Assembly: GCA_963924565.1 (NCBI GenBank) | Contig: OZ004608.1 | Location: 6,076,001-6,140,000, forward strand | Direction: 5' to 3' | DNA: 64,000 nt | DNA from: Ascidiella aspersa | Taxonomy: Eukaryota | Shown: positions 1 through 64,000 of the stretch, in pieces | How positions within the stretch are numbered: position 1 is the stretch's first letter | Layout: each line of letters begins with the position of its first letter | The notes under the pieces: generated by a model | What the model was told of the DNA's origin: nothing | The model's input: the letters and a program-made list of their open reading frames with translations, nothing else | The model's database searches: none | Position numbers and translations under genes: made by a program

Positions 1-251
1 TGCTTTTTATCCGCTCGATACATTTTTTACTATGCACCATGAAGTTCCAAAACATGTATTTTATTGAATTGAAAAGAAAAAACGTTGTTCGAGTTCTTTT
101 ATAATTTTGTGGTTCTTTATATGAAACGAAAGCAAGCCGTTGGCAAATTTACCGTTTGATATCTCCAAAAGTAAAAATAAACATATACGAGAATTTTTAC
201 ACATCACTTTTTTCGAATCTGGCAACATCACATGAAGCAAAGTTGTCTCAC

Positions 252-2826
252 CTGATACAGAGGTGAATTCCAAAGTAGTTGGAGCCGCGGTGTTCGCTTT
301 GCCAATGGAGATAGAATCCACGGTGGTCGTTTGTATTGCGTTGGTTGTAAATGAAGTGAATGGTGAGGAAATGACAGGGTTTGTTTGTTTAACACTACTT
401 GTCGCTGCAACCTTATCTGAACAGAAAATGTTGAATGGCTTCACATAACCGCGACGCAACATTTGGACTGAGTTAGCAAAATATCGCGTTTATGGCTGCG
501 GTTTGAACAATAAGCTAATTTAGTTTTCAAACGGTATTTTCTATCGATATATGTCACGGGTTTATTACGTAAAATACTTTAGAAGTGCTTAGCGAAGGTT
601 GTGCGTTTAGTTGTTCCATTTAAGTAAAACACACAACGTTGAAATTTGATTTGATGTTAAACTCGACCTCATTTAACCGAAGTGGCACTTAGGAGTCGGA
701 TTTATGGCACCATTATGTCATTATACAACGCATGCTTCGTTTATTACCGACCTTTATAAACCTGTGTGAAACGACATTTTTTAAATTTAATCTAACTTTA
801 CTTTACCACTTCACAGTTTATTTAAATATTTAACTTTTGTTTCAAAAATATTTACCAATTTAATGTTTAGGTGTTGACTTGTTATAAGTTCATGTCCAAC
901 ATTTACATTATAATATTAAATCAACCAGTTAATGTAGTCATTTACTTATACTACAAATATCCAACACTTCTGATAATTTATGTTTTATATATATGAACTA
1001 TGCACTGATTAGCATGAGAGTAGAGCTATTCAGTTGCGTTTAAAAACCTTCAATGTTTGTTTGTGACCAGAAATTGTTTTTTTGTAACCGATTCCGCAGC
1101 CCTAATAAAAACAAATCACATGATTTTAAATTTCTATTATTGGCACGTAGTGTAAACGTTTAGACATAAATAAAATGTTATTCCATTTGAAATAATATTT
1201 TCGCATTATTTATGCTTCTGACGAACATCTTACGCTATCCACAATTACGTTTTGTTATATTTTGATTGCTGATTCATTTTCCATAATCATGGGCTATACT
1301 CGAGGCGTACAGTTTATCATGTTACAACGTTTTGCGCAATAGCTATGAAGAGCCCACAGCATGTTGGATTGTTTCTTTTGTTTAACCAGACAAAATTCAG
1401 CCATTCCAATATTTCATCTAGAAGTTTGTATAAGGCTCTATGCCTGTTCTAGCATTGTAAGCTGTTGTTCTTTATCCATTCGATATAATTTTTACTATGA
1501 CCCACAAAGCTATATAACATCTTAAACAGCTTTATTAAAATGAAGTTGTATAAAAAAGTTTGTTTAAGATCTATCTTAACTTTGTGTTTATTTTTGACCA
1601 AAGAGAGGCAAGCAGTTGAAAATCGATTGATATCTCCGGAAGTAAAATAACAATATCTACGAGAAACCTTCACACATTACTTCTGTGAGAATCTATTATG
1701 ACAACATCACATTACGAAGGATTGTCTTACTTGATACAGAGCTGGATTCCAAAGTAGTAGGATTCCTGGTGTTAGCTTTGGCAAAGGAGACAGAATTCAC
1801 GGTGGTCGTTTGTTTTGCGTTGGTTGTAACTGAAGTTAATGGTGAGGAAGTGACAGAGTTTGTTTGTTTAGCGCTGCTTGTTGCTGCAACCTTATCTAAA
1901 TAGAAAATGTTTAATGGCTTCACGCAAACGCGACGCAATTCCACGCGAATTTTATATGAAGTAAGTGTTCCCATTAGAGGCACAATGCAATTTTTAACAG
2001 TGCTTAATATTCATTAAAAAACTAACTCAACCACGAAAGTATAACGGCCATAATAGCCATACTAATTTTGCCAAAATGAAATTGATAAAAATATTGTATT
2101 TTTGTTTCCCAATTTTTATGCGACCATATAGACCGCATCGACTTGTTAACTTAGAACGTTTTCAAAGTGCAATTTATGCTGGTTAATCTGATAAATATAT
2201 TTTTTGGGATGAGCGCGAACCTATAACATCTTTGAAATAAAGAATCTTGACGTTTCAGTAGTACATGTTTTTGTACAACTGTGGGATCAATAAACCACAT
2301 AAATTATTTGCCTTATCTTTTCACTGTTGGTTCCGTAGGTTATGGTTTAATAAAAATAACGCTGACAAAATATTATTTTTACCGCCTGGTCTCTGACAAA
2401 TGTAGTTTTCCTTCCTGGTGCATAGTATGTCACTCCAAGAATAGTCCTTTTCACTTTTTTCCATCGCTGCACAATCCTCCAGCCATAATAAGTCATTCGG
2501 CTCTCCAGGTTTCCACTTAGTGTAATTTAACTGTGAGCCGTCAAGAAATTGTGGTTGTTTGCTCTTTTCAATCCTATATAATATGTGTTTATAGCTAAAA
2601 CTACTGGCGTAAAATCTCGCAGTTGCTTTGCTAATAATGTTTGTATCTTCGACGAGTTGACTTTTGCAAGAGTTCCATTTAATTTAACACACGCTGCTGA
2701 GGCTTGGTTGAAAGTTTTTTTGTTGATGCTGTCGATGTGGTATTCCAGGTTGCCCAATTGATGCCAAATAGCGAAAGCACTACCAAACAATGTTAAAACA
2801 ATTGTTGCAAAAAGAAGCGACTGCAT
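252..2826 (-). pseudogene. C-type lectin receptor A1 (EPN-type CTLD + mucin stalk), frameshifted; continues off the left edge
   Basis: Exons 2826-2383 (signal peptide MQSLLFATIVLTLFGSAFA; CTLD with YYIGL, WKPGEPN, EDC, WSD, YICQ), 1895-1731 and 416-252 (165-nt phase-1 Ser/Thr stalk exons with AG/GT sites). A 7-nt deletion near 2545 relative to paralog A3 (FEWLDG) shifts frame and gives TAA at 2527-2529. Confidence 0.8.
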
Positions 2827-3669
2827 CCTACAATATATGGCTGTGTTGTCTGTAAACCAAAATTCGTACGAAAATACTCTTTAAAGGCAACCTTATGACA
2901 ACGTCCAATGCTATACTTAGATATAGCCCTGATTCAAGGTAAACAGGAAACCCGCCTCTTACTATAACAACTGTGTGTGGAAATGTGACGCATTACGCTT
3001 GCTAACTATTCAGGAATTGTGTGGGACAGAGCCCTGACAAAATTGTTTGTTAAGCATTGTGAGTTTGAAACTATAGTTTTATTTATTTTAACAGGTTTTC
3101 GTAAAACCAATCATCGTTTGTTTAGTTTCGAATTTGTTACAAACAACGAACAAAATATAGATTTCATAAAGTTAAACACGGTAAATGTGCGTTACCATTC
3201 ATTTGTAAAAACATGCAAGAGTTAAACCCTAAAGTGGCAGCGTTTCCTATAGTTAAAGTTGCTTACCAATGGATTGCTGGCTCGCTTAATTTGTTCGCTT
3301 AAGAAAAATATTGTGCAATGTTCTAATAATCTAAAGTCTTATACCCATGTGGTTAAATTGGGTCAATGATCTGGCAAAACTTCCAGAGGGCAATATTGTC
3401 AGAGCCTTAAGCCTGGTGCAATTTTTTAGGGGTTAATTTTACAAATCCCTCTTTGCCCACCGCTGACAACCACACTGGTACTACTTTGTTGGCCCGCATG
3501 TCACTGTTTTCATCTTCTTGCAAAGAAAGCGTGTGGTTTGGTAAGATGTATTATAAAGTTTTCGTCATAATTTTTTAGTATAGTTAATTATATCTTTGTG
3601 CTGTTTTATTATTTCCGAACCATTAATGATCGTGGAAATGTGTATATGCCTCCTAATTAGCAAAGCACG

Positions 3670-3930
3670 GCAGCTGTACGTCAGTTTTTTTAAACGCCTA
3701 TCATCGGTATGTGTCGCTTTCGCACTAGAAAGAAATGCGCTTTTCGCGCTTACAAGTTTGCACGGCAACTGACTTTAGGAAAAACCATTCAAATCGGCGG
3801 GAAATTGAGCCTCAGTTTGCCGCAAAGGCTAAACATTAATCTCTAAATTTAAGACATATGCATTTCTAATCGAACTGTTGGACATGTTACTTTATGTAAA
3901 GCTCAGGCTGGTCATTTAGCGTTACCACAA
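3670..3930. repeat. Dispersed repeat, related to 4890-5210, 24225-24540 and 39475-39790
   Basis: Shared blocks such as tgtcgctttcgcac, aaatcggcgggaa and gctggtcatttagcgtt. Family not identified. Confidence 0.55.
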
Positions 3931-6900
3931 GAGATCAATCTACAAACTGCCGTAAATTTTGCATAAACATCATCTTTAAATCATTTAATGATTTGTGACA
4001 TTAGTTTTATGTTTGAATGTCTGTCTTTCTTCATATTCGTTGGCAAAGTCATTTTATATGGTAGGTCTTGTGTTTTCTGTTGTAACATTTTTTAATGTTT
4101 TATGGATTGTTAATGTCTGACTGTTACCTATAACACATTAATGACATAACCTAAGGTTGACTTCCTTTATTAAAGACCTAGATATTTTACAAATGACTTG
4201 ACTGGAATTTAAGTCATTTTACATTGACTTGTTTACAAAACTGCAAAACAGTAAGAACTGTAAACCAATCTACCGTTGAAATAAAAAATTATAGAAAATA
4301 TTTTGCATTTCTAGATTCTTTTGTTTTTTTCTCAGATGAAGTGTTTTCTATGTCGTTCAGGTTATTCTTCTGTTTTTCGACAAATTGCTCTTATCACTCA
4401 CTTTGCCTTTAATCAGAACAGGTTAGGGAATTGTTTGATGGTTTAAAAGCGCCTTGCTTTTTGTTTTGATAATTATAATTATAGCAGTCTTACAATTCTG
4501 TGTTAACTCGTTATTCATCAGCGTTTTAAATTGATCGGCAGCAATTGGGTTTACCACTCAATGTTTGTTAGCAATGAGTATTAGTTTTGGTAAGAAGCTC
4601 TTACGAAATTCTACTCAAGGTCATAAACGAATAGCAATGTATTCTACGCTAAGTGTTTGCGAGTTTAGTTCCCTTGTAAACAATATTTTTTCCTAATATA
4701 AATCTGGTTTTGGAGTTTAACCGTTGTTTTGTGTTAACCTGAAATATGAACTAGAATGTCATCTGTTATATAGGCTTTTTTATTGTTTGAAATCGGAAAA
4801 TGAAAGCAAGACACGTACGTCTTACAAAATGTTGATTCAAAGTTATCAAGGATGTGCGACATCACGGAATACAAATCGTTTTTTTAAATACCCCTATTAC
4901 CGGTAAGTGTCGCTTTCGCACAACTAAGAAATCCAATGTTTGCGCTAGTTAATTTGCACAGCGACTGACTTCGGAAAAACTCAGTCAAATCGGCGGGAAC
5001 TTGAGCTTCATTTTGCCGCGACGGCAATAAACAATAATCACTAAATTTAAGACATATGTAGTAAGAATAGCAAAGCCAATACTGAAGTTTAAACGTTTCG
5101 AATAACTCTTTATTTGTTTTCAATATCAGACATATGGATGCTTAATCCAACTGTTGGACATGTTGTTTAATATAGAGCTCATGCTGGTCATTTAGCGTTT
5201 CCACAATGGCTTAACCAAATACAAAAGTACTTTGAATCAGAGCAAAATCAACAATCGTAGTTAAGACGATGTACATCATTAACGGTGGTGAAAACAACTA
5301 AATCCCAATCTTAAAAGATTACTCAGACAAACCGTGCCTACATCTAACCTCATGATAAGCTATTCAAATAGCGTAATGCACAGGAAATGTGTGCAGTAGA
5401 ACGTTAAGAAGGTTAGTTAAGGTAACTTTAAAAACTCGGCGGTAACTGAGCGTTTAAGGATCGCAATATTTAATTTTTTCGTTTCTCACCGAAACCAAAA
5501 AATAAATGAAAATAAATACTAAACAGATTTAGAATTTTGTACGTTAACTTGAAACATAGTTTTTTCAGTCTTCCAATTGACTTTGCACAGAGCCTGACTT
5601 TAGGAAACGTAATTTATTTCGGACTTACGATGTATTTCATATGGCCGTGATGTTGATTAAACCTGAATTTGACATATTTTATTAAATTGATTTGCCAAAC
5701 TGTTCGAACACGCAGCACAAGCGCGGTGGTTCAGAGGTTTTACAAAACATGTTTAAAACTTAGAATAAATGGGACTTAGTGTAATGTTGGGTGATTTGTT
5801 GGCAGTCGTACAATACGAACGATGTTTGCTTACAGAACACTTTTGCTGTATGTTATCTGAGGTGTGTTGTTAGGATTTTCAACATTTCAACGCAACGAAT
5901 ATGCACTGTCCAGCATGTTATTTTCTCAACTATAGGGCACAACGCACCTCGATTTCTGCGAAGTTTATCATGTTAAGTCATGAGCCAGTAGTGTGAATTC
6001 TAACGGCCCGCTGCATATTTACTTAATAATGATAAAGTATAGTTGAAAATTTGTCGGATTCAATTACAAATTACCTTTTACTTAATATTTTAAACTGAAC
6101 AACAATTGATTAAAACACACTACATTTGCATAATTGGTTATAATTTATTCGTTAAGCAAAAATCGTTTGAATTAAGTTGGACACAACATTTAAAGCCGGC
6201 CCACTATCGCCGAACTTACAGATAATTCGGCAATTTATGTCAAAAGTGGTGGCTCCTGTGTTAAGCCCTGTAGATAAATTGGGCTCCGTAAATTTTTCAG
6301 GTTTTTCATTCAAAAAGTGTAGGATTAGGCGACATCGATTAAAAAAATCCAGAACGTTTTATCATATTGAAAATTTTATGAAATATAGACAAATTTACAG
6401 GAATTTGTGAAACGTAAGTCACATAGAAAATCGTGTCTTATTTTCTAGTGGCGGAAAATTTATAGCAACTTTTTTAAAACTTTTTATTGATACAAACTTT
6501 TTACAGTAGTTAAACAACCACTTTTTCTAGTAATTCGCGCGATACAAGAGTTGTTTTTGTGCTATCTAACAAACATCTGTATACAGTGCGAATAACAGTA
6601 TTCCTCATAAAGGACATTATTTATGAATGTTGTTTTAGATGCTAAGGTCAGGTATATATACAATGGAAAGCAAGTCTAAAGTTTTAGGTATTTGCCTTGC
6701 ACAGAACTGCACCTACAGAAAATAGTGCGAATAACAGTATTACTCATGAAGGACTTTATTTATGAATGTTGTTTTAGATACTAAGGGTCAATTCTATAAA
6801 GCGAATCTAAAGTTTTAGGTAATTACCTTGCACAGAAACCCAACTGTACCTACAGATAATATAAAAATGAATTAGTCAGGAAAAATAAAACTCTCAATTT

Positions 6901-6992
6901 ACGTCCAATATTGTTTATACCGAGAAATTAACATTGGGTTATTTTTCAAACTATTGTAAGGAGGCTTTCACTGGTATTGCAGTTGTTTGGGC

Positions 6993-9900
6993 TTATAGGT
7001 TAGATTGTTCTTGGGTCCTAAACTCGACGTATCCCGGGTCTCTTTCATCATTTTCCTGGACTGGAAACACTGGGTTGGGTTTCACGTAACCGCCTTCTTC
7101 TTCTTCGTCAGTACATTCTTCTGGACCTTAAAATACTATGGATTATCATGCAATTTGTTAAAAATTGATAAAGTATTTTTTTCTTAGGTTTTCTGTATAT
7201 ATTACAAACTTAATAACTTTGGTACATCACTGATTGTTGCTTAAACCTTTTCAGATTAAAGCATTTTCATTCTGCAAGGCGTATTAGAATTAAGGAGACA
7301 AGTCAAAATTTTAGACTATTAAAATAAAAAAAAATAAATTAGGCTTACTGTGAAATAGAAAACTTCTTAACCTGCTTAATTATCGCGTAACAATTCCTAG
7401 ATTTGTCGATATACTTTCGTTACATCTTTTATCAGTTGTTTTTATTATAAGTGTTGCATTCAGCGAAGTGTGAAATTTCAACAGCTATTCCCTTCGAGTT
7501 ATTCCTAGATTTATTTAACAGTATTTAAATAAGCTAACAAGCAAAGTTTCGCACATTTTAAGGAGTCACAAGAGGAGTTTGGGAATTTCCGGTGGTAGTT
7601 TGGACTGAAAATAGAAACATTTTTCACTCTAGAATCGCGTAATAATCCTCCATTTCTCGGTTCATTTCTTGGCATAGAATCTAGTCTATTCGACTGATTT
7701 CCTATCCGTTCATTTTGGTGCCAACACTAAAAGGAGGACTAGGCTTAGTGCACGCAGCATTACGTTTAAAATTGGTGTTAACGTAGACATGCTTTGTGTG
7801 AGATGTGCTTGCTATGGGAACTTCGTAGGCACTTTCCACAACCACTTCAGAATCTTTTTTTGGGCATCTAGAAATGTAGGGACTTTTAACTCTGGGTAAA
7901 TGGGTAACTATTGGTTTGTGTTAAAGAATAAAATACGGTGAATAAATACTGATATTAATTTTATTTACAATGTCACACAAACCTTTTCTTTATATGAAGT
8001 TCAAATTTTATGTTTTCGTTTTAATTTCAAAAATTAATAATTTCATGAGAATCATCGTAATGAATTTCTTTAAATACCCAAAACATGTTAAACATAATAA
8101 TCATAAAACTTTTCGGTCGGGCATACTCGCGCATTTTGACAAAAGTGAAAATCTAAACAGTTCTTTTGTTTATATTAAAACGTTGTCACCCATCTCGAGC
8201 AACATTTTTTATTCGGTTGTATGTCTTTACTTGCCTTTTCTGTTGACGTAGCTGAAAAATATTTATGCCAACGGATGCCAACAAGAGAAGAACAAGAACG
8301 ACTACTGCTATGGTGAGACCGTGGGCAGATTCCGTTTTAACAGGCCTGTGTTGAACTGTGAATAGAGCATTAGTTAAGTGTAGTTTTCTAGGTAAATTTT
8401 ATTTTCTACAACACACTTTGTTCTATAAGTAAAAAACGTCTTGAGTAGGGTATGACTAATTTTACCACATTTTATAGAGTACCGGTACACTAAGATATTC
8501 CTATTTTGCCAGCATTCTATCAGTATGGCTATTCCAAAACCGCTTTTTGCATATTGCGTTGCACTATTTTTGGTCGTGGCGCATTAATGTGTATTAGCGG
8601 CAACATGTTTATGTCCGTGCTCCGTAACCTTTTTTACTCACGATACACCAACAGAGCCTGAACAAATTCGGCGGGACACCTCCGAAATATTTGACGATCG
8701 ACAATAGACAACATAAGCAAATATATTTCTGGTTTTACGGGTTCTTCTGAAAATATCTTAAGACGGTTGAGGTGCTCAAATTGCACCCCGTGAAGTAGCG
8801 GATAGGAGAACATTGAAGGATTTCAACAGCATATTTCAAAATTGAAATCTGATAATAGGGTTTTGTACTTTTTTGCCTAATTTATTTTTTGGAAGATACT
8901 GTTTTTAACAATTATTTTTTTAAGATTATTTTTAACATTCACTGTAATATATTTACTTCATGGGTTTTAATAATTATCTTCCTTCAACTTAGGTGTAAAG
9001 TACACAATTACTGTATATTTATACTCCTGGTAGTTGTACGAGTTAAATAAACTATTTTAACGTTTAAATTTGACGATTGGACCTTACTTAGGTTTTAAAC
9101 GAGGTTGAAATATAAAGGAAAGTTGTTTTTTTTTTTGTCAAAAGTAGCCTGTAAACAAAAAGTAAAGCACATCGAGAAGCATCGTGACACACCTGACATG
9201 GTTTAGCGGCATAGCAGTTTGCCGCGGCACACCGGTTGCGGAGTATTGTTTCAGACGTTGCGTGGAAGTGCTTAAAGTTAATTAGTTTGGCTTCCTAAGG
9301 GCGCAGAACAAAAGCTAATACCACGTCTAAAAATAACTCCCTAATTTAAACGCGAAATTAGCGCACGTTGCAAAGTTTTAACCCACTCCTATCTGGTTGC
9401 AGGTTAATTTGACAAAACCGTAGCCCGACCCAATTGTTTGTGTTAGATTTCCGTGTTTAAGGTTTTCGCATTGTGAAAATTGATAGTTGATAAAATAATA
9501 ACGTTGTGGTTTTTATATTTTATATCAGGATTTGTGCTTGTTTAAAAAAATCTCAAACAACTTCATTCATACATAAGTGGTTTAAGATATGTTTTTACTT
9601 TGCTTATCTTTTTGGCTCGATTAATGAATATTTTTTACCAATTTAGAACTATGGCAAAATCACATGAGTCCGAATTGTCTTACCTGGTACGCAGGTGGAA
9701 ACCAAAGTAGTTGGAGCCGCGGTGTTAGCTTTGGCAGAGGAAGCGGAATCCACGTTGATCGTTTGTTTTGCGTTGGTTGTAACTGGAGTGGATGGCGAGG
9801 AAGTGACATGGTTTGTTTGTTTAGCGCTTTTTGACACTGTAACATAATCTGGACAGAAAATGTTGATTGGCTTTACGTTAACGCTGCGCAATTACACGCG

Positions 9901-11242
9901 AATTTTATTTAAAGCACGTTTAACTCGTTTTGTGGATCTGCTTCGTACAACTGTATTTTAAACAACGTTTCATGTTTATTAAACATAAACACAAGATCGA
10001 GAGTATAACAGTCCTATTATAGAATTACATATTTTGCCAAAAAGAACTACATGAAACTTCTACGTGATTTTGGAATGTCTTTTGTTGCCAAATTTTTACA
10101 TCACGCTACATGTCTTAACCAGATGTGGAAGTGAAATGTTTATTATGGCTTTACTTTAAGACTAAAATAACTTAACGCGAATCTTATATGGACTTAAATT
10201 AGTAACTCGCTTTGTTGTGGTCTGTTGGTTTGAATTTTTGCAATGCATGATAAATTTTACTGTTTTTATTAAATATGGCAAAACATCGCTTGTACAACGG
10301 CACTGTTTGAAATACACTGTTGGCCTACCTAAACTAGATAAACTCAAGTTCGACGAGTTTTTTAAAAGTAGTTTTGTTACACATTTACGTCGCGACAATA
10401 TAGCTATAGCGTCTCTTTTAACGCTTATAGTAAACTTTTACAAAATTACAATTTTTCTTGGTTAATCTAGTAATGACATGTTTTGCCCAGTATATATGGT
10501 TATAATGTTTTACGTAAAACTTATATAATTCAAAAAATTAGTAGAACACAACTTGATGAAGCTTTGCCGAATATTTTAAGGGCACCCTTAAACAGAAATC
10601 CTTTATCCTTGCCACATTTTTTTAGCTATTCTGATCCATTTAATTTCTTATATGATTTGTAGCATTTTTCAATTGAGCTGCCCGGTTTCTGTTTATTTGT
10701 TTTATTTACAAAACGAATAGGATATATTTACTCACCAATAGTTCTCTGGCAGATGTATCCGAATGTTGTTGTGCAAGGCATGTCATACCAGAGTAAATTG
10801 TCACTCCAGGAAATACCCATGGTGACGCAATTCTCGTTTCCATCGTGGTTGTCAGGTTGCTGCATTCCCCACGACGTATACATCAAAGCTGTTTCATCCA
10901 ACCATCGAAACTCACCACCACTTACATTCCGCTTCAAACCGATGTAAAACCCTTTCTTCGGAACTGTATACAAACGTTGGTTAACGCCACAAGTGATGTA
11001 AAACCACAAGCAAGTGGAAGGTTTTGTCACAAACCTGTAAAATTCGTCAGAAAATTCTGAATCCTTGAAGAGTTGACTTTTGCCAAAGTTGCGTTTAGAT
11101 TGCTACAAGCGGCAAGTGCTCCATTAAAATTTGTCAAATCGCTTGCAGCAATGTAGTATACCTTCCCGTTTAACTGGTGCCAAGTAACAGCTCTTGCTGC
11201 AGTCAGAAGATAACACGCAACTAGTAATGTAGCAATTCGCAT
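6993..11242 (-). CDS. C-type lectin receptor B1: QPD-type CTLD, mucin stalk, TM, Tyr-motif tail
   Basis: Exons 11242-11035 (signal + CTLD N-half), 10963-10736 (FYIGL..WGMQQPDN..ENC..WYDMPC..YICQ), 9848-9684 (stalk), 8355-8235 (TM LTIAVVVLVLLLLASVGINIF; GC donor), 7867-7764 (SAYEVP, VYVNT), 7126-6993 (DEEEEGGYVKP..DPGYVEF..stop). Phases match and the frame is open. The last splice (C|GTAATG) is the least certain. Confidence 0.8.
8615..9248. mobile_element. hAT-like MITE in intron 3 of B genes
   Basis: Imperfect 15-bp TIRs ccgtgctccgtaacc / ggttgcggagtattg. Intact copy also at 43208-43871; right end deleted in B2 (from 27819); split between 46965-47176 and ~55180-55314 in B4. Confidence 0.7.
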
Positions 11243-14200
11243 TTTCGTGAATCAATTTTTAAATATTCTACAGGAACCTAAAAACAGAAACTATAAGCCT
11301 AAGCCGATTTTGGTTCCAGTGATTGCATTTAAGGTTGATTTACCGACCACTTCAAAACTTATGTACTATTAGCAACGGAAAACTAATAGATATATTTGCA
11401 AAATATAACCTTACATCAGGGTGGACTTTGACTCAAGTTAGTATTTTCTACTCTATTCTGCTTTCCATATGTCTTTATTATGGCGCCAGTAGATATATAT
11501 ATTCTATATGAAATACCCGGTGTTGCCCAGGTTGACTGTTTGTCAGTTTAATTCTAACTGACAAAAGACTGTTCCAGTTGAGCATGATTTTCCACCAGCA
11601 ATAAGCACGATCTACGGTAGGTTATTAAAGAGGCGGTAAGGCAAACTGCATCAAGCCTACATCGCGCCAAAAAGTTGCATTATATACGCGTTCTTAATAA
11701 CAGAGTAAGTTTACTCAAATCGCGTATTGAAAGCCAAGTTACAGCATTTACTCATGACGAAACTAATTAATAATTTATGTTAAAAAGCTATCACAAACAA
11801 AGGAATCCGCGAATTTACTGATTACGCTAAAAATTCGCAGCTTTAAAAAATCGTTATGGATGGTGACAAAATATTTATAATTTTTCTAGTTGCGATGAAA
11901 TAAGCTTATATGAGGAGGTTGTAGTAAACCGTAGTAAGAATATTAAAGACCATACATTAGTAGGTTGCATTTTGAAAAGGTTTAGTATAAATGTTAAGAT
12001 GGCGACTGAAAGTTGTAGTTAGACGTAGTAAAATTTTTAAGCCCATACAGAAATAGTTTTTTTTTTAACTTTTCGAATATCTCTTTGTTCCTCTTCAGAT
12101 TTATTCAAAACGTTGGCAAAATGCAACCACTACACAGGTCGAACGACGCGGAAACAAATGGCTCATAGGCACCAAAGAGAAAACTTGGTTGTGTTACGCT
12201 TCCTTAAAACTGCAATATATGTGAACTAATTTGAGTAAAGACTTTTGTTATAGATGTGCATTTACAACATATAAAATAATAAAAATAACAAGACGCTTCC
12301 ATACGTTTTTCTTATGACACAAAACGCATCATAAAGTTCGAAAGGAAGTATCACCGTGTCCGCCAGCCTTTGCAGCAATCCGGCATTTTTAACCCCTAGG
12401 TTAAGAGTATGAAAAAATTTATCATCGGAAACTTCAGTCAATATGTGAACGGTAGTTTGAACTTTTGTATAAAACATTCAAACGCAAGTCAGCATTTCGT
12501 AAGCTTCTTACAAACTCAAAACTTTTTAGGAATAAATTCTATATTGTTACTGTCACTATCTAATATCCTGTAAAACATTATTGTTAGCTTGCCCGAATTT
12601 CGTTTTTCTGGTTGTCTACTATGGTATTTACTATAAGCTTGCAAGCAATAAAGTTTCAAGCTATCTGATTTGGTATATTGAATGCTTGGCTTATCTGATA
12701 TAGGTAGTCTACATATAGGTTGTAAAACTGTAATAAAACCCTATATATATTGTATTAATACTCAGTGTTAAAACTCATGATTTGCTCCAGCAGAGCTCTT
12801 TATAGCATTTAAGATTACCCAGTTACGGTTGGCAAGCTTAAAAAGGAGAATCACTATTGAAACTTCCTAAACCATCCGTAAGACTTTAACCATAACATCA
12901 AAATGTCAATAAATAAAGTGTCCGACAATAGCTGAACATTTTCTGAAATACAATTCAGTGTCGGGTTTCAGCTTTTACAGCATTGTGGTCTTTTAGTCAA
13001 ACCCTTTTAGTTCCTTGTTATAACGTAATAGTTTTCACTCTACAGAAACAATGGCCTTATGTGAAAAGACTTGATGTAATATCCGTCATTTGGCGCCTAT
13101 GTTCGGCAATGAAGTATCTAATGGCGAAACAAGCGGTGATAGCGCGTATACAAGAGAGAGAAGAGGAAAGACAAAACTGTTCACTTCGTGTTCACGTATG
13201 CGGAAGGAAAATTACAGGGAACCTACCAGACAAATAAATAAAGACCTTATTAAAATATATTTCACCAGCTTCGTCAGTATATTTGAGTAAATACGAAAAC
13301 AGTATTATAGGCATTAGGTAGAATAATTCAAGAATAAAAATCCTAAATTAAAATCATGAAACTCCATGCCCTAATTATGTCCAAAACAACAAAAAAAGTC
13401 GAATAACGCTTCAGCAAACAGCTGAAAGGCGGCAAAGAGAAACCGAAAGAAAAGGTGAAGTAGAGGCAGAAACACGACACCAACACGAAAGTAAGAACAC
13501 ACAAAACACGGTAACCTTAACACATTTGGGGGCAGTAACATTTTTGAATCTTAACTTTGGCTTTAATTTTATTCGGCCACCTTATGTCTTCGCAAGTATC
13601 TATGCATGAAAGACCGGGACTGCGCAACAAAGTGTAATTAAACGTAACAGAACATATTTAGTTGTTAAGGGTTGTAATATATCGTAATGATGCTACATCG
13701 CTGTGATTTCACTTGAACCATCGTTTAGAAGTGTATTCTCCATAAGGAACTATGGGTAGAACTAGTGTTCCCTCTAAGAAAATTTTCTACTGGGCAAATA
13801 ATTTTTGTAGTGCTCAAGAATTATTTAAGGTTGCGTTTGCAGGATCCCGCAGCTAATCATATGTTTGGTTTGTTTTGGGGCGAGGCGTGAAAATTCTAAA
13901 GATAAAAAATTTAAATCTTAAAAAATGCATTTGTATTTCATGATCCCGCTTTATTTTCAAACAATCCACTGCTGTGTTCGGCACTGTTTAAAATTAATTG
14001 TTTTCTTTAAGCTGGATTTTTCTGATTAGACTTTTATTTCTACTGCTATAAAGTCAAGCAAGCAAAAAAAGACTTTTCATTGATTTTGACACATATTTGT
14101 TATGCTCTATATATGTTCTTATCAGTGGCTAATCCAGACATACCGCCCTAAACTCTAATTGCGTTGAGCCTTTGTGTAAACTTGTGATATAGTTTGAAAA

Positions 14201-14957
14201 TGTGTGTCTTAATACAATAATGCAAGAAGGTTAATTTAAGACCCTGCAACACAACTAGGTAATTTAAATTTTAAAGTATTGCATGTTTTCATCCCTAAAA
14301 AAACATACCATTAGCATTCCATGCCTATAAAGCCAACCTTTGGCGAATAAGGACTGGAGGATTATAGCTAAAGGATTTTCCAAATTTAACATACAAATTT
14401 GTCACTAACTTCGGAAAATTTTATTCGTTTCGGCGGGAAAACGCATCTCATTTTGCCGCGACGATCTTTAAATATGAATATTCTAAAACAATGAGTGTTT
14501 ATTTATTCTTGATTATTTTGACATAATTATTCCCTTATGCACATCTTAAACGTGTTTGTTTTGTATTCCCGTAAAAAGCTTAAACGTCAAATTTTTTTTT
14601 ACATCAACACGGTGTGATAAATAGCTTCCTGTAGTTCACAGTCCTGTTTACGACTTTGTTCGTTGCTGACTTTTATAAATCGCAATGTTGCTTCGTTGCT
14701 AAGTCTAAGATTATAAAACCACCGCTGCTCATATATGAGATTTCCGTAAAGTGTTGTAGCCTATTAGATTACAGTACAATTTATTGAAATTTTCCTCCTA
14801 TAAGTATACCATATTAATTCGTAATCGACAGAAACAATTCAATATTGCTCACATAATACATTTTGAATTATTTTCAAAATGCATAAGGTGCTTTAATGTT
14901 TTCGAGAAATTTGTTATGTTAAGTATAAGTGACGTAAACAAATCACTATAGGCTATG

Positions 14958-15380
14958 TCAGGAATGGCCAAGCTTTTAGCATAAGTTGCGCATTGCCACT
15001 TTAAATATTTCGATGGGCCGCAAAACATTTTAAATAAAAGTTGTGACGTCATAAGTTACATCATAAAACAACTCAACTTATAAACACCCGCTCTTCGATA
15101 CAGAACTCATGCGCCAATATGCAAGGGCGAAAAATTGAGTTTACATGTCGTATCATGCCACGGTAAAACACCCTTGGGCTGATATTATTTCTTAAAACGG
15201 CCCGCAAAAACACATATTTAGAAAAATACACACTTACTTAACAATGACGGAGGCAGAAGTTTTCAATGGAATGACGCGAATATATAGTCTCAAAAAATAT
15301 AAGATTAAGCCTACATCAAATACTGTGCCTTCTACACGTTTTGATGATAGTCGAAACAATTGTTTTGATTAAAGGCTACT
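14958..15380. mobile_element. Probable hAT-derived insertion present in unit 1 only
   Basis: Begins caggaatggccaag (hAT-like end). Absent from the paralogous position near 33980. Right boundary approximate. Confidence 0.45.
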
Positions 15381-15974
15381 GAAAACGTTTTAGTAGAGTT
15401 CAGTGAAATGTCATTATCAATCAAAATAAACCAACTCTTAAGTAAAACCAAAAACAATTTGTATTGGCTAACATTGTGAGGATCTTTAAATCGAACTTTT
15501 CATTTGTGACAAATTCCAAAACATAATCAAACATAAAATTAAAACAAGTCCTGAACTTAAAGATTAAGATTAACCAAACAGTAACGATAGAAATTTCAAT
15601 AAAAATATAAAAGCCATAATATTTGATAAAAGCGACATTTCGCAATTTACAGACGTTTCAGCATTAACTCATGCCATCATCAGTGTAAAAATCAAGTGAA
15701 GATACAAGCGATAAAACGTAAAATTACTAAAGAAACCCGTGTATTGTGTTCCAAAGTAACGATAGAGATGTACAAATAAACGTTAAGTAACAATTAGGAC
15801 GCGTATAAGAAAACAAAACAGTTCAGAATGCTGCGATCGTAGCAGTGATCTAAATACAGATAAAAATGTTTCCGCAGGGAACGTTGAATGTCTCATTTCG
15901 CGTAAAATATTGTCAATACCGATAAATTATTAACAGACTGTGTATTTTATTGGTAATTACTTTGCTTTAGCTCA

Positions 15975-16262
15975 TTAGCATGATTGATCTGGCGACTTGA
16001 ACTCGACATAATCCCCGTGTTTTCCCTCATTTCCCTGGACCCGAAACACAGGGTTGAGATTCACGTAACCGCTTTCTTGGTATTCGTCATCAGAACATTC
16101 TTTTGTGACTTAAAATATTAGGATTAAATATGCAATTTGTTCAATCAAGACATTCTTGTTGTTATTTTAGGTTTCCACGGATAATGCAAACTTAACAATA
16201 CCAAATGGCAAAAGCACTACGAACTAATGTCAAACAACTGTCGCACTCAGAAGCCTATTCAT
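15975..16262 (-). pseudogene. Internally deleted lectin-receptor relic: decayed A-type signal-peptide start joined to an intact Tyr-motif terminal exon
   Basis: 16262-16201 aligns to the A-gene start (ATG..AGTGCTTTTGCCATTTGG) with a frameshift. 16108-15975 reads TKECSDDEYQESGYVNLNPVFRVQGNEGKHGDYVEFKSPDQSC*. Its upstream region resembles that of A1. Confidence 0.7.
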
Positions 16263-17691
16263 CCTACATGACTGTGTTGTAAACTAAAAGACTATAAACT
16301 GAATGAACACAATACTGCAACTCGCACCAATATAAGGTTTATAGCAACCTTATGATAACCTATAATACTGTAGTTACATTTATCTTATTGATTTAGAGCC
16401 ATAGCTTTTCCTTAAAGAAACCACCTCTTCAAACTGCTCGACGTTTGTGATGCATGACGCTTCACAAACACTCATGTGTGGGAGAGCGCCCTGACTGAAT
16501 TGTTTCACAAAAGAACAATATTTTTCAAGTATACCATTTTGTTTCATCTACCTGAACAATTCAATATTGCTCACTTACATACATTTGGATAAGTATTGCA
16601 TTAAATTGCCAAACAAGGTAGTTTAGTGTTTTTAGAGAAAGTTGGTTGTGTTACGCTTTCTTAAAACTGCAATATATGTCCAATATTTGAGTTAAGAGTT
16701 TAGCGAGATAACATTACAAACAATGATAAAACGATTCTAAAACAACACCAAGAACAGTTCATATTGGCTAACCGAGTGTGGAACTTTAAAAAAAGTTGAA
16801 TTCATGATTTATAGCAAATAATAAAAATGTGTTATAATTAAATAAAGTGGCGCTCCAGCAGCAAATTTTAGGATTTTCCCATATATTTTTTATTTGTCAG
16901 CATCACCATCTGTCATTTGACTGGAATTATAAGTTTAACTTTGACAACTTGAATACAATATTAAAATATTTAGTTTTATAATACACGATACAAGATGGAA
17001 TCAAAGAGTATTAGCAAGTTGTCAATATCCTAATCGGTTTCTCGGATTGTTGTTTGGTAATACTTAATAAAAAACAAACGTAAAACAGTGAAAACTTATC
17101 AAACTTAAAAGAGGACTTTTCACAGTTTAAACATTAAATTATCGAAATTTTATTTGTAGCGTTTTGTATTTCTTTCTCACATTAAATGTTTCGTGTTATT
17201 CTTCTATTTCTTTGCTGATTTCTATTATCTCACGCTTTGCCTAAAGGCGCCGAGCTTTTTTCTTCGGTGATTGTACACAAGTCTTGCAGTCTTGTGTTAA
17301 CTTGTCATTTCATCAGCATTTTAAAGTAAGCTGCAGCTTTTAGGTTTAACAGTAACTGTTTGTTTAGCAAAGATTATTATTCGTTTTGGTAAGAAGCTTT
17401 CATGAACTTCTACTCAAGGTCATAAACGTATATCATCAGATCCTAAGGTAAGTGTTTTTAAGTTCATATAGTTGGTTTGTAAACAATATTTTTTCCACCA
17501 TAGATCTTGTTTTTAGTTTAACTTTTTTTTTCTGCTATCTGAAGTTACAGCTAATATTCTTTGTGATATAAGCTTTTATATTGTTTCACATTGCAAAATA
17601 AAACCAAGACACATACACCTTACGAAAAAGTTGATTCAAAGGGATTTAAAGAAAATATAATTACCTAACAGAATGTTTTTCGACTCGCTCC

Positions 17692-17760
17692 CCTCTGAGC
17701 CTGTGTAGCCCAGTTGGTAGAGCGACAGTAGGTCGTGAGTTTGAACCTCACTGCAGGCTA
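17692..17760 (+). mobile_element. tRNA-derived repeat (SINE-like or pseudo-tRNA)
   Basis: A-box-like tagcccagttggtagagc and B-box-like gagtttgaacc. Anticodon arm deleted. Same family as 47245-47575. Confidence 0.6.
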
Positions 17761-17852
17761 TAGTCGTTTTTCTAGCCTGTCTTGGCTGTCTTGCTTGAGA
17801 TAGCTTACAACTACACAAAAGCAAGGTTCTTTAAATAATGGAGTATTTAGAC

Positions 17853-18150
17853 CAGGATTTCCCAAACTGTGGTCCGCGGACGACTGCACAGGTGGTCCGT
17901 GGTGATATGAAGAAATTTTCACCCACGTTGCACAGTACGTACCCTTTCAAAGATAAACTACACAACATAATGATTTCGAAAGCTTTTGCTATCCAGTATC
18001 GTAAATCTTACTTCTTACACCTTCATTCTAGTCAAAAAGTTGTTTACGAAAAAATTATCAAATTTCTCGTTTATGACGGATAATATATTCTTGTGTGAGA
18101 GAGCATTTTCAGCTCTTACAACCATGAAGACAACATGCAGGTCCAAACTT
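17853..18150 (+). mobile_element. hAT (Buster/Charlie-type) transposon relic
   Basis: Terminus caggatttcccaaactgtgg. 18085-18150 translates IFLCERAFSALTTMKTTCRSKL, resembling the C-terminal LCExxFS motif of Buster-type transposases. Confidence 0.65.
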
Positions 18151-18405
18151 TTCGGGTAATATTTGTATGTTTTTACATGTTTGGGACAATTGGTCACATC
18201 GTTTGGATGACAATTTTACTTTAAAATACGGGTTCATGTCTTAAACCATTTCTTGTGCTTGTTTTTCTAATTGTACTGAGGCTGACTTCCGAAATCATAA
18301 AACGATCATCAAGACATATTGAAAAAGGTACGACCATAAACAGCTTCTACAGTTTTACTGCGTGGGCCATTCAATACAGCGTGACGTTGCGATCAGCTGA
18401 AGTCG

Positions 18406-18541
18406 TACGGGACGCCATATAATTCCTGCATTAATACGGGACGCCATATAATCCCTGCATTAATACGGGGCGCCATATAATTCCTGCATTAATACGGGAC
18501 GCCATATATTTCCTGCATTAATACGGGGCGCCATATTTCCT
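18406..18541. repeat. 29-bp minisatellite, about 4.6 copies
   Basis: Unit tacgggacgccatataattcctgcattaa starting at 18406, 18435, 18464, 18493 and 18522, with no spacers. Confidence 0.9.
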
Positions 18542-18819
18542 CCAATGTGAAACAATGGGTAGAAGGTATATTAAGAGCATAATTAATTCCACGACGTCCT
18601 TCAAGTGCAAGGGTGAGATATAGTCAAGTTAATGCTTAAATGACGCTAATTTTCTTACACTATTTTTTGTGCGTTACGGTGGTCAACCAACTGATCAGCA
18701 TTATGACGTAGATTTTCAGTCAACAGAAAAACTGATATATCGTATATGTGCTTTGGATTACGGTATAGTGAATTTCAGATACTCCTCTGTGCGATATTTT
18801 GTGGCGTGAGTTCAACGAT

Positions 18820-21800
18820 TCAACGCTTTATCACGGCCGTGTACATGTCGTTGCTGGTAGGTTGGGTGTTGGAATCTGCAAGGTGACTAGATTCTTCGTC
18901 AGCGAAGTTGTAGGTTTGTGACGACTCTGTTTCATTTCCTTGTGGTTCAGCTCCTTAAAAATCATACACAGGTTATACCGATGCACTATAAATATCGAAA
19001 TTTGCGTGATATCTGCACCCTGCTTGCGATTAATTTATCTGACGCCTTGGACAGCATCAATAGAATTGTTACTTAACATGTACCTAAAGCAACCGATAGA
19101 GAGTTTTGATAAAAGTGTAAGCACAACAAATTATTCGAAGCTCGGAAATTTCCGTATTGCAACGGAAAAGGGCGTATTTCATTGCAAATGTCTGATTAGG
19201 CCGGGTCTGCGGACTAATTGCCAGAAAAAACAATTAAACACTGTAAAAAGTTTTGGTCAGTTTGATTTTATTTTTTAGAAAAACTCCATATTTAGAGTTC
19301 GCGTGTTTTGAGTCAGATGCAAAAAAACAGGCGGGTTATACCATTCTTGTTCGTAAATTGAATATGGGATCATTAAAACCACGGAATCTTTGCAAGTTTG
19401 CTACTGTTTTCCATTCTACTTGGTATCGCTCCGAAACACATAACTACCTGTAATCATGCTTTCTCCTTAGAATATAATCATTTCCATAATTTATTTGATG
19501 TCTTACCACGTGTTGCTTCGGAGTAGACCGCTTCCTGTATGGAAATGGATACATTGTCTTCCACCGTGCTGTACTCCACACTCAATCTACCACTTGAACG
19601 TTGGTTTTGCCCATAAGTTGCCGGATTAACGGCGGTGGTTGAGGTTGCCATTCCTGTCATGTTCAGGTGCGAATATTCGTTGTCGCATTGTTGTGTGCTT
19701 TCGAATTGCAGCGTTGAGTATTCTTGCCGCGGTTCTGGCAACTCGTAATCGTTTTCCGCTTCATCCTGGTCTGTACGAGTCAAAATAACTTTTAAATGAA
19801 GAACCGACCGGCCTATGCAAGACATAAACTTAAAAATAAAAAACGAATTAACAATAGTAAAGGTACACTTTTTAATTCTATACGGCAGGAGCAAAATAGA
19901 TTACAATTTTGTGAGGATTTGGGTAAACTATATGAGGTGATTGAAGCATAACAACCGGATGTTGTAGTTGGCGTACAACAAATATCAAATCCCAAGCAAA
20001 AATGGGCAGCATTTTATATACATTAAAATACCTTTAAATCACAAGGATACCTATACTTGCACTTTTGGGGGCTTCATTATTTATTCTTGGTCTATATATA
20101 ATGCCTCATATTCAAGCAAACTTATCCAGGCCGATCGATCTTTCGCAAAAGGTCGTTTAGCGGTTAAAATATCCCCCATAATCATTGACTGAAAATACAG
20201 CAAAAAAAAAGTTTAAAAAAATAAGTTTAACTTAAGAATAAACCGTTATGTGGTTGTGTTGCTGCTGTTTTAGTCGCCTCCGTTGTTCTACGCTTCCTGA
20301 AATGGAAGCAAAGCACAGATAAACAAACCACGGTAAAGTATTATTAGCCAAAGCCTTCCACCCACCTCAGACAATGCACAGCAGCAACTACTGCGCAACA
20401 AAGAAGCACAGCTCCCGCGATTGAAGCGGCTAATGTTGTGGTTAGATTTCCTGTGCCTCCAGATGACATGGTTGTGCTGTAGACTACAAAGCAAACACGT
20501 GTAAATCTCTTTTGATAACAATTTGACCATAAACGAGAAAAAGGTATTACTCCTGTTTGGTTGTCAATTAAAAGAAAAACCCAAACAATTTCGCAGCTAA
20601 AGCCAATTTACGATTAGGCCTATCATACTCTATTTGGTTATTAGGCAATTTTAAATGAACTTATATTTACCTTGCGATCCAGTTTCTGTTGTTATAATAA
20701 AGCTTTCCGTCACATGTGAAGTCACACTGTCGTTTTGGGCCTGATCTGTAGACAATTTGTGTAATCCGCTTTAAATAGTTATTGGCAATGGTTAAATCAG
20801 TGTTTTTTTTTAACTTGGGGGCGCACCTGGAGGCATTTTAAAACGAGGCGGCGCACTTTTTGAGCGAAGCGGGCGCGAAAAATTTGAGCTCTACCTGTTT
20901 TTCTCTTAAATAGGTTGCAATTTTTTATTATATAGGCTTTATAGTATATTTAAAGAGACTCCACCCTTGAGACCAAAATAAGAACAACATTAACTTGGCA
21001 ATAAAAGACAGTTAGGAATAGGGCGTAAATAGGACTAATACCTAATAGTCGTAACAATGACGAAATCGGAATAAGACCTAATTGGACAAAATAAGGCCAG
21101 ATACAACCTTTATTTAACCCCAAACACCATACGTAATTATCACCAACTTCACGAATATTTTCAACCTTATTATAATTAATCCAATTGCTAACACCACCAA
21201 CTACCCGCCCATAAAGCCCAAACAGAGGCAAAAAAACGGTGCAAAAACAGCGGCGCCCAAATATCCGCAGAAACGGCCAATGCCAAACAGGTGTCCCCCA
21301 ATCATCCCATATCCTGATCATCCCATACCCAGTCTTGGGCGTAATTTTGTCCAGTTAGTTCTTATTTCGATTAATTTCGGGCTTAGTTCGACATGTTTAG
21401 GTCTTATCTAGACTATATTTTAGATATTTTTCTGTCTGGTCATTACTGCGAATTTGGCGTAATTATGTCGGTGGTCTTAGTACTATGGTATTATAGATTA
21501 TCTGATTTAGATATTGCTGCTTTGTAGGTCTTTGGAATCAATAAGCTAAGCTTAATAGGAAGGTAATTTCTAATTAGTGTTAATCCACTGTAAATATTAA
21601 AATTGCAGCGGCTAGTATATAGTGGTTTGGTTTCCTGAAAAGTTTCCAGATGACATGACTGCGCTAAAGACTACAAATCAAACACTTTTTAAGAAAATCT
21701 AAAATTTTTCAGTTTCAGCAAATTTGCGATTACCTCACTCTATTTGGTTATTAGCAGTTTTAAAAGTTCTTATATTTACCTTGCGATCCAGTTTTTGTTG

Positions 21801-22963
21801 TTATATTAAAGCTTCCCGTCACGTATGACGTCACGTTGTCGATATGACCCTGGTCTGTAGACGATTTAGGAAATCCGCATTAAATGGTTAATGGCAATGG
21901 TTAAGTCGAAGACAATAGTGAACTTCTTGTAAGTCTTATGTGTGCTTTACCTGCCTTTTTACCACGGGCTACAAAAATTAGGGGTTTAGCATAACAAGTT
22001 TGCTGAGTAATAGTAGCATAATTCTTAACATCTGTCCAAACTTGTGGGTACGTTTAGTTTTCTCATGTTAAACGTTTATAAAGAAAATGTTTATTGTACG
22101 CTTTACGATACCTGAAATGCGTGAGTATTAGCCTGTTTCGAGACGTTATAGTTGGACAAGGACGCATTTTTTAACAATACAGATTACATGTTTGTAGCAC
22201 AACTTAAGCCGCTATCGAAATGCGGAATGTGTTCAACACATTTACAACAGTCTTGTAGTCGTAAACGTTTAACCCTTGAAAGACCTGTTATAACGTTGTT
22301 GGTTGATAAAGCGTAGACTGTTGTCGCAATGTTTGTAGAAACTTCAACTTGTGACTGGAGAGTGGTGAACGGTTGTGTTGTTTGTGGTGGAGCATGTTCA
22401 GCAAATAAAAACACGTGATTTTTATAAAGTCAATTTTAAGTGTAAATAGTCAGACTTACTAATCGCTCTTTGGCAAATGTATTTTTCCTTTCTGCTGCAT
22501 TTTATGTCAACCCAAGGATAGTCCTGTCCACTTTTCTCCATTGCTGCGCAATCCTCCAGCCATAATACGTTATTCGGCTCTCCAGGTCTCCATTTCGTGT
22601 AATTTAACTGTGATTCGTCCCGCCATTCGAATATGCTGTTCTCTTTTCAATCCGATATAATAATTGTTTGTACCTGAAAATAGAGGCGCAATTACAGTAC
22701 GTCACAACTCGTGCTCTTGGTTGAACTTGTTAGAAAACACTACCTGCAATATTTCGCAGTTCATTCGCTAAAAATGTTTGTATCCTACACGAGTTGACTT
22801 TTACCAGACTTCCATTTAATCTAACACACTCTTCTGAAGCTTGATGGAAAGTTTTTTTGTTGGTGCTTTCGATGTGGTATTCCAGGTTGTCCAATTGATG
22901 CCAAATAGCAAAAGCACTACCAAACAATGTTAAAACAATTGTCACACAAAGCAGCTTAATCAT
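18820..22963 (-). pseudogene. C-type lectin receptor A2 (EPN CTLD, stalk, TM, ITAM-like/ITIM tail); ectodomain disrupted
   Basis: Exons 22963-22744, 22673-22460 (5-nt deletion after KR, frameshift), 22398-22285 (acceptor CAG mutated to CTG), 21968-21951, 21854-21780, 20745-20671, 20483-20366 (TM LAASIAGAVLLCCAVVAAVHCL), 20296-20244 (RKRR), 19770-19507 (YELP, YSTL-x11-YSHL, VEYSTV, VYSEA), 18953-18820 (..TYNF..DMYTAVIKR*). Confidence 0.75.
20800..21560. mobile_element. Intronic insertion with internal inverted arms (foldback/MITE-like); copy at about 36040-36800
   Basis: 21071-21098 (ataagacctaattggacaaaataaggcc) is nearly the reverse complement of ~21337-21365. The insertion interrupts a local duplication. 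Boundaries approximate. Confidence 0.45.
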
Positions 22964-25900
22964 CCTACAGTACATGGCTGTGTTGCGAGCTAAAAAGCTT
23001 TTTAAACTGAATGGGCATATAATAAAACTCGTACGAATGTTCCACTAAAGGCAACCTTATGATAACCTCGAATACTATAGTTGCATAAAGCCTATTGATT
23101 TCAGGCAAACTGTAAAACCGCCTCTTCCTATGGTGTATGTGACGCATTACACTTTGCAAGATACTCAGGAATTGTGTGGGACAAAGCCCTGGCGGAATTG
23201 TTTATAAAATGTCGGTTTCAAATAGGTTTTAAAAAAGTTTAACAGAGTATAAGTGCGTTAAAAAAATGTACTTCTTCTTAGACATGATAGAGTGCTCGCT
23301 CGCACTGCTTGCTCTTTTGCAATGTTCTGATAATCGAAACCCTAGTAGGTAAACGTGGTCGATGATCTTGCAATATTCCACCAGTTTGTCGTCCACCAGT
23401 ATATCGGGGGTTTACCTTAACCCTAGGCCTTGAGCGTGAAGCAATTTAAAAAAATTTCACTATTTAATTTTTTCTTTGTGCTGTCATATATGTTCTCTCG
23501 GAAACATTTTAATGGTTAGACAACATTGATCTTTTTATATGAAGCCGCCAGACACAGTTTAACGTTTTGTTAAGCTTAAATTGATTTTAACAGCTCATGT
23601 TGCAAAACGCAACATTAAAGAAGTCTAAAATAACCGCACTCCAATATGTTGTTCTATCCGTTTGGTGAAAGAAACTTTTGACCAAGAACATTAGTGTTTT
23701 TTAAATTAACTTATTTGCCAAAAATAAACGACTGGGTAAAAATCTGTGGCAACATTTGAAAAAATGAAGGAAAATCCTATTTTTTTTTTAATGTTTCCCT
23801 GGGACCAAATATTTTTAACCCCTTTAATGCTTTTAGCGGGAAAACCTCCAAAAGTACCTGGAGCAAAAAATACACAAGGTTATCGATGCCCGAAAGATGT
23901 TTGGTTGCAATATTGTAACTTTGTAGGGCAGTGTTTATTCAATTTTTTTGTTTTGTTAACCCCTAGCTATCTTCAGATTTCATTCAACCTTGTCTCATGA
24001 TACGATAAAACTAACTTGTCTATATATAACTGCACAAAATGTCTTACTGCAGAGCTATCATCCATTTCTGACGATTCACCCTTATTCACCCCTTTTAGTT
24101 GGTTCACCCTGCACAATTTTTATTCACCCTCGGGTGAACCATTCACGTGTTTAAGAAACACGTTTTAGGGTGTTTGACGGAACTTTCTCCTTTGGCACAA
24201 AAATGCTACGTTTTTTCAAATACGCCTATCACCGGTAAGTGTCGCTTTCGCACTACTAAGAAATCTAATGTTTGCGCTGGTTAATTTGCACAGAGCCTGA
24301 CTTCGGGAAAACTCAGTCAAATCGGCGGGAACTTGAGCTTCATTTTGCGGCGACGGCAATGAACAATAATCACTAAATTTAAGACATATGTAGTAAGAAT
24401 AGCAAAGCCAATACTGAAGTTTAAACGTTTCGAATAACTCTTTATTTGTTTTCAATATCAGACATATGGATGCTTAATCCAACTGTTGGACATGTTGTTT
24501 TATATAGAGCTCATGCTGGTCATTTAGCGTTTCCACAATGGCTTAACCAAATAGCAAAAGTACTTTGAATCAGAGCAAAAACAACAATCGACGATATGCA
24601 TCATTAACGGTGGTGAAAACAACTAAACTCGCATCTTAAAAATGTTACTCAGGCAAACCGTGCCTACACCTAACCTCATGATAAGCTATTCAAACAGCGT
24701 AATGCACAGGGAATGTGTGTAGTAGAACGATAAGAAGGTTAATTAAGGTAACTTTTAAAAACTCGACGGTAACTCAAAGCGTTTAAGAATCGTTTCACAC
24801 CGAAACCAAAAAATAAATGAAAATAAATGCTGAACAGATTTAGAATTTTGTACGTTAACTTGAAACATAGTTTTTTTAGTCTTCTAATTGACTTTGCACA
24901 GAGCCTGACTTTAGGAAACGTAATTTATTTCGGACTTATGATGTATTTCATAGGCCGTGATGTTGATTAAACCTGCATTTGACATCTTTATTAAATTTAT
25001 TTGCCAAACTGTTCGAACACGCAGCACAAGCGCGGTGGTTCAGAGGTTTTACAAATTTATGTTTAATAAAACTTAGCATAAATTGGACATAGTGTAATGT
25101 TGGGTGATTTGTTGGCAAAATCCTACAATAAGAACGATGGTTGCTTACAGAACACTTTTGCTGTGTGTTATCTGAGTTGTGTTGTTAGGATTTTCAACAT
25201 TTCAACGGTTCTTCTCAATATAAACGAGAATCCTATTGTTTCAACTAATATAAACCGTCCTGCTTTGCTTATTATTTTCTCAACTAAGAAACAACGTACG
25301 TTGATGTTTGCGAACTACTGTAGTTTATTATGTTAAGTCAGGGGTCAGCAGAGTGAATTCTAACGGCCCGCTGCAGATTTCCTTAACGATGATAAAGTGC
25401 AGTTGAAAATTTGTCGGATTCAATTACAAATTACCTTTTACTTAATATTTTAAACTGAACAACAATTGATTAAAACTCACTACAGTTGCATAATTGGTTA
25501 TAAATTATTCGTTAGGCAAAAATCGTGTGAACTAATTGGACAGAAAATTTAACTCCGGTTCCCTATCGCCCGAACTTACAGATAATTCGGCAATTTATGT
25601 CAGAAGTGGTGGCTCCTGTGTTAAGCGCTGTAGATAAATTGGGCTCCATATATTCTTCAGGTTTTACTTTCAAAAAGTGTAAGATTAAGCGACATCGATT
25701 AAAAAATGCAGAACGTTTCATCATTATTGAAAATTTTATGAGATATAGACAGTGTTACAGATATTTGTGAAACGTAAGTCACATAGAAAATCGAGTGTTA
25801 TTTTTTAGTGGCGGAAATTTATAGTAACTTTTGTAAAACTATTTATAGATACAAACTTTTTACAGTAGTTGAACGAACACTTTTTCTTGTAATTCGCGCG

Positions 25901-26212
25901 ATACAAGAGTTGTTGTTTGTGCTATTTAACAAAAATCAGAACACAGTGCGAATAACAGTATTTCTCATGAAGCACATTATTTATGAAATTGTTTCAGATA
26001 CTAAGGGTCAAGTCTATGAAGCGAATCTAAAGTTTTAGGTAATTACCTTGCACAGAACCCCAACTACACCTACAGAAAATATAAAAGTGAATTAATCAGG
26101 AAGAATAAAACTCTAAATTTACGTCCAATATTGTTTATACCGAGAAATGAACATTGGTTCATTTTTCTAACTGTTGTAAGGAGGCTTTTATTCGTATTGC
26201 ATTTGTTATGGA

Positions 26213-29200
26213 TTAGAGGTTAGATTCGTCCCTAAACTCGACGTATCCCGGGTCTTTTTCCTCATTTTCCTGGACTGGAAACACTGGGTTGGGTTTCACG
26301 TAACCGCCTTCTTCTTCTTCGTAAGTACATTCTTCTGGACCTTAAAATACTATGGATTATCATGCAATTTGTTAAAAATTGATAAAGTATTTTTTTCTTA
26401 GGTTTTCTGTATATATTACAAACTTAATAACTTTGGTACATCACTGATTGTTGCTTAAAACGTTTTCTGAATTAAAGCATTTTCATTCTGCAGTGGTGTA
26501 TGAGATTTAAGGAGGCGAGTCATAATTTTAGACGATTAAAATAAAAAATAATTTAGGCTTACTGTGAAATAGAAAACTTCTTAACCTGCTTAATTATGGC
26601 GTAACAATTCCTAGATTTGTCGATATACTTTCGTTACATCTTTTATTAGTTTTTTTTATTATAAGTGTTGCATTCAGCGAAGTGTGAAATTTCAACAGCT
26701 ATTCACTTCGAGTTATTCCCAGATTTATTTAACAGTATTTAAATAAGCTAACAAGCAAAGTTTCGCACATTTAAGGAGTCACAAGAGGAGTTTGCGAATT
26801 TCCGGTGGTAGTTTGGACTGAAAATAGAAACATTTTTCACTCTAGAATCGCGTAATAATCCTCCATTTCTCGGTTCATTTCTTGGCATAGAATCTAGTCT
26901 ATTCGACTGATTTCCTATCCGTTCATTTTGGTGCCAAAACTAAAAGGAGGACTAGGCTTAGTGCACGCAGCATTACGTTTAAAATTGGTGTTAACGTAGA
27001 CATGCTTCGTGTGAGATGTGCTTGCTATGGGAACTTCGTAGGCACTTTCCACAACCACTTCAGAATCTTTTTTTGGGCATCTAGAAATGTAGGGTCTTTT
27101 TAACTCTGGGTAAATGGGCAAGCTATTGGTTTGTGTTAAAGAATAAAATACGGTGAATAAATACTGATGTATTATATGTACAATGTCACACAAACCTTTT
27201 CTTTATATGAAGATCAAATTTTATATTATTTTTAATTTCAAAAATTAATAGTTTCATGAGCATCAGCGTATTGAATTTCTATAAATACCCAAAACACGTT
27301 AAACATAATAATCATAACACATTTCGGTCGGGCATACTTGCGCTTATTGGCGAAAGTGAAAATCTAAACAGTTGTTATGTTTATATTAAAACGTTCTCAC
27401 ATATTTTGAGCAATAGTTTTTATTCGGTTGTATGTCTTTACTTGCCTTATCTGGTGACGTAGGTGAAAAATATGTATGCCAACGGATGCCAACAAGAGAA
27501 GAACAAGAACGACTACCGCTATGGTGAGACCGTGGGCAGATTCCGTTTTAACAGGCCTGTTTTGAGCTGTGAATAAAGCAATAGTTAAGTGTAGTTTTCT
27601 AGGTAAATTTTATTTTCTACAAACACCCTTAAGTAAAAAACGTCTTGAGGAGGGTATGACTAATTTTACCACCTTTTATAGAATCCCGGTACACTAAGAT
27701 ATTCCTATTTTGCCAGCATTCTATCATTAATGCTATTTTTAAACCGCTTTTCGCGTATTGCGTCGCACTATTTTTGGTGGTGGCGCAAAAAGTCTCTTAA
27801 CGGCAACATGTTTTAGGTCCGTGCTCCGCAACCTTTTTCACTTACGGTACACCAACAGACCCTGAACAAATTCAGCGGCACACCTCCTAAATATTTGACG
27901 ACCGACAATGGACAACATAAGCAAAGCGTTTCTGGTTATACGGTTTTACGGTCTTCTAAAAATATTTAAGACAGAGAAGGTGGTTAAATTGTACCCGTAA
28001 TGTAGCGGATGTGGCAACATTAAAGGCTTTCAACAACAAATTCAAAAATTGAAATCCAATAATTGGGTTTTGTACTTTTTTGCCTAATTTATTTTTCCGA
28101 ACAGACTGTTTTTAACAATTTTTTTTTAAGATCATTTTTAACAATCAATGTAACACATTTACTTCATGGGTTTAAAGTGTATGGATAATTATCTTCCTTT
28201 AAACTTTGGTGTAAAGTAAACAGTTAATGTATATTTATACTCCTGGTAGTTGTACGAGTTAAATAAACTATTTTAACATTTAAATTTGGCGATTGAACCT
28301 TACTTAGGTTTTAAACGAGGTTAAAATATAAAGGAAAGTTGTTTTTGCCAAAAGTCACCTTTGAAAAAAGTAAAAGTAAAGCACATCGAGAAGCATCGTG
28401 AAATAAATACCTAATTTAAACACGAAGTTAACTCACGTTTCAAAGTTTTACCCACCCCTATCTGGTTGCCGGTTTATGTGACAAAACCGTACCCCCATCC
28501 AATAGTTTGTGTTAGTTTTCCGGGTTTAAGGTTTTCGCATTGTAAAAATCAATAGTTGATCAAATAAAAACGTTATGGTTTTTATTATTGATATTAGGAT
28601 CTATGCATGTTTAAAAAAATCTCAAACGACTTTAATTATATAGAAGTGCTTAAAGATATGTTTTTACTTCGCGTCTCTTTTTGGCTCTATTAATGATTAT
28701 TTGTGACCAATGTAAAATTATGGCAAAATCACATGAGTCCGAATTGACTTACCTGGTACGCAGCTGGAAACCAAAGTAGTTGGTGCCGTGGTATTAGCTT
28801 TGCCCATGGAGACAGAATCCACTGTGTTCGTTTGTTTTTCGTTGGTTGTAACTGTGGAAGGCGAGGAAGTGACATGCTTTGTTTGTATAGCGCTACTGAT
28901 TGCTGTCACCTTATCTAGACAGAAAATGTTGATTCGCTTTACGTTAACGCGGCGCAATTACGAATTTTATTTAAAGCACGTTTAACTCGCATCTGCTTCG
29001 TACAACTGTATTTTAAACAATGTTTCATGTTTATTAAACACAAACACAAGATCGAGAGTATAACAGTCCTATTAGAATTACGTATTTTGCCAAAATGAAC
29101 TACATGAAACTTCTACGTGATTTTGGAATGTCTTTTGTTGCCTAATTTTACATCACGCTACTTGTCTTAACCAGATCTGGAAGTGAAATGTTTATTATGG

Positions 29201-30303
29201 CTTCACTTTAACACTAAAATAACTTAACGCGAATCTTATATTGACTAAAATTAGTAACTCGCTTTGTTGTGGTCTGTTGGCTTGAATTTTTGCAATGCAT
29301 GATAAATTTTACTGTTTTTATTAAATATGGCAAAACATCGCTTGTACAACGGCACTGTTTGAAGTACAATGTTGGCCTACATAAACTAGATAAACTCAAG
29401 TTTGACGCGTATTTTGAAAGTAGTTTTGTTACACATTTTTGTCGCGACAATATAGCTATAGCGTCTCTTTTAACGCTTATAGTAAACTTTTACAAAATTA
29501 CAATTTTTCTTGGTTAATCTAGTTATTACATGTTTTGCACAGTATATATGGTTATAATGTTTTACGTAAAACTTATATAATTCAAAAAATTAGTAGAACG
29601 CAACATGAAGCTTGGCCGATTATTTTAAGGGCACCCTTAAACAAAAATCGTTTATCCTTGCCACATTTTTTTAGCTATTCTGATCCATTTAATTTCTTAT
29701 ATGATTTGTAGCATTTTTCAATTGAGCTGCCCGGTTTCTGTTTATTTGTTTTTTTTGCAAAACAAATAGGATATATTTACTCACCAATAGTTCTCTGGCA
29801 GATGTATCCGAATGTTGTTGTGCGGCAAGGAGTGTCATACCACAGTAAATAGTCACTCCAGGAAATACCCATGGTGACGCAACTCTCATCTACAGCAGTA
29901 TATCCTCCGTTGTCAGGTTGCTGATTTCCCCAGGACGTATACATCAAACCTGTTCCATCCAACCACCGGAACTCACCACCACTTACGTTCCGCTTCAAAC
30001 CGATGTAAAACCCTTTCCTCGGAACTGTAAACAAACGTTGGGTAAGGCCACAAGTGATGTAAAACTACAAGAAAGTGGAAGGTTTTGTCACAAACCTGTA
30101 AAATTCGTCAGAAAATTCTGAATCCTTGAAGAGTTGACTTTTGCCAAAGTTGCGTTTAGATTGCTACAAGCGGCACTTGCTCCATTAAAATTTGTCAAAT
30201 CGCTTGCAGCAATGTAGTATACCTTCCCGTTTAACTGGTGCCAAGTAACAGCTCTTGCTGCAGTCAGAAGATAACACGCAACTAGTAATGTAGCAATTCG
30301 CAT
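26213..30303 (-). CDS. C-type lectin receptor B2: QPD-type CTLD, mucin stalk, TM, Tyr-motif tail
   Basis: Exons 30303-30096, 30024-29785 (QQPDNGGYTAVDESC..WYDTPC), 28914-28753, 27566-27446 (TM, GC donor), 27080-26977, 26340-26213 (TYEEEEGGYVKP..GYVEFRDESNL*). Open frame. Confidence 0.8.
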
Positions 30304-33300
30304 TTTCGTGAATCAATTTTTAAATATTCTACAGGAACCTAAAAACAGAAACTATAAGCCTAAGCCGATTTTGGTTCCAGTGATTGCATTTAAGGTTGAT
30401 TTACCGACCACTTCAAAACTTATGTACTATTAGCAACGGAAAACTAATAGATATATTTGCAAAATATAACCTTACATCAGGGTGGACTTTGACTCAAGTT
30501 AGTATTTTCTACTCTATTCTGCTTTCCATATCTCTTTATTATGGCGCCAGTAGATATATATATTCTATATGAAATACCCGGTGTTGCCCAGGTTGACTGT
30601 TTGTCAGTTTAATTCTAACTGACAAAAGACTGTTCCAGTTGAGCATGATTTTCCGCCAGCAATAAGCACGATCTACGGTAGGTTATTAAAGAGGCGGTAA
30701 GGCATAATGCATCAAGCCTACATCGCGCCCAAAAGTTGCATTATATACGCGTTCTTAATAACAGAGTAAGTTTACTGAAATCGCGTATTGAAAGCCAAGT
30801 CACAACATTTAATCATGACGAAACTAATTAATAATTTATGTTAAAAAGCTATCACAAACAAAGGAATCCGCGAATTTACTGATTACGCTAAAAATTCGCA
30901 GCTTTAAAAAATCGTTATGGATGGTGACAAAATATTTATAATTTTTCTAGTTGCGATGAAATAAGCTTATATGAGGAGGTTGTAGTAAACCGTAGTAAGA
31001 TTATTAAAGACCATACATTAGTAGGTTGCATTTTGAAAAGGTTTAGTATAAATGTTAAGATGGCGACTGAAAGTTGTAGTTAGACGTAGTAAAATTTTTA
31101 AGCCCATACAGAAATAATTTTTTTTTAACTTTTCGAATATCTCTTTATTCATTTTTAACATCTCTTCAGATTTATTCAAAACGTTAGCAAAATGCAACCA
31201 CTACACAGGTCGAACGACGCGGAAAGAAATGGCTCATAGGCACCAAAGAGAAAAGTTAGTTGTGTTACGCTTCCTTAAAACTGCAATATATGTCAACTAA
31301 TTTGAGTAAAGACTTTAGTTATCGATGTACAGTTACAACATATAAAATAATAAAAATAACAAGACGCTTCCATACGTTTTTCTTATGACCCAAAACGCAT
31401 CATAAAGTTCGAAAGGAAGTATCACCGTGTCCGCCAGCCTTTGCAGCAATCCGGCATTTTTAACCCCTAGGTTAAGAGTATAAAAAAAATATTCGAAACT
31501 TCAGTCAATATGTGAACGGTAGTTTGCACTTTTGTATAAAACATTGAAACGCAAGTCAGCATTTCGTAAGCTTCTTACAAACTCAAAACTTTTTAGGAAT
31601 AAATTCTATATTGTTACTGTCACTATCTGATATCCTGTAAAACATTATTTCTTGCCCGAATTTCGTTTTTCTGGTTGTCCACTGTGGTATTTAATAAAAG
31701 CTTGCATATAGCACTGAAGTTTCAAGCTATCTGATTGACCTTTTTAATTTTAGTGTATTGAGTGCTCAGCTTATCTGATATATGTAGTCTTCATATGGGT
31801 TGTAAAACTGTAATAAAACCCTATATTATATTAATGCTCAGTGTTAAAACTCTTGATTTGCACCAGCAGAGCTCTTTATACTATTTAAAGATTTCCCAGT
31901 TACGGTCGACAAGCCTAAAAAGGAGAATCACTATTAAAACTTCCTAAACCATCCGTAAGACTTTAACCATAACATATCAAAATTTCAATAAATAAAGTGT
32001 CCTACAATAGCTGAATATTTTCTGAAATACAATTCAGTGTCGGGTTTCAGCTTTTACAGCATTGTGGTCTTTTAGTCAAACCCTTTTAGTTCCTTGTTAT
32101 AACGTAATAGTTTTCACCCTACAGAAACAATGGCCTTATGTGAATAGACTTGATGTAATATCCGTCATTTGGCGCCTATGTTCGGCAATGAAGTATCTAA
32201 TGGCGAAACAAGCGGTGATAGCGCGTATACAAGAGAGAGAAGAGGAAAGACAAAACTGTTCACTTCGTGTTCACGTATGCGGAAGGAAAATTACAGGGAA
32301 CCTACCAGACAAATAAATAAAGACCTTATTAAAATATATTTCCCCAGCTTCGGCAGTATATCTCAGTAAATACAACTACAGTATTGTATAGGCATTGAGG
32401 AGAATAATTCAAAAACGAAAATTACCAAATTAAAATCATGAAACTCCAGCAAACCATAATTATGTCCAAAACAACAACAAAAGTAGAATAACGCATCAAC
32501 AAACAGCTGAAAAGCGGCAAAGGAAAAACCGAAAGAAAAGGTGAAGTAGAAGCAGAAACACGACACCAACACGAAAGTAAGAACACAAAAAACACGGTAA
32601 CGCCAACACATTTGAGGCAGTAACATTTTTGAATCTTAACTTTGGCTTTAATTTTATTCGGCCACCTTATGTCTTCGCAAGTATCTATGCATGAAAAACC
32701 GGGGCTGACGAACAAAGTGTAATTCAACGTAACATTTAGAACTTATTTAGTTGTTAAGGGTTGTAATATATCGTAATGGTGCTAATACAACGCTGTGATT
32801 TCACTTGACCCATCGTTTAAAAGTATATTCTCCATAAGGAACTGTGAGTAGAACCAGTGTTCCCTATCGGAAAATTTTCTTCCGCTCAAATCTTTTTTGT
32901 TGTGCACAAGAATAATAATTGAAGTCTGCGTTGGCAGGGGCCCGCGGCAGATCAACGTATTTTTTTGTTTTTCGGCGAGGCGTGAAAATTTTAAAGATGA
33001 AAAATGTATGTCCCCAAAATGAATTGGATTTCATGATCCCGATTTATTGTCAAACACTCCACTGCTGTGTTCGGCACTGTTTAAAACTAATTGTTTAAAG
33101 CAAATAAAGACTTTTAATTGATTTTGACACTTATTTGTTATATGCTCTATATATGTTCTTATCAGTGGCTTATCCAGACATACCGCCCCAAACTTTATAT
33201 TGCGTTGAGCCTTTGTGTAACCTTGTGATACAGTTAGAAAATGTATGTCATAATGCGATAATGCAAGAAGGTTAATTTAAGACCCTGCAACACAAAAAAG

Positions 33301-34446
33301 TAATTTAAATTTTAAAGTATTGCATGTTTTTATTCCTTAAGGTGAACCTTTAGCATTCCGTGCCTATAAAGCCAACCTTTGGCGAATATGTACTGGATTA
33401 TAGCTAAATGATTTTCCAAATTTAACATGCAAATATATCACTAACTTCGGAAAATTTTATTTGTTTCGGCGGGAAAACGCATCTCATTTTGCCGCGACGA
33501 TCTTTAAATATGAATATTTTAAAACATAGGAGTGTTTATTTATTCTTGATTATTTGACCTAACTATTCTATTTAGCACATCTTAAACGTGTTTGTTTTGT
33601 ATTCCCGTAAAGACCTTAAAGGTCAAAAATATTTTTGGTATCAACACGGTGTGATCAATAGCTTCCTGTAGTTCTCAGCCTTGTTTTCGACGTTGTTTGT
33701 TGCTGGGCTTTTATAAATCGCAATGTTGCCTCGTTAGCAAGTCGTAGATTTTAAAATTACCGCTGCCCATATATGAGATTTTCGAAAAGTATTGTACAAA
33801 TGTTACAATGTATCGAAAATTTCCTCTTAAATATACCAATTTGTTTCGTCGGCATAAACAATTCAATATTGCGTACATAATATATTTAAGTTCATTTTAA
33901 AAGACACAAGGTGCTTTAATGTTTTCGAGATATTTTTTTTATGTTCAGTATCAGTGGCTTAAACAAACCAATACAGGTTATTTCAACGAATTTGTGTAGA
34001 ATTCAGCAAAATGAGATTATAAACAAAAACAAACCGACTGCTAAGCAAAACAAAAAGCAATTTGTTTTGGCTAACATTGGGTGGAACTTTAAATCGAACT
34101 TTTCATTTGTAACAAATCACAAAAACAACACTAAACATCAGATTAAAACAAGACCTGAAATTTAAAGAGAAATAAATATTAACCAAACAGTAATGATAGA
34201 GATGTACAAATAGCGATGAGTTACAATTAGGACGCGTGATTTACTAGCAATAAGAAAACAAAACAGTTCAGAATGCATTATATCAATACTTCACTCAAGC
34301 TGCGATCATAGAAGTTATCTAAATAAATATAAAATGCTTCAGTAGGGAACGTTGGATGTCTAATTTCATGTAAACTATTTCCATACCGAGAGAATATTAA
34401 CCAAACCGACTGTGTGTTTTATTGGTAATTAATTTGCTTTAGCTCA

Positions 34447-37400
34447 TTAGCATGATTGATCTGGCGACTTGAACTCGACGTATCCCAGGTCTGTTTCCTC
34501 ATTTCCCTGGACCGGAAACACGGGGTTGGGTTTCACGTAGCCACTTTCTTCTTCTTCGTCCGTACATTCTTTTGAGCCTTAAAATATTCTTTTTCGTAAA
34601 TTGAATTAGGGATCATTAAAACCACGGAATCTTTGCAAGTTTGTTACTGTTTTCCATTCTACTTGGTATCGCTCCGAAACACATAACTACCTCTAATCAT
34701 GCTTTCTCTTTAGAATATAATCATTTCCATAATTTATTTAATGTCTTACCACGTGTTGCTTCGAAGTAGACCGCTTCCTGTATGGAAATGGATACATTGT
34801 CTTCCACCGTGCTGTACTCAACAATCAATCCACCACTTGAACGTTGGTTTTGCCCATTAGTAGCAGGATTAACGGCGGTGGTTGAGGTTGCCATTCCTGT
34901 TATGTTCAGGTGCGAGTTCTCGTTGTCGTATTGTTGTGTGCTTTCGAGTTGCAGCGTTGAGTATTCTTGACGCGTTTCTGGCAACTCGTACTCGTTTTCC
35001 GCTTCATCCTGGTCTGTACGAGTCAAAATAACTTTTAAATGAAGAACCTACCGGCCTATGCAAGACATATACTTAAAAATAAAAAACGAATTAACAATAG
35101 TAAAGGTACACTTTTTAATTCTATACGGCAGGAGCAAAATAGATTACAATTTTGTGAGGATTTGGATAAACTATTTTAGATGATTGAAGCATAACAACCG
35201 GATGATGTAGTTGGCGTACAACAAATATCAAATCCCAAGCAGAAACAGGCAGCATTTTATATACATTAAAATACCTTTTTATTCACAAGGATACCTATAC
35301 TTGCACTTTTGGGGGCTTCATTATTTATTCTTGGTCTATATATAATGCCTCATATTCATGCAAACTTATCCAGGCCGATCGATCTTTCGCAAAAGGTCGT
35401 TTAGCGGTTAAAATATCCCCCATAATCATTGACTTAAAATACAGCAAAATAAACAGTTTAAAAAAATACGTTTAACTTAGAATAAACCGTTATGTGGTTG
35501 TGTTGCTGCTGTTTTAGTCGCCTCCGTTGTTCTACGCTTCCTGAAATGGAAGCAAAGCACAGATAAACAAACCACGGTAAAGTATTATTAGTCAAAGCCT
35601 TCCACCCACCTCAGACAATGCACAACAGCAACTACTGCGCAACAAAGAAGCACAGCTCCCGCGATTGAAGCGGCTAATGTTGTGGTTAGATTTCCTGTGC
35701 CTCCAGATGACATGGTTGTGCTGTAGACTACAAAGCAAACACGTGTAAATCTCTTTTGATAACAATTTGACCATAAACGAGAAAAAGGTATTACTCCTGT
35801 TTGGTTGTCAATTAAAAGAAAAACCCAAACAATTTCGCAGCTAAAGCCAATTTACGATTAGGCCTATCATACTCTATTTGGTTATTAGGCAATTTTAAAT
35901 GAACTTATATTTACCTTGCGATCCAGTTTCTGTTGTTATAATAAAGCTTTCCGTCACATGTGAAGTCACACTGTCGTTTTGGGCCTGGTCTGTAGACAAT
36001 TTGTGTAATCCGCTTTAAATAGTTATTGGCAATGGTTAAATCAGTGTTTTTTTTTCTTTTTTTTTTAACTTGGGGGCGCACCTTTTTAACTTGGGGGCGC
36101 ACCTGGAGGCATTTTGAAACGAGGCGGCGCACTTTTTGAGCGAAGCGGGCGCGAAATATTTGAGCTCTACCTGTTTTTTTCTTAAATAGGTTGCAATTTT
36201 TTATTATATAGGCTTTATAGTATATTTAAAGAGACTCCACCCTTGAGACCAAAATAAGAACAACATTAACTTGGCAATAAAAAAACAATGACGAAAATCG
36301 GAATAAGACCTAATTGGACAAAATAAGGCCAGATACAACCTTTATTTAACCCCAAACACCATACGTAACTATCACCAACTCCCCGAATATTTTCAACCTT
36401 ATTATAATTAATCCAATTGCTAACACCACCAACTACCCGCCCATAAAGCCCAAACAGAGGCAAAAAAACGGGGCCAAAACAGCGGCGCCTAAATATCGGC
36501 AGAAACGGCCAATGCCAAACAGGTGTCCCCCAATCATCCCATATCCTGATCATCCCATACCCAGTCTTGGGCGTAATTTTGTCCAGTTAGTTCTTATTTC
36601 GATTAATTTCGGGCTTAGTTCGACATGTTTAGGTCTTATCTAGACTATATTTTAGATATTTTTCTGTCTGGTCATTACTGCGAATTTGGCGTTATTATGT
36701 CGGTGGTCTTAGTACTATGGTATTATAGATTATCTGATTTAGATATTGCTGCTTTGCAGGTCATTGGAATCAATACTGTGGAATCAATAAGCTAAGCTTA
36801 ATAGGAAGGTAATTTCTAATTAGTGTTAATCCACTGTAAATATTAAAATTGCAGCGGCTAGTATATAGTGGTTTGGTTTCCTGAAAAGTTTCCAGATGAC
36901 ATGACTGCGCTAAAGACTACAAATCAAACACTTTTTAAGAAAAGCTAAAGTTTTCCAGTTTCAGCAAATATGCGATTACCTCACTCTATTTGGTTATTAG
37001 CAGTTTTAAAAGTTCTTATATTTACCTTGCGATCCAGTTTTTGTTGTTATATTAAAGCTTTCCGTCACGTATGACGTCACGTTGTCGATATGACCCTGGT
37101 CTTTAGACGATTTAGAAAATCCGCATTAAATAGTTAATGGCAAAGTCGAAGACAATAGTGAACTTTTTGCAAGTCTTATGTGTGCTTTACCTGCCTTTTT
37201 ACCACGGGCTACAAAAATTAGGGGTTTTGCATAACAAGTTTGCTGAGTAATAGTAGCATAATTCTTAACATCTGTCCAACCTTGTGGGTACGTTTAGTTT
37301 TCTCATGTTAAACGTTTATAAAGAAAATGTTTATTGTACGCTTTACGATACCTGAAATGCGTGAGTATTAGCCTGTTTCGAGACGTTATAGTTGGACAAT

Positions 37401-38210
37401 GACGCATTTTTTAACAATACAGATTACATGTTTGTAGCACAACTTAAGCCGCTATCGAAATGCGGAATGTGTTTAACACATTTACAACAGTCTTGTAGTC
37501 CTAAACGTTTAACCTTGAAAGACCTGTTAAAACGTTGTTGGTTGATAAAGCGTAGACTGTTGTCGCAATGTTTGTAGAAACTTCATTTTGTGACTGGAGA
37601 GTGGTGAACGGTTGTGTTGTTTGTGGTGGAGCTTGTTCTGCAAATAAAAGCACGCGATTTTTATAAAGTCAATTTTAAGTGTAAATAGTCAGACTTACTA
37701 ATCGTTCTTTGGCAAATGTATTTTTCTGATCTGCTGCATTTTATGTCAACCCAAGGATAGTCCTGTCCACTTTTATTCATCGCTGCGCAATCCTCCACCC
37801 AAAGAAACCAACTGTTCGGTTCTCCAGGTTTCCAATTCTTATAATTTAACTTCGAACCGTCCAGCCATTCGAATATGCTGTTGGTTGCTCTTTTCAATCC
37901 GATATAATAATTGTTTGTACCTGAAAATAGAGGCGCAATTACAGTACGTCACAACTCGTGCTCTTGGTTGAACTTGTTTGAAAACACTACCTGCAATATT
38001 TCGCAGTTCATTCGCTAAAAATGTTTGTATCCTAGACGAGTTGACTTTTACCAGACTTCCATTTAATCTAACACACTCTTCTGCAGCTTGATGGAAAGTT
38101 TTTTTGTTGGTGCTTTCGATGTGGTATTCCAGGTTGTCCAATTGATGCCAAATAGCAAAAGCACTACCAAACAATGTTACAACAATTGTCACACAAAGCA
38201 GCTTAATCAT
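34447..38210 (-). CDS. C-type lectin receptor A3: intact EPN-type CTLD, stalk, TM, ITIM-bearing tail
   Basis: Exons 38210-37991, 37920-37699 (YYIGLKRATNSIFEW..WKPGEPNSWFLWVEDC..WVDIKC..YICQ), 37637-37524, 37208-37191, 37100-37026, 35989-35915, 35727-35610 (TM), 35540-35488, 35013-34750, 34577-34447. If the last intron is retained the protein ends at 34721. Confidence 0.75.
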
Positions 38211-41200
38211 CCTACAGTATATGGCTGTGTTGCGAGCTAAAAAGCTTTTTAAACTGAATGGGCATATAATAAAACTCGTACGAATGTTCCACTAAAGGCA
38301 ACCTTATGATAACCTCGAATACTATAGTTGCATATAGCCTATTGATTCCAGACAAACTGTAAAACCGCCTCTTCCTATGGTGTATGTGACGCATTACACT
38401 TTGCAAGATACTCAGGAATTGTGTGGGACAAAGCCCTGGCGGAATTGTTTATAAAATGTAGGTTTCAAATAGGTTTTAAAAAAGTTTAACAGAGTACAAG
38501 TGCGTTAAAAAAATGTACTTCTTCTTAGACATGATAGAGTGCTGGCTCGCACTGCTTGCTCTTTTGCAATGTTATGATACTCGAAACCCCAGTAGGTAAA
38601 CGTGGTCGATGATCTTACAATATTCCACGAGTTTGTCGTCCACCAGTATATCGGGGGTTTACCTTAACCCTAGGCCGTCAGCGTGAAGCAATTTAAAAAA
38701 TTTTCACTATTTAATTTTTTCTTTGTGCTGTCATATATTTTCTCTCGGAAACATTTTAATGGTTAGACAACATTAATCTTTTTATATGAAGCCGCCAGAC
38801 ACAGTTTAACGTTTTGTTAAGCTTAAATTGATTTTAACAGCTCATGTTGCAAAACGCAACATTAAAGAAGTCTAAAATAACCGCACTCCATTATGTTGTT
38901 CTATCCGTTTTGTGAAAGAAACTTTTGACCAAGAACATTAGTGTTTTTTAAATTAACTTATTTGCCACAAATAAACGACTGGGTAAAAATCTGTGGCAAC
39001 ATTTGACATAATAAAGAAAAATCCTATTTTTTTTTAAATGTTTCCCTGGGACCAAATATTTTTAACCCCTTTAATGCTTTTAGCGGGATAACCTCCAAAA
39101 GTACCTGGAGCAAAAAATACACAAGGTTATCGATGCCCGAAAGATGTTTGGTTGCAATATTGTAACTTTGTAGGGCAGTGTTTATTCAATTTTTTTTGTT
39201 TTGTTAACCCCTAGCTATCTTCAGATTTCATTCAACCTTGTCTCATGATACGATAAAACTAACTTGTCTATATATAACTGCACAAAATGTCTTACTGCAG
39301 AGCTATCATCCATTTCTGACGATTCACCCTTATTCACCCCTTTTAGTTGGTTCACCCTGCACAATTTTTATTCACCCTAGGGTGAACCATCCATCTGTTT
39401 AAGAAACATGTTTTAGGTTGTTTAACGTCACTTTCGCCTTTGGCACAAAAATGCTACGTTTTTTTTAAATACGCCCATCACCGGTAAGTGTCGCTTTCGC
39501 ACAACTAAGAAATCTAATATTTGCGCTGGTTAATTTGCACAGAGCCTGACTTCGGGAAAACTCAGTAAAATCGGCGAGAACTTGAGCTTCATTTTGCCGC
39601 GACGGCAATGAACAATAATCACTAAATTTATGACATATGTAGTAAGAATAGCAAAGCCAATACTGAAGTTTAAACGTTTCGAATAACTCTTTATTTGTTT
39701 TCAATATCAGACATATGGATGATTAATCCAACTGTTGGACATGTTGTTTTATATAGAGCTCATGCTGGTCATTTAGCGTTTCCACAATGGCTTAACCAAA
39801 TAGCAAAAGTACTTTGAATCAGAGCAAAAACAACAATCGTAGTTAAGACGATGTACATCATTAACGGTGGTGAAAACAACTAAATCCCAATCTTAAAAAT
39901 GTTACTCAGGCAAACCGTGCCTACATCTAACCTCATGATAAGCTATTCAAATAACGTAATGCACAGGAAATGTGTGCAGTAGAACGTTAAGAAGGTTAGT
40001 TAAGGTAACTTTAAAAACTCGGCGGTAACTGAGCGTTTAAGGATCGCAATATTTAATTTTTTCGTTTCTCACCGAAACCAAAAAATAAATGAAAATAAAT
40101 ACTAAACAGATTTAGAATTTTGTACGTTAACTTGAAACATAGTTTTTTCAGTTTTTAATTGACTTTTGCAGAGAGCCTGACTTTAGGAAACGTAATTTAT
40201 TTCGGACTTATGATGTATTTCATATGGCCGTGATGTTGATTAAACCTGCATTTGACATATTTTATTAAATTGATTTGCCAAACTGTTCGAACACGCAGCA
40301 CAAGCGCGGTGGTTCAGAGGTTTTACAAATTTATGTTTAATAAAACCTAGCATAAATGGAACTTAGTGTAATGTTGGGTGAATTGTTGACAAAGTCCTAC
40401 AATAAGAACAATGGTTGCTTACAGAACACTTTTGCTGTGTGTCATCTGAGTTGTGTTGTTAGGATTTTCAACATTTCAACGGTTCTTCTCAATTTAAACG
40501 AAAATCCTATTGTGTCAACTATAATATACACTGTCCTGCTTTGCCTATTATTTTCTCAACTAAGAAACAACGTACGTCGATGTTTGCGAACTACTGTAGT
40601 TTATTATGTTAAGTCAGGGGTCAGCAGAGTGAATTCTATCGGCCCGCTGCATATTTCCTTAATGATGATCAAGTGCAGTTGAAAATTTGTCGGATTCAAG
40701 TACAAATTAACTTTTGCTTAATATTTTAAACTGAACAACAAATGATTAAAACTCACTATACAGTTGCATAATTGGTTATAAATTATTCGTTAGGCAAAAA
40801 TCGTGTGAACTAATTGGACAGAAAATTTAACTCCGGCTCGCTATGGCCCGATCTTACAGATAATTCGACAATTTATGTCAAAAGTGGTGGCTCCTGTGTT
40901 AAGCCCTGTAGATAAATTGGCCTCCATATATTCTTCAGGTTTTTCTTTAAAAAGTGTAGGATTAAGCGACATCGATTAAAAAATCCAGAACCTTTTATTA
41001 TTGTCGAAAATGTTATGAAATATAGACAATTTACAGGAATTTATGAAACGTAAGTCACATAGAAAATCGTGTGTTATTTTTTAGTGGCGGAATATTTATA
41101 GCAACTTTTGTAAAACTATTTATTGATACAAATTTTTACAGTAGTTAAACAAACATTTTTTCTTGTAATTCGTGCGATACAAGAGTTGTTTTTTGTGCTA

Positions 41201-41615
41201 TTTAACAAACATCTGTATACTGTGCGAATAACAGTATTACTCATAAAGGACATTATTTATGAATGTTGTTTTAGATGCTAAGGTCAGGTCTATAAACCGA
41301 ATCTAAAGTTTTAGGTATTTGCCTTGCACAGAACTGCACCTACAGAAAATAGTGCGAATAACAGTATTACTCATGAAGGACATTATTTATGAATGTTGTT
41401 TTAGATAATAAGGGTCAATTCTATGAAGCCAATCTAAAGTTTTAGGTAATTACCTTGCACAGAACCCCAACTACACCTACATAAAATATAAAAATGGATT
41501 AGTCAGGAAGCATAAAACTCCCAATTTACGTCCAATATTGTTTATACCGAGAAATTAACATTTAATTTTTTAACTGCTGTAAGGAGGCTTTCACTGGTAT
41601 TGCATTTGTTTGGGC

Positions 41616-44600
41616 CTAGTTGTTAGATTGTTCTTGGGTCCTAAACTCGACGTATCCCGGATCTTTTTCCTCATTTTCCTGGACTGGAAACACTGGGTTG
41701 GGTTTCACGTAAACGCCTTCTTCTTCGTGAGTACATTCTTCTGGACCTTAAAATACTATGGATTATCATGCAATTTGTTAAAAATTGATAAAGTATTTTT
41801 TTCTTAGGTTTTCTGTATATATTACAAACTTAATAACTTTGGTACATCACTGACTGTTGCTTAAAACGTTTTCTGAATTAAAGCATTTTTATTCTGCAGC
41901 GGTATATGAGAATTAAGGAGACAAGTCATAATTTTAGACGATTAAAATAAAAAATAATTTAGGCTTACTGTTAAATAAACTTCTTGACCTGCTTAATTAT
42001 CGCGTAACAATTCCTAGATTTGTCGATATACTTTCGTTACATCTTTTATTAGTTTTTTTTATTATAAGTGTTGCATTCAGCGATGAGTGAAATTTCAACA
42101 GCTATTCACTTCGAATTATTCCCAGATTTATTTAACAGTTTTTAAATAATCTAACAAGCAAAGTTTCGCACATTTTAAGGAGTTTAGTCCAGAGAATACA
42201 AGAAGAGTTTGCGAATTTCCGGTGGTAGTTTAGATTGAAAATAGAAACAATTTTTTCAGTCTAGAATCGCTTAATATCTTCTCCATTTCTCGGTGTATTT
42301 CGTGGCATAGATTTTAGTCTAATCGACTCATTTCGTATCCGTTCATTTTGGTGCCAACACTAAAAGGAGGACTAGTTATAGTGCACGTAGCATTACGTTT
42401 AAAATTGGTGTTAACGTAGATATGTGATGTGCTTGCTATGGGAACTTCGTAGGCACTTTCCATCACCACTTCAGACTCCTTTTTAGGGAATCTAACAATT
42501 TAGGAAATTTTTAACTCTGGGTAAATGGTCAAGCTATTGATATTAATTACATTTACAATGTCACACAAATCTTTTGTTTATTTGAAGGGCAAATTAGGTT
42601 AATTTATGTCTTTTTACTTTAAAAAATAATAGTTTCATGAGCATCAGCTTATTGAATTTCTATAAATACCCAAAACATGTTAAACATAATAATCATAATA
42701 CGTTTCGGTTGGCCATCCTTGCGCTTATTGGCAAAAGTGAAAATCTAAACAGTTGTTTTGTTTATATTAAAACGTTGTCACCCATCTCGAGCAACAGTTT
42801 TTATTCGGTTGTATGTCTTTACTTGCCTTATCTGGTGACGTAGCTGAAAAATATTTATGCCAACGGATGCCAACAAGAGAAGAACAAGAACGACTACCGC
42901 TATGGTGAGACCGTGGGCAGATTCCGTTTTAACAGACCTGTTTTGAGCTATGAATAGAGCAATAGTTAAGTGTAGTTTTCTAGGTAAATTTTATTTTCTA
43001 CAACACCCTTTGTTCTATGAGTAAAAAACGTCTTGAGGAGGGTATGACTAATTTTACCACTTTTTATAGAATCCCGGTATACACTTATATATTCCCATTT
43101 TGCCAGCATTTTATCATTAATGCCATTTTTAAACCGCTTTTCGTGTATTGCGTCGCATTATTTTTGTCGTGGCGCATTAAAGTGTATTGGCGGCATCAAG
43201 TTTAGGTCCGTGCTCCGTAACCTTTTTTACTCACGATACACCAACAGAGCCTGAACAAATTCGGCGGCACACCTCCGAAATATTTGACGACCGACAATAG
43301 ACAACATAAGCAAATATATTTATGGTTTTACGGGTTCTTCTGAAAACATCTTTAGACGGTTGGGGTGCTCAAATTGCACCCCGTGAAGTAGTGGATAGGA
43401 GAAGATTGAAGGCTTTAAACAGCATATTTCAAAAATGAAATCCAATAATTGGGTTTTGTACTTTTTTGCCTAATTTATTTTTTTGGAAGATGCTGTTTTT
43501 AACAATACTTTTTTAAAGATTATTTTTAACAATCACTGTAATACATTAACTTCGGTTTTAAGCGTATGGATAATTATCTTCGTTCAAACTTTGGTATAAA
43601 GTACACATTTACTGTCTAATTATACTCCTGGTAGTTGTACGAGTTAAATAAACTATTTTAACGTTTAAATTTGGCAATTGAACCTTACTTAGGTTCTAAA
43701 CGAGGTTGAAATATAAAAAAGGAAAGTTGCACACCAAAAAAGGAAAGTTGCACGTCAAAAGTAGCATTTAAAAAAAAGAAAAAAGTAAAGCACATCGAGA
43801 AGCATCGCGACACACATGACATGGTATAGCGGCATAGCAGTTTGCCACGGCACACCGGTTGCGGAGTACTGTTTCAGACGTTGCGTGGAAGTGCTTAAAG
43901 TTAATTAGTTTGGCTTCCTCAGGGCGCAGAACAAAAACTGATACTACGTGTAAAAATAACTCCCTAATTTAAACGCGAAATTAGCGCACGTTGCAAAGTT
44001 TTAACCCACTCGTATTTGGTTGCCGGTATATTTGACAAAACCGTAGCCCGACCCAATAGTTTGTGTTAGTTTTTCGGGTTTCTGGTTTTCGCATTGTGAA
44101 AATTGATAGTTGATGAAATCATAACGTTATGGTTTTTATATTTTATATTAGGATTTGTGCTTGATTAAGAAAGTCTCAAACAACTTTATTCATATGTAAG
44201 TGGTTTAAGATATGTTTTTACTTTGCTTCTCTTTTTGGCTCGATTAATGAATATTTTTTATCAAATGTAAAACCATTGCAAAATCACATGAGTCAGCACC
44301 AACTTACCTGATACAGTGGTGGAAGTGGTTGGAGCCGCGGTGTTAGCTTTGGCAGTAGAAGCGGAATTCACGGTGGTCGTTTGTATTGCTTTGGTTGAAA
44401 CTGAAGTAAACGGTGAAGAAGAGACAGAGTTGGTTTGAATTTTTGCAATGCATGATAAAAAAATTAGTTTTGTTACACATTTTCGTCGCGACAATATATG
44501 TATAGCGCCTTTTTAACGCCTATAGTGAAGTTTTACAAAATTGCAATTTTTCTTGCTTAAACTAGTTATTTTAATTTTTGCACAGTATATTCGGTTATAA

Positions 44601-45610
44601 TGTTTTAAGTAAAGCTTACTAATTCAAAAATTTAGCTGGACGCAACTTGGTGCCGTTTCCCCGAAGATTTTAAGGGAACCTTTAAACAGAAATCATTTAT
44701 CCTTGTCACATTATTTAGCTATAACATTCGATTTATTTTTTTGTATTCGATTTGTAGCATTTTTCAATTGAGCTGTCCGGTTTCTGTTTATTTCTATTAT
44801 TTACAAAACCAATAGGATGTTTTTACATACCAATGGTTCTCTGGCATATGCACCCGAGTGCTGTGGTGGCGCGAGGAATGCCATACCACAGTAAATTGTC
44901 AGGATATACCCATAGTGACGTAACTCTTACCAACAACATTATTTCATCCGTTGTCAGGTTGCCCATGTCCCCAGGACGTATTTTACACTGACCAGTTCTA
45001 CTTTAAACCAGCATAGCAAATTTGGAATTTTGATAATAAAAGCGAAATATATTAAGTCAAACCGTTTCGTGTTTAATATGTTATCTTTGTTATATTTTAC
45101 TCACCAATAGTTCTTTGACAAATGTACCCGAAAGTTCTGCCGCAAGAAATGTCATTCCACAATAAACTGGTACTCCAACTAGTCCCCATTGTGACGCACT
45201 CCTCTATTCCTCCATGGTTGTCAGGTTGGTATTTCCCCATGACGTATACACCAAAGCTGTTCAATCCATCCATCGAAACTCACCATCATTTGCATTCCGC
45301 TTCAAACCGATGTAAAATCCCTTGTTTGGAACTGGAAACATACGTTGGTTAACGCCACAAGTGATGTAAAACTACAAGCAATTGAAAGGTTTTTGCACGA
45401 ACCTGTAAAATTTGTCAGAAAATTCTGAATCGTTGAAGAGTTGACTTTTGCTAAAGTCGCGTTTAGATTTCTACAAGCGGCACTTGCTCCATCAAAATTT
45501 GTCGAAACGCTCACAGCAATGTAGTATTCCTTCCCGCTTAACTGGTGCCAAGTAACAGCTGTTGTTGCTGTCAGAAGATAACACGCAACTAGTAATGAAG
45601 CGATTCGCAT
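41616..45610 (-). pseudogene. C-type lectin receptor B3 pseudogene
   Basis: Exon 1 45610-45403 is open. Exon 2 45331-45105 has TGA at 45263-45261 plus a 1-nt deletion before QPD. A second decayed CTLD half-exon lies at ~44980-44831. The stalk exon (~44435-44308) lost its acceptor by deletion. TM 42947-42827 and tail exons 42491-42397 and 41746-41616 remain open. Confidence 0.8.
43208..43871. mobile_element. hAT-like MITE (paralog of 8615-9248)
   Basis: TIRs ccgtgctccgtaacc / ggttgcggagtactg. Confidence 0.7.
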
Positions 45611-46350
45611 TTTCGTGAATTGATTTTTAAATATTCTAAACGAAACTAAAAACAAAAATTATAAACTGAACCGATTTTGGTTTCAGTGATTGTAGGGTAC
45701 ACGACTAATTATCGACTAAGGGCTTTTGTGTTTAAGGTGCAATTTACGCTGTATCGGCTTATGCCACAGATTTATTGTCTACTCGCACCAAAATGTAAAC
45801 TTACTGGCTTGCATTTTCTCTGGGCGGTCAGCACAGAGATTTGTGTACTCAAGACCGCTATCTGCTTGAAAACTATCTCTTCTTTGTTATCGACTCGTGT
45901 TGTTCACGGTTTTGATATTTGCAAGTATTGTCGCCGGTCTATATTTTAACTGGTTGTTCGCTTATCAGATAATACAATTAATAATCACCAGAAGCATTGT
46001 GGTTAGCAAACGAGTATACCCACGCAACCTTAAAACGAGAGTCAGAAGCTTCAACATTAACCTTCGTGTCCCACAATTGCATTGAAGGTTGATTTACCGA
46101 CCACTTCAAAACTTATGCACTATTAGCAACGGAAAACTAATAAATATATTTGCAAAACTTAACCTTACATCATGATGGACTTTGATTCAATCAAATAGTT
46201 TCAACTCTATACTGCTTTCCATATCTCTTTATGATGGTGCCAGTGTATAGATGAAATACCCGGTGTTTCCCAGGTAGACTGTCTATCAGTTTAATTCTAA
46301 CTGATAAATGGCTGCAGTTGAGCCAGACATTTAAATTTATACCACCGGCA

Positions 46351-46417
46351 ATACTCACGATCTATTGTGAATACTCACGATCTATTGTGAATACTCACGA
46401 TCTATTGTGAATACTCA
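46351..46417. repeat. 20-bp tandem repeat, about 3.3 copies
   Basis: Unit atactcacgatctattgtga. Single copy at the paralogous site near 58250. Confidence 0.9.
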
Positions 46418-46880
46418 TTGCGTTTTGCGTGGTTATACAAAATGAAACAAACTTTCATACCGTGGGCTCTTCGTCACTTTTGTATAAAAAAATTATCATC
46501 GGAAACTTCAGTCAATATGTGAACGGTAGTTAGCAATTTTTGTATAAAACATTCAATCGTAAATCAGCATTACGTCAGCTTCTTACTAACCCAAAATATT
46601 TTAGGAAGAAATTTCTATATTGTTACTGTCACTATCTAATATCTTTTTAGTGCTAGGATATTAACGCACGTTGCATAAAAGTGAAACATGTTATCTTTAT
46701 TATTACTTGCTTACTACGACTATTATAGGTATTACTTCAAATTCAGTCTTATTCCAACTGTGTTTTATTCCGATTGTGATGTTCTTCTTATCTCGGTCTT
46801 ATGAATGGAATCCGAATTTTCACACATTCCTTCTTTTTGAATTTATTATGGCAAAATCAAAATAAGCAGATTTGTCTTAC

Positions 46881-46963
46881 CTGATAGAGAGGTGGATTCC
46901 AAAGTAGTTGGAGCCGTGATGTTAGCTTTGGAAACGGAAACGAATTTCACGGTGGTTGTTTGT
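46881..46963 (-). pseudogene. Orphan 3' fragment of a mucin stalk exon
   Basis: Reads QTTTVKFVSVSKANITAPTTLESTSLS followed by G|GTAAGA. Its 5' part is replaced by MITE sequence. Confidence 0.65.
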
Positions 46964-47244
46964 TTTGTACTTTTTTCGCCTAATTTATTTTTTCAGAAGA
47001 GACTGTTTTTAACAATTTTTTTAAGATCATTTTTAAAAATCAATGTAATACATTTACTTTATGGGTTTTATGCGTTTTGATAATATTTCTTCAAACCTTG
47101 GTGTATAAAGTACACGGTTACTGTATATTTATACTCCTGGTGGTTGTACGAGTTAAATAAGGTTTTAAACGAGGTTTTTATATTTTACATACGTTTACAA
47201 CAACTGTAATGTACGACGAGCTCATTTGTTTCTCTATATTATTC

Positions 47245-47575
47245 CCCTCTGAGCTTATGTAGCTCAGTTGGTAGAGCGACGGTCTCCGTCTGACCGAGGT
47301 CGTGTGTTCGAACATCACCACAGGCTAGTTTTACGAACAAGATGCAGTAGACAAGAGTGCTATGATTGTTTCTCGACTTGTTACCCTCTGAGGCTGTACA
47401 GCTCACTTGGTAGATCAAAGTTGGAATCTCACCACGGGCTAGTTTTACAAACAAGATGCAGTTGGCAAGAGTGCTATGGTTGTTACTCGATTTGCCTTCT
47501 TTTAACCAGTACAGCTCAGTTGGTAGAGCCACGGTCCCGGTATGGCCGAGGTCGTGAGTTCGAACCTCACCGCAA
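47245..47575 (+). mobile_element. Three tandem tRNA-like (SINE/pseudo-tRNA) units
   Basis: A box tagctcagttggtagagc and B box gttcgaac. Anticodon-like stems cggtc/gaccg and cggtc/ggccg, loops lacking U33. Units 1 and 2 share a 3' tail. Confidence 0.65.
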
Positions 47576-48049
47576 TTTAGACTTTCTAATGCAGAAAATC
47601 CTATGTTATATTAAGGATTATTCAAAAACAGCAAATTCAAAATATTACACATTCTAAAAAAAACTAATTTTACTTCATGTAAATATAACAATGCGAGGTA
47701 CCGGTGTGTTAAGTCGGTCAGTTGGGTGAAAAAAATTTCAGGCGATCCAAGTAGTTTTCAGTAGCTTTAAAATTAAACATTAGATTAGACATGAATTATA
47801 AACCGTGTGCGCTACATAAAGCAAAAAAGCAAAACAAGCTTATCCTGTGTGTATATACATTGCCTATACATTGAAGGAAGATAATTTAGATAGGTTCGGA
47901 AAATAAAGGGCAGGTATAGGTGATCCTATGCGTACGGCATATTTTTTATTGGACAAATCACGCTTAAAACAAGTATGTTAATTTCGTCGTAGTATATATA
48001 GAACGACTTTTGTGACTTTTCAGTTAAGTAATACGTCTGGCAATTTTTA

Positions 48050-48445
48050 AATGGCTCCGGCTTCAGCCCCGGAGTCATAAAACTCAATCCTTTGGCTCCG
48101 GCTCCAGCTCCGGAGCCATCAAACACAGACCCAATGACTCCGGCTCCAGTTCCGGTGCCACCAGTCACTTATTCAATGGCAAGTTTTAAAAATTGCTTTT
48201 GGCTAATTAACGTTGGAGATGGGACAAATTATAATTTCTTAGCTTTAGCACCACAAATTGAAAAATGGCTCCAGCTCCGGCTCCAGCTCCGGCTCCAGCT
48301 CCACAAAAATAATAAAAAAGGCTCCGGCTCCTGCTCCAGCTCCAGCTCCAAAAAAATAATAACAATGGCTCCGGCTCCGGCTCCGGCTCTGGCTCCAGAG
48401 AAAATGCTTAGATCTGGGCTCCGGGGTTCCGGCTCCCCAGTCCTG
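48050..48445 (-). mobile_element. Terminal fragments of the GGAGCC-repeat hAT family
   Basis: 48170-48445 is the reverse-complement homolog of 62583-62830 (terminus CAGGACTGGGGAGCC). A further GGCTCC array lies at 48050-48170. Confidence 0.75.
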
Positions 48446-48488
48446 GTTGAAGGCACCTTTACGTAAAATAGCCAGTTGCTATATTTAC

Positions 48489-48687
48489 CGAGCACATTGG
48501 GAGTCTTGCTTTTTACGCTACTTCCAGCCCAGTTGATCGTCCTACATTCGTACAAACCACCGTTTCCTGAGTGGTTGTTGTTTCTAATGTAAAGAACAGA
48601 GTTGCCAGTTGATCCTTCCTTTGTTGTAGTTAAAACTTGATAAACTACAGTTGATGAACTTGAAGGTACCTCAGCATTGTTTGTTTC
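48489..48687 (-). other. Orphan exon encoding the C-terminal half of an Ig-like domain
   Basis: ttttcag|ETNNAEVPSSSTVVYQVLTTTKEGSTGNSVLYIRNNNHSGNGGLYECRTINWAGSSVKSKTPNVL-G|gtaaat. Matches the L-x-I..G-x-Y-x-C-x3-N-x-A-G pattern of Ig E/F/G strands. Confidence 0.6.
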
Positions 48688-50902
48688 CTGAAAATACTAA
48701 GATTCCATCTCAGTTTACAAACTGTTTTCATAGCAACTGTTTGCTGGTTCGTTACGTTTTGTCAGTATTCTGTTTTACCACCTTTTGTATAGGGACATGA
48801 TTTTTTGTGCTTTTTTTGACGTGTTCCATTTTTTCAAAAAAACAACAACGAAGTTTGGCGATATAATCTTAATTTAAAATAATTTACTTGTTTTTTATTT
48901 ATTTTAATATTAAGTAATAAAATTGGATCTTAATTACAACGACAATGCTCAAACGGTTTACTTAATCACTCTTTCGGTATCGAACAACAATATGTATCAA
49001 TCATCCTTAAACCCAACCACGGAATTAAATTGATGCCTAGAGAATAAAACTATCGACCTCATAGCTTGAGATTACAACAGGGTAGTAACTATATCATTAT
49101 AAAGTGTCTCTCGACCCATTGGTCGCGAAGGTTTTCCGAAAGCTTTAATTGATGATTGGAATACAAATAGGTTGTTACGTCACCGACTTACTTGGTGATG
49201 ACGTCACCGCCTTACTTAGTGATGACGTCAGCAAATATCGGCAAGTAAGGCTTCAGTTATTTACTGAGTTCGTTGCCGGGAAATAGCTTATACAAATAGG
49301 AGAAGCATGTGACTCATTTTAAATGATCCCAACACAACAGGGATACAAATAAACTTTGTAGGCGTCATACTAACATTACGACATTGAACATTGAATTTCA
49401 ATCCTGTTTATTTAATTCTGAACAAGTGTTAATAGTATGGCAGTACAAAAACGAATTCCTTATTATTGTTCAACATACATCTTTGCACGTATTTTAACGC
49501 ATGAAGAAAAATCAAATTTATACTACTTGAACAATACAACGCTAAGTTGAGCATGCAGGAAACTGGATAGCTTACGTTCACGTTAATTTCGAGCAAGATA
49601 TTTGAAAGGAAAAAATACTAACTGTTGAAACATTTTTTTAAATAATAAAATCTCATCGATAGGCGTTTGTAGTTTGACAAAACGTTTGGCCCAAAACATA
49701 TTTAATTATAATGCTTTAGGCTTAAGTCACAAACAAAAACTATGAAAAGTATAATCTAACTGCTTGACAATGGAATACATGTTAAAAGTATTGTTTGTTC
49801 AGGCAAGTTTAGCAAGTTTTAACAACAAATTAGGTTATAAAACATACAAGAAAAATAGGAGCATACACTTAACAAGCTTCACTTCAAACAGGAAGTGCTT
49901 GTCAAGTGATAAATTGCAGCGCGACTATGAGTATCCATACACCATATTTTTTTCGTCTTGACAAAGACTTGGCAACCTCAGTAGCGCAGTATCCAATCAA
50001 TAACTTAACGTGCTTAAATTGTGCTACCGTTGTGAATATACGGGGCCTGTATGACATTAGGTTGGGCATTTTAAGTGGTGATATGCTAACAAGTACTAAC
50101 AGTATGTATAGTTTAATTTGGTATGGAGGATCAAAATTTCAGCACACCTATTTGCCTTTAGCTTCGTGGATTAGGCTTAGCATAAAATATTTAAAAATGA
50201 CTTATAGAAACCAGTTGGCTTAAGAAACCTGCTGTTTTATCTATATAACGGAGTCTAGATACATTCAAGGCAAAGACGCCAAAGCGGTTCGGTTATTTCG
50301 AAAAATATCTCTATATCTTAAATTATACGACAAGAATTCAATTAGGCTTCCATAGACCCCTAAACCGAGTCCAAGTAACCCACCAAGGGGCCCACGGACC
50401 CAAGTTTAACAACCCCTGTGCGTTTCATTCATCGAATTACCAGGGGCGAGAATAGCGTTGCTTGACCACCACCTGGCTAAAAATCGGATTTTTTAAACTA
50501 ATCGGCAGTTTATACTTCACTTTAGTGAACCTTGAATTCATAAATATTTCCCCCTTATGTGTACGATTTTATCACGTATGTTTTGCCGGCTTTATAAAAT
50601 GTTCATGGAGATAAACTAATAATATTACAGAGGTTGTAAACGTGACAAAATTAAAGAAAACACAATGCAGTTTCTCAAACGGTATACATTATTATGAGCG
50701 TCAATATTCAAAACCGTATAATTTTAAAATGTTTGACGCGGACACGCTTTATATACATTTTAAAAATAACTGTATATAACAATGCTGAAAATTGACAACC
50801 GAAGAAAGAAATAGATTTAAACAATAGAAAGATACAGAGCCTAATTTAAAATTAACTCGGCGATAACAAATCAGGCAAATATTGTTACAGTAATCTCTAC
50901 AG

Positions 50903-51332
50903 CAGCGGTTCCCAAACTGGGGTTCGTAGAGCAGTTTCAGATGATTCGCAAGGAGAATTAGTCTTTAAGTTTTTAAATATTAGGCTTGAAAAAATGTTTT
51001 GAAACTTTTTCACAGTGGAAAAAAAATGTTTAGAAAATGTTTTTAAACTTTTTCTGTCATCATTATTAGTCCATAGTTATGCTTTATTATTAGATCATAT
51101 AACGTTTTTTATAATGCCTCTTGCGACATAAAGCATCTATTATGCTGTGTTAACTGCTATAAGCGAATTTTTAGCATTCGTTAGAAAGTTGTTACATTGG
51201 AAGAATCGTGACTGTAGTAGTGTACTACAAGAAACATGGGTCAATTAAGCCTTGAATTTTTATAGGGCCGCGAAATATAAAAACAATTGCGATCCACCAG
51301 GTAAGATTTTTAGAAAAGTTTGAGAACCGCTG
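50903..51332. mobile_element. hAT/Charlie-like MITE
   Basis: TIRs cagcggttcccaaact / agtttgagaaccgctg. Flanks ctctacag / atctggag are a partial 8-bp TSD. Confidence 0.8.
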
Positions 51333-51416
51333 ATCTGGAGCTAAATGCCGGCAAACTAAACAAGTGGGTAGCACTGAACAGAAAACAACCTCCGAGCAGT
51401 TGTTTTTGGATGATTC

Positions 51417-54400
51417 CTAAGTACGTGAAGTTTGTTGGGTTAGGTTTTGGTCGCTTGAAGTTTCCTGGCCTGAAACGCCAGAAGTTTTGCCCACGCATGA
51501 TATCTTCTTGCGAATGACGTCATTCTTGACACAGTAGCAATAGAACACCGCCAATCCCTGAAGCCCGTTCACCAGCGTGTGGATGTACGTCATCACTTCT
51601 GACGTCATCTCGTCGCCGAGACCTGGAGCAAAAATAGCTTCAATTATGTGGTAAATTTATTAGAAGATAAACGGCTTGCAGTGCCTGAAACTAAATACAA
51701 TTCTAAAGCAATTTCATCCAAATTTTAGCATTTTGGGAATATTGTCATCCTTATTACAAACGTAGCTTTGTTTAGGTTTGCCACAAAGCCATTCATTTTC
51801 TTTAAATTGCATTTCATTCTTAAAATCCTAAAAATCACTATATTTTTCTAAAATGTTTTGATTTTATGTGCAGCTTAAATAATTTGTTTAGAAAGTGCTG
51901 TGAGATAGACAATTTTTTTATTTTTTTTTGTATTGCGTTTCGCCTGACATTTATTCTGTTTTCATTTATAATTATCTTCAAAAGACGCCAAGTGATTATA
52001 TTGTAGGTCTTCAAAAACCGATCAATTTCCTTTGAAAAGTATTATACTGTCTTTGAATTTATTCATGAAAATACGAAACAACCCTGGTTCCCATTGACAA
52101 ATTTTACCTGTAAAAAATCCAAGAACCCACGTTGTTCCAAGAACCAACATCAAGAAAAAGAAGGCCTTGAAAAAGGTCTTCGCGTCTTGATCCACTTCCT
52201 CCGGATTTCTCCGCTTCTTGTTCTTCCTGGAGGAAAGGAGCACCCACGATCCGATGAGAGCAGAGAGGAAGTTGACCAGCAGACAAATCGCGATCGGCAC
52301 GACCACAGTGAGAATGAACACGTTGGTGCCAGGATCCAACCAGCATCTATCGAATTTGCTTCCCCCTTGTTGTGTAACGTTAATGTCCTTGACCTTGATG
52401 TAGTTTCCTGTTGGAAGACCAGCGGCGAGCGCCGATCCGACCACAAGTGCCGGGATGAACCATCCCACCACCAAGAACACCTTTAATCGCTTTTGAGAGT
52501 CTTGTACCTGAAATCCAATCGGGTTCGTCATGGCCATTGTCATTCGGATTCCGTCGATCGTAAACCAGCAACCTAAAAAAAACAAAATAAGGCTCAGCTA
52601 AGCTAAAAATGGAAAAGATGAAACACCGAATTTAAATTAGAAACAACATAGGCCATAAAGATTGATTAAGAACCAAAACTGTTCATAATACAAAAGGAAA
52701 AAACAACAACAAACGTTCTGTAGGTGTCCTTAATGTATTAAATTAACGAATGTAAACAGAACTAAACTATAGTAATCTCAATATTGCAATTAAGATAATA
52801 AATAGACAACAAATTGCTGAAAATTAGACGGTTATAAAAAAAACTCAAGATAATTTACCTTCAAGATATTCAATAGAAAACAAATAGTTGAAAACTAAAC
52901 ACTTTAAATTAAGAAAATATGAATAAAATAGGCATCACAAGTTAAAAGGTGAATGAATGTAGTTGGAACAGAAACATCTATGTCATGAGGTTAAACCGAC
53001 AGAATTTTCCAGGATTCAAACTTTCCAAAAAAGGACGGAGAAAGAGAAAAACGTGCAAATATTTATTTCCCAATTAGTTGTCACCTGACGCAATCAAGAA
53101 GTAGTGGATGCTGGCAGAGAGGAAGACACATCCGACTTGATGAAGGATTGCTGCATCCTGGAGGAGATTGGAGACGTGGAGGAGGAGGAGGGAGAAGACG
53201 ACGCAGAGCTGGATCAGGGTCCGGTCGCTGGCGATCTGCCGCTTGTGACGTAACAGCAGCGCGATGCTGAGCACGAGGAAGCAAACTGAGATCGACTCGC
53301 AAACGTACGAGGTGACCTAAAAATAAATGCACTATTTTTAAAACAACGGAGAAAAAATAAACTAAATATTATAATAATAGTCTTAGGGAAAAATTTGTGC
53401 TATAGCGTGAAATAATGTAATGTCTTTTGATAGTATAATAATATTAAAATATGGGTTTTAATTTGACGCAGCATTAGAATTACTTCAACATTTAAAGATA
53501 TAATTTATCGCTTTCAAAGTTTTTTCAATTTCGAGTTTTTTCTATCATGTCTGCCATTTACTTTTTTAAGTTTTCTGATTTTTGAATTTGCTTTATTTTG
53601 ATTTTTTGCAACTGTGTTTTGTTTTGTTAAAGTGCTGTCTTAACTATTTGAGGTAACGTTCTGATTAATTAAATCGTTTTCGAAACCGGTTGAATTTTTC
53701 AAAAGTAAGGCATTCCTGTATGACAAGAAAGTGTGTTTAAAAGTTGATTGAGTAAATTAACTAAAAAAGTTTTGTTTGGGGATTTGGCAATTTAGCATTA
53801 AATGTTTAGGGTTATCTTTATATAATTTACAAAAAGAATAAAATTTGGTTGTTTCAGTTAATTCTTAGGAATTTCGTTGCTCCTAAACAAATCACCCTAA
53901 TAAAAGGTTTAGTGTGAAATCACATGAGAGATATGTCTTTCTCTGTTTGTTTTTATATTGAATTTTTGTTCCAATACATTATATTATAATTTGTCAATCT
54001 CTTACTTTAACTCCAAGTGAAATGGCTCTAGTTTTCATTGAGAGCAGAATAGAAAACACGGTGAGGTGATCACATTCGCAGTGGACACGGTCGCCTATCA
54101 ATTTGCTACGGCATCCAGCTGTTGAATAAGCCGACGATCTGTCGATGAAACTGCAAGCATACTCCACTTTCTGCAAGCTAAGCTTTGCCGACGATATTAC
54201 ATTGTTTTGGCAAACCCCGCGGGATGTCTGTTCGGCGTTTGTAACTTGCCGCGAAAATGCGACGGAGCCCTTTAGGCTGGCACCAGTTTTGGCCTTGTAG
54301 CCTGACACGCTGGTGAAAACCTTGGGGCTTAGTTCAGCATAACGTTTACTGGAATCTTGCTGACCGCTATTGACAAAAGCGCATGATGTTAAATTGGTTT

Positions 54401-54700
54401 TAAAGACAACTTCAAATATTATGATAGCCCCTGATAAATTGCCGGCGATCTGGAAGGTAGCATTTACCGAGGATTTCTCAAAATCGACCAACCCTGACTC
54501 GATTGTTCCGCCGCTTGACGTTACAAGTTTCACCACAACTTGTACGCTGACTTCTGTGAGGTTGTATTGTAATGAATAGTTGCCTTTCGGAAGTTGCCTC
54601 AGGTTGTTGTTTTCCAATGTGTTAAGTTTTTGTAAAGAAACAATATCATCACCGTCAGACGCCGTTGTGTTGACCAGCTTCCTTATTTCACGATCGATTG
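51417..54700 (-). CDS. Adhesion GPCR module: GAIN/GPS + 7TM
   Basis: Exons 54700-54006 (ends CSFI..YSTAGC..CECDHL/TVFSILL, GPS with intact HL/T site), 53316-53085 (TM1-3, HYFLIAS), 52572-52108 (CWF..GWFIP..CWL..LGTTWVLG), 51622-51417 (NGLQG..stop). Phases 1/0/1/1 are consistent. No start codon or signal peptide of its own. Confidence 0.9.
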
Positions 54701-55626
54701 CTACAACCAAATATTATTATTTTATTATTCGAAAACTAATCATACAGCTTACAAGGCATTATTTCGCATTAAATAGGTGCAAATCTTATGTTGAAGTTTT
54801 GTTTGTGCGAAATTATAAAAAGATAACATTACAAATAGGATACCATGATTTTAAACAAAACGTGCAACTGCTTCCTCGACCTAACTTCTTAAATATTAAC
54901 AAAACGAACATTTCTATATTATTTGGCTTGTCGGTCTGATATTATATACGTTCATATAGCAAGAGAGGGACTGGGCTATACGTTGCGCACGTTTTGTACA
55001 CATTTCTCACTCTTAAGCGAGAAACTGCTCATTACGCCAGAATAGAAAGAAGTCATGTGCTCCCAGACAGAAAAAACTGGTCTCTTTCTATGAGAGAAAA
55101 ACGGAGTAATGAGAGCGCGTCTCAAGCGAGCGTCTCTTATACATGGTAATAGCAATTTGTTTAGGTTGTAAACAATACACAGGAAAGTTGTTTTTGTCAA
55201 AGGTAACCATTCAATAAAAGAAAAACAGTAAAGTACATCAAAAAGCATCGCGTTACACCTGACATGGTTTAGCGCCATAGCAGTTTGCCGCGGCACACCG
55301 GTTGCGGATTACTGTTTTAGACGTTGCGTCCTATCTGGCTGCCGGTATAGTTGACATACCATACCCCGACCCAATTGTTTGTGTTAGTTTTCTGGGTTTC
55401 AGGTTTGCGCATTGTGACAATTAATAGTTGATTGAAATAATAACGTTATGGTTTTAATTATTTATCGTAGGATATGTGCATGTTTAAAAAAATTCCTAAA
55501 CAACTTTATTCGTATATAAGTGGTTTGTTATATGTTTTTACTTTGCGTATCTTTTTGGCTCGATTAATGTATATTTTTTTCCAATGTAAAACTATGGCAA
55601 AATCACATGAGTCAGAACCAACTTAC

Positions 55627-57883
55627 CGGATACAGTGGTGACAGTGTTGGAAGTAGTTGGAGCCGTGGTGTTAGTTTTGGCAAAGGAAACAAAATCCACG
55701 GTGGTCGTTTGTTTTGTGTTGGTTGTAACTGAAGTGAATGATCGGGAAGAGACAGAGCTGGTTTGCATCGCAATACTTGTCTTACCCAGATCTGGAAGTG
55801 AAATGTTCACTAGGGCTTCACTTTAACACTAAAGCAACTTAACGCGAAAGCGAATCGTATATGCAACTAAATAAGTTTAACTCGTTTTGGGGTGGTCTGT
55901 TGGCTTTAATTTTTGGAATGCATGATAAGGTTTACTGTTTTTATTAAATATGGCAAAACATCCCTAGTATAACGGCCCTATTTGAAGTACAATGTTGGCA
56001 TACTTAAACTAGATAAACTCAAGTTCGACGCGTATTTTAAAAGTAGTTTTGTTACATATTTTCTACGCCACAATATAGCTATAGCGTCTCTCTTAGCGCT
56101 TATAGTGAATTTTTACCAAATTGCAAATTTTCCTGGTTAATCAAGTTATTATATTTTTTGCACAGTATATATGGTTATAGTGTTTTAAGTAAACCACGCA
56201 ACTTGGTGACGTTTCTCCAAAAAAATGTAAGGACACCCTTAAACAGAAATCCCTGATGCGTCTAAAATAACTCCCTAATTTAAACGCGAAATTAACGCAC
56301 GTTTCAAAGTTTTAACCCACTCCAATATGGTTGCCGGTTTATGTGACAAAACCGTAGCCCGATCCAATTGTTGCGTTGGTTGTCTGAGTTTTAGGTGAAT
56401 TGTTAAAATTGATAGTTGATTAAAACAATAACATATTGTTTTTTATATTTATATTGGAGTGTGTGCATGTTTAAAATAATCTCAAACAACTTTATTCATA
56501 TATAAGTGTTTTAAGATATGTTTTTACTTTGCTTCTCTTTTTGGTTCGATTAATGAATATTTTTTTACCAATGTAAAACCATTGCAAAATCTCATGAGTC
56601 AGAACTAACTTACCTGATACAGTGGAAGTAGTTGGAGCCACGGTGTTAGCTTTGGCAGATGAAGCGGAATTCACGGTGGTCGTTTGTGTTGCGTTGGTTG
56701 TAACTGAAGTGAATAGCGAGGAAGTGACAGAGCTCGTTTGCACAATACATTTCTCAACAAGGCCTGGAAGCGAATGTTTATTAGGTCTTCACTTTAACAC
56801 TAAAGAAACTTAACGCGAATCTTATATGGAACTAAATTAGTTTAAATCGCTATTTTGGGGTGATCTGTTGGCTTGAATTTTTGCAATGCACGACAAGGTT
56901 TACTGTTTTTATTAAATATGGCAAAACATCGCTTGAATAACGGCCCTATTTGAAGTACAATATTGGCCTACCTAAACAGATAAACTATAAGTTCGACGCG
57001 TTTTTTGAAAGTAGTTTTGTTACACATTTTTGTCGTGACAATATAGCTATAGCGTCTCTTTTAACCCTTTTACAATTTTTCTTAGTTAATCTAGTTATTA
57101 TATTTTTTGCACTGTATATATGGTTATAGTGTTTTAAGTAAAAGTTATAGAAAATTAAAAAAAATAGCATGACGCAACTTGGTTACGTTTGTCCGAAAAT
57201 TTTAAAGTCACCCTTAAACAGAAATGCCTAATCCTTGCCACATAATTTTAGCTATTCTGATCTATGATTTGTAGCTAAATGATTTGTAGCATTTTTCAAT
57301 TGAGATGTCCGGTTTGTGTTTATTTGTTTTATTTAAAAAACCAATAGAATATATTCACTTACCAATGGTTCTCTGGCATATGTACCCGAAGTTTGTGGTG
57401 GAGCAAGGAATGTCATACCACAGTGAATTGGTACTCCAGGAAATACCCATAGTGACGCAATTCTCATGAACACCAGTATTTCCTCCGTTGTCAGGTTGCT
57501 GTATTCCCCATGACGTATACATCAAACCTGTTCCATCCAACCATCGGAACTCACCACCATTTGCATTCCGCTTCAAACCGATGTAAAATCCCTTGTTTGG
57601 AACTGGAAACATGCGTTGGGTAAGGCCATAAGTGATGTAAAACTACAACTATAAGTGGAAGATTTTGTCACAAACCTGTATATTTGGTCAGAAATTTCTG
57701 AATCGTTGAAGAGTTGACTTTTGCCAAAGTCGCGTTCAGCTTACAACAAGCCGCACTTGCTCCATTAAAATTTGTCGAATCGTTCACAGCAATATAGTAT
57801 TCCTTCCCGTTTAACTGGTGCCAAGTAACAGCTGTTGTTGCAGTCAGAAGATAACACGCAACTAGTAATGAAGTGATTCGCAT
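55627..57883 (-). CDS. Lectin head B4 (signal, QPD CTLD, two mucin stalk exons); probable N-terminus of the adhesion GPCR
   Basis: Exons 57883-57676, 57602-57363 (QQPDNGGNTGVHENC..WYDIPC), 56763-56614 and 55791-55627, all open. The last donor G|GTAAGT is phase 1. No TM exon follows before 54700. Confidence 0.8.
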
Positions 57884-60359
57884 TATCGTGAATCAATTTT
57901 TAAATATTCTAAACGAAACTAAAAACAAAAATTAAAAGACTAAGCCGATTTTTGTTCCAGTGATTGCATTGAAAATTGATTTACCGACCACTTCAAACTT
58001 ATGCACTATTAGCAACGGAAAACTCATAAATATATTTGCAAAATATAACCTTACATCATGGTCGACGTTGAGTAAAGTCAAGTATTTTCTACTCTACACT
58101 GTTTTCAATATCTCGTTGTTGTGGCACCAGTATATAGCCTATGCTAGATGAAATGGTGTTTCCCAGGTTCACTGTTTGTCAGTTTAATTCTGACATATAA
58201 AAGACTGCTGCAGTTGAGCATGAATTTTAAGTTCATATCACCGGCAATAAACACGATCTATTGTGAATACCCATAGAGTTTTGCGTGGTTATACAAAATG
58301 AGGCACACCTGCATACCGTGGGCTCTTCGTCGTTATCTCAAGTTACGTCATTCTCTGGTAGGTTATTAAAGAGGCGGTAAGGCAAACGGCATCAAGCCTA
58401 CATCGCGCCTAAAGTTGTATTATATGCGCGTTCTTAATAACAGAGTAAATTAACTGAAATCGCGTATTGAAAGCCAAATTACAGCATTTAATCATGACGA
58501 AACTATTTAAAAATTTATGCTAAAAAGCTATCACAAACAAAGGAATCCGTGAATTTACTGATTACGCTAAAAATTCGCAGCTTTTTAAAGACAATCAGCA
58601 TAAAAGTTTAACTTTGCAAAGGCGATGACTTTACTTTGATTTTACGGTTAAGCAAACGTTGCGTTCAACGTCAGACAAACCTGTTAGAAATAAAAATTGA
58701 TTAAAGGTTAAAACCGCTGTAATAAACATGATATTTTACGAACTCTGCTTAAATTTTGCGTGATTAAACACACTGTAAAACTCCATTCAGCTGTGGCCTC
58801 AATCAAATTTAAATTATATTTTCGGGAATGTTAGTTGTACGATATTGGTTTAAGTGTCCTGATGATTAATTAAAGTAGGTTTAGCAACCGCTACACAGGT
58901 CGAACGACGCGGAAACAAATGGCTTAAAGGCACCAAAGAGAAAAGTTGGTTGTGTTACGCTTCCTTAAAACTGCAATATATGTGAACTAATTTGAGTAAA
59001 GATTTTAGTTATCGATGTACAATTACTACACATAAAAGTAATAAAAATAACAAAACGCTTCCATACGTTTTCTTAAGACACAAAACGCATCATAAAGTTC
59101 GAAAGGAAGTATCACCGTGTCCGCCAGCCTTTGCAGCAATCCGGCATTTTTAACCCCTAGGTTAAGAGTATGAAATGATCATCCGAAACTTCAGTCTATA
59201 TGTGAACGGTAGTTTGTACTTTTTGTATAAAACATTGAAACGCAAGTCAGCATTTCGTAAGCTTCTTACAAACCCAAAACATTTTTGAAAGAAATTTCTA
59301 TATTGTTACTGTCACTATCTAATATCCTGCGAAACATTATTGTAAGTTTGCCCGAATTTCGTTTTTCTGGTTGTCCACTGTGGTATTTAATAAAAGCTTA
59401 CATATAGCAATGAAGTTTCAAGCTATCTGATTGATCTTTTTAATTTTGTGTATTGAGTGCTTAGCTTATCTGATATATGTAGTCTTCATATGGGTTGTAA
59501 AACTGTAATAAAACCCTATATTGTATTAATGCTCAGTGTTAAAACTCTTGATTTGCACCAGCAGAGCTCTTTATTCTTTTCTGAAATACAATTCAGTGTC
59601 GGGTTTCGGCTTTTACAGCATTGTGGTCGTTTTAGTCAAACCCTTTTAGTTCCTTGTTATAACGTAATAGTTTTCACTCTACAGAAACAATGGCCTTATG
59701 TAAAAGACTTGATGTAATATCCGTCATTTGGCACCTATGTTCGGCAATGAAGTATGTAATGGGGAAACAAGCGGTGACAGCGCGTATACAAGAGAGAGAA
59801 GAGAAAAGAGAAAAGAGTTCACTTCGCGTTTACGCATGCGGAAGGAAAATTACAGGGCACCTACCGGACAATAAATAAAGAACTAATTAAAATATATTCC
59901 ACCAGCTTCGTCAGTATATCTCAGCAAATACGACAACTTAGTTGTATGGGCATAAAAACAAAAATCACCAAATTAAAACCATGAAACTCCACTAAACCAT
60001 AATTATGTCCAAAACAACAACAAAAGTATAATAACGCATCAGCAAACAGCTGAAAGGCGGCAAAGGAAAAACCGAAAGAAAAGGTGAAGTAAAGGCAGAA
60101 ACACGATACCAACACGAAAATAAGAACACACAAAAAACACGGTAACGCCAACACATTTGGGGCAGTAACATTTTTGAATCTTAATTTTGGCTTTAATTTT
60201 ATTCGTCCACCTTATGTCTTCGCAAGTATCTATGCATGAAAGACCGGGGCTGCGCAACAAATTGTAATTCAACGTAATATTTGGAAATTATTTAGTTGTT
60301 AAGGTTTGTTGTATATCGTAATGATGCTACATCGCTGTGATTTCACTTGAACCATCGTT

Positions 60360-60986
60360 CTATAAGGAACTGTGGATAGCTTGTTCAGACACAGAAAGGG
60401 TTCTCTTATAGCGCTCCATAGCAGAGCAGTCAGGACGGATCCCATTAATAATTTTATTCATTAGGCTAAATATATTCCCTTGGCCACTAAAAGGATATTC
60501 ACGAGCCAATAACACATACATTAACATGCCATAGCTGTACACATCATGCTTTTTGTTTGGTTTGATTGGATGGTCACTACTTAACACCTCAGGTGCTGCA
60601 AAGAGTGGGGTAAATGCATTGGATTGGGGAATTCCCATAGATGTTGTTATTCCTGTTTGGTTAGTCTAGCCCCACCAAAATCAGCCAACTTACAGTGCAA
60701 GTCAGAAGTTAGCAAAACATTATCTGGTTTTAAATCGCTATGGATAAGGGATTTCTCTGGAGAAAAGTTGTGCAAAAATACAAGACATTTTGAGATTTCT
60801 AAAGCGATTCGAAGCCGTAATAAAGGCCCCATATCACAACGCTTGTTAAACAGCAAAGACCCAAGATTCCCCCCCTCATAATATTGCATGACAAGCCCCA
60901 GCGAAAGATGCCACTTGGCCCATCCGTGAACACGAGCTACATTTTCATGGTTAGCTCTCTGAAGCATTTCAGACTCATCTTTAAAG
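60360..60986 (-). pseudogene. RIPK/ANKK1-like (TKL group) protein kinase pseudogene
   Basis: FKDESEML..HENV..LVMQY..GNL..HSDLKPDNVLL..KLADFG, then a frameshift near 60655; the second frame has FAAPE..HDVYSYG..RP. Stops before subdomain XI. The N-lobe exon is not clearly recognisable. Confidence 0.8.
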
Positions 60987-62582
60987 CTAAAATAAAAACA
61001 ATTTACTGTTAAAAGTTAAATAAGCATGTATATATTGTAATTTTTACATTAACGCCACTGCTTACTTTCTACCTTTTACCAAATTTAACTACACTTTACT
61101 TATTGTAATAATTTCTCCACGCCCCCTACTTTGAAAATACTACATTTGATGCATGGTTGCGAATCGTGAAATTCTATCATTTTGTTCCGTCATTTTTTTA
61201 AGCTGTTTCAGTTAAATTCCTTAAGAGTTATTTTGCTTGTTGTTGACTCGTGAATGTATACCTAAAGGTGTTAAGTAAAAGTAAACCACAAAGATAAGTT
61301 TATTAAAGTTAAGTGTTTTTTGTTTGTATACTACACATGTATGTAAATTGTGGCTGTAAATGCAGTGAACTGTTAATGCCTGAAACTGTCGATAACCCGG
61401 TAAAATACATTGCATTTTTACTAATTCTTGGTTATCACATAAGTGACTTAGTTAAACTGAATTCCTGATTTATTTTTAAAGTATTGTTGACCAAACTTTT
61501 GGTACTGGTTTGATGTTTTCCTTCCTCGTTTTTGGTGGTGCCACTGTGGGCTATATGGACACGGTTTGAAAACTGTTTGTGATTGCTTCACTAAAAATCT
61601 CAAAATAAAGTAATTCGATAAAGGTTTTACAGTTTCTGTGGATACTTCGACCACGATCGGTGTTACACCTTGAAAGCAGAGGCAGCGTGTGACGTAGCTA
61701 GGAACCTAGCCACTTTCATAACAGGCTACGTTACACTTATCAACATTTGAAACAACCCTCATTAAAAAACTCAGTGAATTAAAATGAATGCATACATAGG
61801 TGTCGATCGTGGGTGTGCAGAGCGTTTTTGGCAGGGAGTTAAAGCACCCTGAAATTTGACATAGTTATAAGCACAATTAATTTGTAAATTTCAATTCTGA
61901 AAAACTATTACAAAGATGCGCCGTCACTAGTACAGTTCACTAAAATAATGTGCAAAACTTACAGCGTGTCGAAATATCGGTTCGCACTTGCAGAGCAGAT
62001 ATATTAACCAATGTGCTGAACTTGCAAAATACAGCCTGCCAATGTAAATTTTTATCCGTCTTTTGCGGCCATTTACAGAAATTTAAAATTTATTGATGCA
62101 TCCGGTACTTACATGTTTTGAAGTAAGATTCCCCCCTAAAGCACCATAAATACTCTGAAACTATCAACTATGAAAAGTTCTTTCAAAAAGTATTGTCAGG
62201 TAAAATTTATTACGAGCCCACCTTTAGGTTTGACATGCGTCTAAAAGCATGCCTATCCCTGATGTAGGTCAACCTTAGGCCTGACAAAATCGCTCAAAAG
62301 CTGACACACTACTTTGTGTGAGGTAACAATTCATTAATATTAAAACACGCTGAGGCGATAGGTCGCTTAGTACGATAAAAAAACAGTAATCCAAAGCGAA
62401 AAATTAAAACAACTTTGTTGAACATCAGTTCTAGCGCAACGACGAGGCCTACGTAATAAAAATTTGCTAGCAACTCAACAAAACTTCAGATATGCCACAA
62501 AACATTCTGAGCTTTCTCTGCTCGTCAGGTCTCCAAATATGCTACGATTTGTCATTAAGTATAACTTAAATGCCGTTCTAAC

Positions 62583-64000
62583 CAGGGCTGGGGAGCCGGA
62601 GCCGGAGCTGGAGCCCGGAGCTAAGCATTTTCTCTGGAGCCGGAGCTGGAGCTGGAGCCATTTTTATTATTTTTGTGGAGCTGGAGCCGGAGCCAGTTTT
62701 ATTATTTTATGTGGAGCTGGAGCCGGAGCCGGAGCCATTTTTCAATTTGAGGGGATAAAGCTACAAAATTACATTTTGTTCCATCTCCAATATTAGTTAG
62801 CCAAAAGCAATTTTTGAAAACTGGCCTTGGTTTGAAATAAAGCAAGTTTACTGTAAACTGATATAAAATATAAAGGGGGGAGGGGGGATTTTGTAACTCG
62901 TATGGAGAAATTTGTGTCACAATATTAATCTCTTCTGGTTGTCTGTCATGATATATATTGCAAAGAGGTACAAAAGGGAATTATAGAGGCTATAGAGCTT
63001 ATAATAGAGAGTTAAATTTCTGTTCTAAGAATTACATTAAAATATTAATGTTAACTTCAGTACAGACAATGCACAAGACAAACAGGATATAATGCTAAAA
63101 AAGGGCTCACTACAGTGAACTTACACAGGGCGTCACACAATTAATTCGTTTTAAACTCTATTGTGGTAACAAAATCCTTGCAGATATTATTATTCCATGA
63201 TATCTGTATTTGAAATTATTGCTCCGAAAAATCTGCAGCAGTTGATTATAATTTTTAAAAACAATAAATAAAATGGGCTTTGTTGTAAAATGGGCTTTGT
63301 TTGCACAAAAAGACCATTGTTAGTGACAATCAAATCCAACAGATTGTTATTCCAAAGGCGTTGACTTGTTCCAAAGAAAAACAGTTTGATAACCACTGTG
63401 TTAAGGCAACTTGATTTCTGTATCTGTTTTATCCTAGTGTAGCTAATTTTACGTTTTATTTTTCAGAAATCTAGACATAGTAGCGTATATGTAAAATGGC
63501 TAAAAGAAAGAAGTCTGCAGTCTTTAAATATTTTTTAAAATGTGATATGTCAGGATGTTTCATTTGTCAAGTCAAGGTGAGTGAAACCATTTGCAGTGCC
63601 AAATTAGTAGGAAAAACTTTCAACTTGAAAAGACATCTAGAAAGAAATCATCCAGAGGTTTACCAGAAAATGGATGGCCAAGACTCTGAAAATAGCTGTG
63701 CAGGGTCTGGAAATCAATCCTTAAAAGATAAAGGAATGTCAAGAGAAACGATTCATAATTTTTTTTCAAATGAAAAAGTTACTGTATCAATGACGAAGAA
63801 TAAGTTTAAACAACATATTATTGAAATGGTGGTAGAAAATAGTATTCCACTAACTTTCTTTTCTTCAAGAGGTTTTAAAGGATTAAATGGAGAACTGGCA
63901 GGTAAACTTGGAGTGTCTTTGGAAAGGCATGAAATTAGAAAGATGGTTATAAGGGCAGCAGCAGATCAAAAAAAGGTATTAAAAGAAGAACTAAGAGACA
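62583..64000 (+). mobile_element. hAT DNA transposon, left end
   Basis: Terminus CAGGGCTGGGGAGCC with subterminal GGAGCC/GGAGCT arrays, followed by a transposase ORF. Confidence 0.75.
63496..64000 (+). CDS. BED zinc-finger hAT transposase, 5' part (runs off the window)
   Basis: MAKRKKSAVFKYF..FICQV..ICSAKL..FNLKRHLERNHP..MVVENSIPLTFF..GF. Open to the window end, which is why it is absent from the ORF track. Confidence 0.8.
   Translation, partial: MAKRKKSAVFKYFLKCDMSGCFICQVKVSETICSAKLVGKTFNLKRHLERNHPEVYQKMDGQDSENSCAGSGNQSLKDKGMSRETIHNFFSNEKVTVSMTKNKFKQHIIEMVVENSIPLTFFSSRGFKGLNGELAGKLGVSLERHEIRKMVIRAAADQKKVLKEELRD

What the first reader, a model, noticed from the sequence alone, without database searches (positions are those of the whole stretch)
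252..57883. Cluster of alternating EPN/QPD type-I lectin receptors with immunoreceptor-like tails
Seen: order A1-B1-(relic)-A2-B2-A3-B3-B4, all minus strand. A heads carry EPN and B heads QPD. Tails hold 4 or more tyrosines in ITIM (VEYSTV), ITAM-like, YxN and YxxP contexts. All ectodomain introns are phase 1. Known: EPN usually confers mannose/GlcNAc/fucose preference and QPD galactose/GalNAc preference. Vertebrate signalling CLRs such as Dectin-1 and CD94/NKG2 are type II, whereas these have a signal peptide and a C-terminal tail. Inference: an independently evolved, birth-and-death innate recognition complex with swappable heads, stalks and tails, duplicated as A+B pairs.
Basis: partly seen in the sequence, partly recalled or inferred. 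Interest (0 to 1): 0.85.

Follow-up and report, generated by a model that had tools for sequence, protein, structure and literature searches.

The report
Sea-squirt membrane lectin receptor gene array
The window is a 64-kb slice of a roughly half-megabase tandem array of sea-squirt genes for membrane-anchored C-type-lectin receptors with tyrosine-motif tails. Only three of the seven lectin heads here sit on intact genes of that kind, and no expression or function has been shown.

Summary
The core observation holds. Seven C-type-lectin heads lie on the minus strand in the stated order, with EPN in A1-A3 and QPD in B1-B4, plus a relic between B1 and A2.

Complete GT-AG models with an open frame could be built for A3, B1 and B2. 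Each has a signal peptide, a two-exon lectin domain, a Ser/Thr-rich stalk, one membrane span and a tail with 5-7 tyrosines. All ectodomain introns are phase 1.

- **Broken copies.** A1, A2 and B3 carry frameshifts, a stop or lost splice sites.
- **B4.** It has no type-I anchor or tail. It reads in frame into a GAIN/GPS-7TM adhesion GPCR.
- **Sugar site.** The WND partner of EPN/QPD is WVD or WYD in every intact head, so the sugar-preference inference is weak.
- **Tail motifs.** The ITIM alone is within chance (P 0.11-0.17). The ITAM-like pair is not (P 0.005), but it is lost in A3.
- **Selection.** The B-head scaffold and the B-tail core are under purifying selection, while the binding loops vary freely.

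About 32 heads lie in the 280 kb examined, and tail exons span C2:5.87-6.35 Mb. The scan has already reported this family on neighbouring DNA of the same genome.

The parts
252..2826 (-). A1, a broken gene. The EPN head is at 2826-2390. Intron 1's donor was removed by a 58-nt deletion, and a 7-nt deletion shifts the frame between the GLKR and LDG codons. Two B-type stalk exons lie at about 1895-1731 and 416-252. The membrane, tail and acidic exons lie before the window start (C2:6075570-6075397, 6074799-6074635, 6074197-6074069).
6993..11242 (-). B1, an intact six-exon type-I QPD/WYD receptor of 334 aa. Exons: 11242-11035, 10963-10736, 9848-9684, 8355-8190, 7867-7764, 7126-6993.
   Evidence: (open frame, all GT-AG)
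15978..16505 (-). Relic of an A'-type unit: an A-type 5' region and start of exon 1 (16198-16505, 70% to A2/A3), next to an open acidic terminal exon (16106-15978).
19478..22963 (-). A2, a broken gene. Exons: 22963-22744; 22673-22460 (frameshifting deletion in the lectin exon); 22398-22285 (acceptor AG changed to TG); 20483-20366 (membrane span); 20296-20244; 19770-19478 (open tail with YELP, YSTL-x11-YSHL and VEYSTV).
26213..30303 (-). B2, an intact six-exon type-I QPD/WYD receptor of 335 aa. Exons: 30303-30096, 30024-29785, 28914-28753, 27566-27401, 27080-26977, 26340-26213.
34447..38210 (-). A3, the only intact EPN gene here (EPN/WVD). Exons: 38210-37991, 37920-37699, 37637-37524, 35727-35610 (membrane span), 35540-35488, 35013-34721 (339 aa). 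An alternative donor at 34750 joins in frame to the acidic exon 34577-34447 (373 aa). A dispersed repeat sits in intron 3 (36080-36813).
41616..45610 (-). B3, a broken gene. Exon 2 (45331-45105) has an in-frame TGA and a 1-nt deletion. It is the only copy with QPD plus WND. The downstream stalk, membrane, tail and acidic exons are still recognisable (44440-44308, 42947-42782, 42491-42397, 41746-41616). A degenerate extra copy of exon 2 lies at 44979-44857.
51420..57883 (-). B4, a QPD/WYD lectin head on an adhesion GPCR. Exons 57883-57676, 57602-57363, stalks 56763-56614 and 55791-55627, and GAIN/GPS exon 54700-54006 form one open 486-aa frame. 7TM ORFs follow at 53316-53077, 52597-52025 and 51656-51420. 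There is no type-I membrane or tail exon.

Best explanation
The window holds part of a lineage-specific, fast-turning-over tandem family of type-I membrane receptors.

**Build of an intact gene.** It encodes a cleavable signal peptide, one short-form C-type-lectin-like domain split over two exons, a Ser/Thr-rich stalk that is probably O-glycosylated, one membrane span and a cytoplasmic tail of about 95-150 residues with no enzyme domain but several tyrosine motifs.

**Shown here**
- The exon models and their reading frames.
- Recurrence of the same exon order in about 30 units.
- Purifying selection on the B-head scaffold and on the B-tail core.
- Much faster change in the loops around QPD.
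- Exon-level re-pairing of heads, stalks and tails.
- Frequent gene death.

**Inferred mechanism**
- The variable loops bind diverse ligands. These may be glycans, but the Ca2+/sugar site is non-canonical.
- Clustering of the receptor leads to phosphorylation of tail tyrosines by a Src-type kinase. SH2 or PTB adaptors then dock and drive uptake (endocytosis or phagocytosis) and/or cell activation.
- This would resemble the type-I engulfment receptor Draper/CED-1 (ITAM plus NPxY), or the endocytic type-I lectins CD302 and the mannose-receptor family.

**In this window.** A3, B1 and B2 are candidate working genes. A1, A2, B3 and the relic are dead copies. B4 is the sensor end of a lectin-headed adhesion GPCR.
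For: - **Heads.** Motifs and strand come, and Lectin_C over two exons.
- **Models.** Open GT-AG models were built for B2, A3, B1 and B4 up to the GPS exon.
- **Topology.** Hydrophobic signal and membrane segments are followed by basic residues.
- **Exon order.** tblastn of the exon peptides on 280 kb gave 240 hits, all on the minus strand and always ordered head, stalk, membrane, tail, acidic exon.
- **Splice sites.** They are kept across diverged types. The E5 acceptor AG is present in 14 of 15 copies, and the E6 acceptor in nearly all. A1 and B share the phase-2 junction between the membrane exon and the tail exon.
- **Selection.** For B-head exon 2, dN/dS is 0.40 overall, 0.25 in the scaffold and 0.84 in the loops around QPD. 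Only 2 of 300 random column sets reach the loop value. The B-tail core has dN/dS 0.35.
- **Tail motifs.** The ITAM-like pair in the A tail has P = 0.005 against shuffles and is present in 7 of 8 A tails. VEYSTV is present in 8 of 8.
- **Acidic cassette.** There are 39 copies of the acidic YV(K/N)PNPVF...GYVEF exon in the genome, and 38 are open.
- **Paralogy.** Copies are 74-94% identical within the window, and A3 has two further copies at 98%. These are paralogues, not two haplotypes.
- **Precedents.** Draper has an ITAM with x6-12 spacing plus NPxY (PMC6219719). Tunicates have ITIM/ITAM signalling proteins and paired tyrosine-motif receptor genes (PMC12582321).
Against: - No transcript evidence exists.
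- The tails have no homologue outside this genome.
- The A tail (dN/dS 0.66), the membrane exon (0.87) and the acidic exon (0.78) are only weakly constrained.
- Tyrosine columns are not specially conserved in the A tail.
- The Asn of WND, a Ca2+ and sugar ligand in canonical lectins, is missing in all intact in-window heads.
- About 11 of 17 EPN-lineage heads in the 280 kb are broken.
- The full lectin domain could not be folded or searched as one piece, because joined models may not be submitted.
Confidence: 0.62

Rival explanations
1. One reading: an NK-complex-like paired system. A-type receptors deliver inhibitory (ITIM to SHP phosphatase) or activating (ITAM to Syk) signals. B-type receptors recruit Grb2/Crk-type adaptors. 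EPN and QPD heads read mannose-type and galactose-type glycans, and the cell integrates the two signals.
For: - VEYSTV is invariant in 8 of 8 A tails, and YSTL-x11-YSHL is present in 7 of 8, beyond chance.
- The two head lineages alternate along the array.
- Botryllus uses tandem gene pairs with ITIM or hemITAM tails and has the downstream signalling proteins (PMC12582321).
Against: - The one intact A gene in the window (A3) has lost the ITAM-like pair, and most EPN heads in the array are broken.
- B tails have no ITIM or ITAM.
- No membrane span carries a charged residue for adaptor pairing.
- A single ITIM is expected by chance in 11-17% of such tails.
- The WND partner is non-canonical, so EPN/QPD need not set sugar preference.
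- There are no expression data.
Confidence: 0.2
2. Pure cargo or clearance receptors. The tails act only as sorting signals (YxxPhi for AP-2, NPxF for PTB adaptors, an acidic cluster). The receptors take up glycoconjugates or microbes without signalling, as the asialoglycoprotein and mannose receptors and CD302 do.
For: - The nearest solved lectin domains belong to the type-I endocytic mannose-receptor family (FcRY, MRC1, DEC-205, PLA2R; E 1e-10 to 1e-14).
- The cassette shared across tail classes is an acidic run, then YV(K/N)PNPVF, then GYVEF near the C-terminus. That reads as NPxF plus YxxPhi.
- YSTL, YSHL and YSTV are also YxxPhi.
Against: - The matches to the mannose-receptor family are generic lectin-domain similarity.
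- The dual YxxL pair with 11-residue spacing and the YVN and YxxP motifs are better known as SH2 docking sites.
- The acidic exon as a whole is weakly constrained (dN/dS 0.78).
Confidence: 0.13
3. The array is mostly genomic debris or an assembly artefact. On this view the units are decaying duplicates or uncollapsed haplotypes, and few or none make protein.
For: - Three of seven heads in the window are broken, as are about 12 of the 28 heads scored for intactness among about 32 in the 280 kb.
- Several exon classes have dN/dS of 0.66-0.87.
- Read depth could not be checked.
Against: - Ten of 11 B heads are open.
- The B-head scaffold (dN/dS 0.25) and the tail core (0.35) show purifying selection, and splice sites are conserved.
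- Units differ by 6-26% with many indels.
- The most similar copies of A3 occur in three places at 98%. That cannot be two haplotypes of a diploid.
Confidence: 0.05

Closest known systems
CD302/BIMLEC (CTLD group XV) and layilin/chondrolectin (group VIII): vertebrate type-I single-CTLD membrane proteins
   Same: The order of parts is the same: signal peptide, one C-type-lectin-like domain, a short spacer, one membrane span and a cytoplasmic tail without an enzyme domain. Type-I orientation is described for Bimlec in PMC514892.
   Different: - No specific sequence relationship was shown.
- The vertebrate proteins are single-copy genes, not a tandem array of dozens.
- The vertebrate lectin domains lack EPN/QPD (my own knowledge), whereas these keep EPN or QPD.
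- The tails are unrelated.
Mannose-receptor family (MRC1, DEC-205/LY75, PLA2R, Endo180, FcRY)
   Same: These give the best matches among solved structures for both head types. They are type I and endocytic, with tyrosine-based and acidic tail signals (my own knowledge).
   Different: Those proteins have 8-10 lectin domains plus ricin-like and fibronectin-II domains. The proteins here have a single lectin domain on a mucin-like stalk.
Natural-killer gene complex and Dectin clusters of mammals (type-II C-type-lectin-like receptors with ITIM, hemITAM or adaptor pairing)
   Same: Both are tandem multigene clusters of lectin-fold receptors with tyrosine signalling motifs, rapid birth and death, and many pseudogenes.
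   Different: - The membrane orientation is opposite: type I here, type II there.
- There is no charged membrane residue for adaptor pairing.
- The motifs sit in long C-terminal tails.
- There is no evidence of common descent.
Draper/CED-1/MEGF10/Jedi engulfment receptors
   Same: They are type-I receptors whose enzyme-free tails combine an ITAM of the form YxxI/L-x6-12-YxxI/L, an NPxY-type PTB site and many other tyrosines (PMC6219719). The A tail has YSTL-x11-YSHL, and the B and A' tails have NPVF.
   Different: - The ectodomain there is made of EGF/EMI repeats, not a lectin domain.
- Here the ITAM-like pair and the NPxF sit on different tail classes.
- NPxF has Phe where the known motif has Tyr.
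Botryllus Fester / Fester-coreceptor clusters
   Same: They come from the same subphylum. They are tandem, copy-number-variable gene pairs whose tails carry ITIM, hemITAM and other tyrosine motifs that swap between copies (PMC12582321).
   Different: Those receptors are immunoglobulin-superfamily proteins. These have lectin-domain heads. No link to allorecognition is shown here.

Membership tests
C-type lectin-like domain (Pfam PF00059) | A match to the family profile over its whole length | tested here: met
   Exon 1 matches profile positions 2-36 and exon 2 matches 38/39-107, in both A3 and B2. Exon 2 scores above the cut-off on its own (35-40 bits). Exon 1 alone scores 21-22 bits against a cut-off of 22.6.
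C-type lectin-like domain (Pfam PF00059) | Four conserved cysteines (two disulfides) and the WIGL-type strand | tested here: met
   The A3, B1 and B2 models have Cys in helix 1, in the E-x-C motif, before the last strand and in the final I-C-Q motif. YIGL stands in the WIGL position. Pairing of the cysteines is inferred, not shown.
Ca2+-dependent carbohydrate-recognition domain (canonical C-type lectin) | EPN or QPD tripeptide plus the following Glu (E-x-C) | tested here: met
   EPN is present in A1-A3 and QPD in B1-B4. The Glu two residues before the Cys is present in all.
Ca2+-dependent carbohydrate-recognition domain (canonical C-type lectin) | WND motif, whose Asn and Asp complete Ca2+ site 2 and bind the sugar | tested here: not met
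   A3 has WVD, A1 has WSD, and B1, B2 and B4 have WYD. Only the broken B3 has WND. Canonical EPN+WND heads do exist elsewhere in the array, for example at C2:6033079 and 5997073.
Ca2+-dependent carbohydrate-recognition domain (canonical C-type lectin) | Measured Ca2+-dependent sugar binding | not testable with these tools
   This needs recombinant ectodomains on glycan arrays with and without EDTA.
ITIM-bearing inhibitory receptors | [S/I/V/L]xYxx[I/V/L] in the cytoplasmic tail | tested here: met
   VEYSTV is in A2, A3 and all 8 A tails in the 280 kb examined. It is absent from B tails. The chance of at least one such motif in a shuffled tail is 0.11-0.17.
ITIM-bearing inhibitory receptors | Phosphorylation and recruitment of an SH2 phosphatase | not testable with these tools
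ITAM-bearing activating receptors | YxxL/I - x6-12 - YxxL/I | tested here: inconclusive
   The pair is present in the broken A2 and in 7 of 8 A tails (P = 0.005 against shuffles). It is lost in A3 (Tyr to Asn) and absent from B tails. The spacing is 11, outside the strict 6-8 but inside the 6-12 definition used for Draper.
NK-complex / Dectin-type C-type-lectin receptors (CTLD groups II and V) | Type-II orientation: N-terminal cytoplasmic tail, no signal peptide | tested here: not met
   The models start with a hydrophobic signal sequence and end with a membrane span plus tail.
Adhesion GPCR (applies to B4 only) | A GPS/GAIN region followed by a secretin-type 7TM domain, joined to the N-terminal adhesion domain | tested here: met
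   GPS scores E 6.8e-7 and 7tm_2 scores E 4.9e-17. The lectin head, two stalk exons and the GAIN exon form one open 486-aa frame with GT-AG phase-1 junctions. The same arrangement occurs three times on C2. Transcript joining is not testable here.

The most novel reading that the evidence does not exclude
A non-vertebrate chordate has built, from type-I lectin-domain genes, a counterpart of the vertebrate NK/myeloid lectin-receptor complexes. It would consist of dozens of tandem receptors whose hypervariable binding loops sit on interchangeable inhibitory-type, activating-type and adaptor-docking tails, and in three copies on a GPCR. One head repertoire would thus be wired to several signalling outputs by exon shuffling through phase-1 introns. 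The array would serve self/non-self or microbe discrimination.
Probability: 0.2. Interest if true: 0.85.

Novelty: new variant of a known kind. Interest (0 to 1): 0.5.

Why it matters
If these genes are expressed, they would show that lectin-fold recognition receptors with their own tyrosine-signalling tails expanded into a large, fast-evolving array in the sister group of vertebrates. The array is built in the opposite membrane orientation from mammalian NK and myeloid lectin receptors.

That would give a tractable case of convergent evolution of an immune-type receptor complex. It would also show exon shuffling that re-pairs sensors with outputs, including a GPCR output.

The hypervariable position next to QPD and the non-canonical WYD/WVD site are concrete targets for asking what such heads bind.

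As it stands, this is a careful gene-model description without expression or functional data. The same family has already been noted several times in this scan.

Tried and rejected
- **Tail homologues.** The A2 tail exon was searched against 1.84 billion representatives and gave two weak hits. P0001 is a Laminin_G_3 repeat protein and P0002 a fasciclin repeat protein. Both are chance matches.
- **ESM Atlas.** The tail has no convincing look-alike (score 0.84). The head matches Lectin_C/perlucin-like clusters.
- **Pfam on tails.** Nothing was found.
- **The search for homologous proteins.** I did not use it. Single exons of 40-100 aa can only retrieve proteins of 0.55-1.75 times that length, so full-length relatives are out of reach.
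- **Joined models.** Hence there is no structure prediction of the whole lectin domain and no exact-sequence look-up of the models.
- **First model of the B tail exon.** The acceptor at 27122 was rejected. Stops recur just downstream of it in several paralogues. B1 needs the acceptor 'tttctag' at 27080/7867, which is shared with A1 and conserved in 14 of 15 copies.
- **Cryptic acceptors for A1 and A2.** I considered acceptors that would rescue them. They would delete the YIGL strand and lack a pyrimidine tract, so I rejected them.
- **Rest of the array.** Copies beyond C2:6.14 Mb are known only from hit tables.
- **A'-type membrane-to-tail junction.** It could not be made frame-consistent and is left unresolved. 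No intact A' gene lies in the window.
- **Literature.** Five full-text searches. The four aimed at this family found no description of it; one search was for the Draper precedent.

Full report
**Setting.** The window is G000:C2:6076001-6140000 of a 308.6-Mb, 75-contig assembly. Earlier notes of this scan take it for a sea squirt. GC content is about 35% throughout.

**Checking the observation.** A six-frame motif scan finds EPN in lectin context at about 2503, 22580 and 37822. It finds QPD at about 10859, 29920, 45228 and 57498. All are on the minus strand, so the stated order A1-B1-A2-B2-A3-B3-B4 is correct.
- Pfam places Lectin_C positions 2-36 on a first exon, which also carries the signal peptide, and positions 38-107 on a second exon, for both A3 and B2.
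- Self-comparison shows the units are 74-94% identical with many indels. A2/A3 are 94% identical over 6.8 kb, and B1/B2 are 90-92% identical.
- The relic between B1 and A2 is a remnant of an A-type 5' end (16198-16505) next to an open acidic terminal exon (16106-15978).

**Gene models.** I built models from the sequence, requiring GT-AG and a continuous frame.
- B2: six exons, 30303 to 26213, 335 aa.
- B1: six exons, 11242 to 6993, 334 aa.
- A3: six exons, 38210 to 34721, 339 aa.
- Each model has a hydrophobic N-terminal signal, a lectin domain with four cysteines and YIGL, a Ser/Thr-rich stalk exon, and a hydrophobic span of 19-22 residues followed by basic residues. That is type-I topology.
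- Every ectodomain intron is phase 1. The intron after the membrane exon is phase 2, and the one before the last exon is phase 1.
- My first acceptor for the B tail exon was wrong. Stops recur just after it in several paralogues, and B1 is open only with the acceptor 'tttctag'. That acceptor is homologous to A1's and is kept as AG in 14 of 15 copies.
- A3 also has a GTAAGA donor at 34750 that would join in frame to an acidic exon at 34577-34447, giving 373 aa. Only transcripts can show whether it is used.
Exons were searched one at a time, by reference.

**Broken copies.**
- A1 lacks 58 nt that include the intron-1 donor. It reads through the remnant and then has a 7-nt deletion that shifts the frame before EPN. 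Its membrane, tail and acidic exons lie 0.4-1.9 kb before the window start and are of the B kind.
- A2 has a frameshifting deletion in the same exon, a 5-nt gap between the GLKR and WxD codons. Its exon-3 acceptor has changed from cag to ctg.
- B3 has an in-frame TGA and a 1-nt deletion in exon 2.
- These indels of 5, 7 and 58 nt are unlikely to be sequencing slips.

**B4.** It has intact head exons and two stalk exons, but no type-I membrane or tail exon follows. Instead, the second stalk exon's phase-1 donor matches a phase-1 acceptor of an exon carrying a GPS motif. 7tm_2 ORFs follow. Start codon to the end of the GAIN exon is one open 486-aa frame.
- The same head-plus-GPCR arrangement occurs three times on C2, with 97-100% identical GPCR parts.
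- Related GPCRs lie on C8 and C6.
- B4 is therefore the sensor end of a lectin-headed adhesion GPCR, as another note on this window proposed.

**The wider array.** I assembled C2:5.86-6.14 Mb from fetched pieces and mapped the exon peptides onto it. All 240 hits are on the minus strand. About 32 heads recur, always in the order head, stalk, membrane, (juxtamembrane), tail, acidic exon.
- There are three tail classes. The long A tail occurs in 8 copies here and about 11 close copies in the genome. The B tail plus acidic exon is the second class. An A' variant is the third.
- Heads, stalks and tails are re-paired. A1 is an A head on B stalks and a B-like tail. A' is an EPN/WND head on a B-type stalk. 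B4 is a B head on a GPCR.
- The repeat unit looks like A + A' + B rather than A + B.
- Ten of 11 B heads are open, but only about 6 of 17 EPN-lineage heads are.
- The acidic exon has 39 copies, 38 of them open, almost all between 5.87 and 6.35 Mb.
- B-type heads also fill clusters at 2.4-2.8, 6.74-6.90 and 7.0-7.4 Mb of the same chromosome.
- A3 has two further copies at 98%, 73 and 150 kb away. Three such copies cannot be two haplotypes.

**Are the exons under selection?**
- For ten intact B heads, exon 2 has dN/dS 0.40. Split a priori, the scaffold gives 0.25 and the loops around QPD and before WYD give 0.84. Only 2 of 300 random column sets reach the loop value.
- The residue just before QPD has nine states in ten copies.
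- The B-tail core (SAYEVP to HVYVN) has dN/dS 0.35.
- The A tail (0.66), the membrane exon (0.87) and the acidic exon (0.78) are only weakly constrained.
- The heads and at least one tail exon therefore behave as coding sequence. The evidence for the A tail is thin.

**Sugar site.** EPN or QPD and the Glu of E-x-C are present. The Asn of WND, a Ca2+ and sugar ligand in canonical C-type lectins (my own knowledge of mannose-binding protein), is Val in A3, Ser in A1 and Tyr in B1, B2 and B4. Only the dead B3 has QPD plus WND. The mannose-versus-galactose reading is therefore a lead, not a result. The closest solved domains are generic: the mannose-receptor family, collectin CL-P1, aggrecan, CD23 and Mincle.

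**Tails.** A2 has six tyrosines, A3 five (seven with the acidic exon), B2 six and B1 five.
- Against 4000 shuffles of each tail, one ITIM is unremarkable (P 0.11-0.17).
- The YSTL-x11-YSHL pair is unusual (P 0.005), and three YxxPhi motifs in A2 give P 0.026.
- Across eight A tails, VEYSTV, YELP and YSTL are invariant, but three of seven tyrosine columns vary against 23 of 80 other columns. A3 has lost the second ITAM tyrosine.
- YGQN and TYNRI are not YxN. True YxN motifs are YVN (B) and YDN (A3).
- The cassette shared across tail classes is an acidic run, then YV(K/N)PNPVF, then GYVEF. This reads as NPxF plus YxxPhi and fits PTB-adaptor or endocytic signals as well as SH2 docking.
- Draper shows that a type-I engulfment receptor can combine an x6-12 ITAM with NPxY (PMC6219719).
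- Botryllus shows that tunicates use tandem receptor pairs with ITIM or hemITAM tails and have the downstream machinery (PMC12582321).
- The tails have no homologue outside this genome.

**What could not be done.** The divergence pattern argues strongly against the haplotype explanation. Four full-text searches aimed at this family found no description of it.

**Verdict.**
- The window holds three plausible working receptors (A3, B1, B2), three dead ones plus a relic, and one lectin-headed GPCR.
- The immune, paired-receptor and sugar-specificity readings are untested inferences.
- Other windows of this scan have already reported the same family: s1-790843, s1-790865, s1-805286 and s1-801568.

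Noticed in passing
window 36080-36813 (intron 3 of A3), with the same element in A2 intron 3 at about 20950-21350: A dispersed repeat has more than 25 copies at 74-80% identity on many chromosomes. It explains the long spurious ORFs at 36266-36553 and 20950-21321.
   Followed up: partly
window 60363-60967, minus strand: Two ORFs match the protein-kinase domain (Pkinase E 4e-16 and 2e-8). The block duplicated upstream of B1, B2 and B4 (11616-13725 = 30677-32817 = 58357-60359) stops exactly at this gene's edge.
   Followed up: no
window 51420-54700, plus C2:6020494-6023784 and about C2:6195736: The GAIN-7TM gene behind B4 exists in three copies at 97-100% amino-acid identity, each 2.4-2.7 kb behind a B-type lectin head. 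The heads are only about 80-85% alike. Relatives at 60-85% identity form clusters on C8 (22.7-25.3 Mb) and C6 (6.75-6.93 Mb).
   Followed up: partly
C2:6183231-6187102 and C2:6260077-6263949: Two further copies of the whole A3 gene are 98% identical at the nucleotide level and include the adjacent acidic exon. This indicates a recent higher-order repeat of about 75 kb.
   Followed up: partly
B-head exon 2, e.g. window 29920-29935, 10859-10875, 57498-57515: The residue just before QPD takes nine different states in ten intact B heads. The loop after QPD carries 9- and 12-nt indels. B1 and B2 are 99% identical in exon 1 but only 92% in exon 2.
   Followed up: partly
window 48178-48448 and 62580-62826: An inverted pair of about 270 nt (78% identity) gives Ala-Pro-rich and Gly-Ala-rich ORFs on both strands. 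It is probably a mobile or low-complexity element.
   Followed up: no
L005 3245-4243 and 1-630 (C2:6072245-6073243 and C2:6069001-6069630): A tandem satellite-like repeat with a period of about 150 nt lies just downstream of A1's last exon and is open in several frames.
   Followed up: no
window 44857-44979: A degenerate second copy of lectin exon 2, with stops, lies behind B3's exon 2.
   Followed up: no
C2:6033371-6029140 and C2:5997373-5996864 (L022-L023, L019): A'-type units carry canonical EPN plus WND heads on B-type stalks. Their junction between the membrane exon and the tail exon could not be made frame-consistent with the model used for B genes.
   Followed up: partly

Follow-up and report, generated by a model that had tools for sequence, protein, structure and literature searches.

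The window, a 64,000-nucleotide stretch of Ascidiella aspersa DNA (C2:6076001-6140000; G+C, 35%) from a genome assembly of 308.6 Mb in 75 contigs, lies within a tandem array of approximately fifty C-type-lectin receptor loci extending over C2:5.87-6.36 Mb (L012-L056 and the window itself). Within the array region examined (C2:5.846-6.370 Mb, 524 kb), tblastn identified 50 lectin exon-2 loci, 38 copies of a tyrosine-containing terminal exon, and 12 A-type tyrosine-rich cytoplasmic (c2) exons, and the array exon matches listed all lie on the minus strand. The encoded ectodomains take two forms, EPN-type (A, D and E genes) and QPD-type (B genes), and the cytoplasmic tails are of three types. The A tail is encoded by the c2 exon and an exon specifying DMYTAV, the E tail (NPLY, ELYSQV) is present in three copies, and the tail of D, B and X genes carries AYEVP and HVYVN followed by an exon of the form GYV..GYVEF. 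The usual gene order along the array is D, B, A, D, B, A. On C5 an intron-flanked GH6 match scores 28.1 bits, over the Pfam cut-off, which agrees with a sea-squirt genome, GH6 in animals being a mark of tunicate cellulose synthase. The E-type tail exons, at C2:6252k, 6175k and 6035k, each lie behind an A-like transmembrane exon and are identical to one another. No description of such a tunicate lectin array was present among the titles returned by a full-text literature search covering mostly non-subscription papers, and the array is apparently previously undescribed.

The array also contains, within the window, protein-kinase exons (61015-60363; Pfam Pkinase / PK_Tyr_Ser-Thr) and adhesion-GPCR-type exons (54713-51420; GPS, 7tm_2). 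A BED zinc-finger open reading frame on the plus strand (63484-63999) is probably the start of a hAT-type transposase, and an exon at 48696-48500 resembles, by eye, the end of an Ig domain. Outside the array, the tyrosine exon has weak matches (E values of 4e-4 to 0.01) at C2:7453k, 7459k and 8131k and at C7:27459k. Longer-protein searches with the tail exon, lectin exon 2 and the neighbouring 7TM exon gave no matches among 35, 2 and 4007 candidates, respectively, which is weak evidence.

A3, an A-type gene, occupies positions 38210-34447 of the minus strand and comprises seven exons separated by six GT-AG introns (Table 1). If the donor at 34750 is joined to the acceptor at 34578, the frame is open over 373 codons and is that of an intact type I C-type-lectin receptor. 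Hydropathy and the basic residues that follow the helix predict a signal peptide, a single transmembrane helix, and a cytoplasmic C-terminus, with a tail of 148 residues containing 7 tyrosines. The Lectin_C score of exon 2 (39.9 bits) is above the Pfam cut-off of 22.6; its EPN motif, which we take to be mannose-type, and its WVD motif predict Ca-dependent sugar binding. The stalk-exon donor, although non-consensus, is common to 11/11 A genes. A degenerate extra copy of the transmembrane exon can be seen by eye in intron 3 (36916-36830). At the 3' end, the last donor (G|GTAAGA at 34750/34749) faces an acceptor (TTTTAAG) ending at 34578, after which the exon 34577-34447 continues in frame. This last exon, which a Pfam scan assigned to no family, is of the D type rather than the A type.

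Table 1. Features of A3 and of two comparison loci (window positions)
Feature	Position	Strand	Remarks
A2 paralog with ancestral terminal exon 18953-18820	18820..22963	-	broken
A3 exon 1	37991..38210	-	220 nt, GT donor, phase 1; hydrophobic N-terminus
A3 exon 2, lectin domain second half, EPN and WVD motifs	37699..37920	-	Pfam Lectin_C 39.9 bits
A3 exon 3, Thr/Ser-rich stalk	37524..37637	-	donor AG|GTCTTT
A3 transmembrane exon	35610..35727	-	helix without charged residue; mean hydropathy 2.71 over 19 aa
A3 first cytoplasmic exon, basic stop-transfer residues	35488..35540	-	
A3 tyrosine-rich cytoplasmic (c2) exon	34750..35013	-	ITIM VEYSTV kept
A3 chimeric last intron, 172 nt	34578..34749	-	~160 nt A-type and last 11-13 nt D-type intron
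Junction in A3 last intron	34586..34588	-	3-nt microhomology AAT, A-type and D-type introns
Branch-point-like CTAAT, A at -29	34605..34609	-	putative function
Captured D-type terminal exon	34447..34577	-	acidic run, GYVKP, NPVF, GYVEF, stop
Polyadenylation signal AATAAA 3' of captured exon	34418..34423	-	
Unit-1 relic D gene	15975..16262	-	exon 1 start 16262-16198 joined to last intron and terminal exon 16108-15975

A sequence-only reading of this DNA had proposed that a deletion of 3.2 kb placed another gene's terminal exon behind the A3 donor, replacing an inhibitory end with an acidic tyrosine module. The coordinates and sequence features that it gave for A2 and A3 were all recovered. The A2 terminal exon, a phase-1 exon with an AG acceptor, terminates in DMYTAVIKR and a stop; the interval of approximately 16120-19342 has no equivalent in unit 2, because self-BLAST pairs 19343-26081 with 34586-41351 (94%) and 15755-16119 with 34189-34588 (77%) and nothing between them, leaving a gap of 3226 nt; and a terminal exon of another gene, its acceptor intact and in phase, lies 172 nt from the A3 donor. 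Retention of the A3 last intron, for which that reading expected a tail stopping at 34721, would indeed meet an in-frame stop codon at 34723-34721. The junction is not confined to A3. A genome DNA search returned 41 matches, three of them full-length (1-641), at C2:6110k, 6183k and 6260k, and all three carry the same junction at 172 nt from the donor. Furthermore, a contig of sequencing run X1 (record 2) spans 34495-34638 without gaps and with 6 differing letters, the same number by which the 6183k and 6260k copies differ from A3 over that stretch; X1 is possibly the assembly's own source sample. A second run, X2, covers 34558, and no X2 contig bridging the junction is among the 16 records listed. 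Both runs behave as DNA, with 30/30 bins covered and no intron among the joints listed (15/20). The A3 junction is thus real, and neither a chance resemblance nor a single assembly slip.

The fused arrangement is the derived one, as the sequence-only reading had supposed. It is present in 3/12 A-type genes, whereas 9/12 retain the original last exon, including the distant A gene at C2:6336k, whose c2 exon is only 48% identical; the converse polarity, an insertion into unit 1, was rejected on these grounds. In a tree of the c2 region (11 rows) the three fused genes group together (100/100) inside the unfused ones, and in a tree of the captured exon and its 3' flank (35 rows) they likewise form one clade (100/99), sister to the D genes at 5903k, 6008k, 6168k and 6246k (99/91); both trees are approximate, since the array undergoes conversion. 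A single clade on each side of the junction, lying in the c2 region within unfused genes, indicates one derived event that was copied later.

A deletion-type rearrangement stands as the way in which another gene's terminal exon came to follow the A3 donor, but the proposed size of 3.2 kb does not. That figure takes unit 1 as the ancestral state, and the unit-1 neighbour is a relic, a D gene in which just the start of exon 1 (~65 nt) is left ahead of the last intron and terminal exon and which is itself the product of a separate deletion. The captured exon of A3 shares 82% identity with the relic exon, whereas its identity with three other D genes is 87-89%, and a clade of fused and relic exons was rejected by an AU test (p=0.0011; 34/35 rows, the divergent X-type exon being left out), and with it descent from a unit-1-like ancestor by loss of 3.2 kb. 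The span that the fusion would remove is 6.9, 7.3, 8.3, 8.5 and 13.1 kb in five A-D units that retain a D gene body and 3.2 and 5.9 kb in two relic units (7/8 units, those with a downstream exon). By comparison with the units containing a D body, the deletion was probably ~7-8.5 kb, a whole gene, rather than 3.2 kb, an estimate drawn from other units since the true donor gene was consumed by the event. Exact homology at the junction is limited to 3 nt (AAT), or 4/5 nt with one mismatch.

Several other rearrangements are apparent in the array. The relic has a second copy at C2:5974.6k, and in both places (window 16262-15975; C2:5974.7k-5974.4k) a phase-1 tyrosine exon, orphaned but still open, follows an A-type donor at 3.4 and 6.1 kb; such an exon could act as an alternative last exon, although both upstream A genes are frameshifted. 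At C2:5994.4k an independent deletion joins a transmembrane intron into the tyrosine last exon, and in the D genes at 5903k, 6008k, 6168k and 6246k another has shortened the last intron to ~68 nt. At least four separate deletions have an endpoint within this last intron or close to it, and the array therefore rearranges often.

Whether the captured exon is used depends on splicing. We consider in-frame joining of the donor at 34750 to the acceptor at 34578 likely. The D genes splice to this acceptor too, and do so from a donor in phase 1, so that the in-frame fit of A3 is real but automatic, a point that also suits a neutral alternative in which the junction is real and the captured exon is little used, with the intron kept and the tail of the transcripts stopping at 34721, a polyadenylation signal within the intron employed, or the gene silent. 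An AATAAA at 34738, found in 8/11 A genes, lies 5' of the retention stop and could end the transcript inside the intron. The captured acceptor has pyrimidines at 5/12 positions, compared with 6-7/12 in the native form, and a competing AG 11 nt upstream in A3 shifts the frame. The independent deletions that end at the same exon likewise favor a by-product, as does the poor condition of the A genes, since 8/11 in an intactness scan bear lesions or lack an exon (some of the 1-nt indels being possibly assembly errors). A3, however, is one of only 3/11 that are clean, its captured exon has a polyadenylation signal behind it, which speaks for splicing, and the D clade with the ~68-nt last intron demonstrates that short forms of this intron persist.

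Changes within the fused introns also bear on this alternative. Among eight introns compared, 4/4 changes private to the fused lineage fall in the last 31 nt versus 3/14 other variable columns (Fisher p=0.011, for a window picked post hoc). The branch-point-like CTAAT at -29 is present in 3/3 fused introns and in 0/5 closely related unfused ones, and TTGAC together with loss of a competing AG is found in 2/3 fused introns, so that the branch-like motifs at -29 and -20 are new in the fused lineage and count against a neutral by-product; TTAAT at -39 predates the fusion. Two of the four changes are located at the junction, where they could be bases of D origin or scars of repair.

Coding constraint points in two directions. 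The captured exon is open in 3/3 copies, and between A3 and the 6260k copy it has accumulated 4 synonymous changes and 1 replacement (p=0.006), which speaks for use of the exon. Most of these synonymous changes lie on the 6183k/6260k branch, and gene conversion could account for a synonymous divergence (4/26) far above that of the intron (1-3%). Across paralogs, exons of the captured type have a pN/pS of 0.63. The rest of the A3 coding region differs from 6260k by 8 replacement changes and 1 synonymous change (p=0.69), with no purifying signal, as the neutral alternative would have it. In both other fused copies, 6183k and 6260k (L003 and L002), the GT donor of lectin exon 2 is gone, with a weak in-frame GT 4 nt downstream, and retention of that intron would yield a short secreted lectin; 6183k bears an additional 1-nt deletion, a frameshift. 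In both copies 27 nt of the c2 exon are missing. Taken together, we regard disuse of the captured exon as rather unlikely, and it is the best preserved of the alternatives to an exon that is spliced and has changed the receptor tail.

The nature of that change was assessed with the ITIM (I/L/VxYxxI/L/V) and hemITAM ([E/D][E/D][E/D]xYxxL) patterns given in PMC12582321. The lost DMYTAVIKR end had been read as ITIM-like and inhibitory, but DMYTAV, with D at -2, fails to match that pattern, and just 6/9 unfused genes have it intact. The motif that does match, VEYSTV, lies upstream in the c2 exon and is kept in 11/11 A tails, that of A3 included, so that replacement of an inhibitory end is not supported; from sequence, VEYSTV is predicted to recruit phosphatases and to inhibit. 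The twelfth, distant A gene (6336k) has LEYSTV, and F replaces its DMYTAV tyrosine.

The captured end is, as had been described, an acidic tyrosine exon in which an acidic run accompanies GYVKP and GYVEF. Following the acidic run, YV[K/N]P, NPVF and [G/D]YVEF are conserved in 31/35 copies of the exon, where the pattern itself forces both tyrosines, so that their invariance is circular, and the 4/35 copies that do not fit were dropped; within NPVF, P-x-F is invariant and N is present in 30 of the 31. We read NPxF as a variant of NPxY and GYxxF as a sorting motif, and take YxxP to be a Crk-type site. YVEF fits the YXX-bulky-hydrophobic sorting signal (PMC2121048), and DEC-205, a lectin, is directed to late endosomes by acidic residues, an acidic triad (PMC2185598). 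DMYTAV, now lost, matches YXX-bulky as well, and any gain in sorting is therefore one of degree. In its motifs the captured exon looks more like a sorting or adaptor module than an ITAM or hemITAM, and the swap would then have changed sorting and adaptor sites, with the inhibitory motif of the receptor left in place.

A swap from an inhibitory to an activating receptor, forming an opposing pair with unfused A genes, appears quite improbable. Its attractions are the acidic run ahead of a tyrosine, which is hemITAM-like, the departure of one YxxV, the expression of Syk, SHP-1, SHIP and Crk homologs in Botryllus ampullae (PMC12582321), and the similarity of A2 to A3, whose identity, 96-100% in most 200-nt windows of the ectodomain and transmembrane region, drops to 91-95% over lectin exon 2 and is 94-97% for the tail. 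A2, however, does not survive as a working inhibitory partner. Its lectin exon (22673-22460, 214 nt) is frameshifted and the acceptor of its stalk exon is changed from AG to TG at 22400-22399; thus, this assembly gives no evidence of a working pair that shares an ectodomain, the closest partner being broken. The intact unfused genes at 5911k and 5869k have ~75% protein identity to A3 in lectin exon 2. Nor do the motifs lend an activating change any support. The canonical ITIM is kept, the transmembrane helix has no charged residue, and neither the hemITAM nor the ITAM (x6-8) pattern is present in any of the 11 A tails. The captured ESGYVKP fails as a hemITAM, with S at -2 and P at +3. ITAMs have the spacing YxxL/I-x6-8-YxxL/I, which the two tyrosines gained with the new exon, separated by 19 residues, do not match. 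A looser ITAM-like pair, YxxL-x11-YxxL, is present in 8/8 unfused tails and 0/3 fused ones; of the changes in the fused c2 exon, YSHL to NSHL and YSEA to YFEA, the first removed it, so that the fused lineage has lost the only ITAM-like pair there was. The new tip is therefore more likely, on these motifs, to alter sorting or adaptor binding than to flip the receptor from off to on.

An assembly artefact, or reverse polarity, is hardly credible and already largely refuted, for although tandem arrays are commonly collapsed or misjoined in assemblies and 6183k and 6260k are identical over the tree stretches, A3 differs from both by 1-4% at private sites, a contig of X1 bridges the junction, and the A-type last exon persists in the most distant A gene.

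We favor, with a probability of somewhat under 0.6, the view that A3 is a derived chimeric receptor gene that has lost its own last exon, likely splices to that of another subfamily, and has kept its ITIM while likely gaining a sorting or adaptor tip. A single deletion or unequal exchange at the 3-nt microhomology would have removed the A terminal exon, the spacer, and nearly the whole of the downstream D gene, ~7-8.5 kb in all, leaving the last 11-13 nt of a D intron. The last introns of these subfamilies are all in phase 1, and the product was thus in frame at once. The fused gene would subsequently have been copied to give its present three places. In the resulting protein, the EPN-type lectin domain would bind glycan and phosphorylated VEYSTV would still recruit a phosphatase of the SHP/SHIP type, while the new tip, which takes the place of TYNF and DMYTAV and brings an acidic run, NPVF, YVKP, and GYVEF near the C-terminus, may direct clathrin-adaptor-type uptake or endosomal sorting and perhaps offers SH2 domains a YxxP site. 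A receptor retuned in this way would likely be inhibitory or mixed rather than activating. A broader proposal, which we consider unlikely, is that the array is an undescribed sea-squirt lectin-receptor complex, a counterpart of the natural killer complex, that swaps phase-1 last exons among its three tail types, and that the A3 lineage is a selected swap with a gained branch point, a shed ITAM-like tyrosine, and duplication.

A3 is a real and derived exon capture, present in three copies in an apparently undescribed array. It provides a datable case in which the cytoplasmic tip of a receptor was changed by capture of the exon of a neighbour, and a single array holds the ancestral as well as the derived state. 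If the exon is spliced, two tips on the same ectodomain could be compared directly in an invertebrate chordate. The general mechanism is already known from vertebrates. Human FCGR2C has an ITAM in place of an ITIM, whereas A3 retains its ITIM and acquires no ITAM. FCGR2C arose by unequal crossover in a tandem cluster, bringing together the 5' exons of one paralog and the last (tail) exons of another, and among its alleles many either lack function or are altered at a splice site of the last intron (PMC6786274). In A3, as in FCGR2C, trees of both sides assign the 5' part and the last exon to different paralogs, and a chimeric mRNA of the kind made by such genes is predicted from the sequence. 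FCGR2C, however, combines two homologous FCGR2 genes encoding an Ig-domain receptor, whereas A3 has received only a last exon from a non-homologous tail, and its crossover lies not in long homologous sequence but at 3 nt of exact identity (4/5).

Among tunicates, the lectin array resembles the FcoR genes of Botryllus schlosseri, which are likewise clustered receptors having tyrosine-motif tails with ITIMs (PMC12582321, PMC11507803). FcoR ectodomains and tails undergo intergenic recombination, and tail motifs are switched by allele or by intron retention (PMC12582321). As described in these sources, FcoR proteins are of the Ig/Sushi type and some bear canonical hemITAMs (PMC12582321, PMC11507803), whereas A genes encode type I receptors with a single C-type lectin domain. 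On description, the A3 switch is set apart from FcoR as a fixed genomic exon capture with no link to allorecognition; it extends ITIM-bearing, tail-shuffling tunicate clusters from Ig/Sushi receptors to C-type lectins.

Ly49 and NKG2 receptors are type II proteins whose activating forms use a charged transmembrane residue and an adaptor, unlike A3, which is type I and uncharged in its transmembrane helix. The KLRC, KLRA/Ly49 and PIR families, paired opposing receptors of leukocytes whose ectodomains are homogenised, are nevertheless comparable to the array as clustered lectin-domain receptors with similar ectodomains and different tails (PMC3210942). The best PDB sequence matches of A3 exon 2 fall in the mannose-receptor group (MRC1, DEC-205/LY75) and reflect the fold only. 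Like A3, MRC1 and DEC-205/LY75 are type I C-type lectins, with a tyrosine-based uptake signal and acidic residues in the tail (PMC2185598); they are, however, multi-domain receptors with short tails, whereas A3 carries one lectin domain on a short stalk and a tail of 148 residues.

Follow-up and report, generated by a model that had tools for sequence, protein, structure and literature searches.

A MITE in a lectin-gene intron of Ascidiella aspersa is interrupted by a block bearing an adhesion-GPCR gene fragment

Adhesion GPCRs are textbook receptors built by domain shuffling, and the classical route to mosaic cell-surface receptors is exon shuffling in which phase 1-1 extracellular modules are inserted into introns (the Gilbert/Patthy model). 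To our knowledge, shuffling of adhesion GPCRs has almost always been deduced from domain trees that give neither breakpoints nor direction nor mechanism. In fusions of the TRIM5-CypA type, coding sequence inserted in a host gene is spliced to the host promoter and 5' exons; TRIMCyp itself lacks introns and is a retrocopy with a poly(A) tail. For the amphioxus adhesion GPCRs with C-type lectin N-termini, domain shuffling has been proposed as the origin (PMC2246102). In a survey of the sea squirt Ciona that includes lineage-specific 'unclassified' adhesion GPCRs, 21 of 30 models have a GPS domain only; three of the unclassified receptors have other N-terminal domains, and no lectin head was reported for them (PMC2396169).

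The window analysed here, 64,000 nucleotides long, holds part of a lectin-receptor gene cluster of Ascidiella aspersa in which a MITE in a lectin-gene intron is interrupted by a block of about 8 kb bearing an adhesion GPCR. The locus resembles the Gilbert/Patthy model in that a gene fragment sits within an intron and the combination reads through, phase 1 being common to the two partner exons. It differs in keeping a base-level scar (the split MITE, 13-19 bp of duplicated target and donor introns at 83-86% identity), so that polarity and breakpoints can be read directly rather than inferred from domain trees. With the amphioxus receptors it shares a C-type lectin domain ahead of a GPS and 7tm_2 module, but that study lists domain architectures and traces no event (PMC2246102), whereas in the present fusion a family of single-pass lectin receptors supplied the head, and paralogs with upstream FN3 and Ig exons supplied the GPCR part. 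As in Ciona, tunicate adhesion GPCRs are numerous, without vertebrate orthologs and mostly defined by their GPS and 7TM core (PMC2396169); the difference is that a defined lectin head is attached here and the attachment event is visible. The likeness to TRIM5-CypA is that the insert takes the recipient promoter and N-terminal exons, and that hallmarks of insertion tell the direction. Unlike TRIMCyp, the block moved as DNA, since its introns and flanks are kept. The locus is a well-resolved instance of ordinary exon shuffling, an expected kind of event and no surprise.

The interrupted element is a genuine MITE. Its 15-nt terminal repeat has 494 forward and 509 reverse sites in the genome (about 1000), against 2 and 4 for the reversed control, and paired termini sharing the inverted repeat lie 0.1-1.2 kb apart. 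Both termini are found in the lectin gene B1 and in full-length dispersed copies. The intact B1 copy (8616-9248) is intronic, with the last stalk exon (9770-9650) on one side and the TM exon (8398-8189) on the other. A preliminary description had the element as about 400 bp long and starting near 8860 in B1; the full-length dispersed copies set its termini further apart, at 632 bp. The terminal inverted repeat starting CAGTG and the hundreds of copies of 0.1-1.2 kb liken the family to hAT-like MITEs. One full-length dispersed copy has a perfect 8-bp target-site duplication; another has none, and the B1 flanks agree at 5 of 8 positions. What sets this case apart is that the element is a passive target and marker only: its transposase is not implicated, because the break falls in the middle of the element and not at its ends. 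The MITE runs unbroken across the break point in B1, as first described. This holds for at least 12 paralogous lectin introns and for dispersed elements located on other contigs.

In the fusion gene the MITE is split as proposed, its pieces (46962-47176 and 55161-55314) standing about 8 kb apart. The left piece corresponds to B1 8861-9106. Positions 46962-47160 are 84% identical to B1 8860-9050, and 47160-47176 repeat the B1 motif at 9090-9106, which bears out the end that had been placed near 47176. The piece is an internal fragment lacking the first 245 bp, because the B1 element starts at 8616 and not near 8860; it also carries a 40-bp internal deletion specific to this copy and absent from a sister copy on the same contig (P1, C2:6.011-6.026 Mb). 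The right piece corresponds to B1 9088-9248. BLAST finds it from 55174 (B1 9109-9263, 81%), while base-level alignment moves its start to 55161, where 13 nt copying B1 9088-9100 precede a loss of 8 bp; the suggested resumption near 55180 was thus too late, and the suggested terminal inverted repeat at 55314 was correct. Sequence beyond 55314 is that of the B intron, again as described: a 14-bp MITE-adjacent flank (55315-55328) is common to B1 9249-9263, and 55329 onward equals B1 9387 onward. In this lectin-gene intron (55315-55626, minus strand) the fusion lineage lacks about 125 bp present in all intact paralogs.

At base level the two halves overlap by 13-19 bp rather than abut. Twelve of the 13 bases of 55161-55173 are repeated within 47160-47176, and all of them in the P1 copy, so that the same target bases stand on both sides; the length is inexact, as the left copy is 6 bases longer and the right copy is short of 8 bp. 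The overlap looks like a target-site duplication. Halves from different subfamilies, or an extensive overlap, had been named in advance as signs of independent insertions; instead the overlap is short and both halves resemble the lectin-intron copies, with 81-87% identity to the intronic paralogs, as against only 60-80% for dispersed copies aligned to the B1 copy.

Between the halves lies a C8-type GPCR gene fragment (49272-55160, minus strand) comprising 445 bp of donor intron, the GAIN/GPS exon, three 7TM exons with the stop codon and about 2 kb of 3' flank. A tandem family of adhesion GPCRs on contig C8 matches it over exons and introns alike (49272-55158) at 83-86% identity. The five C8 loci compared are collinear with the fragment, and all end at 55158-55162, where it meets the MITE, and at 49272. 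The proposed search of 47177-55175 for a donor with matching introns has therefore found one, but the match covers only 49272-55158, with a further weak match at 48974-49145. Past the breakpoints the C8 genes remain homologous to one another, for about 2.9 kb on the right and 0.76 kb on the left; a copied C8-type fragment therefore entered the lectin intron. Relative to the complete C8 genes the fragment starts mid-intron. Upstream, the C8 genes have two clear FN3 exons and Ig exons that are borderline or under the Pfam cut-offs. A first candidate lectin exon scores under the cut-off (Lectin_C, E 0.0097, 17.1 bits); a second is without Pfam or PDB match and shows a short match of W-D-C...F-Y-I-C-E type to the window lectin. 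FN3 and Ig domains, and possibly a divergent lectin domain, thus appear to precede GAIN in the donor genes, and the fusion therefore amounts to a head swap.

The chimeric gene lies on the minus strand. Lectin exon 1 (57676-57883) provides the start codon, the signal peptide and the first part of the C-type lectin domain in a Met-initiated open frame; lectin exon 2 (57363-57602, phase 1-1 in the model) provides the remainder. Exon 1 alone has a weak Lectin_C match under the Pfam cut-off (E 0.0016, 19.6 bits), and exon 2 identifies a C-type lectin-like domain (Lectin_C, PF00059, 43.6 bits against a cut-off of 22.6). Two stalk exons follow: a Ser/Thr-rich, mucin-like one homologous to a B1 stalk exon (56614-56703, phase 1-1), and the final lectin-derived exon (55627-55791), which ends in phase 1 with a GTAAGT donor site. 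The GAIN/GPS exon (54006-54700) matches Pfam GPS at 30.1 bits (E 6.8e-7, cut-off 22.5, residues 187-223 of the exon), and its translation contains a His-Leu|Thr (HLT) motif, the predicted cleavage site. The three 7TM exons and stop codon occupy 51417-53316 (exons 53316-53085, 52572-52108 and 51622-51420). Two of them score 62.0 and 22.2 bits for 7tm_2 (PF00002, cut-off 20.6), as expected of an adhesion GPCR (family B2) core; the TM7 exon alone has no match. The impression that the 7TM exons are visibly richer in GC than the lectin exons reflects a real difference of modest size (48-56% against 41-48%; the GAIN exon has 45%).

Phase 1 is found at the end of the last stalk exon and at the start of the GAIN exon, whose acceptor site is identical to that of the donors; this reproduces the donor Ig-to-GAIN junction. 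Splicing of the hybrid intron would therefore be in frame. The complete splice model of 766 codons (2298 nt) is open and the ORF is intact in all three fusion copies, with Ka/Ks of 0.30-0.38 among these copies and 0.32-0.39 against the donors. A predicted protein of lectin head, stalk, GAIN/GPS and 7TM would result, and the phase-1 junction and open model back the earlier suggestion that the block captured a lectin head. About 6% of one RNA run yielded 2 reads, both on lectin exons, with none on the GPCR part and none joining 55627 to 54700; the matching phase and the open ORF speak indirectly for expression.

On the far side the locus records more than a clean single insertion. The stalk-exon relic noticed there in the preliminary description is real: it is a truncated A-type stalk exon (46881-46970, minus strand; first placed at 46881-46963) of which the 3' approximately 86 nt and a GTAAGA donor site remain. 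It forms a second junction, at which the MITE interior meets, with 2 bp of microhomology, the middle of a stalk exon belonging to the adjacent A-type gene. Matches to this segment in at least 9 paralogs all cease at 46967, after which the sequences differ. Since this side has neither the first 245 bp of the MITE nor the TM and tail exons of the lectin gene itself, at least one further rearrangement must be assumed. The left part of the block (47177-49271), save for 48974-49145, is without donor homology. It holds a tRNA-Thr-like SINE pair (47252-47650, plus strand, by an ARAGORN tRNA call), a dispersed repeat with more than 20 genomic copies (48036-48451) and an Ig-like exon relic (48493-48696, minus strand), whose closest relatives lie at 24.0-24.5 Mb on C8 with 75-77% amino-acid identity. 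Judged by these matches the block is composite, with only 49272-55158 (weakly to 48974) donor-like and the leftmost 1.8-2.1 kb not. It was first taken as one GAIN-7TM/Ig unit; the GAIN-7TM portion is indeed donor-like, but the Ig exon comes from another family.

Taken together, the sequence comparisons support the view that the GPCR piece came to the lectin gene and not the reverse. The same order of events, a GPCR block landing later inside the MITE of a lectin gene, had been put forward before, and three independent grounds now speak for it: that the unsplit MITE is the native state, that a donor family exists elsewhere and that lectin-cluster DNA flanks the block on both sides. We propose, and consider probable, that a C8-type GPCR fragment was copied into the MITE of a B-type lectin intron, with loss of the membrane anchor and triplication following. 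The ancestor would have been a minus-strand B-type lectin receptor gene with a C-type lectin head, mucin-like stalk exons, a TM exon and a tyrosine-bearing tail, and with a MITE of about 630 bp between the last stalk exon and the TM exon. A DNA copy of the 3' half of a C8-family adhesion-GPCR gene, reaching from a point in the intron 445 bp ahead of the GAIN exon to the 3' flank beyond the 7TM exons, would have been inserted into the middle of this element, duplicating 13-19 bp of target. Such a duplication points to a staggered double-strand break repaired with copied DNA, which is the mechanism we infer. In the same event or later, the recipient's TM and tail exons would have been lost by a deletion spanning from the MITE interior to the middle of the stalk exon of the next gene. 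The locus would later have been triplicated, with gene conversion between the copies.

Two more fusion copies exist on the same contig, P1 being one. The fusion is older than the triplication and therefore need not have formed at the window locus. We see about an even chance that, with the same direction, it formed elsewhere in the cluster (for example at P1) and that the window copy is a secondary duplicate trimmed by deletions. P1 retains the left MITE fragment undeleted and the downstream A-type TM and tail exons lost in the window copy; the right junction is common to all three copies; and the divergence between the window copy and P1 is mosaic (identity of 90-92% in the left flank, 98-99% in the core and 78-92% in the head). 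The recipient gene has no surviving close sister without the fusion; identity to the best intact paralogs is 83-87%. A birthplace at another locus leaves the reading of the event itself, a copied GPCR fragment inserted into a lectin-gene MITE, unchanged.

Transport of the block by a retroelement, through LINE-type 3' transduction with a long and variable target-site duplication, seems improbable. The 13-19 bp duplication is within the LINE range and a short A-rich run lies at the gene-sense 3' end of the block, but there is no real poly(A) tail on it and no LINE sequence at either end, and all three introns are kept together with the 445 bp of upstream intron. The retention of every intron, and block ends made of ordinary donor-intron sequence, argue against any transposon or RNA intermediate. 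It is very improbable that two independent MITE copies or truncations flank the block by chance and say nothing of direction. The family does have hundreds of copies, and the left piece is internal with a foreign left flank; against this, the pieces share orientation and order and meet within 19 bp of a 632-bp element, both are closer to the lectin-intron copy than dispersed copies are, and the right piece keeps its paralogous flank and intron. We give even less credence to the view that the fusion came first and that the intact lectin genes derive from it through a precise deletion removing the block between short direct repeats. The repeats beside the block could mediate such a deletion, but at least 12 paralogs are intact and the GPCR fragment, set against complete C8 genes, starts in the middle of an intron; moreover, dispersed MITEs on other contigs are unbroken across the site, which makes contiguity the native state. 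A chimeric assembly join of lectin and GPCR contigs, conceivable in a highly repetitive tandem cluster, can be dismissed, since the same right junction recurs in three diverged genomic copies and the same left junction in two, short contigs from two DNA runs cross 55173 and the window contains no runs of N.

The insertion reading thus gives breakpoints, direction and mechanism for one chordate event, through a split transposon, a duplicated target and alignable donor introns. Its aftermath is also visible. The recipient's membrane anchor was lost, the locus was triplicated, and gene conversion would keep the signalling half uniform (Ks 0 to 0.03 among the fusion copies) as the lectin heads drift (Ks about 0.15, 82% amino-acid identity, Ka/Ks about 0.65). 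More speculatively, and we hold this to be rather unlikely, GAIN-7TM may be a portable signalling cassette repeatedly set behind varied sensor heads here, with this locus as the first base-resolved scar of the process and the products forming a variable-head, constant-tail receptor set, possibly for glycan or non-self recognition. The event offers a concrete, testable model for the diversification of tunicate recognition-receptor arrays.

The fusion gene combines a lectin head and stalk with a GAIN/GPS exon and a seven-transmembrane (7TM) core, and lies on contig C2 of a 308-Mb genome. The minus strand carries all genes discussed. The window spans C2:6076001-6140000 and contains, arranged in tandem, single-pass lectin receptor genes that alternate between two types, A and B. 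B1 (4877-14003), B2 (24209-33096), a third copy termed C (39460-46643) and a fourth head termed D (55329-60359) are B-type, with A-type genes between them. In the reference gene B1, two C-type lectin exons (about 11240-10731) come first, followed by a Ser/Thr-rich stalk exon (9770-9650), a transmembrane (TM) exon (8398-8189) and tyrosine-bearing tail exons. The fusion gene has two stalk exons where B1 has one, the product of an old internal tandem duplication spanning 55329-57232 (55329-56257 against 56321-57232, 79% identical). Its GPCR part comprises the GAIN/GPS exon (54006-54700; Pfam GPS, HLT motif) and three 7tm_2 exons, and its reading frame ends at a stop codon at 51417-51419.

This part sits in a block of about 8 kb separating two parts of a MITE. 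The preliminary description located the split pieces correctly, as alignment to B1 established: 46962-47160 corresponds to B1 8860-9050 (84% identity), the B1 motif at 9090-9106 recurs at 47160-47176, 55174-55329 corresponds to B1 9109-9263 (81%), and from 55329 on the window matches B1 from 9387 on. The element is contiguous in B1, as had been claimed, and longer than had been thought, occupying 8616-9248 in the intron that follows the last stalk exon and precedes the TM exon. A left terminus at B1 8860, which would put the second junction exactly at the transposon end, was rejected when alignment to full-length copies moved it to 8616. When the dispersed copies are aligned, they form a family whose terminal inverted repeat is 15 nt long and starts CAGTG. 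Its full-length members measure about 815 bp, and a perfect 8-bp target duplication flanks one of them. Genome-wide, this terminal 15-mer was counted 494 times in forward and 509 times in reverse orientation, against 2 and 4 for a reversed control. A segment of about 125 bp (B1 9264-9386), 15 bp past the right end of the MITE, is present in every intact B-type paralog and in none of the three fusion copies, either because the B lineage gained a small insertion or because the fusion lineage lost the segment.

Base-level alignment with the two sister fusion copies identifies the left piece as B1 8861-9106, with a 40-bp deletion private to the window copy. The right piece starts at 55161, where 13 nt repeat B1 9088-9100 (12/13 identical), skips 8 bp and then runs to the terminal repeat, ending at 55314. 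This gives the two pieces an overlap of 13-19 bp, resembling a target-site duplication; a 12/13 match at a set position in AT-rich sequence is estimated to arise by chance with a probability of about 1e-4, offsets allowed for. At full length, a 551-bp query finds matches in paralogous lectin introns on C2 alone, with at least 12 contiguous copies there; at sites dispersed over other contigs, parts of it match. Identity to the intronic paralog copies is 81-87% for both pieces, whereas dispersed copies are only 60-80% identical to the B1 copy, and the right piece retains 14 bp of paralogous flank. The higher identity and the retained flank argue that both pieces derive from a single intronic copy. 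In an empty-site search, intact paralogs reached at best 83-87% identity to the fusion intron or MITE pieces. The reverse history, in which intact lectin genes arose from the fusion by deletion between flanking repeats, is ruled out: dispersed MITE copies are contiguous across the break point, so the unsplit state is native and the split state derived.

The source of the block was sought by whole-genome DNA search. This returned two near-identical sister copies on C2 (P1 and P2), a more distant GPCR family on contig C6 and, on contig C8, tandem adhesion-GPCR genes at 22.69-22.83 and 25.21-25.28 Mb. The C8 family aligns collinearly with 49272-55158, introns included, at 83-86% identity, which makes it the likely donor family. 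In each of the five C8 loci compared, homology to the window breaks off at 55158-55162 and again at 49272, while homology among the C8 genes themselves extends past these breakpoints, by about 2.9 kb upstream and 0.76 kb downstream. This continuation indicates that the window holds a fragment cut from a C8-type gene, starting in the intron 445 bp upstream of the GAIN exon. Upstream of the breakpoint the C8 genes carry two FN3 exons with clear Pfam matches and two Ig-like exons with matches borderline or below cut-offs; a candidate divergent lectin domain there was not confirmed. The fusion swapped the donor ectodomain for a lectin head and mucin stalk. The proposed direction, GPCR block into lectin-gene intron, is supported by the native unsplit MITE and the C8-type source of the fragment. 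One donor gene has a minisatellite of about 5.4 kb (period about 28 bp) upstream of it, on the reverse strand of C8:22778001-22788000 (L046); its neighbour has a short version of about 0.5 kb.

Had the insertion been simple, the block would be followed by the first 245 bp of the MITE and, after these, by the TM and tail exons of the lectin gene. These are absent, so at least one deletion took the recipient's own membrane anchor, during the insertion or afterwards. At 46962-46970 the MITE interior instead runs straight into an A-type gene, in mid stalk exon, with 2 bp of microhomology at the join; this A-type segment has at least nine paralogs, and every one parts from the window exactly at 46967. 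P1 has the same junction, with the A-type TM and tail exons still behind it; in the window these are deleted and the upstream region of the next gene begins at 46643. The retained stretch at P1 (C2:6008600-6009643; L031/L035 joined, positions 8600-9643) comprises the truncated stalk exon and then lectin-type TM and tail exons, so that behind its one lectin head this locus has two possible membrane backbones.

Capture by a Helitron or other transposon was rejected, since one end of the block is ordinary donor-intron sequence and the other unique sequence; no terminal repeats, Helitron ends or poly(A) tail were found at the block ends, and all introns are retained. On these grounds the favoured mechanism is a duplicative insertion at the DNA level, made while a staggered break was being repaired; both the 13-19 bp duplication and the minor losses of sequence at the joints would follow from it. 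End-joining would then explain the second junction, which shows 2 bp of microhomology.

The leftmost part of the block, from 47177 to about 48974, is not donor-like. It includes a dispersed repeat and, on the plus strand, two tandem tRNA-Thr-like units at 47252-47650 (ARAGORN: tRNA-Thr, anticodon CGT, at 47252-47327), probably a tRNA-derived SINE. An Ig-like exon relic on the minus strand (48493-48696), 2.7 kb downstream of the GPCR stop codon, is open in the window but carries a frameshift in P2. The closest relatives of this exon make up a large array at C8 24.0-24.5 Mb (75-77% amino-acid identity), a family in which no GAIN exon was detected; origin as the donors' own Ig exon was rejected, identity there being 38%. 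The leftmost part either came along with the GPCR fragment or was a separate addition.

The junction preserves the reading frame. The last lectin-derived exon, stalk exon b (55627-55791), has a GTAAGT donor site and ends in phase 1; the GAIN exon, whose acceptor is identical to that of the donors, starts in phase 1, and the donor Ig exon likewise ends in phase 1. A canonical splice-site search gives one consistent eight-exon model from 57883 to 51420 (2298 nt, 766 codons); database searches were made exon by exon rather than with the joined model. The four GPCR exon cores are open in all three fusion copies. Across the GPCR exons, Ks is 0.032 both for the window against P2 (Ka/Ks 0.38) and for P1 against P2 (Ka/Ks 0.30), and fusion copies against donors give Ks 0.13-0.18 and Ka/Ks 0.32-0.39. 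These ratios and the open exons indicate constraint on the GPCR part after fusion. Between the window and P1, the coding exons in 51420-54700 differ by seven nonsynonymous and no synonymous changes, six in the GAIN exon, a lopsided count too small for a test. In one RNA run, of which about 6% was read, two reads fell on the window, both in lectin exons. Low-depth contigs from a second organism (X3) cover the GPCR exons and stalk region, with none over 54800-55400. One X3 contig matches right of 55563 and has 215 unrelated letters to the left, which may reflect a structural difference in that animal's intron or a paralog origin. Function of the predicted chimera is plausible but unproven.

The three fusion copies are mosaics. 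P1 (C2:6010634-6025815) is 90-92% identical to window 46715-48885, with a 5-kb indel in P1, and 98-99% identical over 48884-56740. P2 (C2:6189871-6198464) is 96.5% identical over 48216-56740; leftward of 48216 it continues, inside the dispersed repeat of the block, into the middle of another B-type gene. Comparison of window 54500-58600 with C2:6024-6027.5 kb (P1) and C2:6196-6200 kb (P2) shows that past about 56400 the window head is only 78-92% identical to the P1 and P2 heads, which are 99-100% identical to each other. In the GPCR coding part the window equals P1 (Ks 0) and differs from P2 (Ks 0.032), whereas in the lectin domain P1 equals P2 and the window differs (Ks 0.144-0.156, 82% amino-acid identity, Ka/Ks 0.64-0.69). 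Such a pattern implies that the three loci have exchanged sequence by gene conversion, the tail staying constant as the head diverges. The fusion predates the 8-10% divergence of the shared left flank and need not have formed at the window locus. The event is older and more complex than the preliminary description proposed.

Adhesion GPCRs with Lectin C-type domains are known from amphioxus, where an origin by domain shuffling has been suggested (PMC2246102). Lineage-specific adhesion GPCRs are numerous in Ciona, and for most of them only the GPS and 7TM core is known (PMC2396169). The present fusion is one more case of exon shuffling, unusual in that its scar is still readable.

What the first reader, a model, noticed from the sequence alone, without database searches (positions are those of the whole stretch)
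51417..57883. Lectin-adhesion-GPCR chimera: one lectin head wired to two signalling backbones
Seen: the B4 exons (signal, QPD CTLD, two stalks) are close paralogs of B1-B3, including introns and upstream DNA, but no single-pass TM exon follows. The next exon, about 0.9 kb on, is the GAIN/GPS exon (ttgtag|CA ATC, phase 1), matching the phase-1 stalk donor, and the frame is open through 7TM to 51417. The GPCR module has no other start or signal peptide here. Known: adhesion GPCRs are ectodomain-stalk-GAIN-7TM and cleave at HL/T, exposing a TxFxxL tethered agonist, which is intact here (TVFSILL). CTLD-bearing adhesion GPCRs exist in invertebrates, so the domain mix alone is not new. Inference: a galactose-type lectin head signals through Tyr motifs in B1/B2 and through G proteins in B4, with donor and product still side by side.
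Basis: partly seen in the sequence, partly recalled or inferred. Interest (0 to 1): 0.92.

Follow-up and report, generated by a model that had tools for sequence, protein, structure and literature searches.

The report
Lectin-headed adhesion GPCR made by exon shuffling
An 8 kb piece carrying the GAIN-7TM exons of an adhesion GPCR was inserted into an intron of a C-type lectin receptor gene, giving an open 786-residue lectin-stalk-GPCR reading frame that now exists in three copies; it is a clean, traceable case of a known process, and no RNA evidence yet shows the fusion is expressed.

Summary
On the minus strand, eight GT-AG exons (57883 to 51417) give one open 786-codon frame. It encodes a signal peptide, a C-type lectin domain with QPD, two Thr/Ser stalk exons, a GPS exon with HL|TVFSILL, and a 7tm_2 seven-helix core.

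The lectin exons, introns and upstream DNA are 83-85% identical to the window paralogs B1-B3. B1-B3 each keep a single-pass TM exon; B4 has none.

- **How it arose:** lectin-intron homology stops at about 55160 and resumes at about 47160. The roughly 8 kb between matches adhesion-GPCR paralogs on contig C8, starting sharply at 55158-55162. Those paralogs carry FN3/Ig exons upstream instead. So the 3' half of a C8-type GPCR gene landed in a phase-1 lectin intron.
- **Copies:** two more copies on the same chromosome share the junction. Their GPCR halves are 96.5-98% identical to this one, but their lectin heads only about 84%. This points to recombination in the stalk.
- **Selection:** changes since the fusion are 15 nonsynonymous to 12 synonymous (omega about 0.38, p = 0.013).
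- **Missing:** the one RNA run gave no reads on the GPCR exons or the key junction.
- **Corrections:** WND is WYD, so galactose binding is unproven. Lectin-bearing adhesion GPCRs are already known. Other notes from this scan report further lectin-GAIN GPCR clusters elsewhere in this genome.

The parts
57676..57883 (-). E1: start codon, signal peptide and N-terminal third of the C-type lectin domain. Donor in phase 1.
   Evidence: Lectin_C, 19.3 bits, profile positions 2-34. Hydrophobic N-terminus at residues 1-21.
57363..57602 (-). E2: the rest of the C-type lectin domain, with QPD, ENC and WYD (in place of WND). Phase 1 to 1.
   Evidence: Lectin_C, 42.9 bits. (alignment with paralogs; WYD is invariant in the B type).
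56614..56763 (-). E3: first Thr/Ser-rich stalk exon, 150 nt, phase 1 to 1. The recombination breakpoint with the sister copies lies at about 56740, inside this exon.
   Evidence: The homologous exon in copies A and B has lost its acceptor and has a GC donor.
55627..55791 (-). E4: second Thr/Ser-rich stalk exon, 165 nt, phase 1 to 1. Its donor is the upstream side of the fusion junction.
   Evidence: stalk residues 151-254 are 48% Thr+Ser. The donor is conserved in all three copies.
55161..55626 (-). Lectin-derived half of intron 4, homologous to the post-stalk intron of B1-B3.
   Evidence: B4 55174-55765 against B1 9109-9819, and likewise B2 and B3..
47160..55160 (-). Inserted block of about 8 kb, derived from a C8-type adhesion-GPCR gene. 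It holds 460 nt of the donor's intron, exons E5-E8 and about 4.2 kb of 3' flank. A 13-19 nt lectin-intron stretch (GTTTAMAACCT core) stands on both sides of it.
   Evidence: lectin homology jumps from 55174 to 47160. (homology to all C8 copies starts at 55158-55162). (junction alignment).
54006..54700 (-). E5: GAIN-like region ending in the GPS (four Cys, HL|T cleavage motif, TVFSILL tethered-agonist core). Acceptor in phase 1, donor in phase 0.
   Evidence: GPS, 30.2 bits. (motif invariant in close paralogs). (PDB hits are all adhesion-GPCR GAIN/GPS); the fold model is too poor to confirm the GAIN fold.
53085..53316 (-). E6: TM1, TM2 and the first half of TM3.
   Evidence: 7tm_2, profile positions 7-90..
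52108..52572 (-). E7: second half of TM3 through TM6.
   Evidence: 7tm_2, 62.8 bits, profile positions 93-223. (best PDB relatives are ADGRG2, ADGRG6 and ADGRE1).
51417..51622 (-). E8: TM7, a short cytoplasmic tail and the stop codon.
   Evidence: 100% identical in protein in the two sister copies.
46962..47160 (-). Remainder of the lectin intron downstream of the insert, contiguous with 55174 and above in B1-B3. Homology to B1-B3 ends at 46962, before their TM exon.
   Evidence: B4 46962-47160 against B1 8860-9050, B2 28067-28266, B3 43453-43651..
46814..46967 (-). Stalk-exon-like fragment, followed by the upstream region of B3. It marks a second rearrangement that removed the TM exon and tail exons of B4.

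Best explanation
This is a lineage-specific adhesion GPCR gene that was created by exon shuffling.

Shown from DNA: about 8 kb from a C8-type adhesion-GPCR paralog was inserted into the phase-1 intron that follows the stalk exons of a B-type C-type-lectin receptor gene. The piece starts in the middle of the intron before the donor's GAIN exon and runs through the 7TM exons and the 3' flank. The lectin gene's own TM and tail exons are gone.

Inferred: transcription starts at the lectin promoter, and the E4 donor (55627) splices to the GAIN-exon acceptor (54700). The product would be a 786-residue protein made of signal peptide, CTLD, a roughly 100-residue mucin-like stalk, GAIN/GPS and 7TM. By analogy with other adhesion GPCRs, the GPS would cleave at HL|T. 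Ligand binding or pulling on the glycosylated lectin ectodomain would then expose the TVFSILL tethered agonist and activate the 7TM core.

Also shown from DNA: after the fusion the gene was copied twice on the same chromosome. Recombination in the repeated stalk exons and introns has since paired the same GPCR body with lectin heads that are about 16% diverged.
For: - **Open frame:** eight GT-AG exons give an open frame. The frames are also open in both sister copies if the decayed E3 is skipped, at 735 and 734 aa.
- **Domains:** confirmed exon by exon.
- **Insertion:** B1-B3 intron sequence that is contiguous in those genes is split in B4 at about 55160 and 47160. Homology to all seven C8 copies begins at 55158-55162.
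- **Donor family:** C8 paralogs carry FN3 (39.7 and 42.0 bits) and Ig exons upstream instead. In the tree, the three C2 copies form a 100/100 clade sister to C8a/b (88/91), inside the C8 group when rooted on C6.
- **No own start:** no donor exon upstream of the GAIN exon came along, and E5 has no in-frame Met before the GPS. The lectin exons are therefore the only visible start and signal peptide.
- **Selection after the fusion:** among the three copies there are 12 synonymous and 15 nonsynonymous changes, against a neutral synonymous share of 0.235 (binomial p = 0.013). Omega is 0.25-0.38, the same as in the C8 paralogs at 0.3-0.5.
- **Exons versus introns:** GPCR exons diverge less than introns, 1.4-1.7% against 2.4-2.8%.
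- **Independent DNA:** contigs from two DNA runs of one study bridge the 55160 junction (55062-55305 and 55116-55361), and one of them also bridges the E5 acceptor (54612-54969).
Against: - **No transcript evidence:** the one RNA run of this species (about 6% read) gave a single read pair. It was a spliced E1-E2 read from a paralog. There was nothing on E3-E7 and no junction read; E8 lay outside the laid stretch.
- **No database protein:** no spliced protein of this lineage is in the protein libraries.
- **Small selection sample:** the test rests on only 27 changes, and gene conversion between the copies complicates the counting.
- **GAIN fold unconfirmed:** the GAIN fold upstream of the GPS could not be confirmed (AF2 mean pLDDT 43).
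- **Lectin head:** it evolves fast (omega about 0.7) and lacks the Asn of WND.
- **Phase match is weak evidence:** the upstream ectodomain exons inspected in two C6 paralogs appear to end in phase 1 as well (reading of the ORFs).
Confidence: 0.65

Rival explanations
1. Two transcription units lie on one strand. The lectin exons make a truncated, secreted stalked lectin or a non-coding remnant that ends in intron 4. The GAIN-7TM exons are expressed from an unrecognised first exon or promoter of their own, or as an N-terminally truncated receptor.
For: - No junction reads.
- Intron 4 holds an open stretch with internal Met codons at 54976-55296. It spans repeat-derived sequence, and a weak phase-1 GTATAA donor can be read in it (my reading).
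- One DNA pool shows a structural polymorphism in intron 4.
Against: - The candidate stretch lies over repeat-like intron sequence. Its lectin-derived 5' third recurs in the B1 intron, and its GPCR-side part includes a repeat dispersed genome-wide.
- No donor-gene exon came along with the insert.
- E5 has no in-frame Met before the GPS.
- The E4 donor and the E5 acceptor are conserved in all three copies.
Confidence: 0.2
2. The fusion is a dead by-product of segmental rearrangement: an untranscribed or untranslated relic whose frames are still open only because it is young or homogenised by gene conversion.
For: - No RNA reads on E3-E7.
- Stalk exon E3 has decayed in copies A and B.
- Between the window copy and copy A there are 7 nonsynonymous and 0 synonymous changes.
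- Pseudogenised relatives exist (TGA in C8:22801047).
Against: - The C2 branch has dS of about 0.09-0.11 since it split from C8, yet 529 codons remain free of stops and frameshifts in all three copies, with omega about 0.35. Some of that branch may predate the fusion.
- Changes since the fusion show an excess of synonymous substitutions (p = 0.013).
- Splice sites are intact.
- Conversion from functional C8 genes cannot explain this, because identity to them is only 75-86%.
Confidence: 0.1
3. Assembly artefact: the lectin and GPCR halves were joined wrongly in a repeat-rich tandem array.
For: The region is a tandem array of 80-98% similar copies with dispersed repeats at the junction.
Against: - The same junction is assembled three times in different flanking contexts.
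- Contigs from DNA runs X1 and X2 (one study) bridge 55160 and the E5 acceptor, though either run may be the sample the assembly was made from.
Confidence: 0.03

Closest known systems
C-type-lectin-bearing adhesion GPCRs of amphioxus (Nordstrom et al. 2008, PMC2246102)
   Same: A Lectin_C domain in the N-terminus of a GPS-containing class B2 receptor. That paper lists Lectin C-type among the novel N-terminal domains of amphioxus adhesion GPCRs.
   Different: Here the lectin head comes from a neighbouring family of single-pass lectin receptors, and the breakpoints can be identified. The ectodomain is minimal: one CTLD plus a mucin stalk. No orthology to the amphioxus genes was shown.
Vertebrate ADGRG subfamily (GPR56/ADGRG1, GPR97/ADGRG3, ADGRG2, ADGRG6)
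   Same: These are the best solved-structure matches for both the GPS (ADGRG3 E = 1.8e-5, ADGRG1 E = 5.3e-5) and the 7TM exon (ADGRG2 E = 2.7e-5, ADGRG6). They share a short GAIN region, the HL|T site and a T-x-F-x-x-L tethered agonist.
   Different: Similarity is weak (about 25-27 bits). Outside the GPS the GAIN region is not recognisable by sequence. ADGRG receptors have no CTLD. Subfamily membership was not established.
Classical phase-1 exon shuffling of extracellular modules (Patthy's 1-1 rule; from my own knowledge)
   Same: A module set bounded by phase-1 introns was inserted into a phase-1 intron of another gene for an extracellular protein, and the frame is preserved.
   Different: Such events are usually inferred from old domain architectures. 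Here the recipient paralogs (B1-B3), the donor paralogs (C8) and the junction are all still readable at 75-86% identity.
Sister paralogs in this genome: FN3/Ig-headed (C8) and VWA-headed (C6) GAIN-7TM genes
   Same: Same four-exon GAIN-7TM body and exon boundaries, with 60-85% protein identity in the GAIN exon.
   Different: They carry different ectodomain exons upstream: FN3 and Ig, or VWA and a stalk. There is no B-type CTLD within 6.3 kb upstream.

Membership tests
Adhesion GPCR (class B2) | GPS motif with four Cys and the H-L|T/S cleavage triad directly before TM1 | tested here: met
   Pfam GPS at 30.2 bits against a cut-off of 22.5. The profile hits only adhesion-GPCR GAIN/GPS chains in the PDB. 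C..C..CxC-DHL|TVF is invariant in the close paralogs. HL|T lies at residue 466 and TM1 at about 490.
Adhesion GPCR (class B2) | Secretin-type (7tm_2) seven-helix core | tested here: met
   7tm_2 at 22.4 bits (E6) and 62.8 bits (E7), covering profile positions 7-223 of 250. Six hydropathy peaks plus TM7 in E8. PDB matches are ADGRG2, ADGRG6 and ADGRE1.
Adhesion GPCR (class B2) | Full GAIN fold (subdomains A and B) enclosing the GPS | tested here: inconclusive
   The AF2 model built from 18 paralogs has a mean pLDDT of 43.4. It predicts beta strands at 47-101, 143-151 and 196-210, but is too poor for a fold search. Sequence matches cover only residues 164-219.
Adhesion GPCR (class B2) | Adhesion-type ectodomain on the same polypeptide as GAIN-7TM | tested here: inconclusive
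   The frame is open and the phases match. There are no junction reads, and no reads at all on E3-E7, in the single RNA run.
Adhesion GPCR (class B2) | Autoproteolysis at the GPS and activation by the tethered agonist | not testable with these tools
   Needs a Western blot of the expressed receptor and signalling assays.
C-type lectin domain | Lectin_C profile match and the four conserved Cys | tested here: met
   Lectin_C at 42.9 bits (E2) plus 19.3 bits (E1). The domain is split by an intron. The Cys residues are visible.
Ca2+-dependent galactose-type CTLD | QPD tripeptide at Ca2+ site 2 | tested here: met
   QPD is present in the window copy, in both sister copies and in B1/B2.
Ca2+-dependent galactose-type CTLD | WND motif, whose Asn and Asp complete Ca2+ site 2 | tested here: not met
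   It reads W-Y-D in all five B-type sequences aligned. Sugar binding and specificity are therefore unproven.
Gene fusion by exon shuffling | Identifiable donor and recipient paralogs, defined breakpoints and compatible intron phases | tested here: met
   (breakpoints at about 55160 and 47160; the donor clade is C8). Phase 1 on both sides.
Gene fusion by exon shuffling | A chimeric transcript | tested here: inconclusive
   no informative RNA reads; no spliced protein in the libraries.

The most novel reading that the evidence does not exclude
The GAIN-7TM body may work as a portable signalling cassette. Homologous recombination in the repeated mucin-stalk exons and introns would repeatedly give it new heads from the neighbouring array of fast-evolving lectins. 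The same family of lectin heads would then be paired with Tyr-motif single-pass tails (B1-B3) and with a G-protein-coupled body (B4 and its two copies). This would be a paired-receptor-like, diversifying recognition system built on adhesion GPCRs.
Probability: 0.15. Interest if true: 0.75.

Novelty: new member of a known kind. Interest (0 to 1): 0.45.

Why it matters
Adhesion GPCRs are thought to have gained their varied ectodomains by exon shuffling, but the events are usually too old to reconstruct. Here the recipient gene family, the donor gene family, both breakpoints with a short flanking duplication, and the later head exchange are all still legible. That makes it a good teaching and test case for how a new receptor architecture is born.

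If the fusion is expressed, it would also give a simple natural construct of one lectin domain, one stalk, a minimal GAIN region and a 7TM core. Such a construct could be used to ask whether glycan binding can drive tethered-agonist signalling.

The case is not surprising in kind. Lectin-headed adhesion GPCRs have been described, and this genome holds many GAIN-7TM genes with varied heads.

Tried and rejected
- **RNA support:** The look-up of sequencing runs found one RNA run of the species. Read laying over 52000-57990 gave only one partial read pair, from a paralog's spliced E1-E2, and nothing on the GPCR exons. This is uninformative and is not evidence of silence.
- **Protein libraries:** the E5 search of 1.84 billion representatives gave one close hit. 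It is a 233-aa open-frame fragment from a single 1281-nt Logan contig, with no name and no context. All other hits had E above 1e-9.
- **Structure of E5:** mean pLDDT was 43, too low for a fold search, so none was run.
- **Distant paralogs:** CTLD-like open frames lie upstream of the GAIN exon in L028-L032. Pfam gave only sub-threshold Lectin_C, E = 0.026 for L029 and 0.068 for a similar frame in the C8 paralog L019. I treat this as suggestive only.
- **3' breakpoint on the donor side:** The 47160 end is therefore defined only from the lectin side.
- Database work was done exon by exon by reference. Joining was done only inside scripts, from the window file, for frame, hydropathy and dN/dS counts.
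- **Misassembly:** considered and rejected (see rival explanations).
- **Alternative first exon:** the open stretch at 54976-55296 was rejected as a likely first exon. It lies over repeat-like intron sequence shared with the B1 intron and with a dispersed repeat.


Full report
**1. What is there**

The window is C2:6076001-6140000 of a 308 Mb eukaryotic assembly. It is AT-rich, with about 35% GC.

On the minus strand I find eight exons, all with GT donors and AG acceptors:

| Exon | Coordinates | Content |
|---|---|---|
| E1 | 57883-57676 | start, signal peptide, start of the lectin domain |
| E2 | 57602-57363 | rest of the lectin domain |
| E3 | 56763-56614 | stalk |
| E4 | 55791-55627 | stalk |
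| E5 | 54700-54006 | GAIN-like region and GPS |
| E6 | 53316-53085 | TM1 to first half of TM3 |
| E7 | 52572-52108 | second half of TM3 to TM6 |
| E8 | 51622-51417 | TM7, tail, stop |

Joined inside a script from the window file, they give 2361 nt and 786 codons with only the terminal stop. E1 to E4 all end in phase 1 and E5 begins in phase 1. The E4 donor and the E5 acceptor are 927 nt apart.

Pfam, run exon by exon by reference, gives:
- Lectin_C on E1 (19.3 bits) and E2 (42.9 bits)
- nothing on the two stalk exons, which are 48% Thr+Ser
- GPS on E5 (30.2 bits, cut-off 22.5)
- 7tm_2 on E6 (22.4 bits) and E7 (62.8 bits)

A profile of 18 paralogous E5 sequences hits only adhesion-GPCR GAIN/GPS chains in the PDB: ADGRG3, ADGRG1, ADGRF1, ADGRD1 and ADGRL3. 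E7 alone hits ADGRG2, ADGRG6 and ADGRE1.

The cleavage motif and agonist core (DHL|TVFSILL) are invariant in the close paralogs. They lie about 20 residues before TM1.

**2. The lectin half is a B-family paralog that lost its membrane anchor**

- E1-E4, their introns and the upstream DNA are 83-85% identical to B1 (about 11241), B2 (about 30302) and B3 (about 45609). One upstream stretch reaches 93%.
- B1, B2 and B3 each have a single-pass TM exon, at 8317, 27528 and 42909.
- No such exon exists downstream of B4 or in its intron 4.

**3. How the chimera arose**

In B1-B3 the intron after the stalk exon is continuous: in B1, 8860-9050 is followed by 9109-9263. In B4 the two halves lie at 46962-47160 and at 55174-55329. 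So about 8 kb has been inserted.

A short stretch of the lectin intron, with a GTTTAMAACCT core and 13-19 nt long, stands on both sides of the insert. This could be a target-site duplication or a microhomology.

The GAIN exon has at least 78 relatives in this genome:

| Location | Protein identity of the GAIN exon |
|---|---|
| contig C8 | 81-85% |
| contig C6 | 56-76% |
| C1, C3, C4, C7 | 35-40% |

DNA homology between the window and all C8 copies starts sharply at 55158-55162. It runs through the GAIN and 7TM exons into the 3' flank. Among the C8 copies themselves, homology continues further upstream than this. So 55160 is a real breakpoint and not simply the limit of detection.

Upstream of their GAIN exons the C8 genes carry FN3 exons (39.7 and 42.0 bits) and an Ig exon. 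The C6 genes carry VWA exons and a Thr-rich stalk.

A maximum-likelihood tree of the GAIN-7TM codons puts the three C2 copies in one clade (100/100). That clade is sister to C8a/b (88/91), inside the C8 group, with C6 outside.

Conclusion: the 3' half of a C8-type adhesion GPCR, without any of its own ectodomain exons, was placed into a phase-1 intron of a lectin receptor gene. A second rearrangement at 46962 removed the lectin's TM and tail exons.

This agrees with an earlier first-stage note (s1-801700), which I tested here.

**4. Three copies and a head exchange**

Two further copies lie on the same chromosome, at C2:6.02 Mb (A, locus L013) and C2:6.20 Mb (B, locus L014). They have the same exon order and the same junctions.

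Divergence between the window copy and A changes along the gene:

| Region | Divergence, window copy vs A |
|---|---|
| GPCR exons and introns | 0-0.9% |
| GPCR-side half of intron 4 | 1.7% |
| lectin-side half of intron 4 | 3% |
| E4 and intron 3 | 5-6% |
| E3 | 11% |
| CTLD exons | about 16% |

A and B are about 2% apart nearly everywhere, including their heads.

The tree therefore changes along the gene. In the GPCR part the window copy groups with A. In the stalk, A groups with B. The breakpoint is near 56740, inside E3. This is the signature of recombination or gene conversion in the repeated stalk exons and introns. Its result is the same GPCR body joined to clearly different lectin heads.

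In A and B, stalk exon E3 has lost its acceptor and has a GC donor. Because E3 is a symmetric phase 1-1 exon, skipping it leaves the frames open, at 735 and 734 aa.

**5. Is the fusion used?**

Evidence in favour:
- Among the three copies, which all share the fusion, the GPCR codons show 12 synonymous and 15 nonsynonymous changes. The neutral synonymous share would be 0.235 (p = 0.013). Omega is 0.25-0.38, the same as among the C8 paralogs at 0.3-0.5.
- The C2 branch since the split from C8 has dS of about 0.09-0.11 and omega of about 0.35, with no stop or frameshift in 529 codons.
- Exons diverge less than introns.
- Since the GPCR half appears to be translated, it needs a start codon and a signal peptide. 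The insert brought none, and E5 has no in-frame Met before the GPS. The lectin exons are the only candidates in sight.

Evidence against, or missing:
- The one RNA run available (about 6% read) gave only one read pair. It was a spliced E1-E2 read from a paralog, with 11 unlike letters at 57592-57602. That supports the E1/E2 boundary for the family and nothing more. E8 lay outside the laid stretch.
- No spliced protein of this lineage is in the protein libraries.

I therefore put 0.65 on a true chimeric mRNA, 0.2 on separate transcription units, 0.1 on a dead relic and 0.03 on misassembly. Against misassembly, contigs from two DNA runs of one study bridge the 55160 junction, and one of them also the E5 acceptor.

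**6. Corrections to the interpretation**

- **'Galactose-type' is not established.** QPD is present, but the WND motif reads WYD in every B-type copy. One Ca2+ and sugar ligand is therefore missing.
- **The heads are paralogous, not the same.** Those paired with the Tyr tails and with the GPCR body are 79-82% identical in protein.
- **The GPCR donor family is on another contig.** It does not sit beside the product.
- **The GAIN fold was not confirmed.** Outside the GPS, the AF2 model had a mean pLDDT of 43.

**7. Comparison and novelty**

- C-type-lectin-bearing adhesion GPCRs were reported in amphioxus (PMC2246102).
- Invertebrate adhesion GPCRs that fall outside the nine vertebrate subfamilies are well known (PMC6900090).
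- Within this genome, the GAIN-7TM body occurs with FN3/Ig, VWA and CTLD-like heads.
- Two earlier notes from this scan report similar clusters on other pieces of the genome (s1-801668, s1-790886).

The architecture is thus a new member of a known kind. Its value is the unusually legible origin: donor, recipient, breakpoints, flanking duplication and the later head exchange can all be read.

**8. Limits**

Noticed in passing
window 47252-47589: A tRNA-Thr(CGT)-like sequence at 47252-47327, plus tRNA-derived direct repeats (77 nt and 75 nt, 81-87% identical). Together they look like a SINE-like cluster at the 3' end of the inserted block.
   Followed up: partly
window 48054-48398: A minisatellite of GCTCCGGCTCCAGCTCC-type units, with 8 copies of a 38-nt register. 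It sits in the 3' part of the insert.
   Followed up: no
window 54800-55060: DNA pool X2 has zero depth at 54800-54999. It also has a contig whose 255 letters before 55053 are unlike the window. X1 covers the stretch. This is probably an indel or transposon polymorphism inside intron 4.
   Followed up: no
window 55001-55134: A dispersed repeat of about 100-130 nt, with at least 30 copies on all large contigs at 73-92% identity. It lies 24 nt inside the 5' end of the inserted block, and all C8 paralogs have it at the same place.
   Followed up: partly
L013:5617-5763 and L014:5601-5735: In the two sister copies, the first stalk exon has lost its acceptor through a deletion of about 110 bp and has a GC donor. 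The gene frame stays open if the exon is skipped.
   Followed up: yes
G000:C8:22800902-22801571: One C8 GAIN-exon copy carries an in-frame TGA and is split into two matches. It is probably a pseudogene. The exon matches of C6 copies L021 and L023 hold 2 stops and 1 stop.
   Followed up: no
L028-L032 (C1, C3, C4, C7), about 400-2400 nt upstream of the GAIN exon: These distant paralogs, at 35-40% GAIN identity, have an open frame just upstream with a W-x-W-x-DGS...C...C...C pattern reminiscent of a CTLD C-terminal half. Pfam Lectin_C is only sub-threshold, E = 0.026 for L029. Most of these paralogs read HH|T rather than HL|T at the GPS; L027 keeps HL|T.
   Followed up: partly
L025:9388-9774 (C6): An open frame with an EPN tripeptide and a CTLD-like Cys pattern lies about 2 kb upstream of the VWA exons of a C6 GAIN-7TM gene. 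Pfam gave no hit.
   Followed up: partly
They were not analysed further.
   Followed up: no
L029 (gene-sense orientation) 818-1678: A long (AGCAAC)n-type microsatellite gives Ser-Asn or Leu-Thr runs of more than 200 codons. It lies upstream of a C3 paralog.
   Followed up: no
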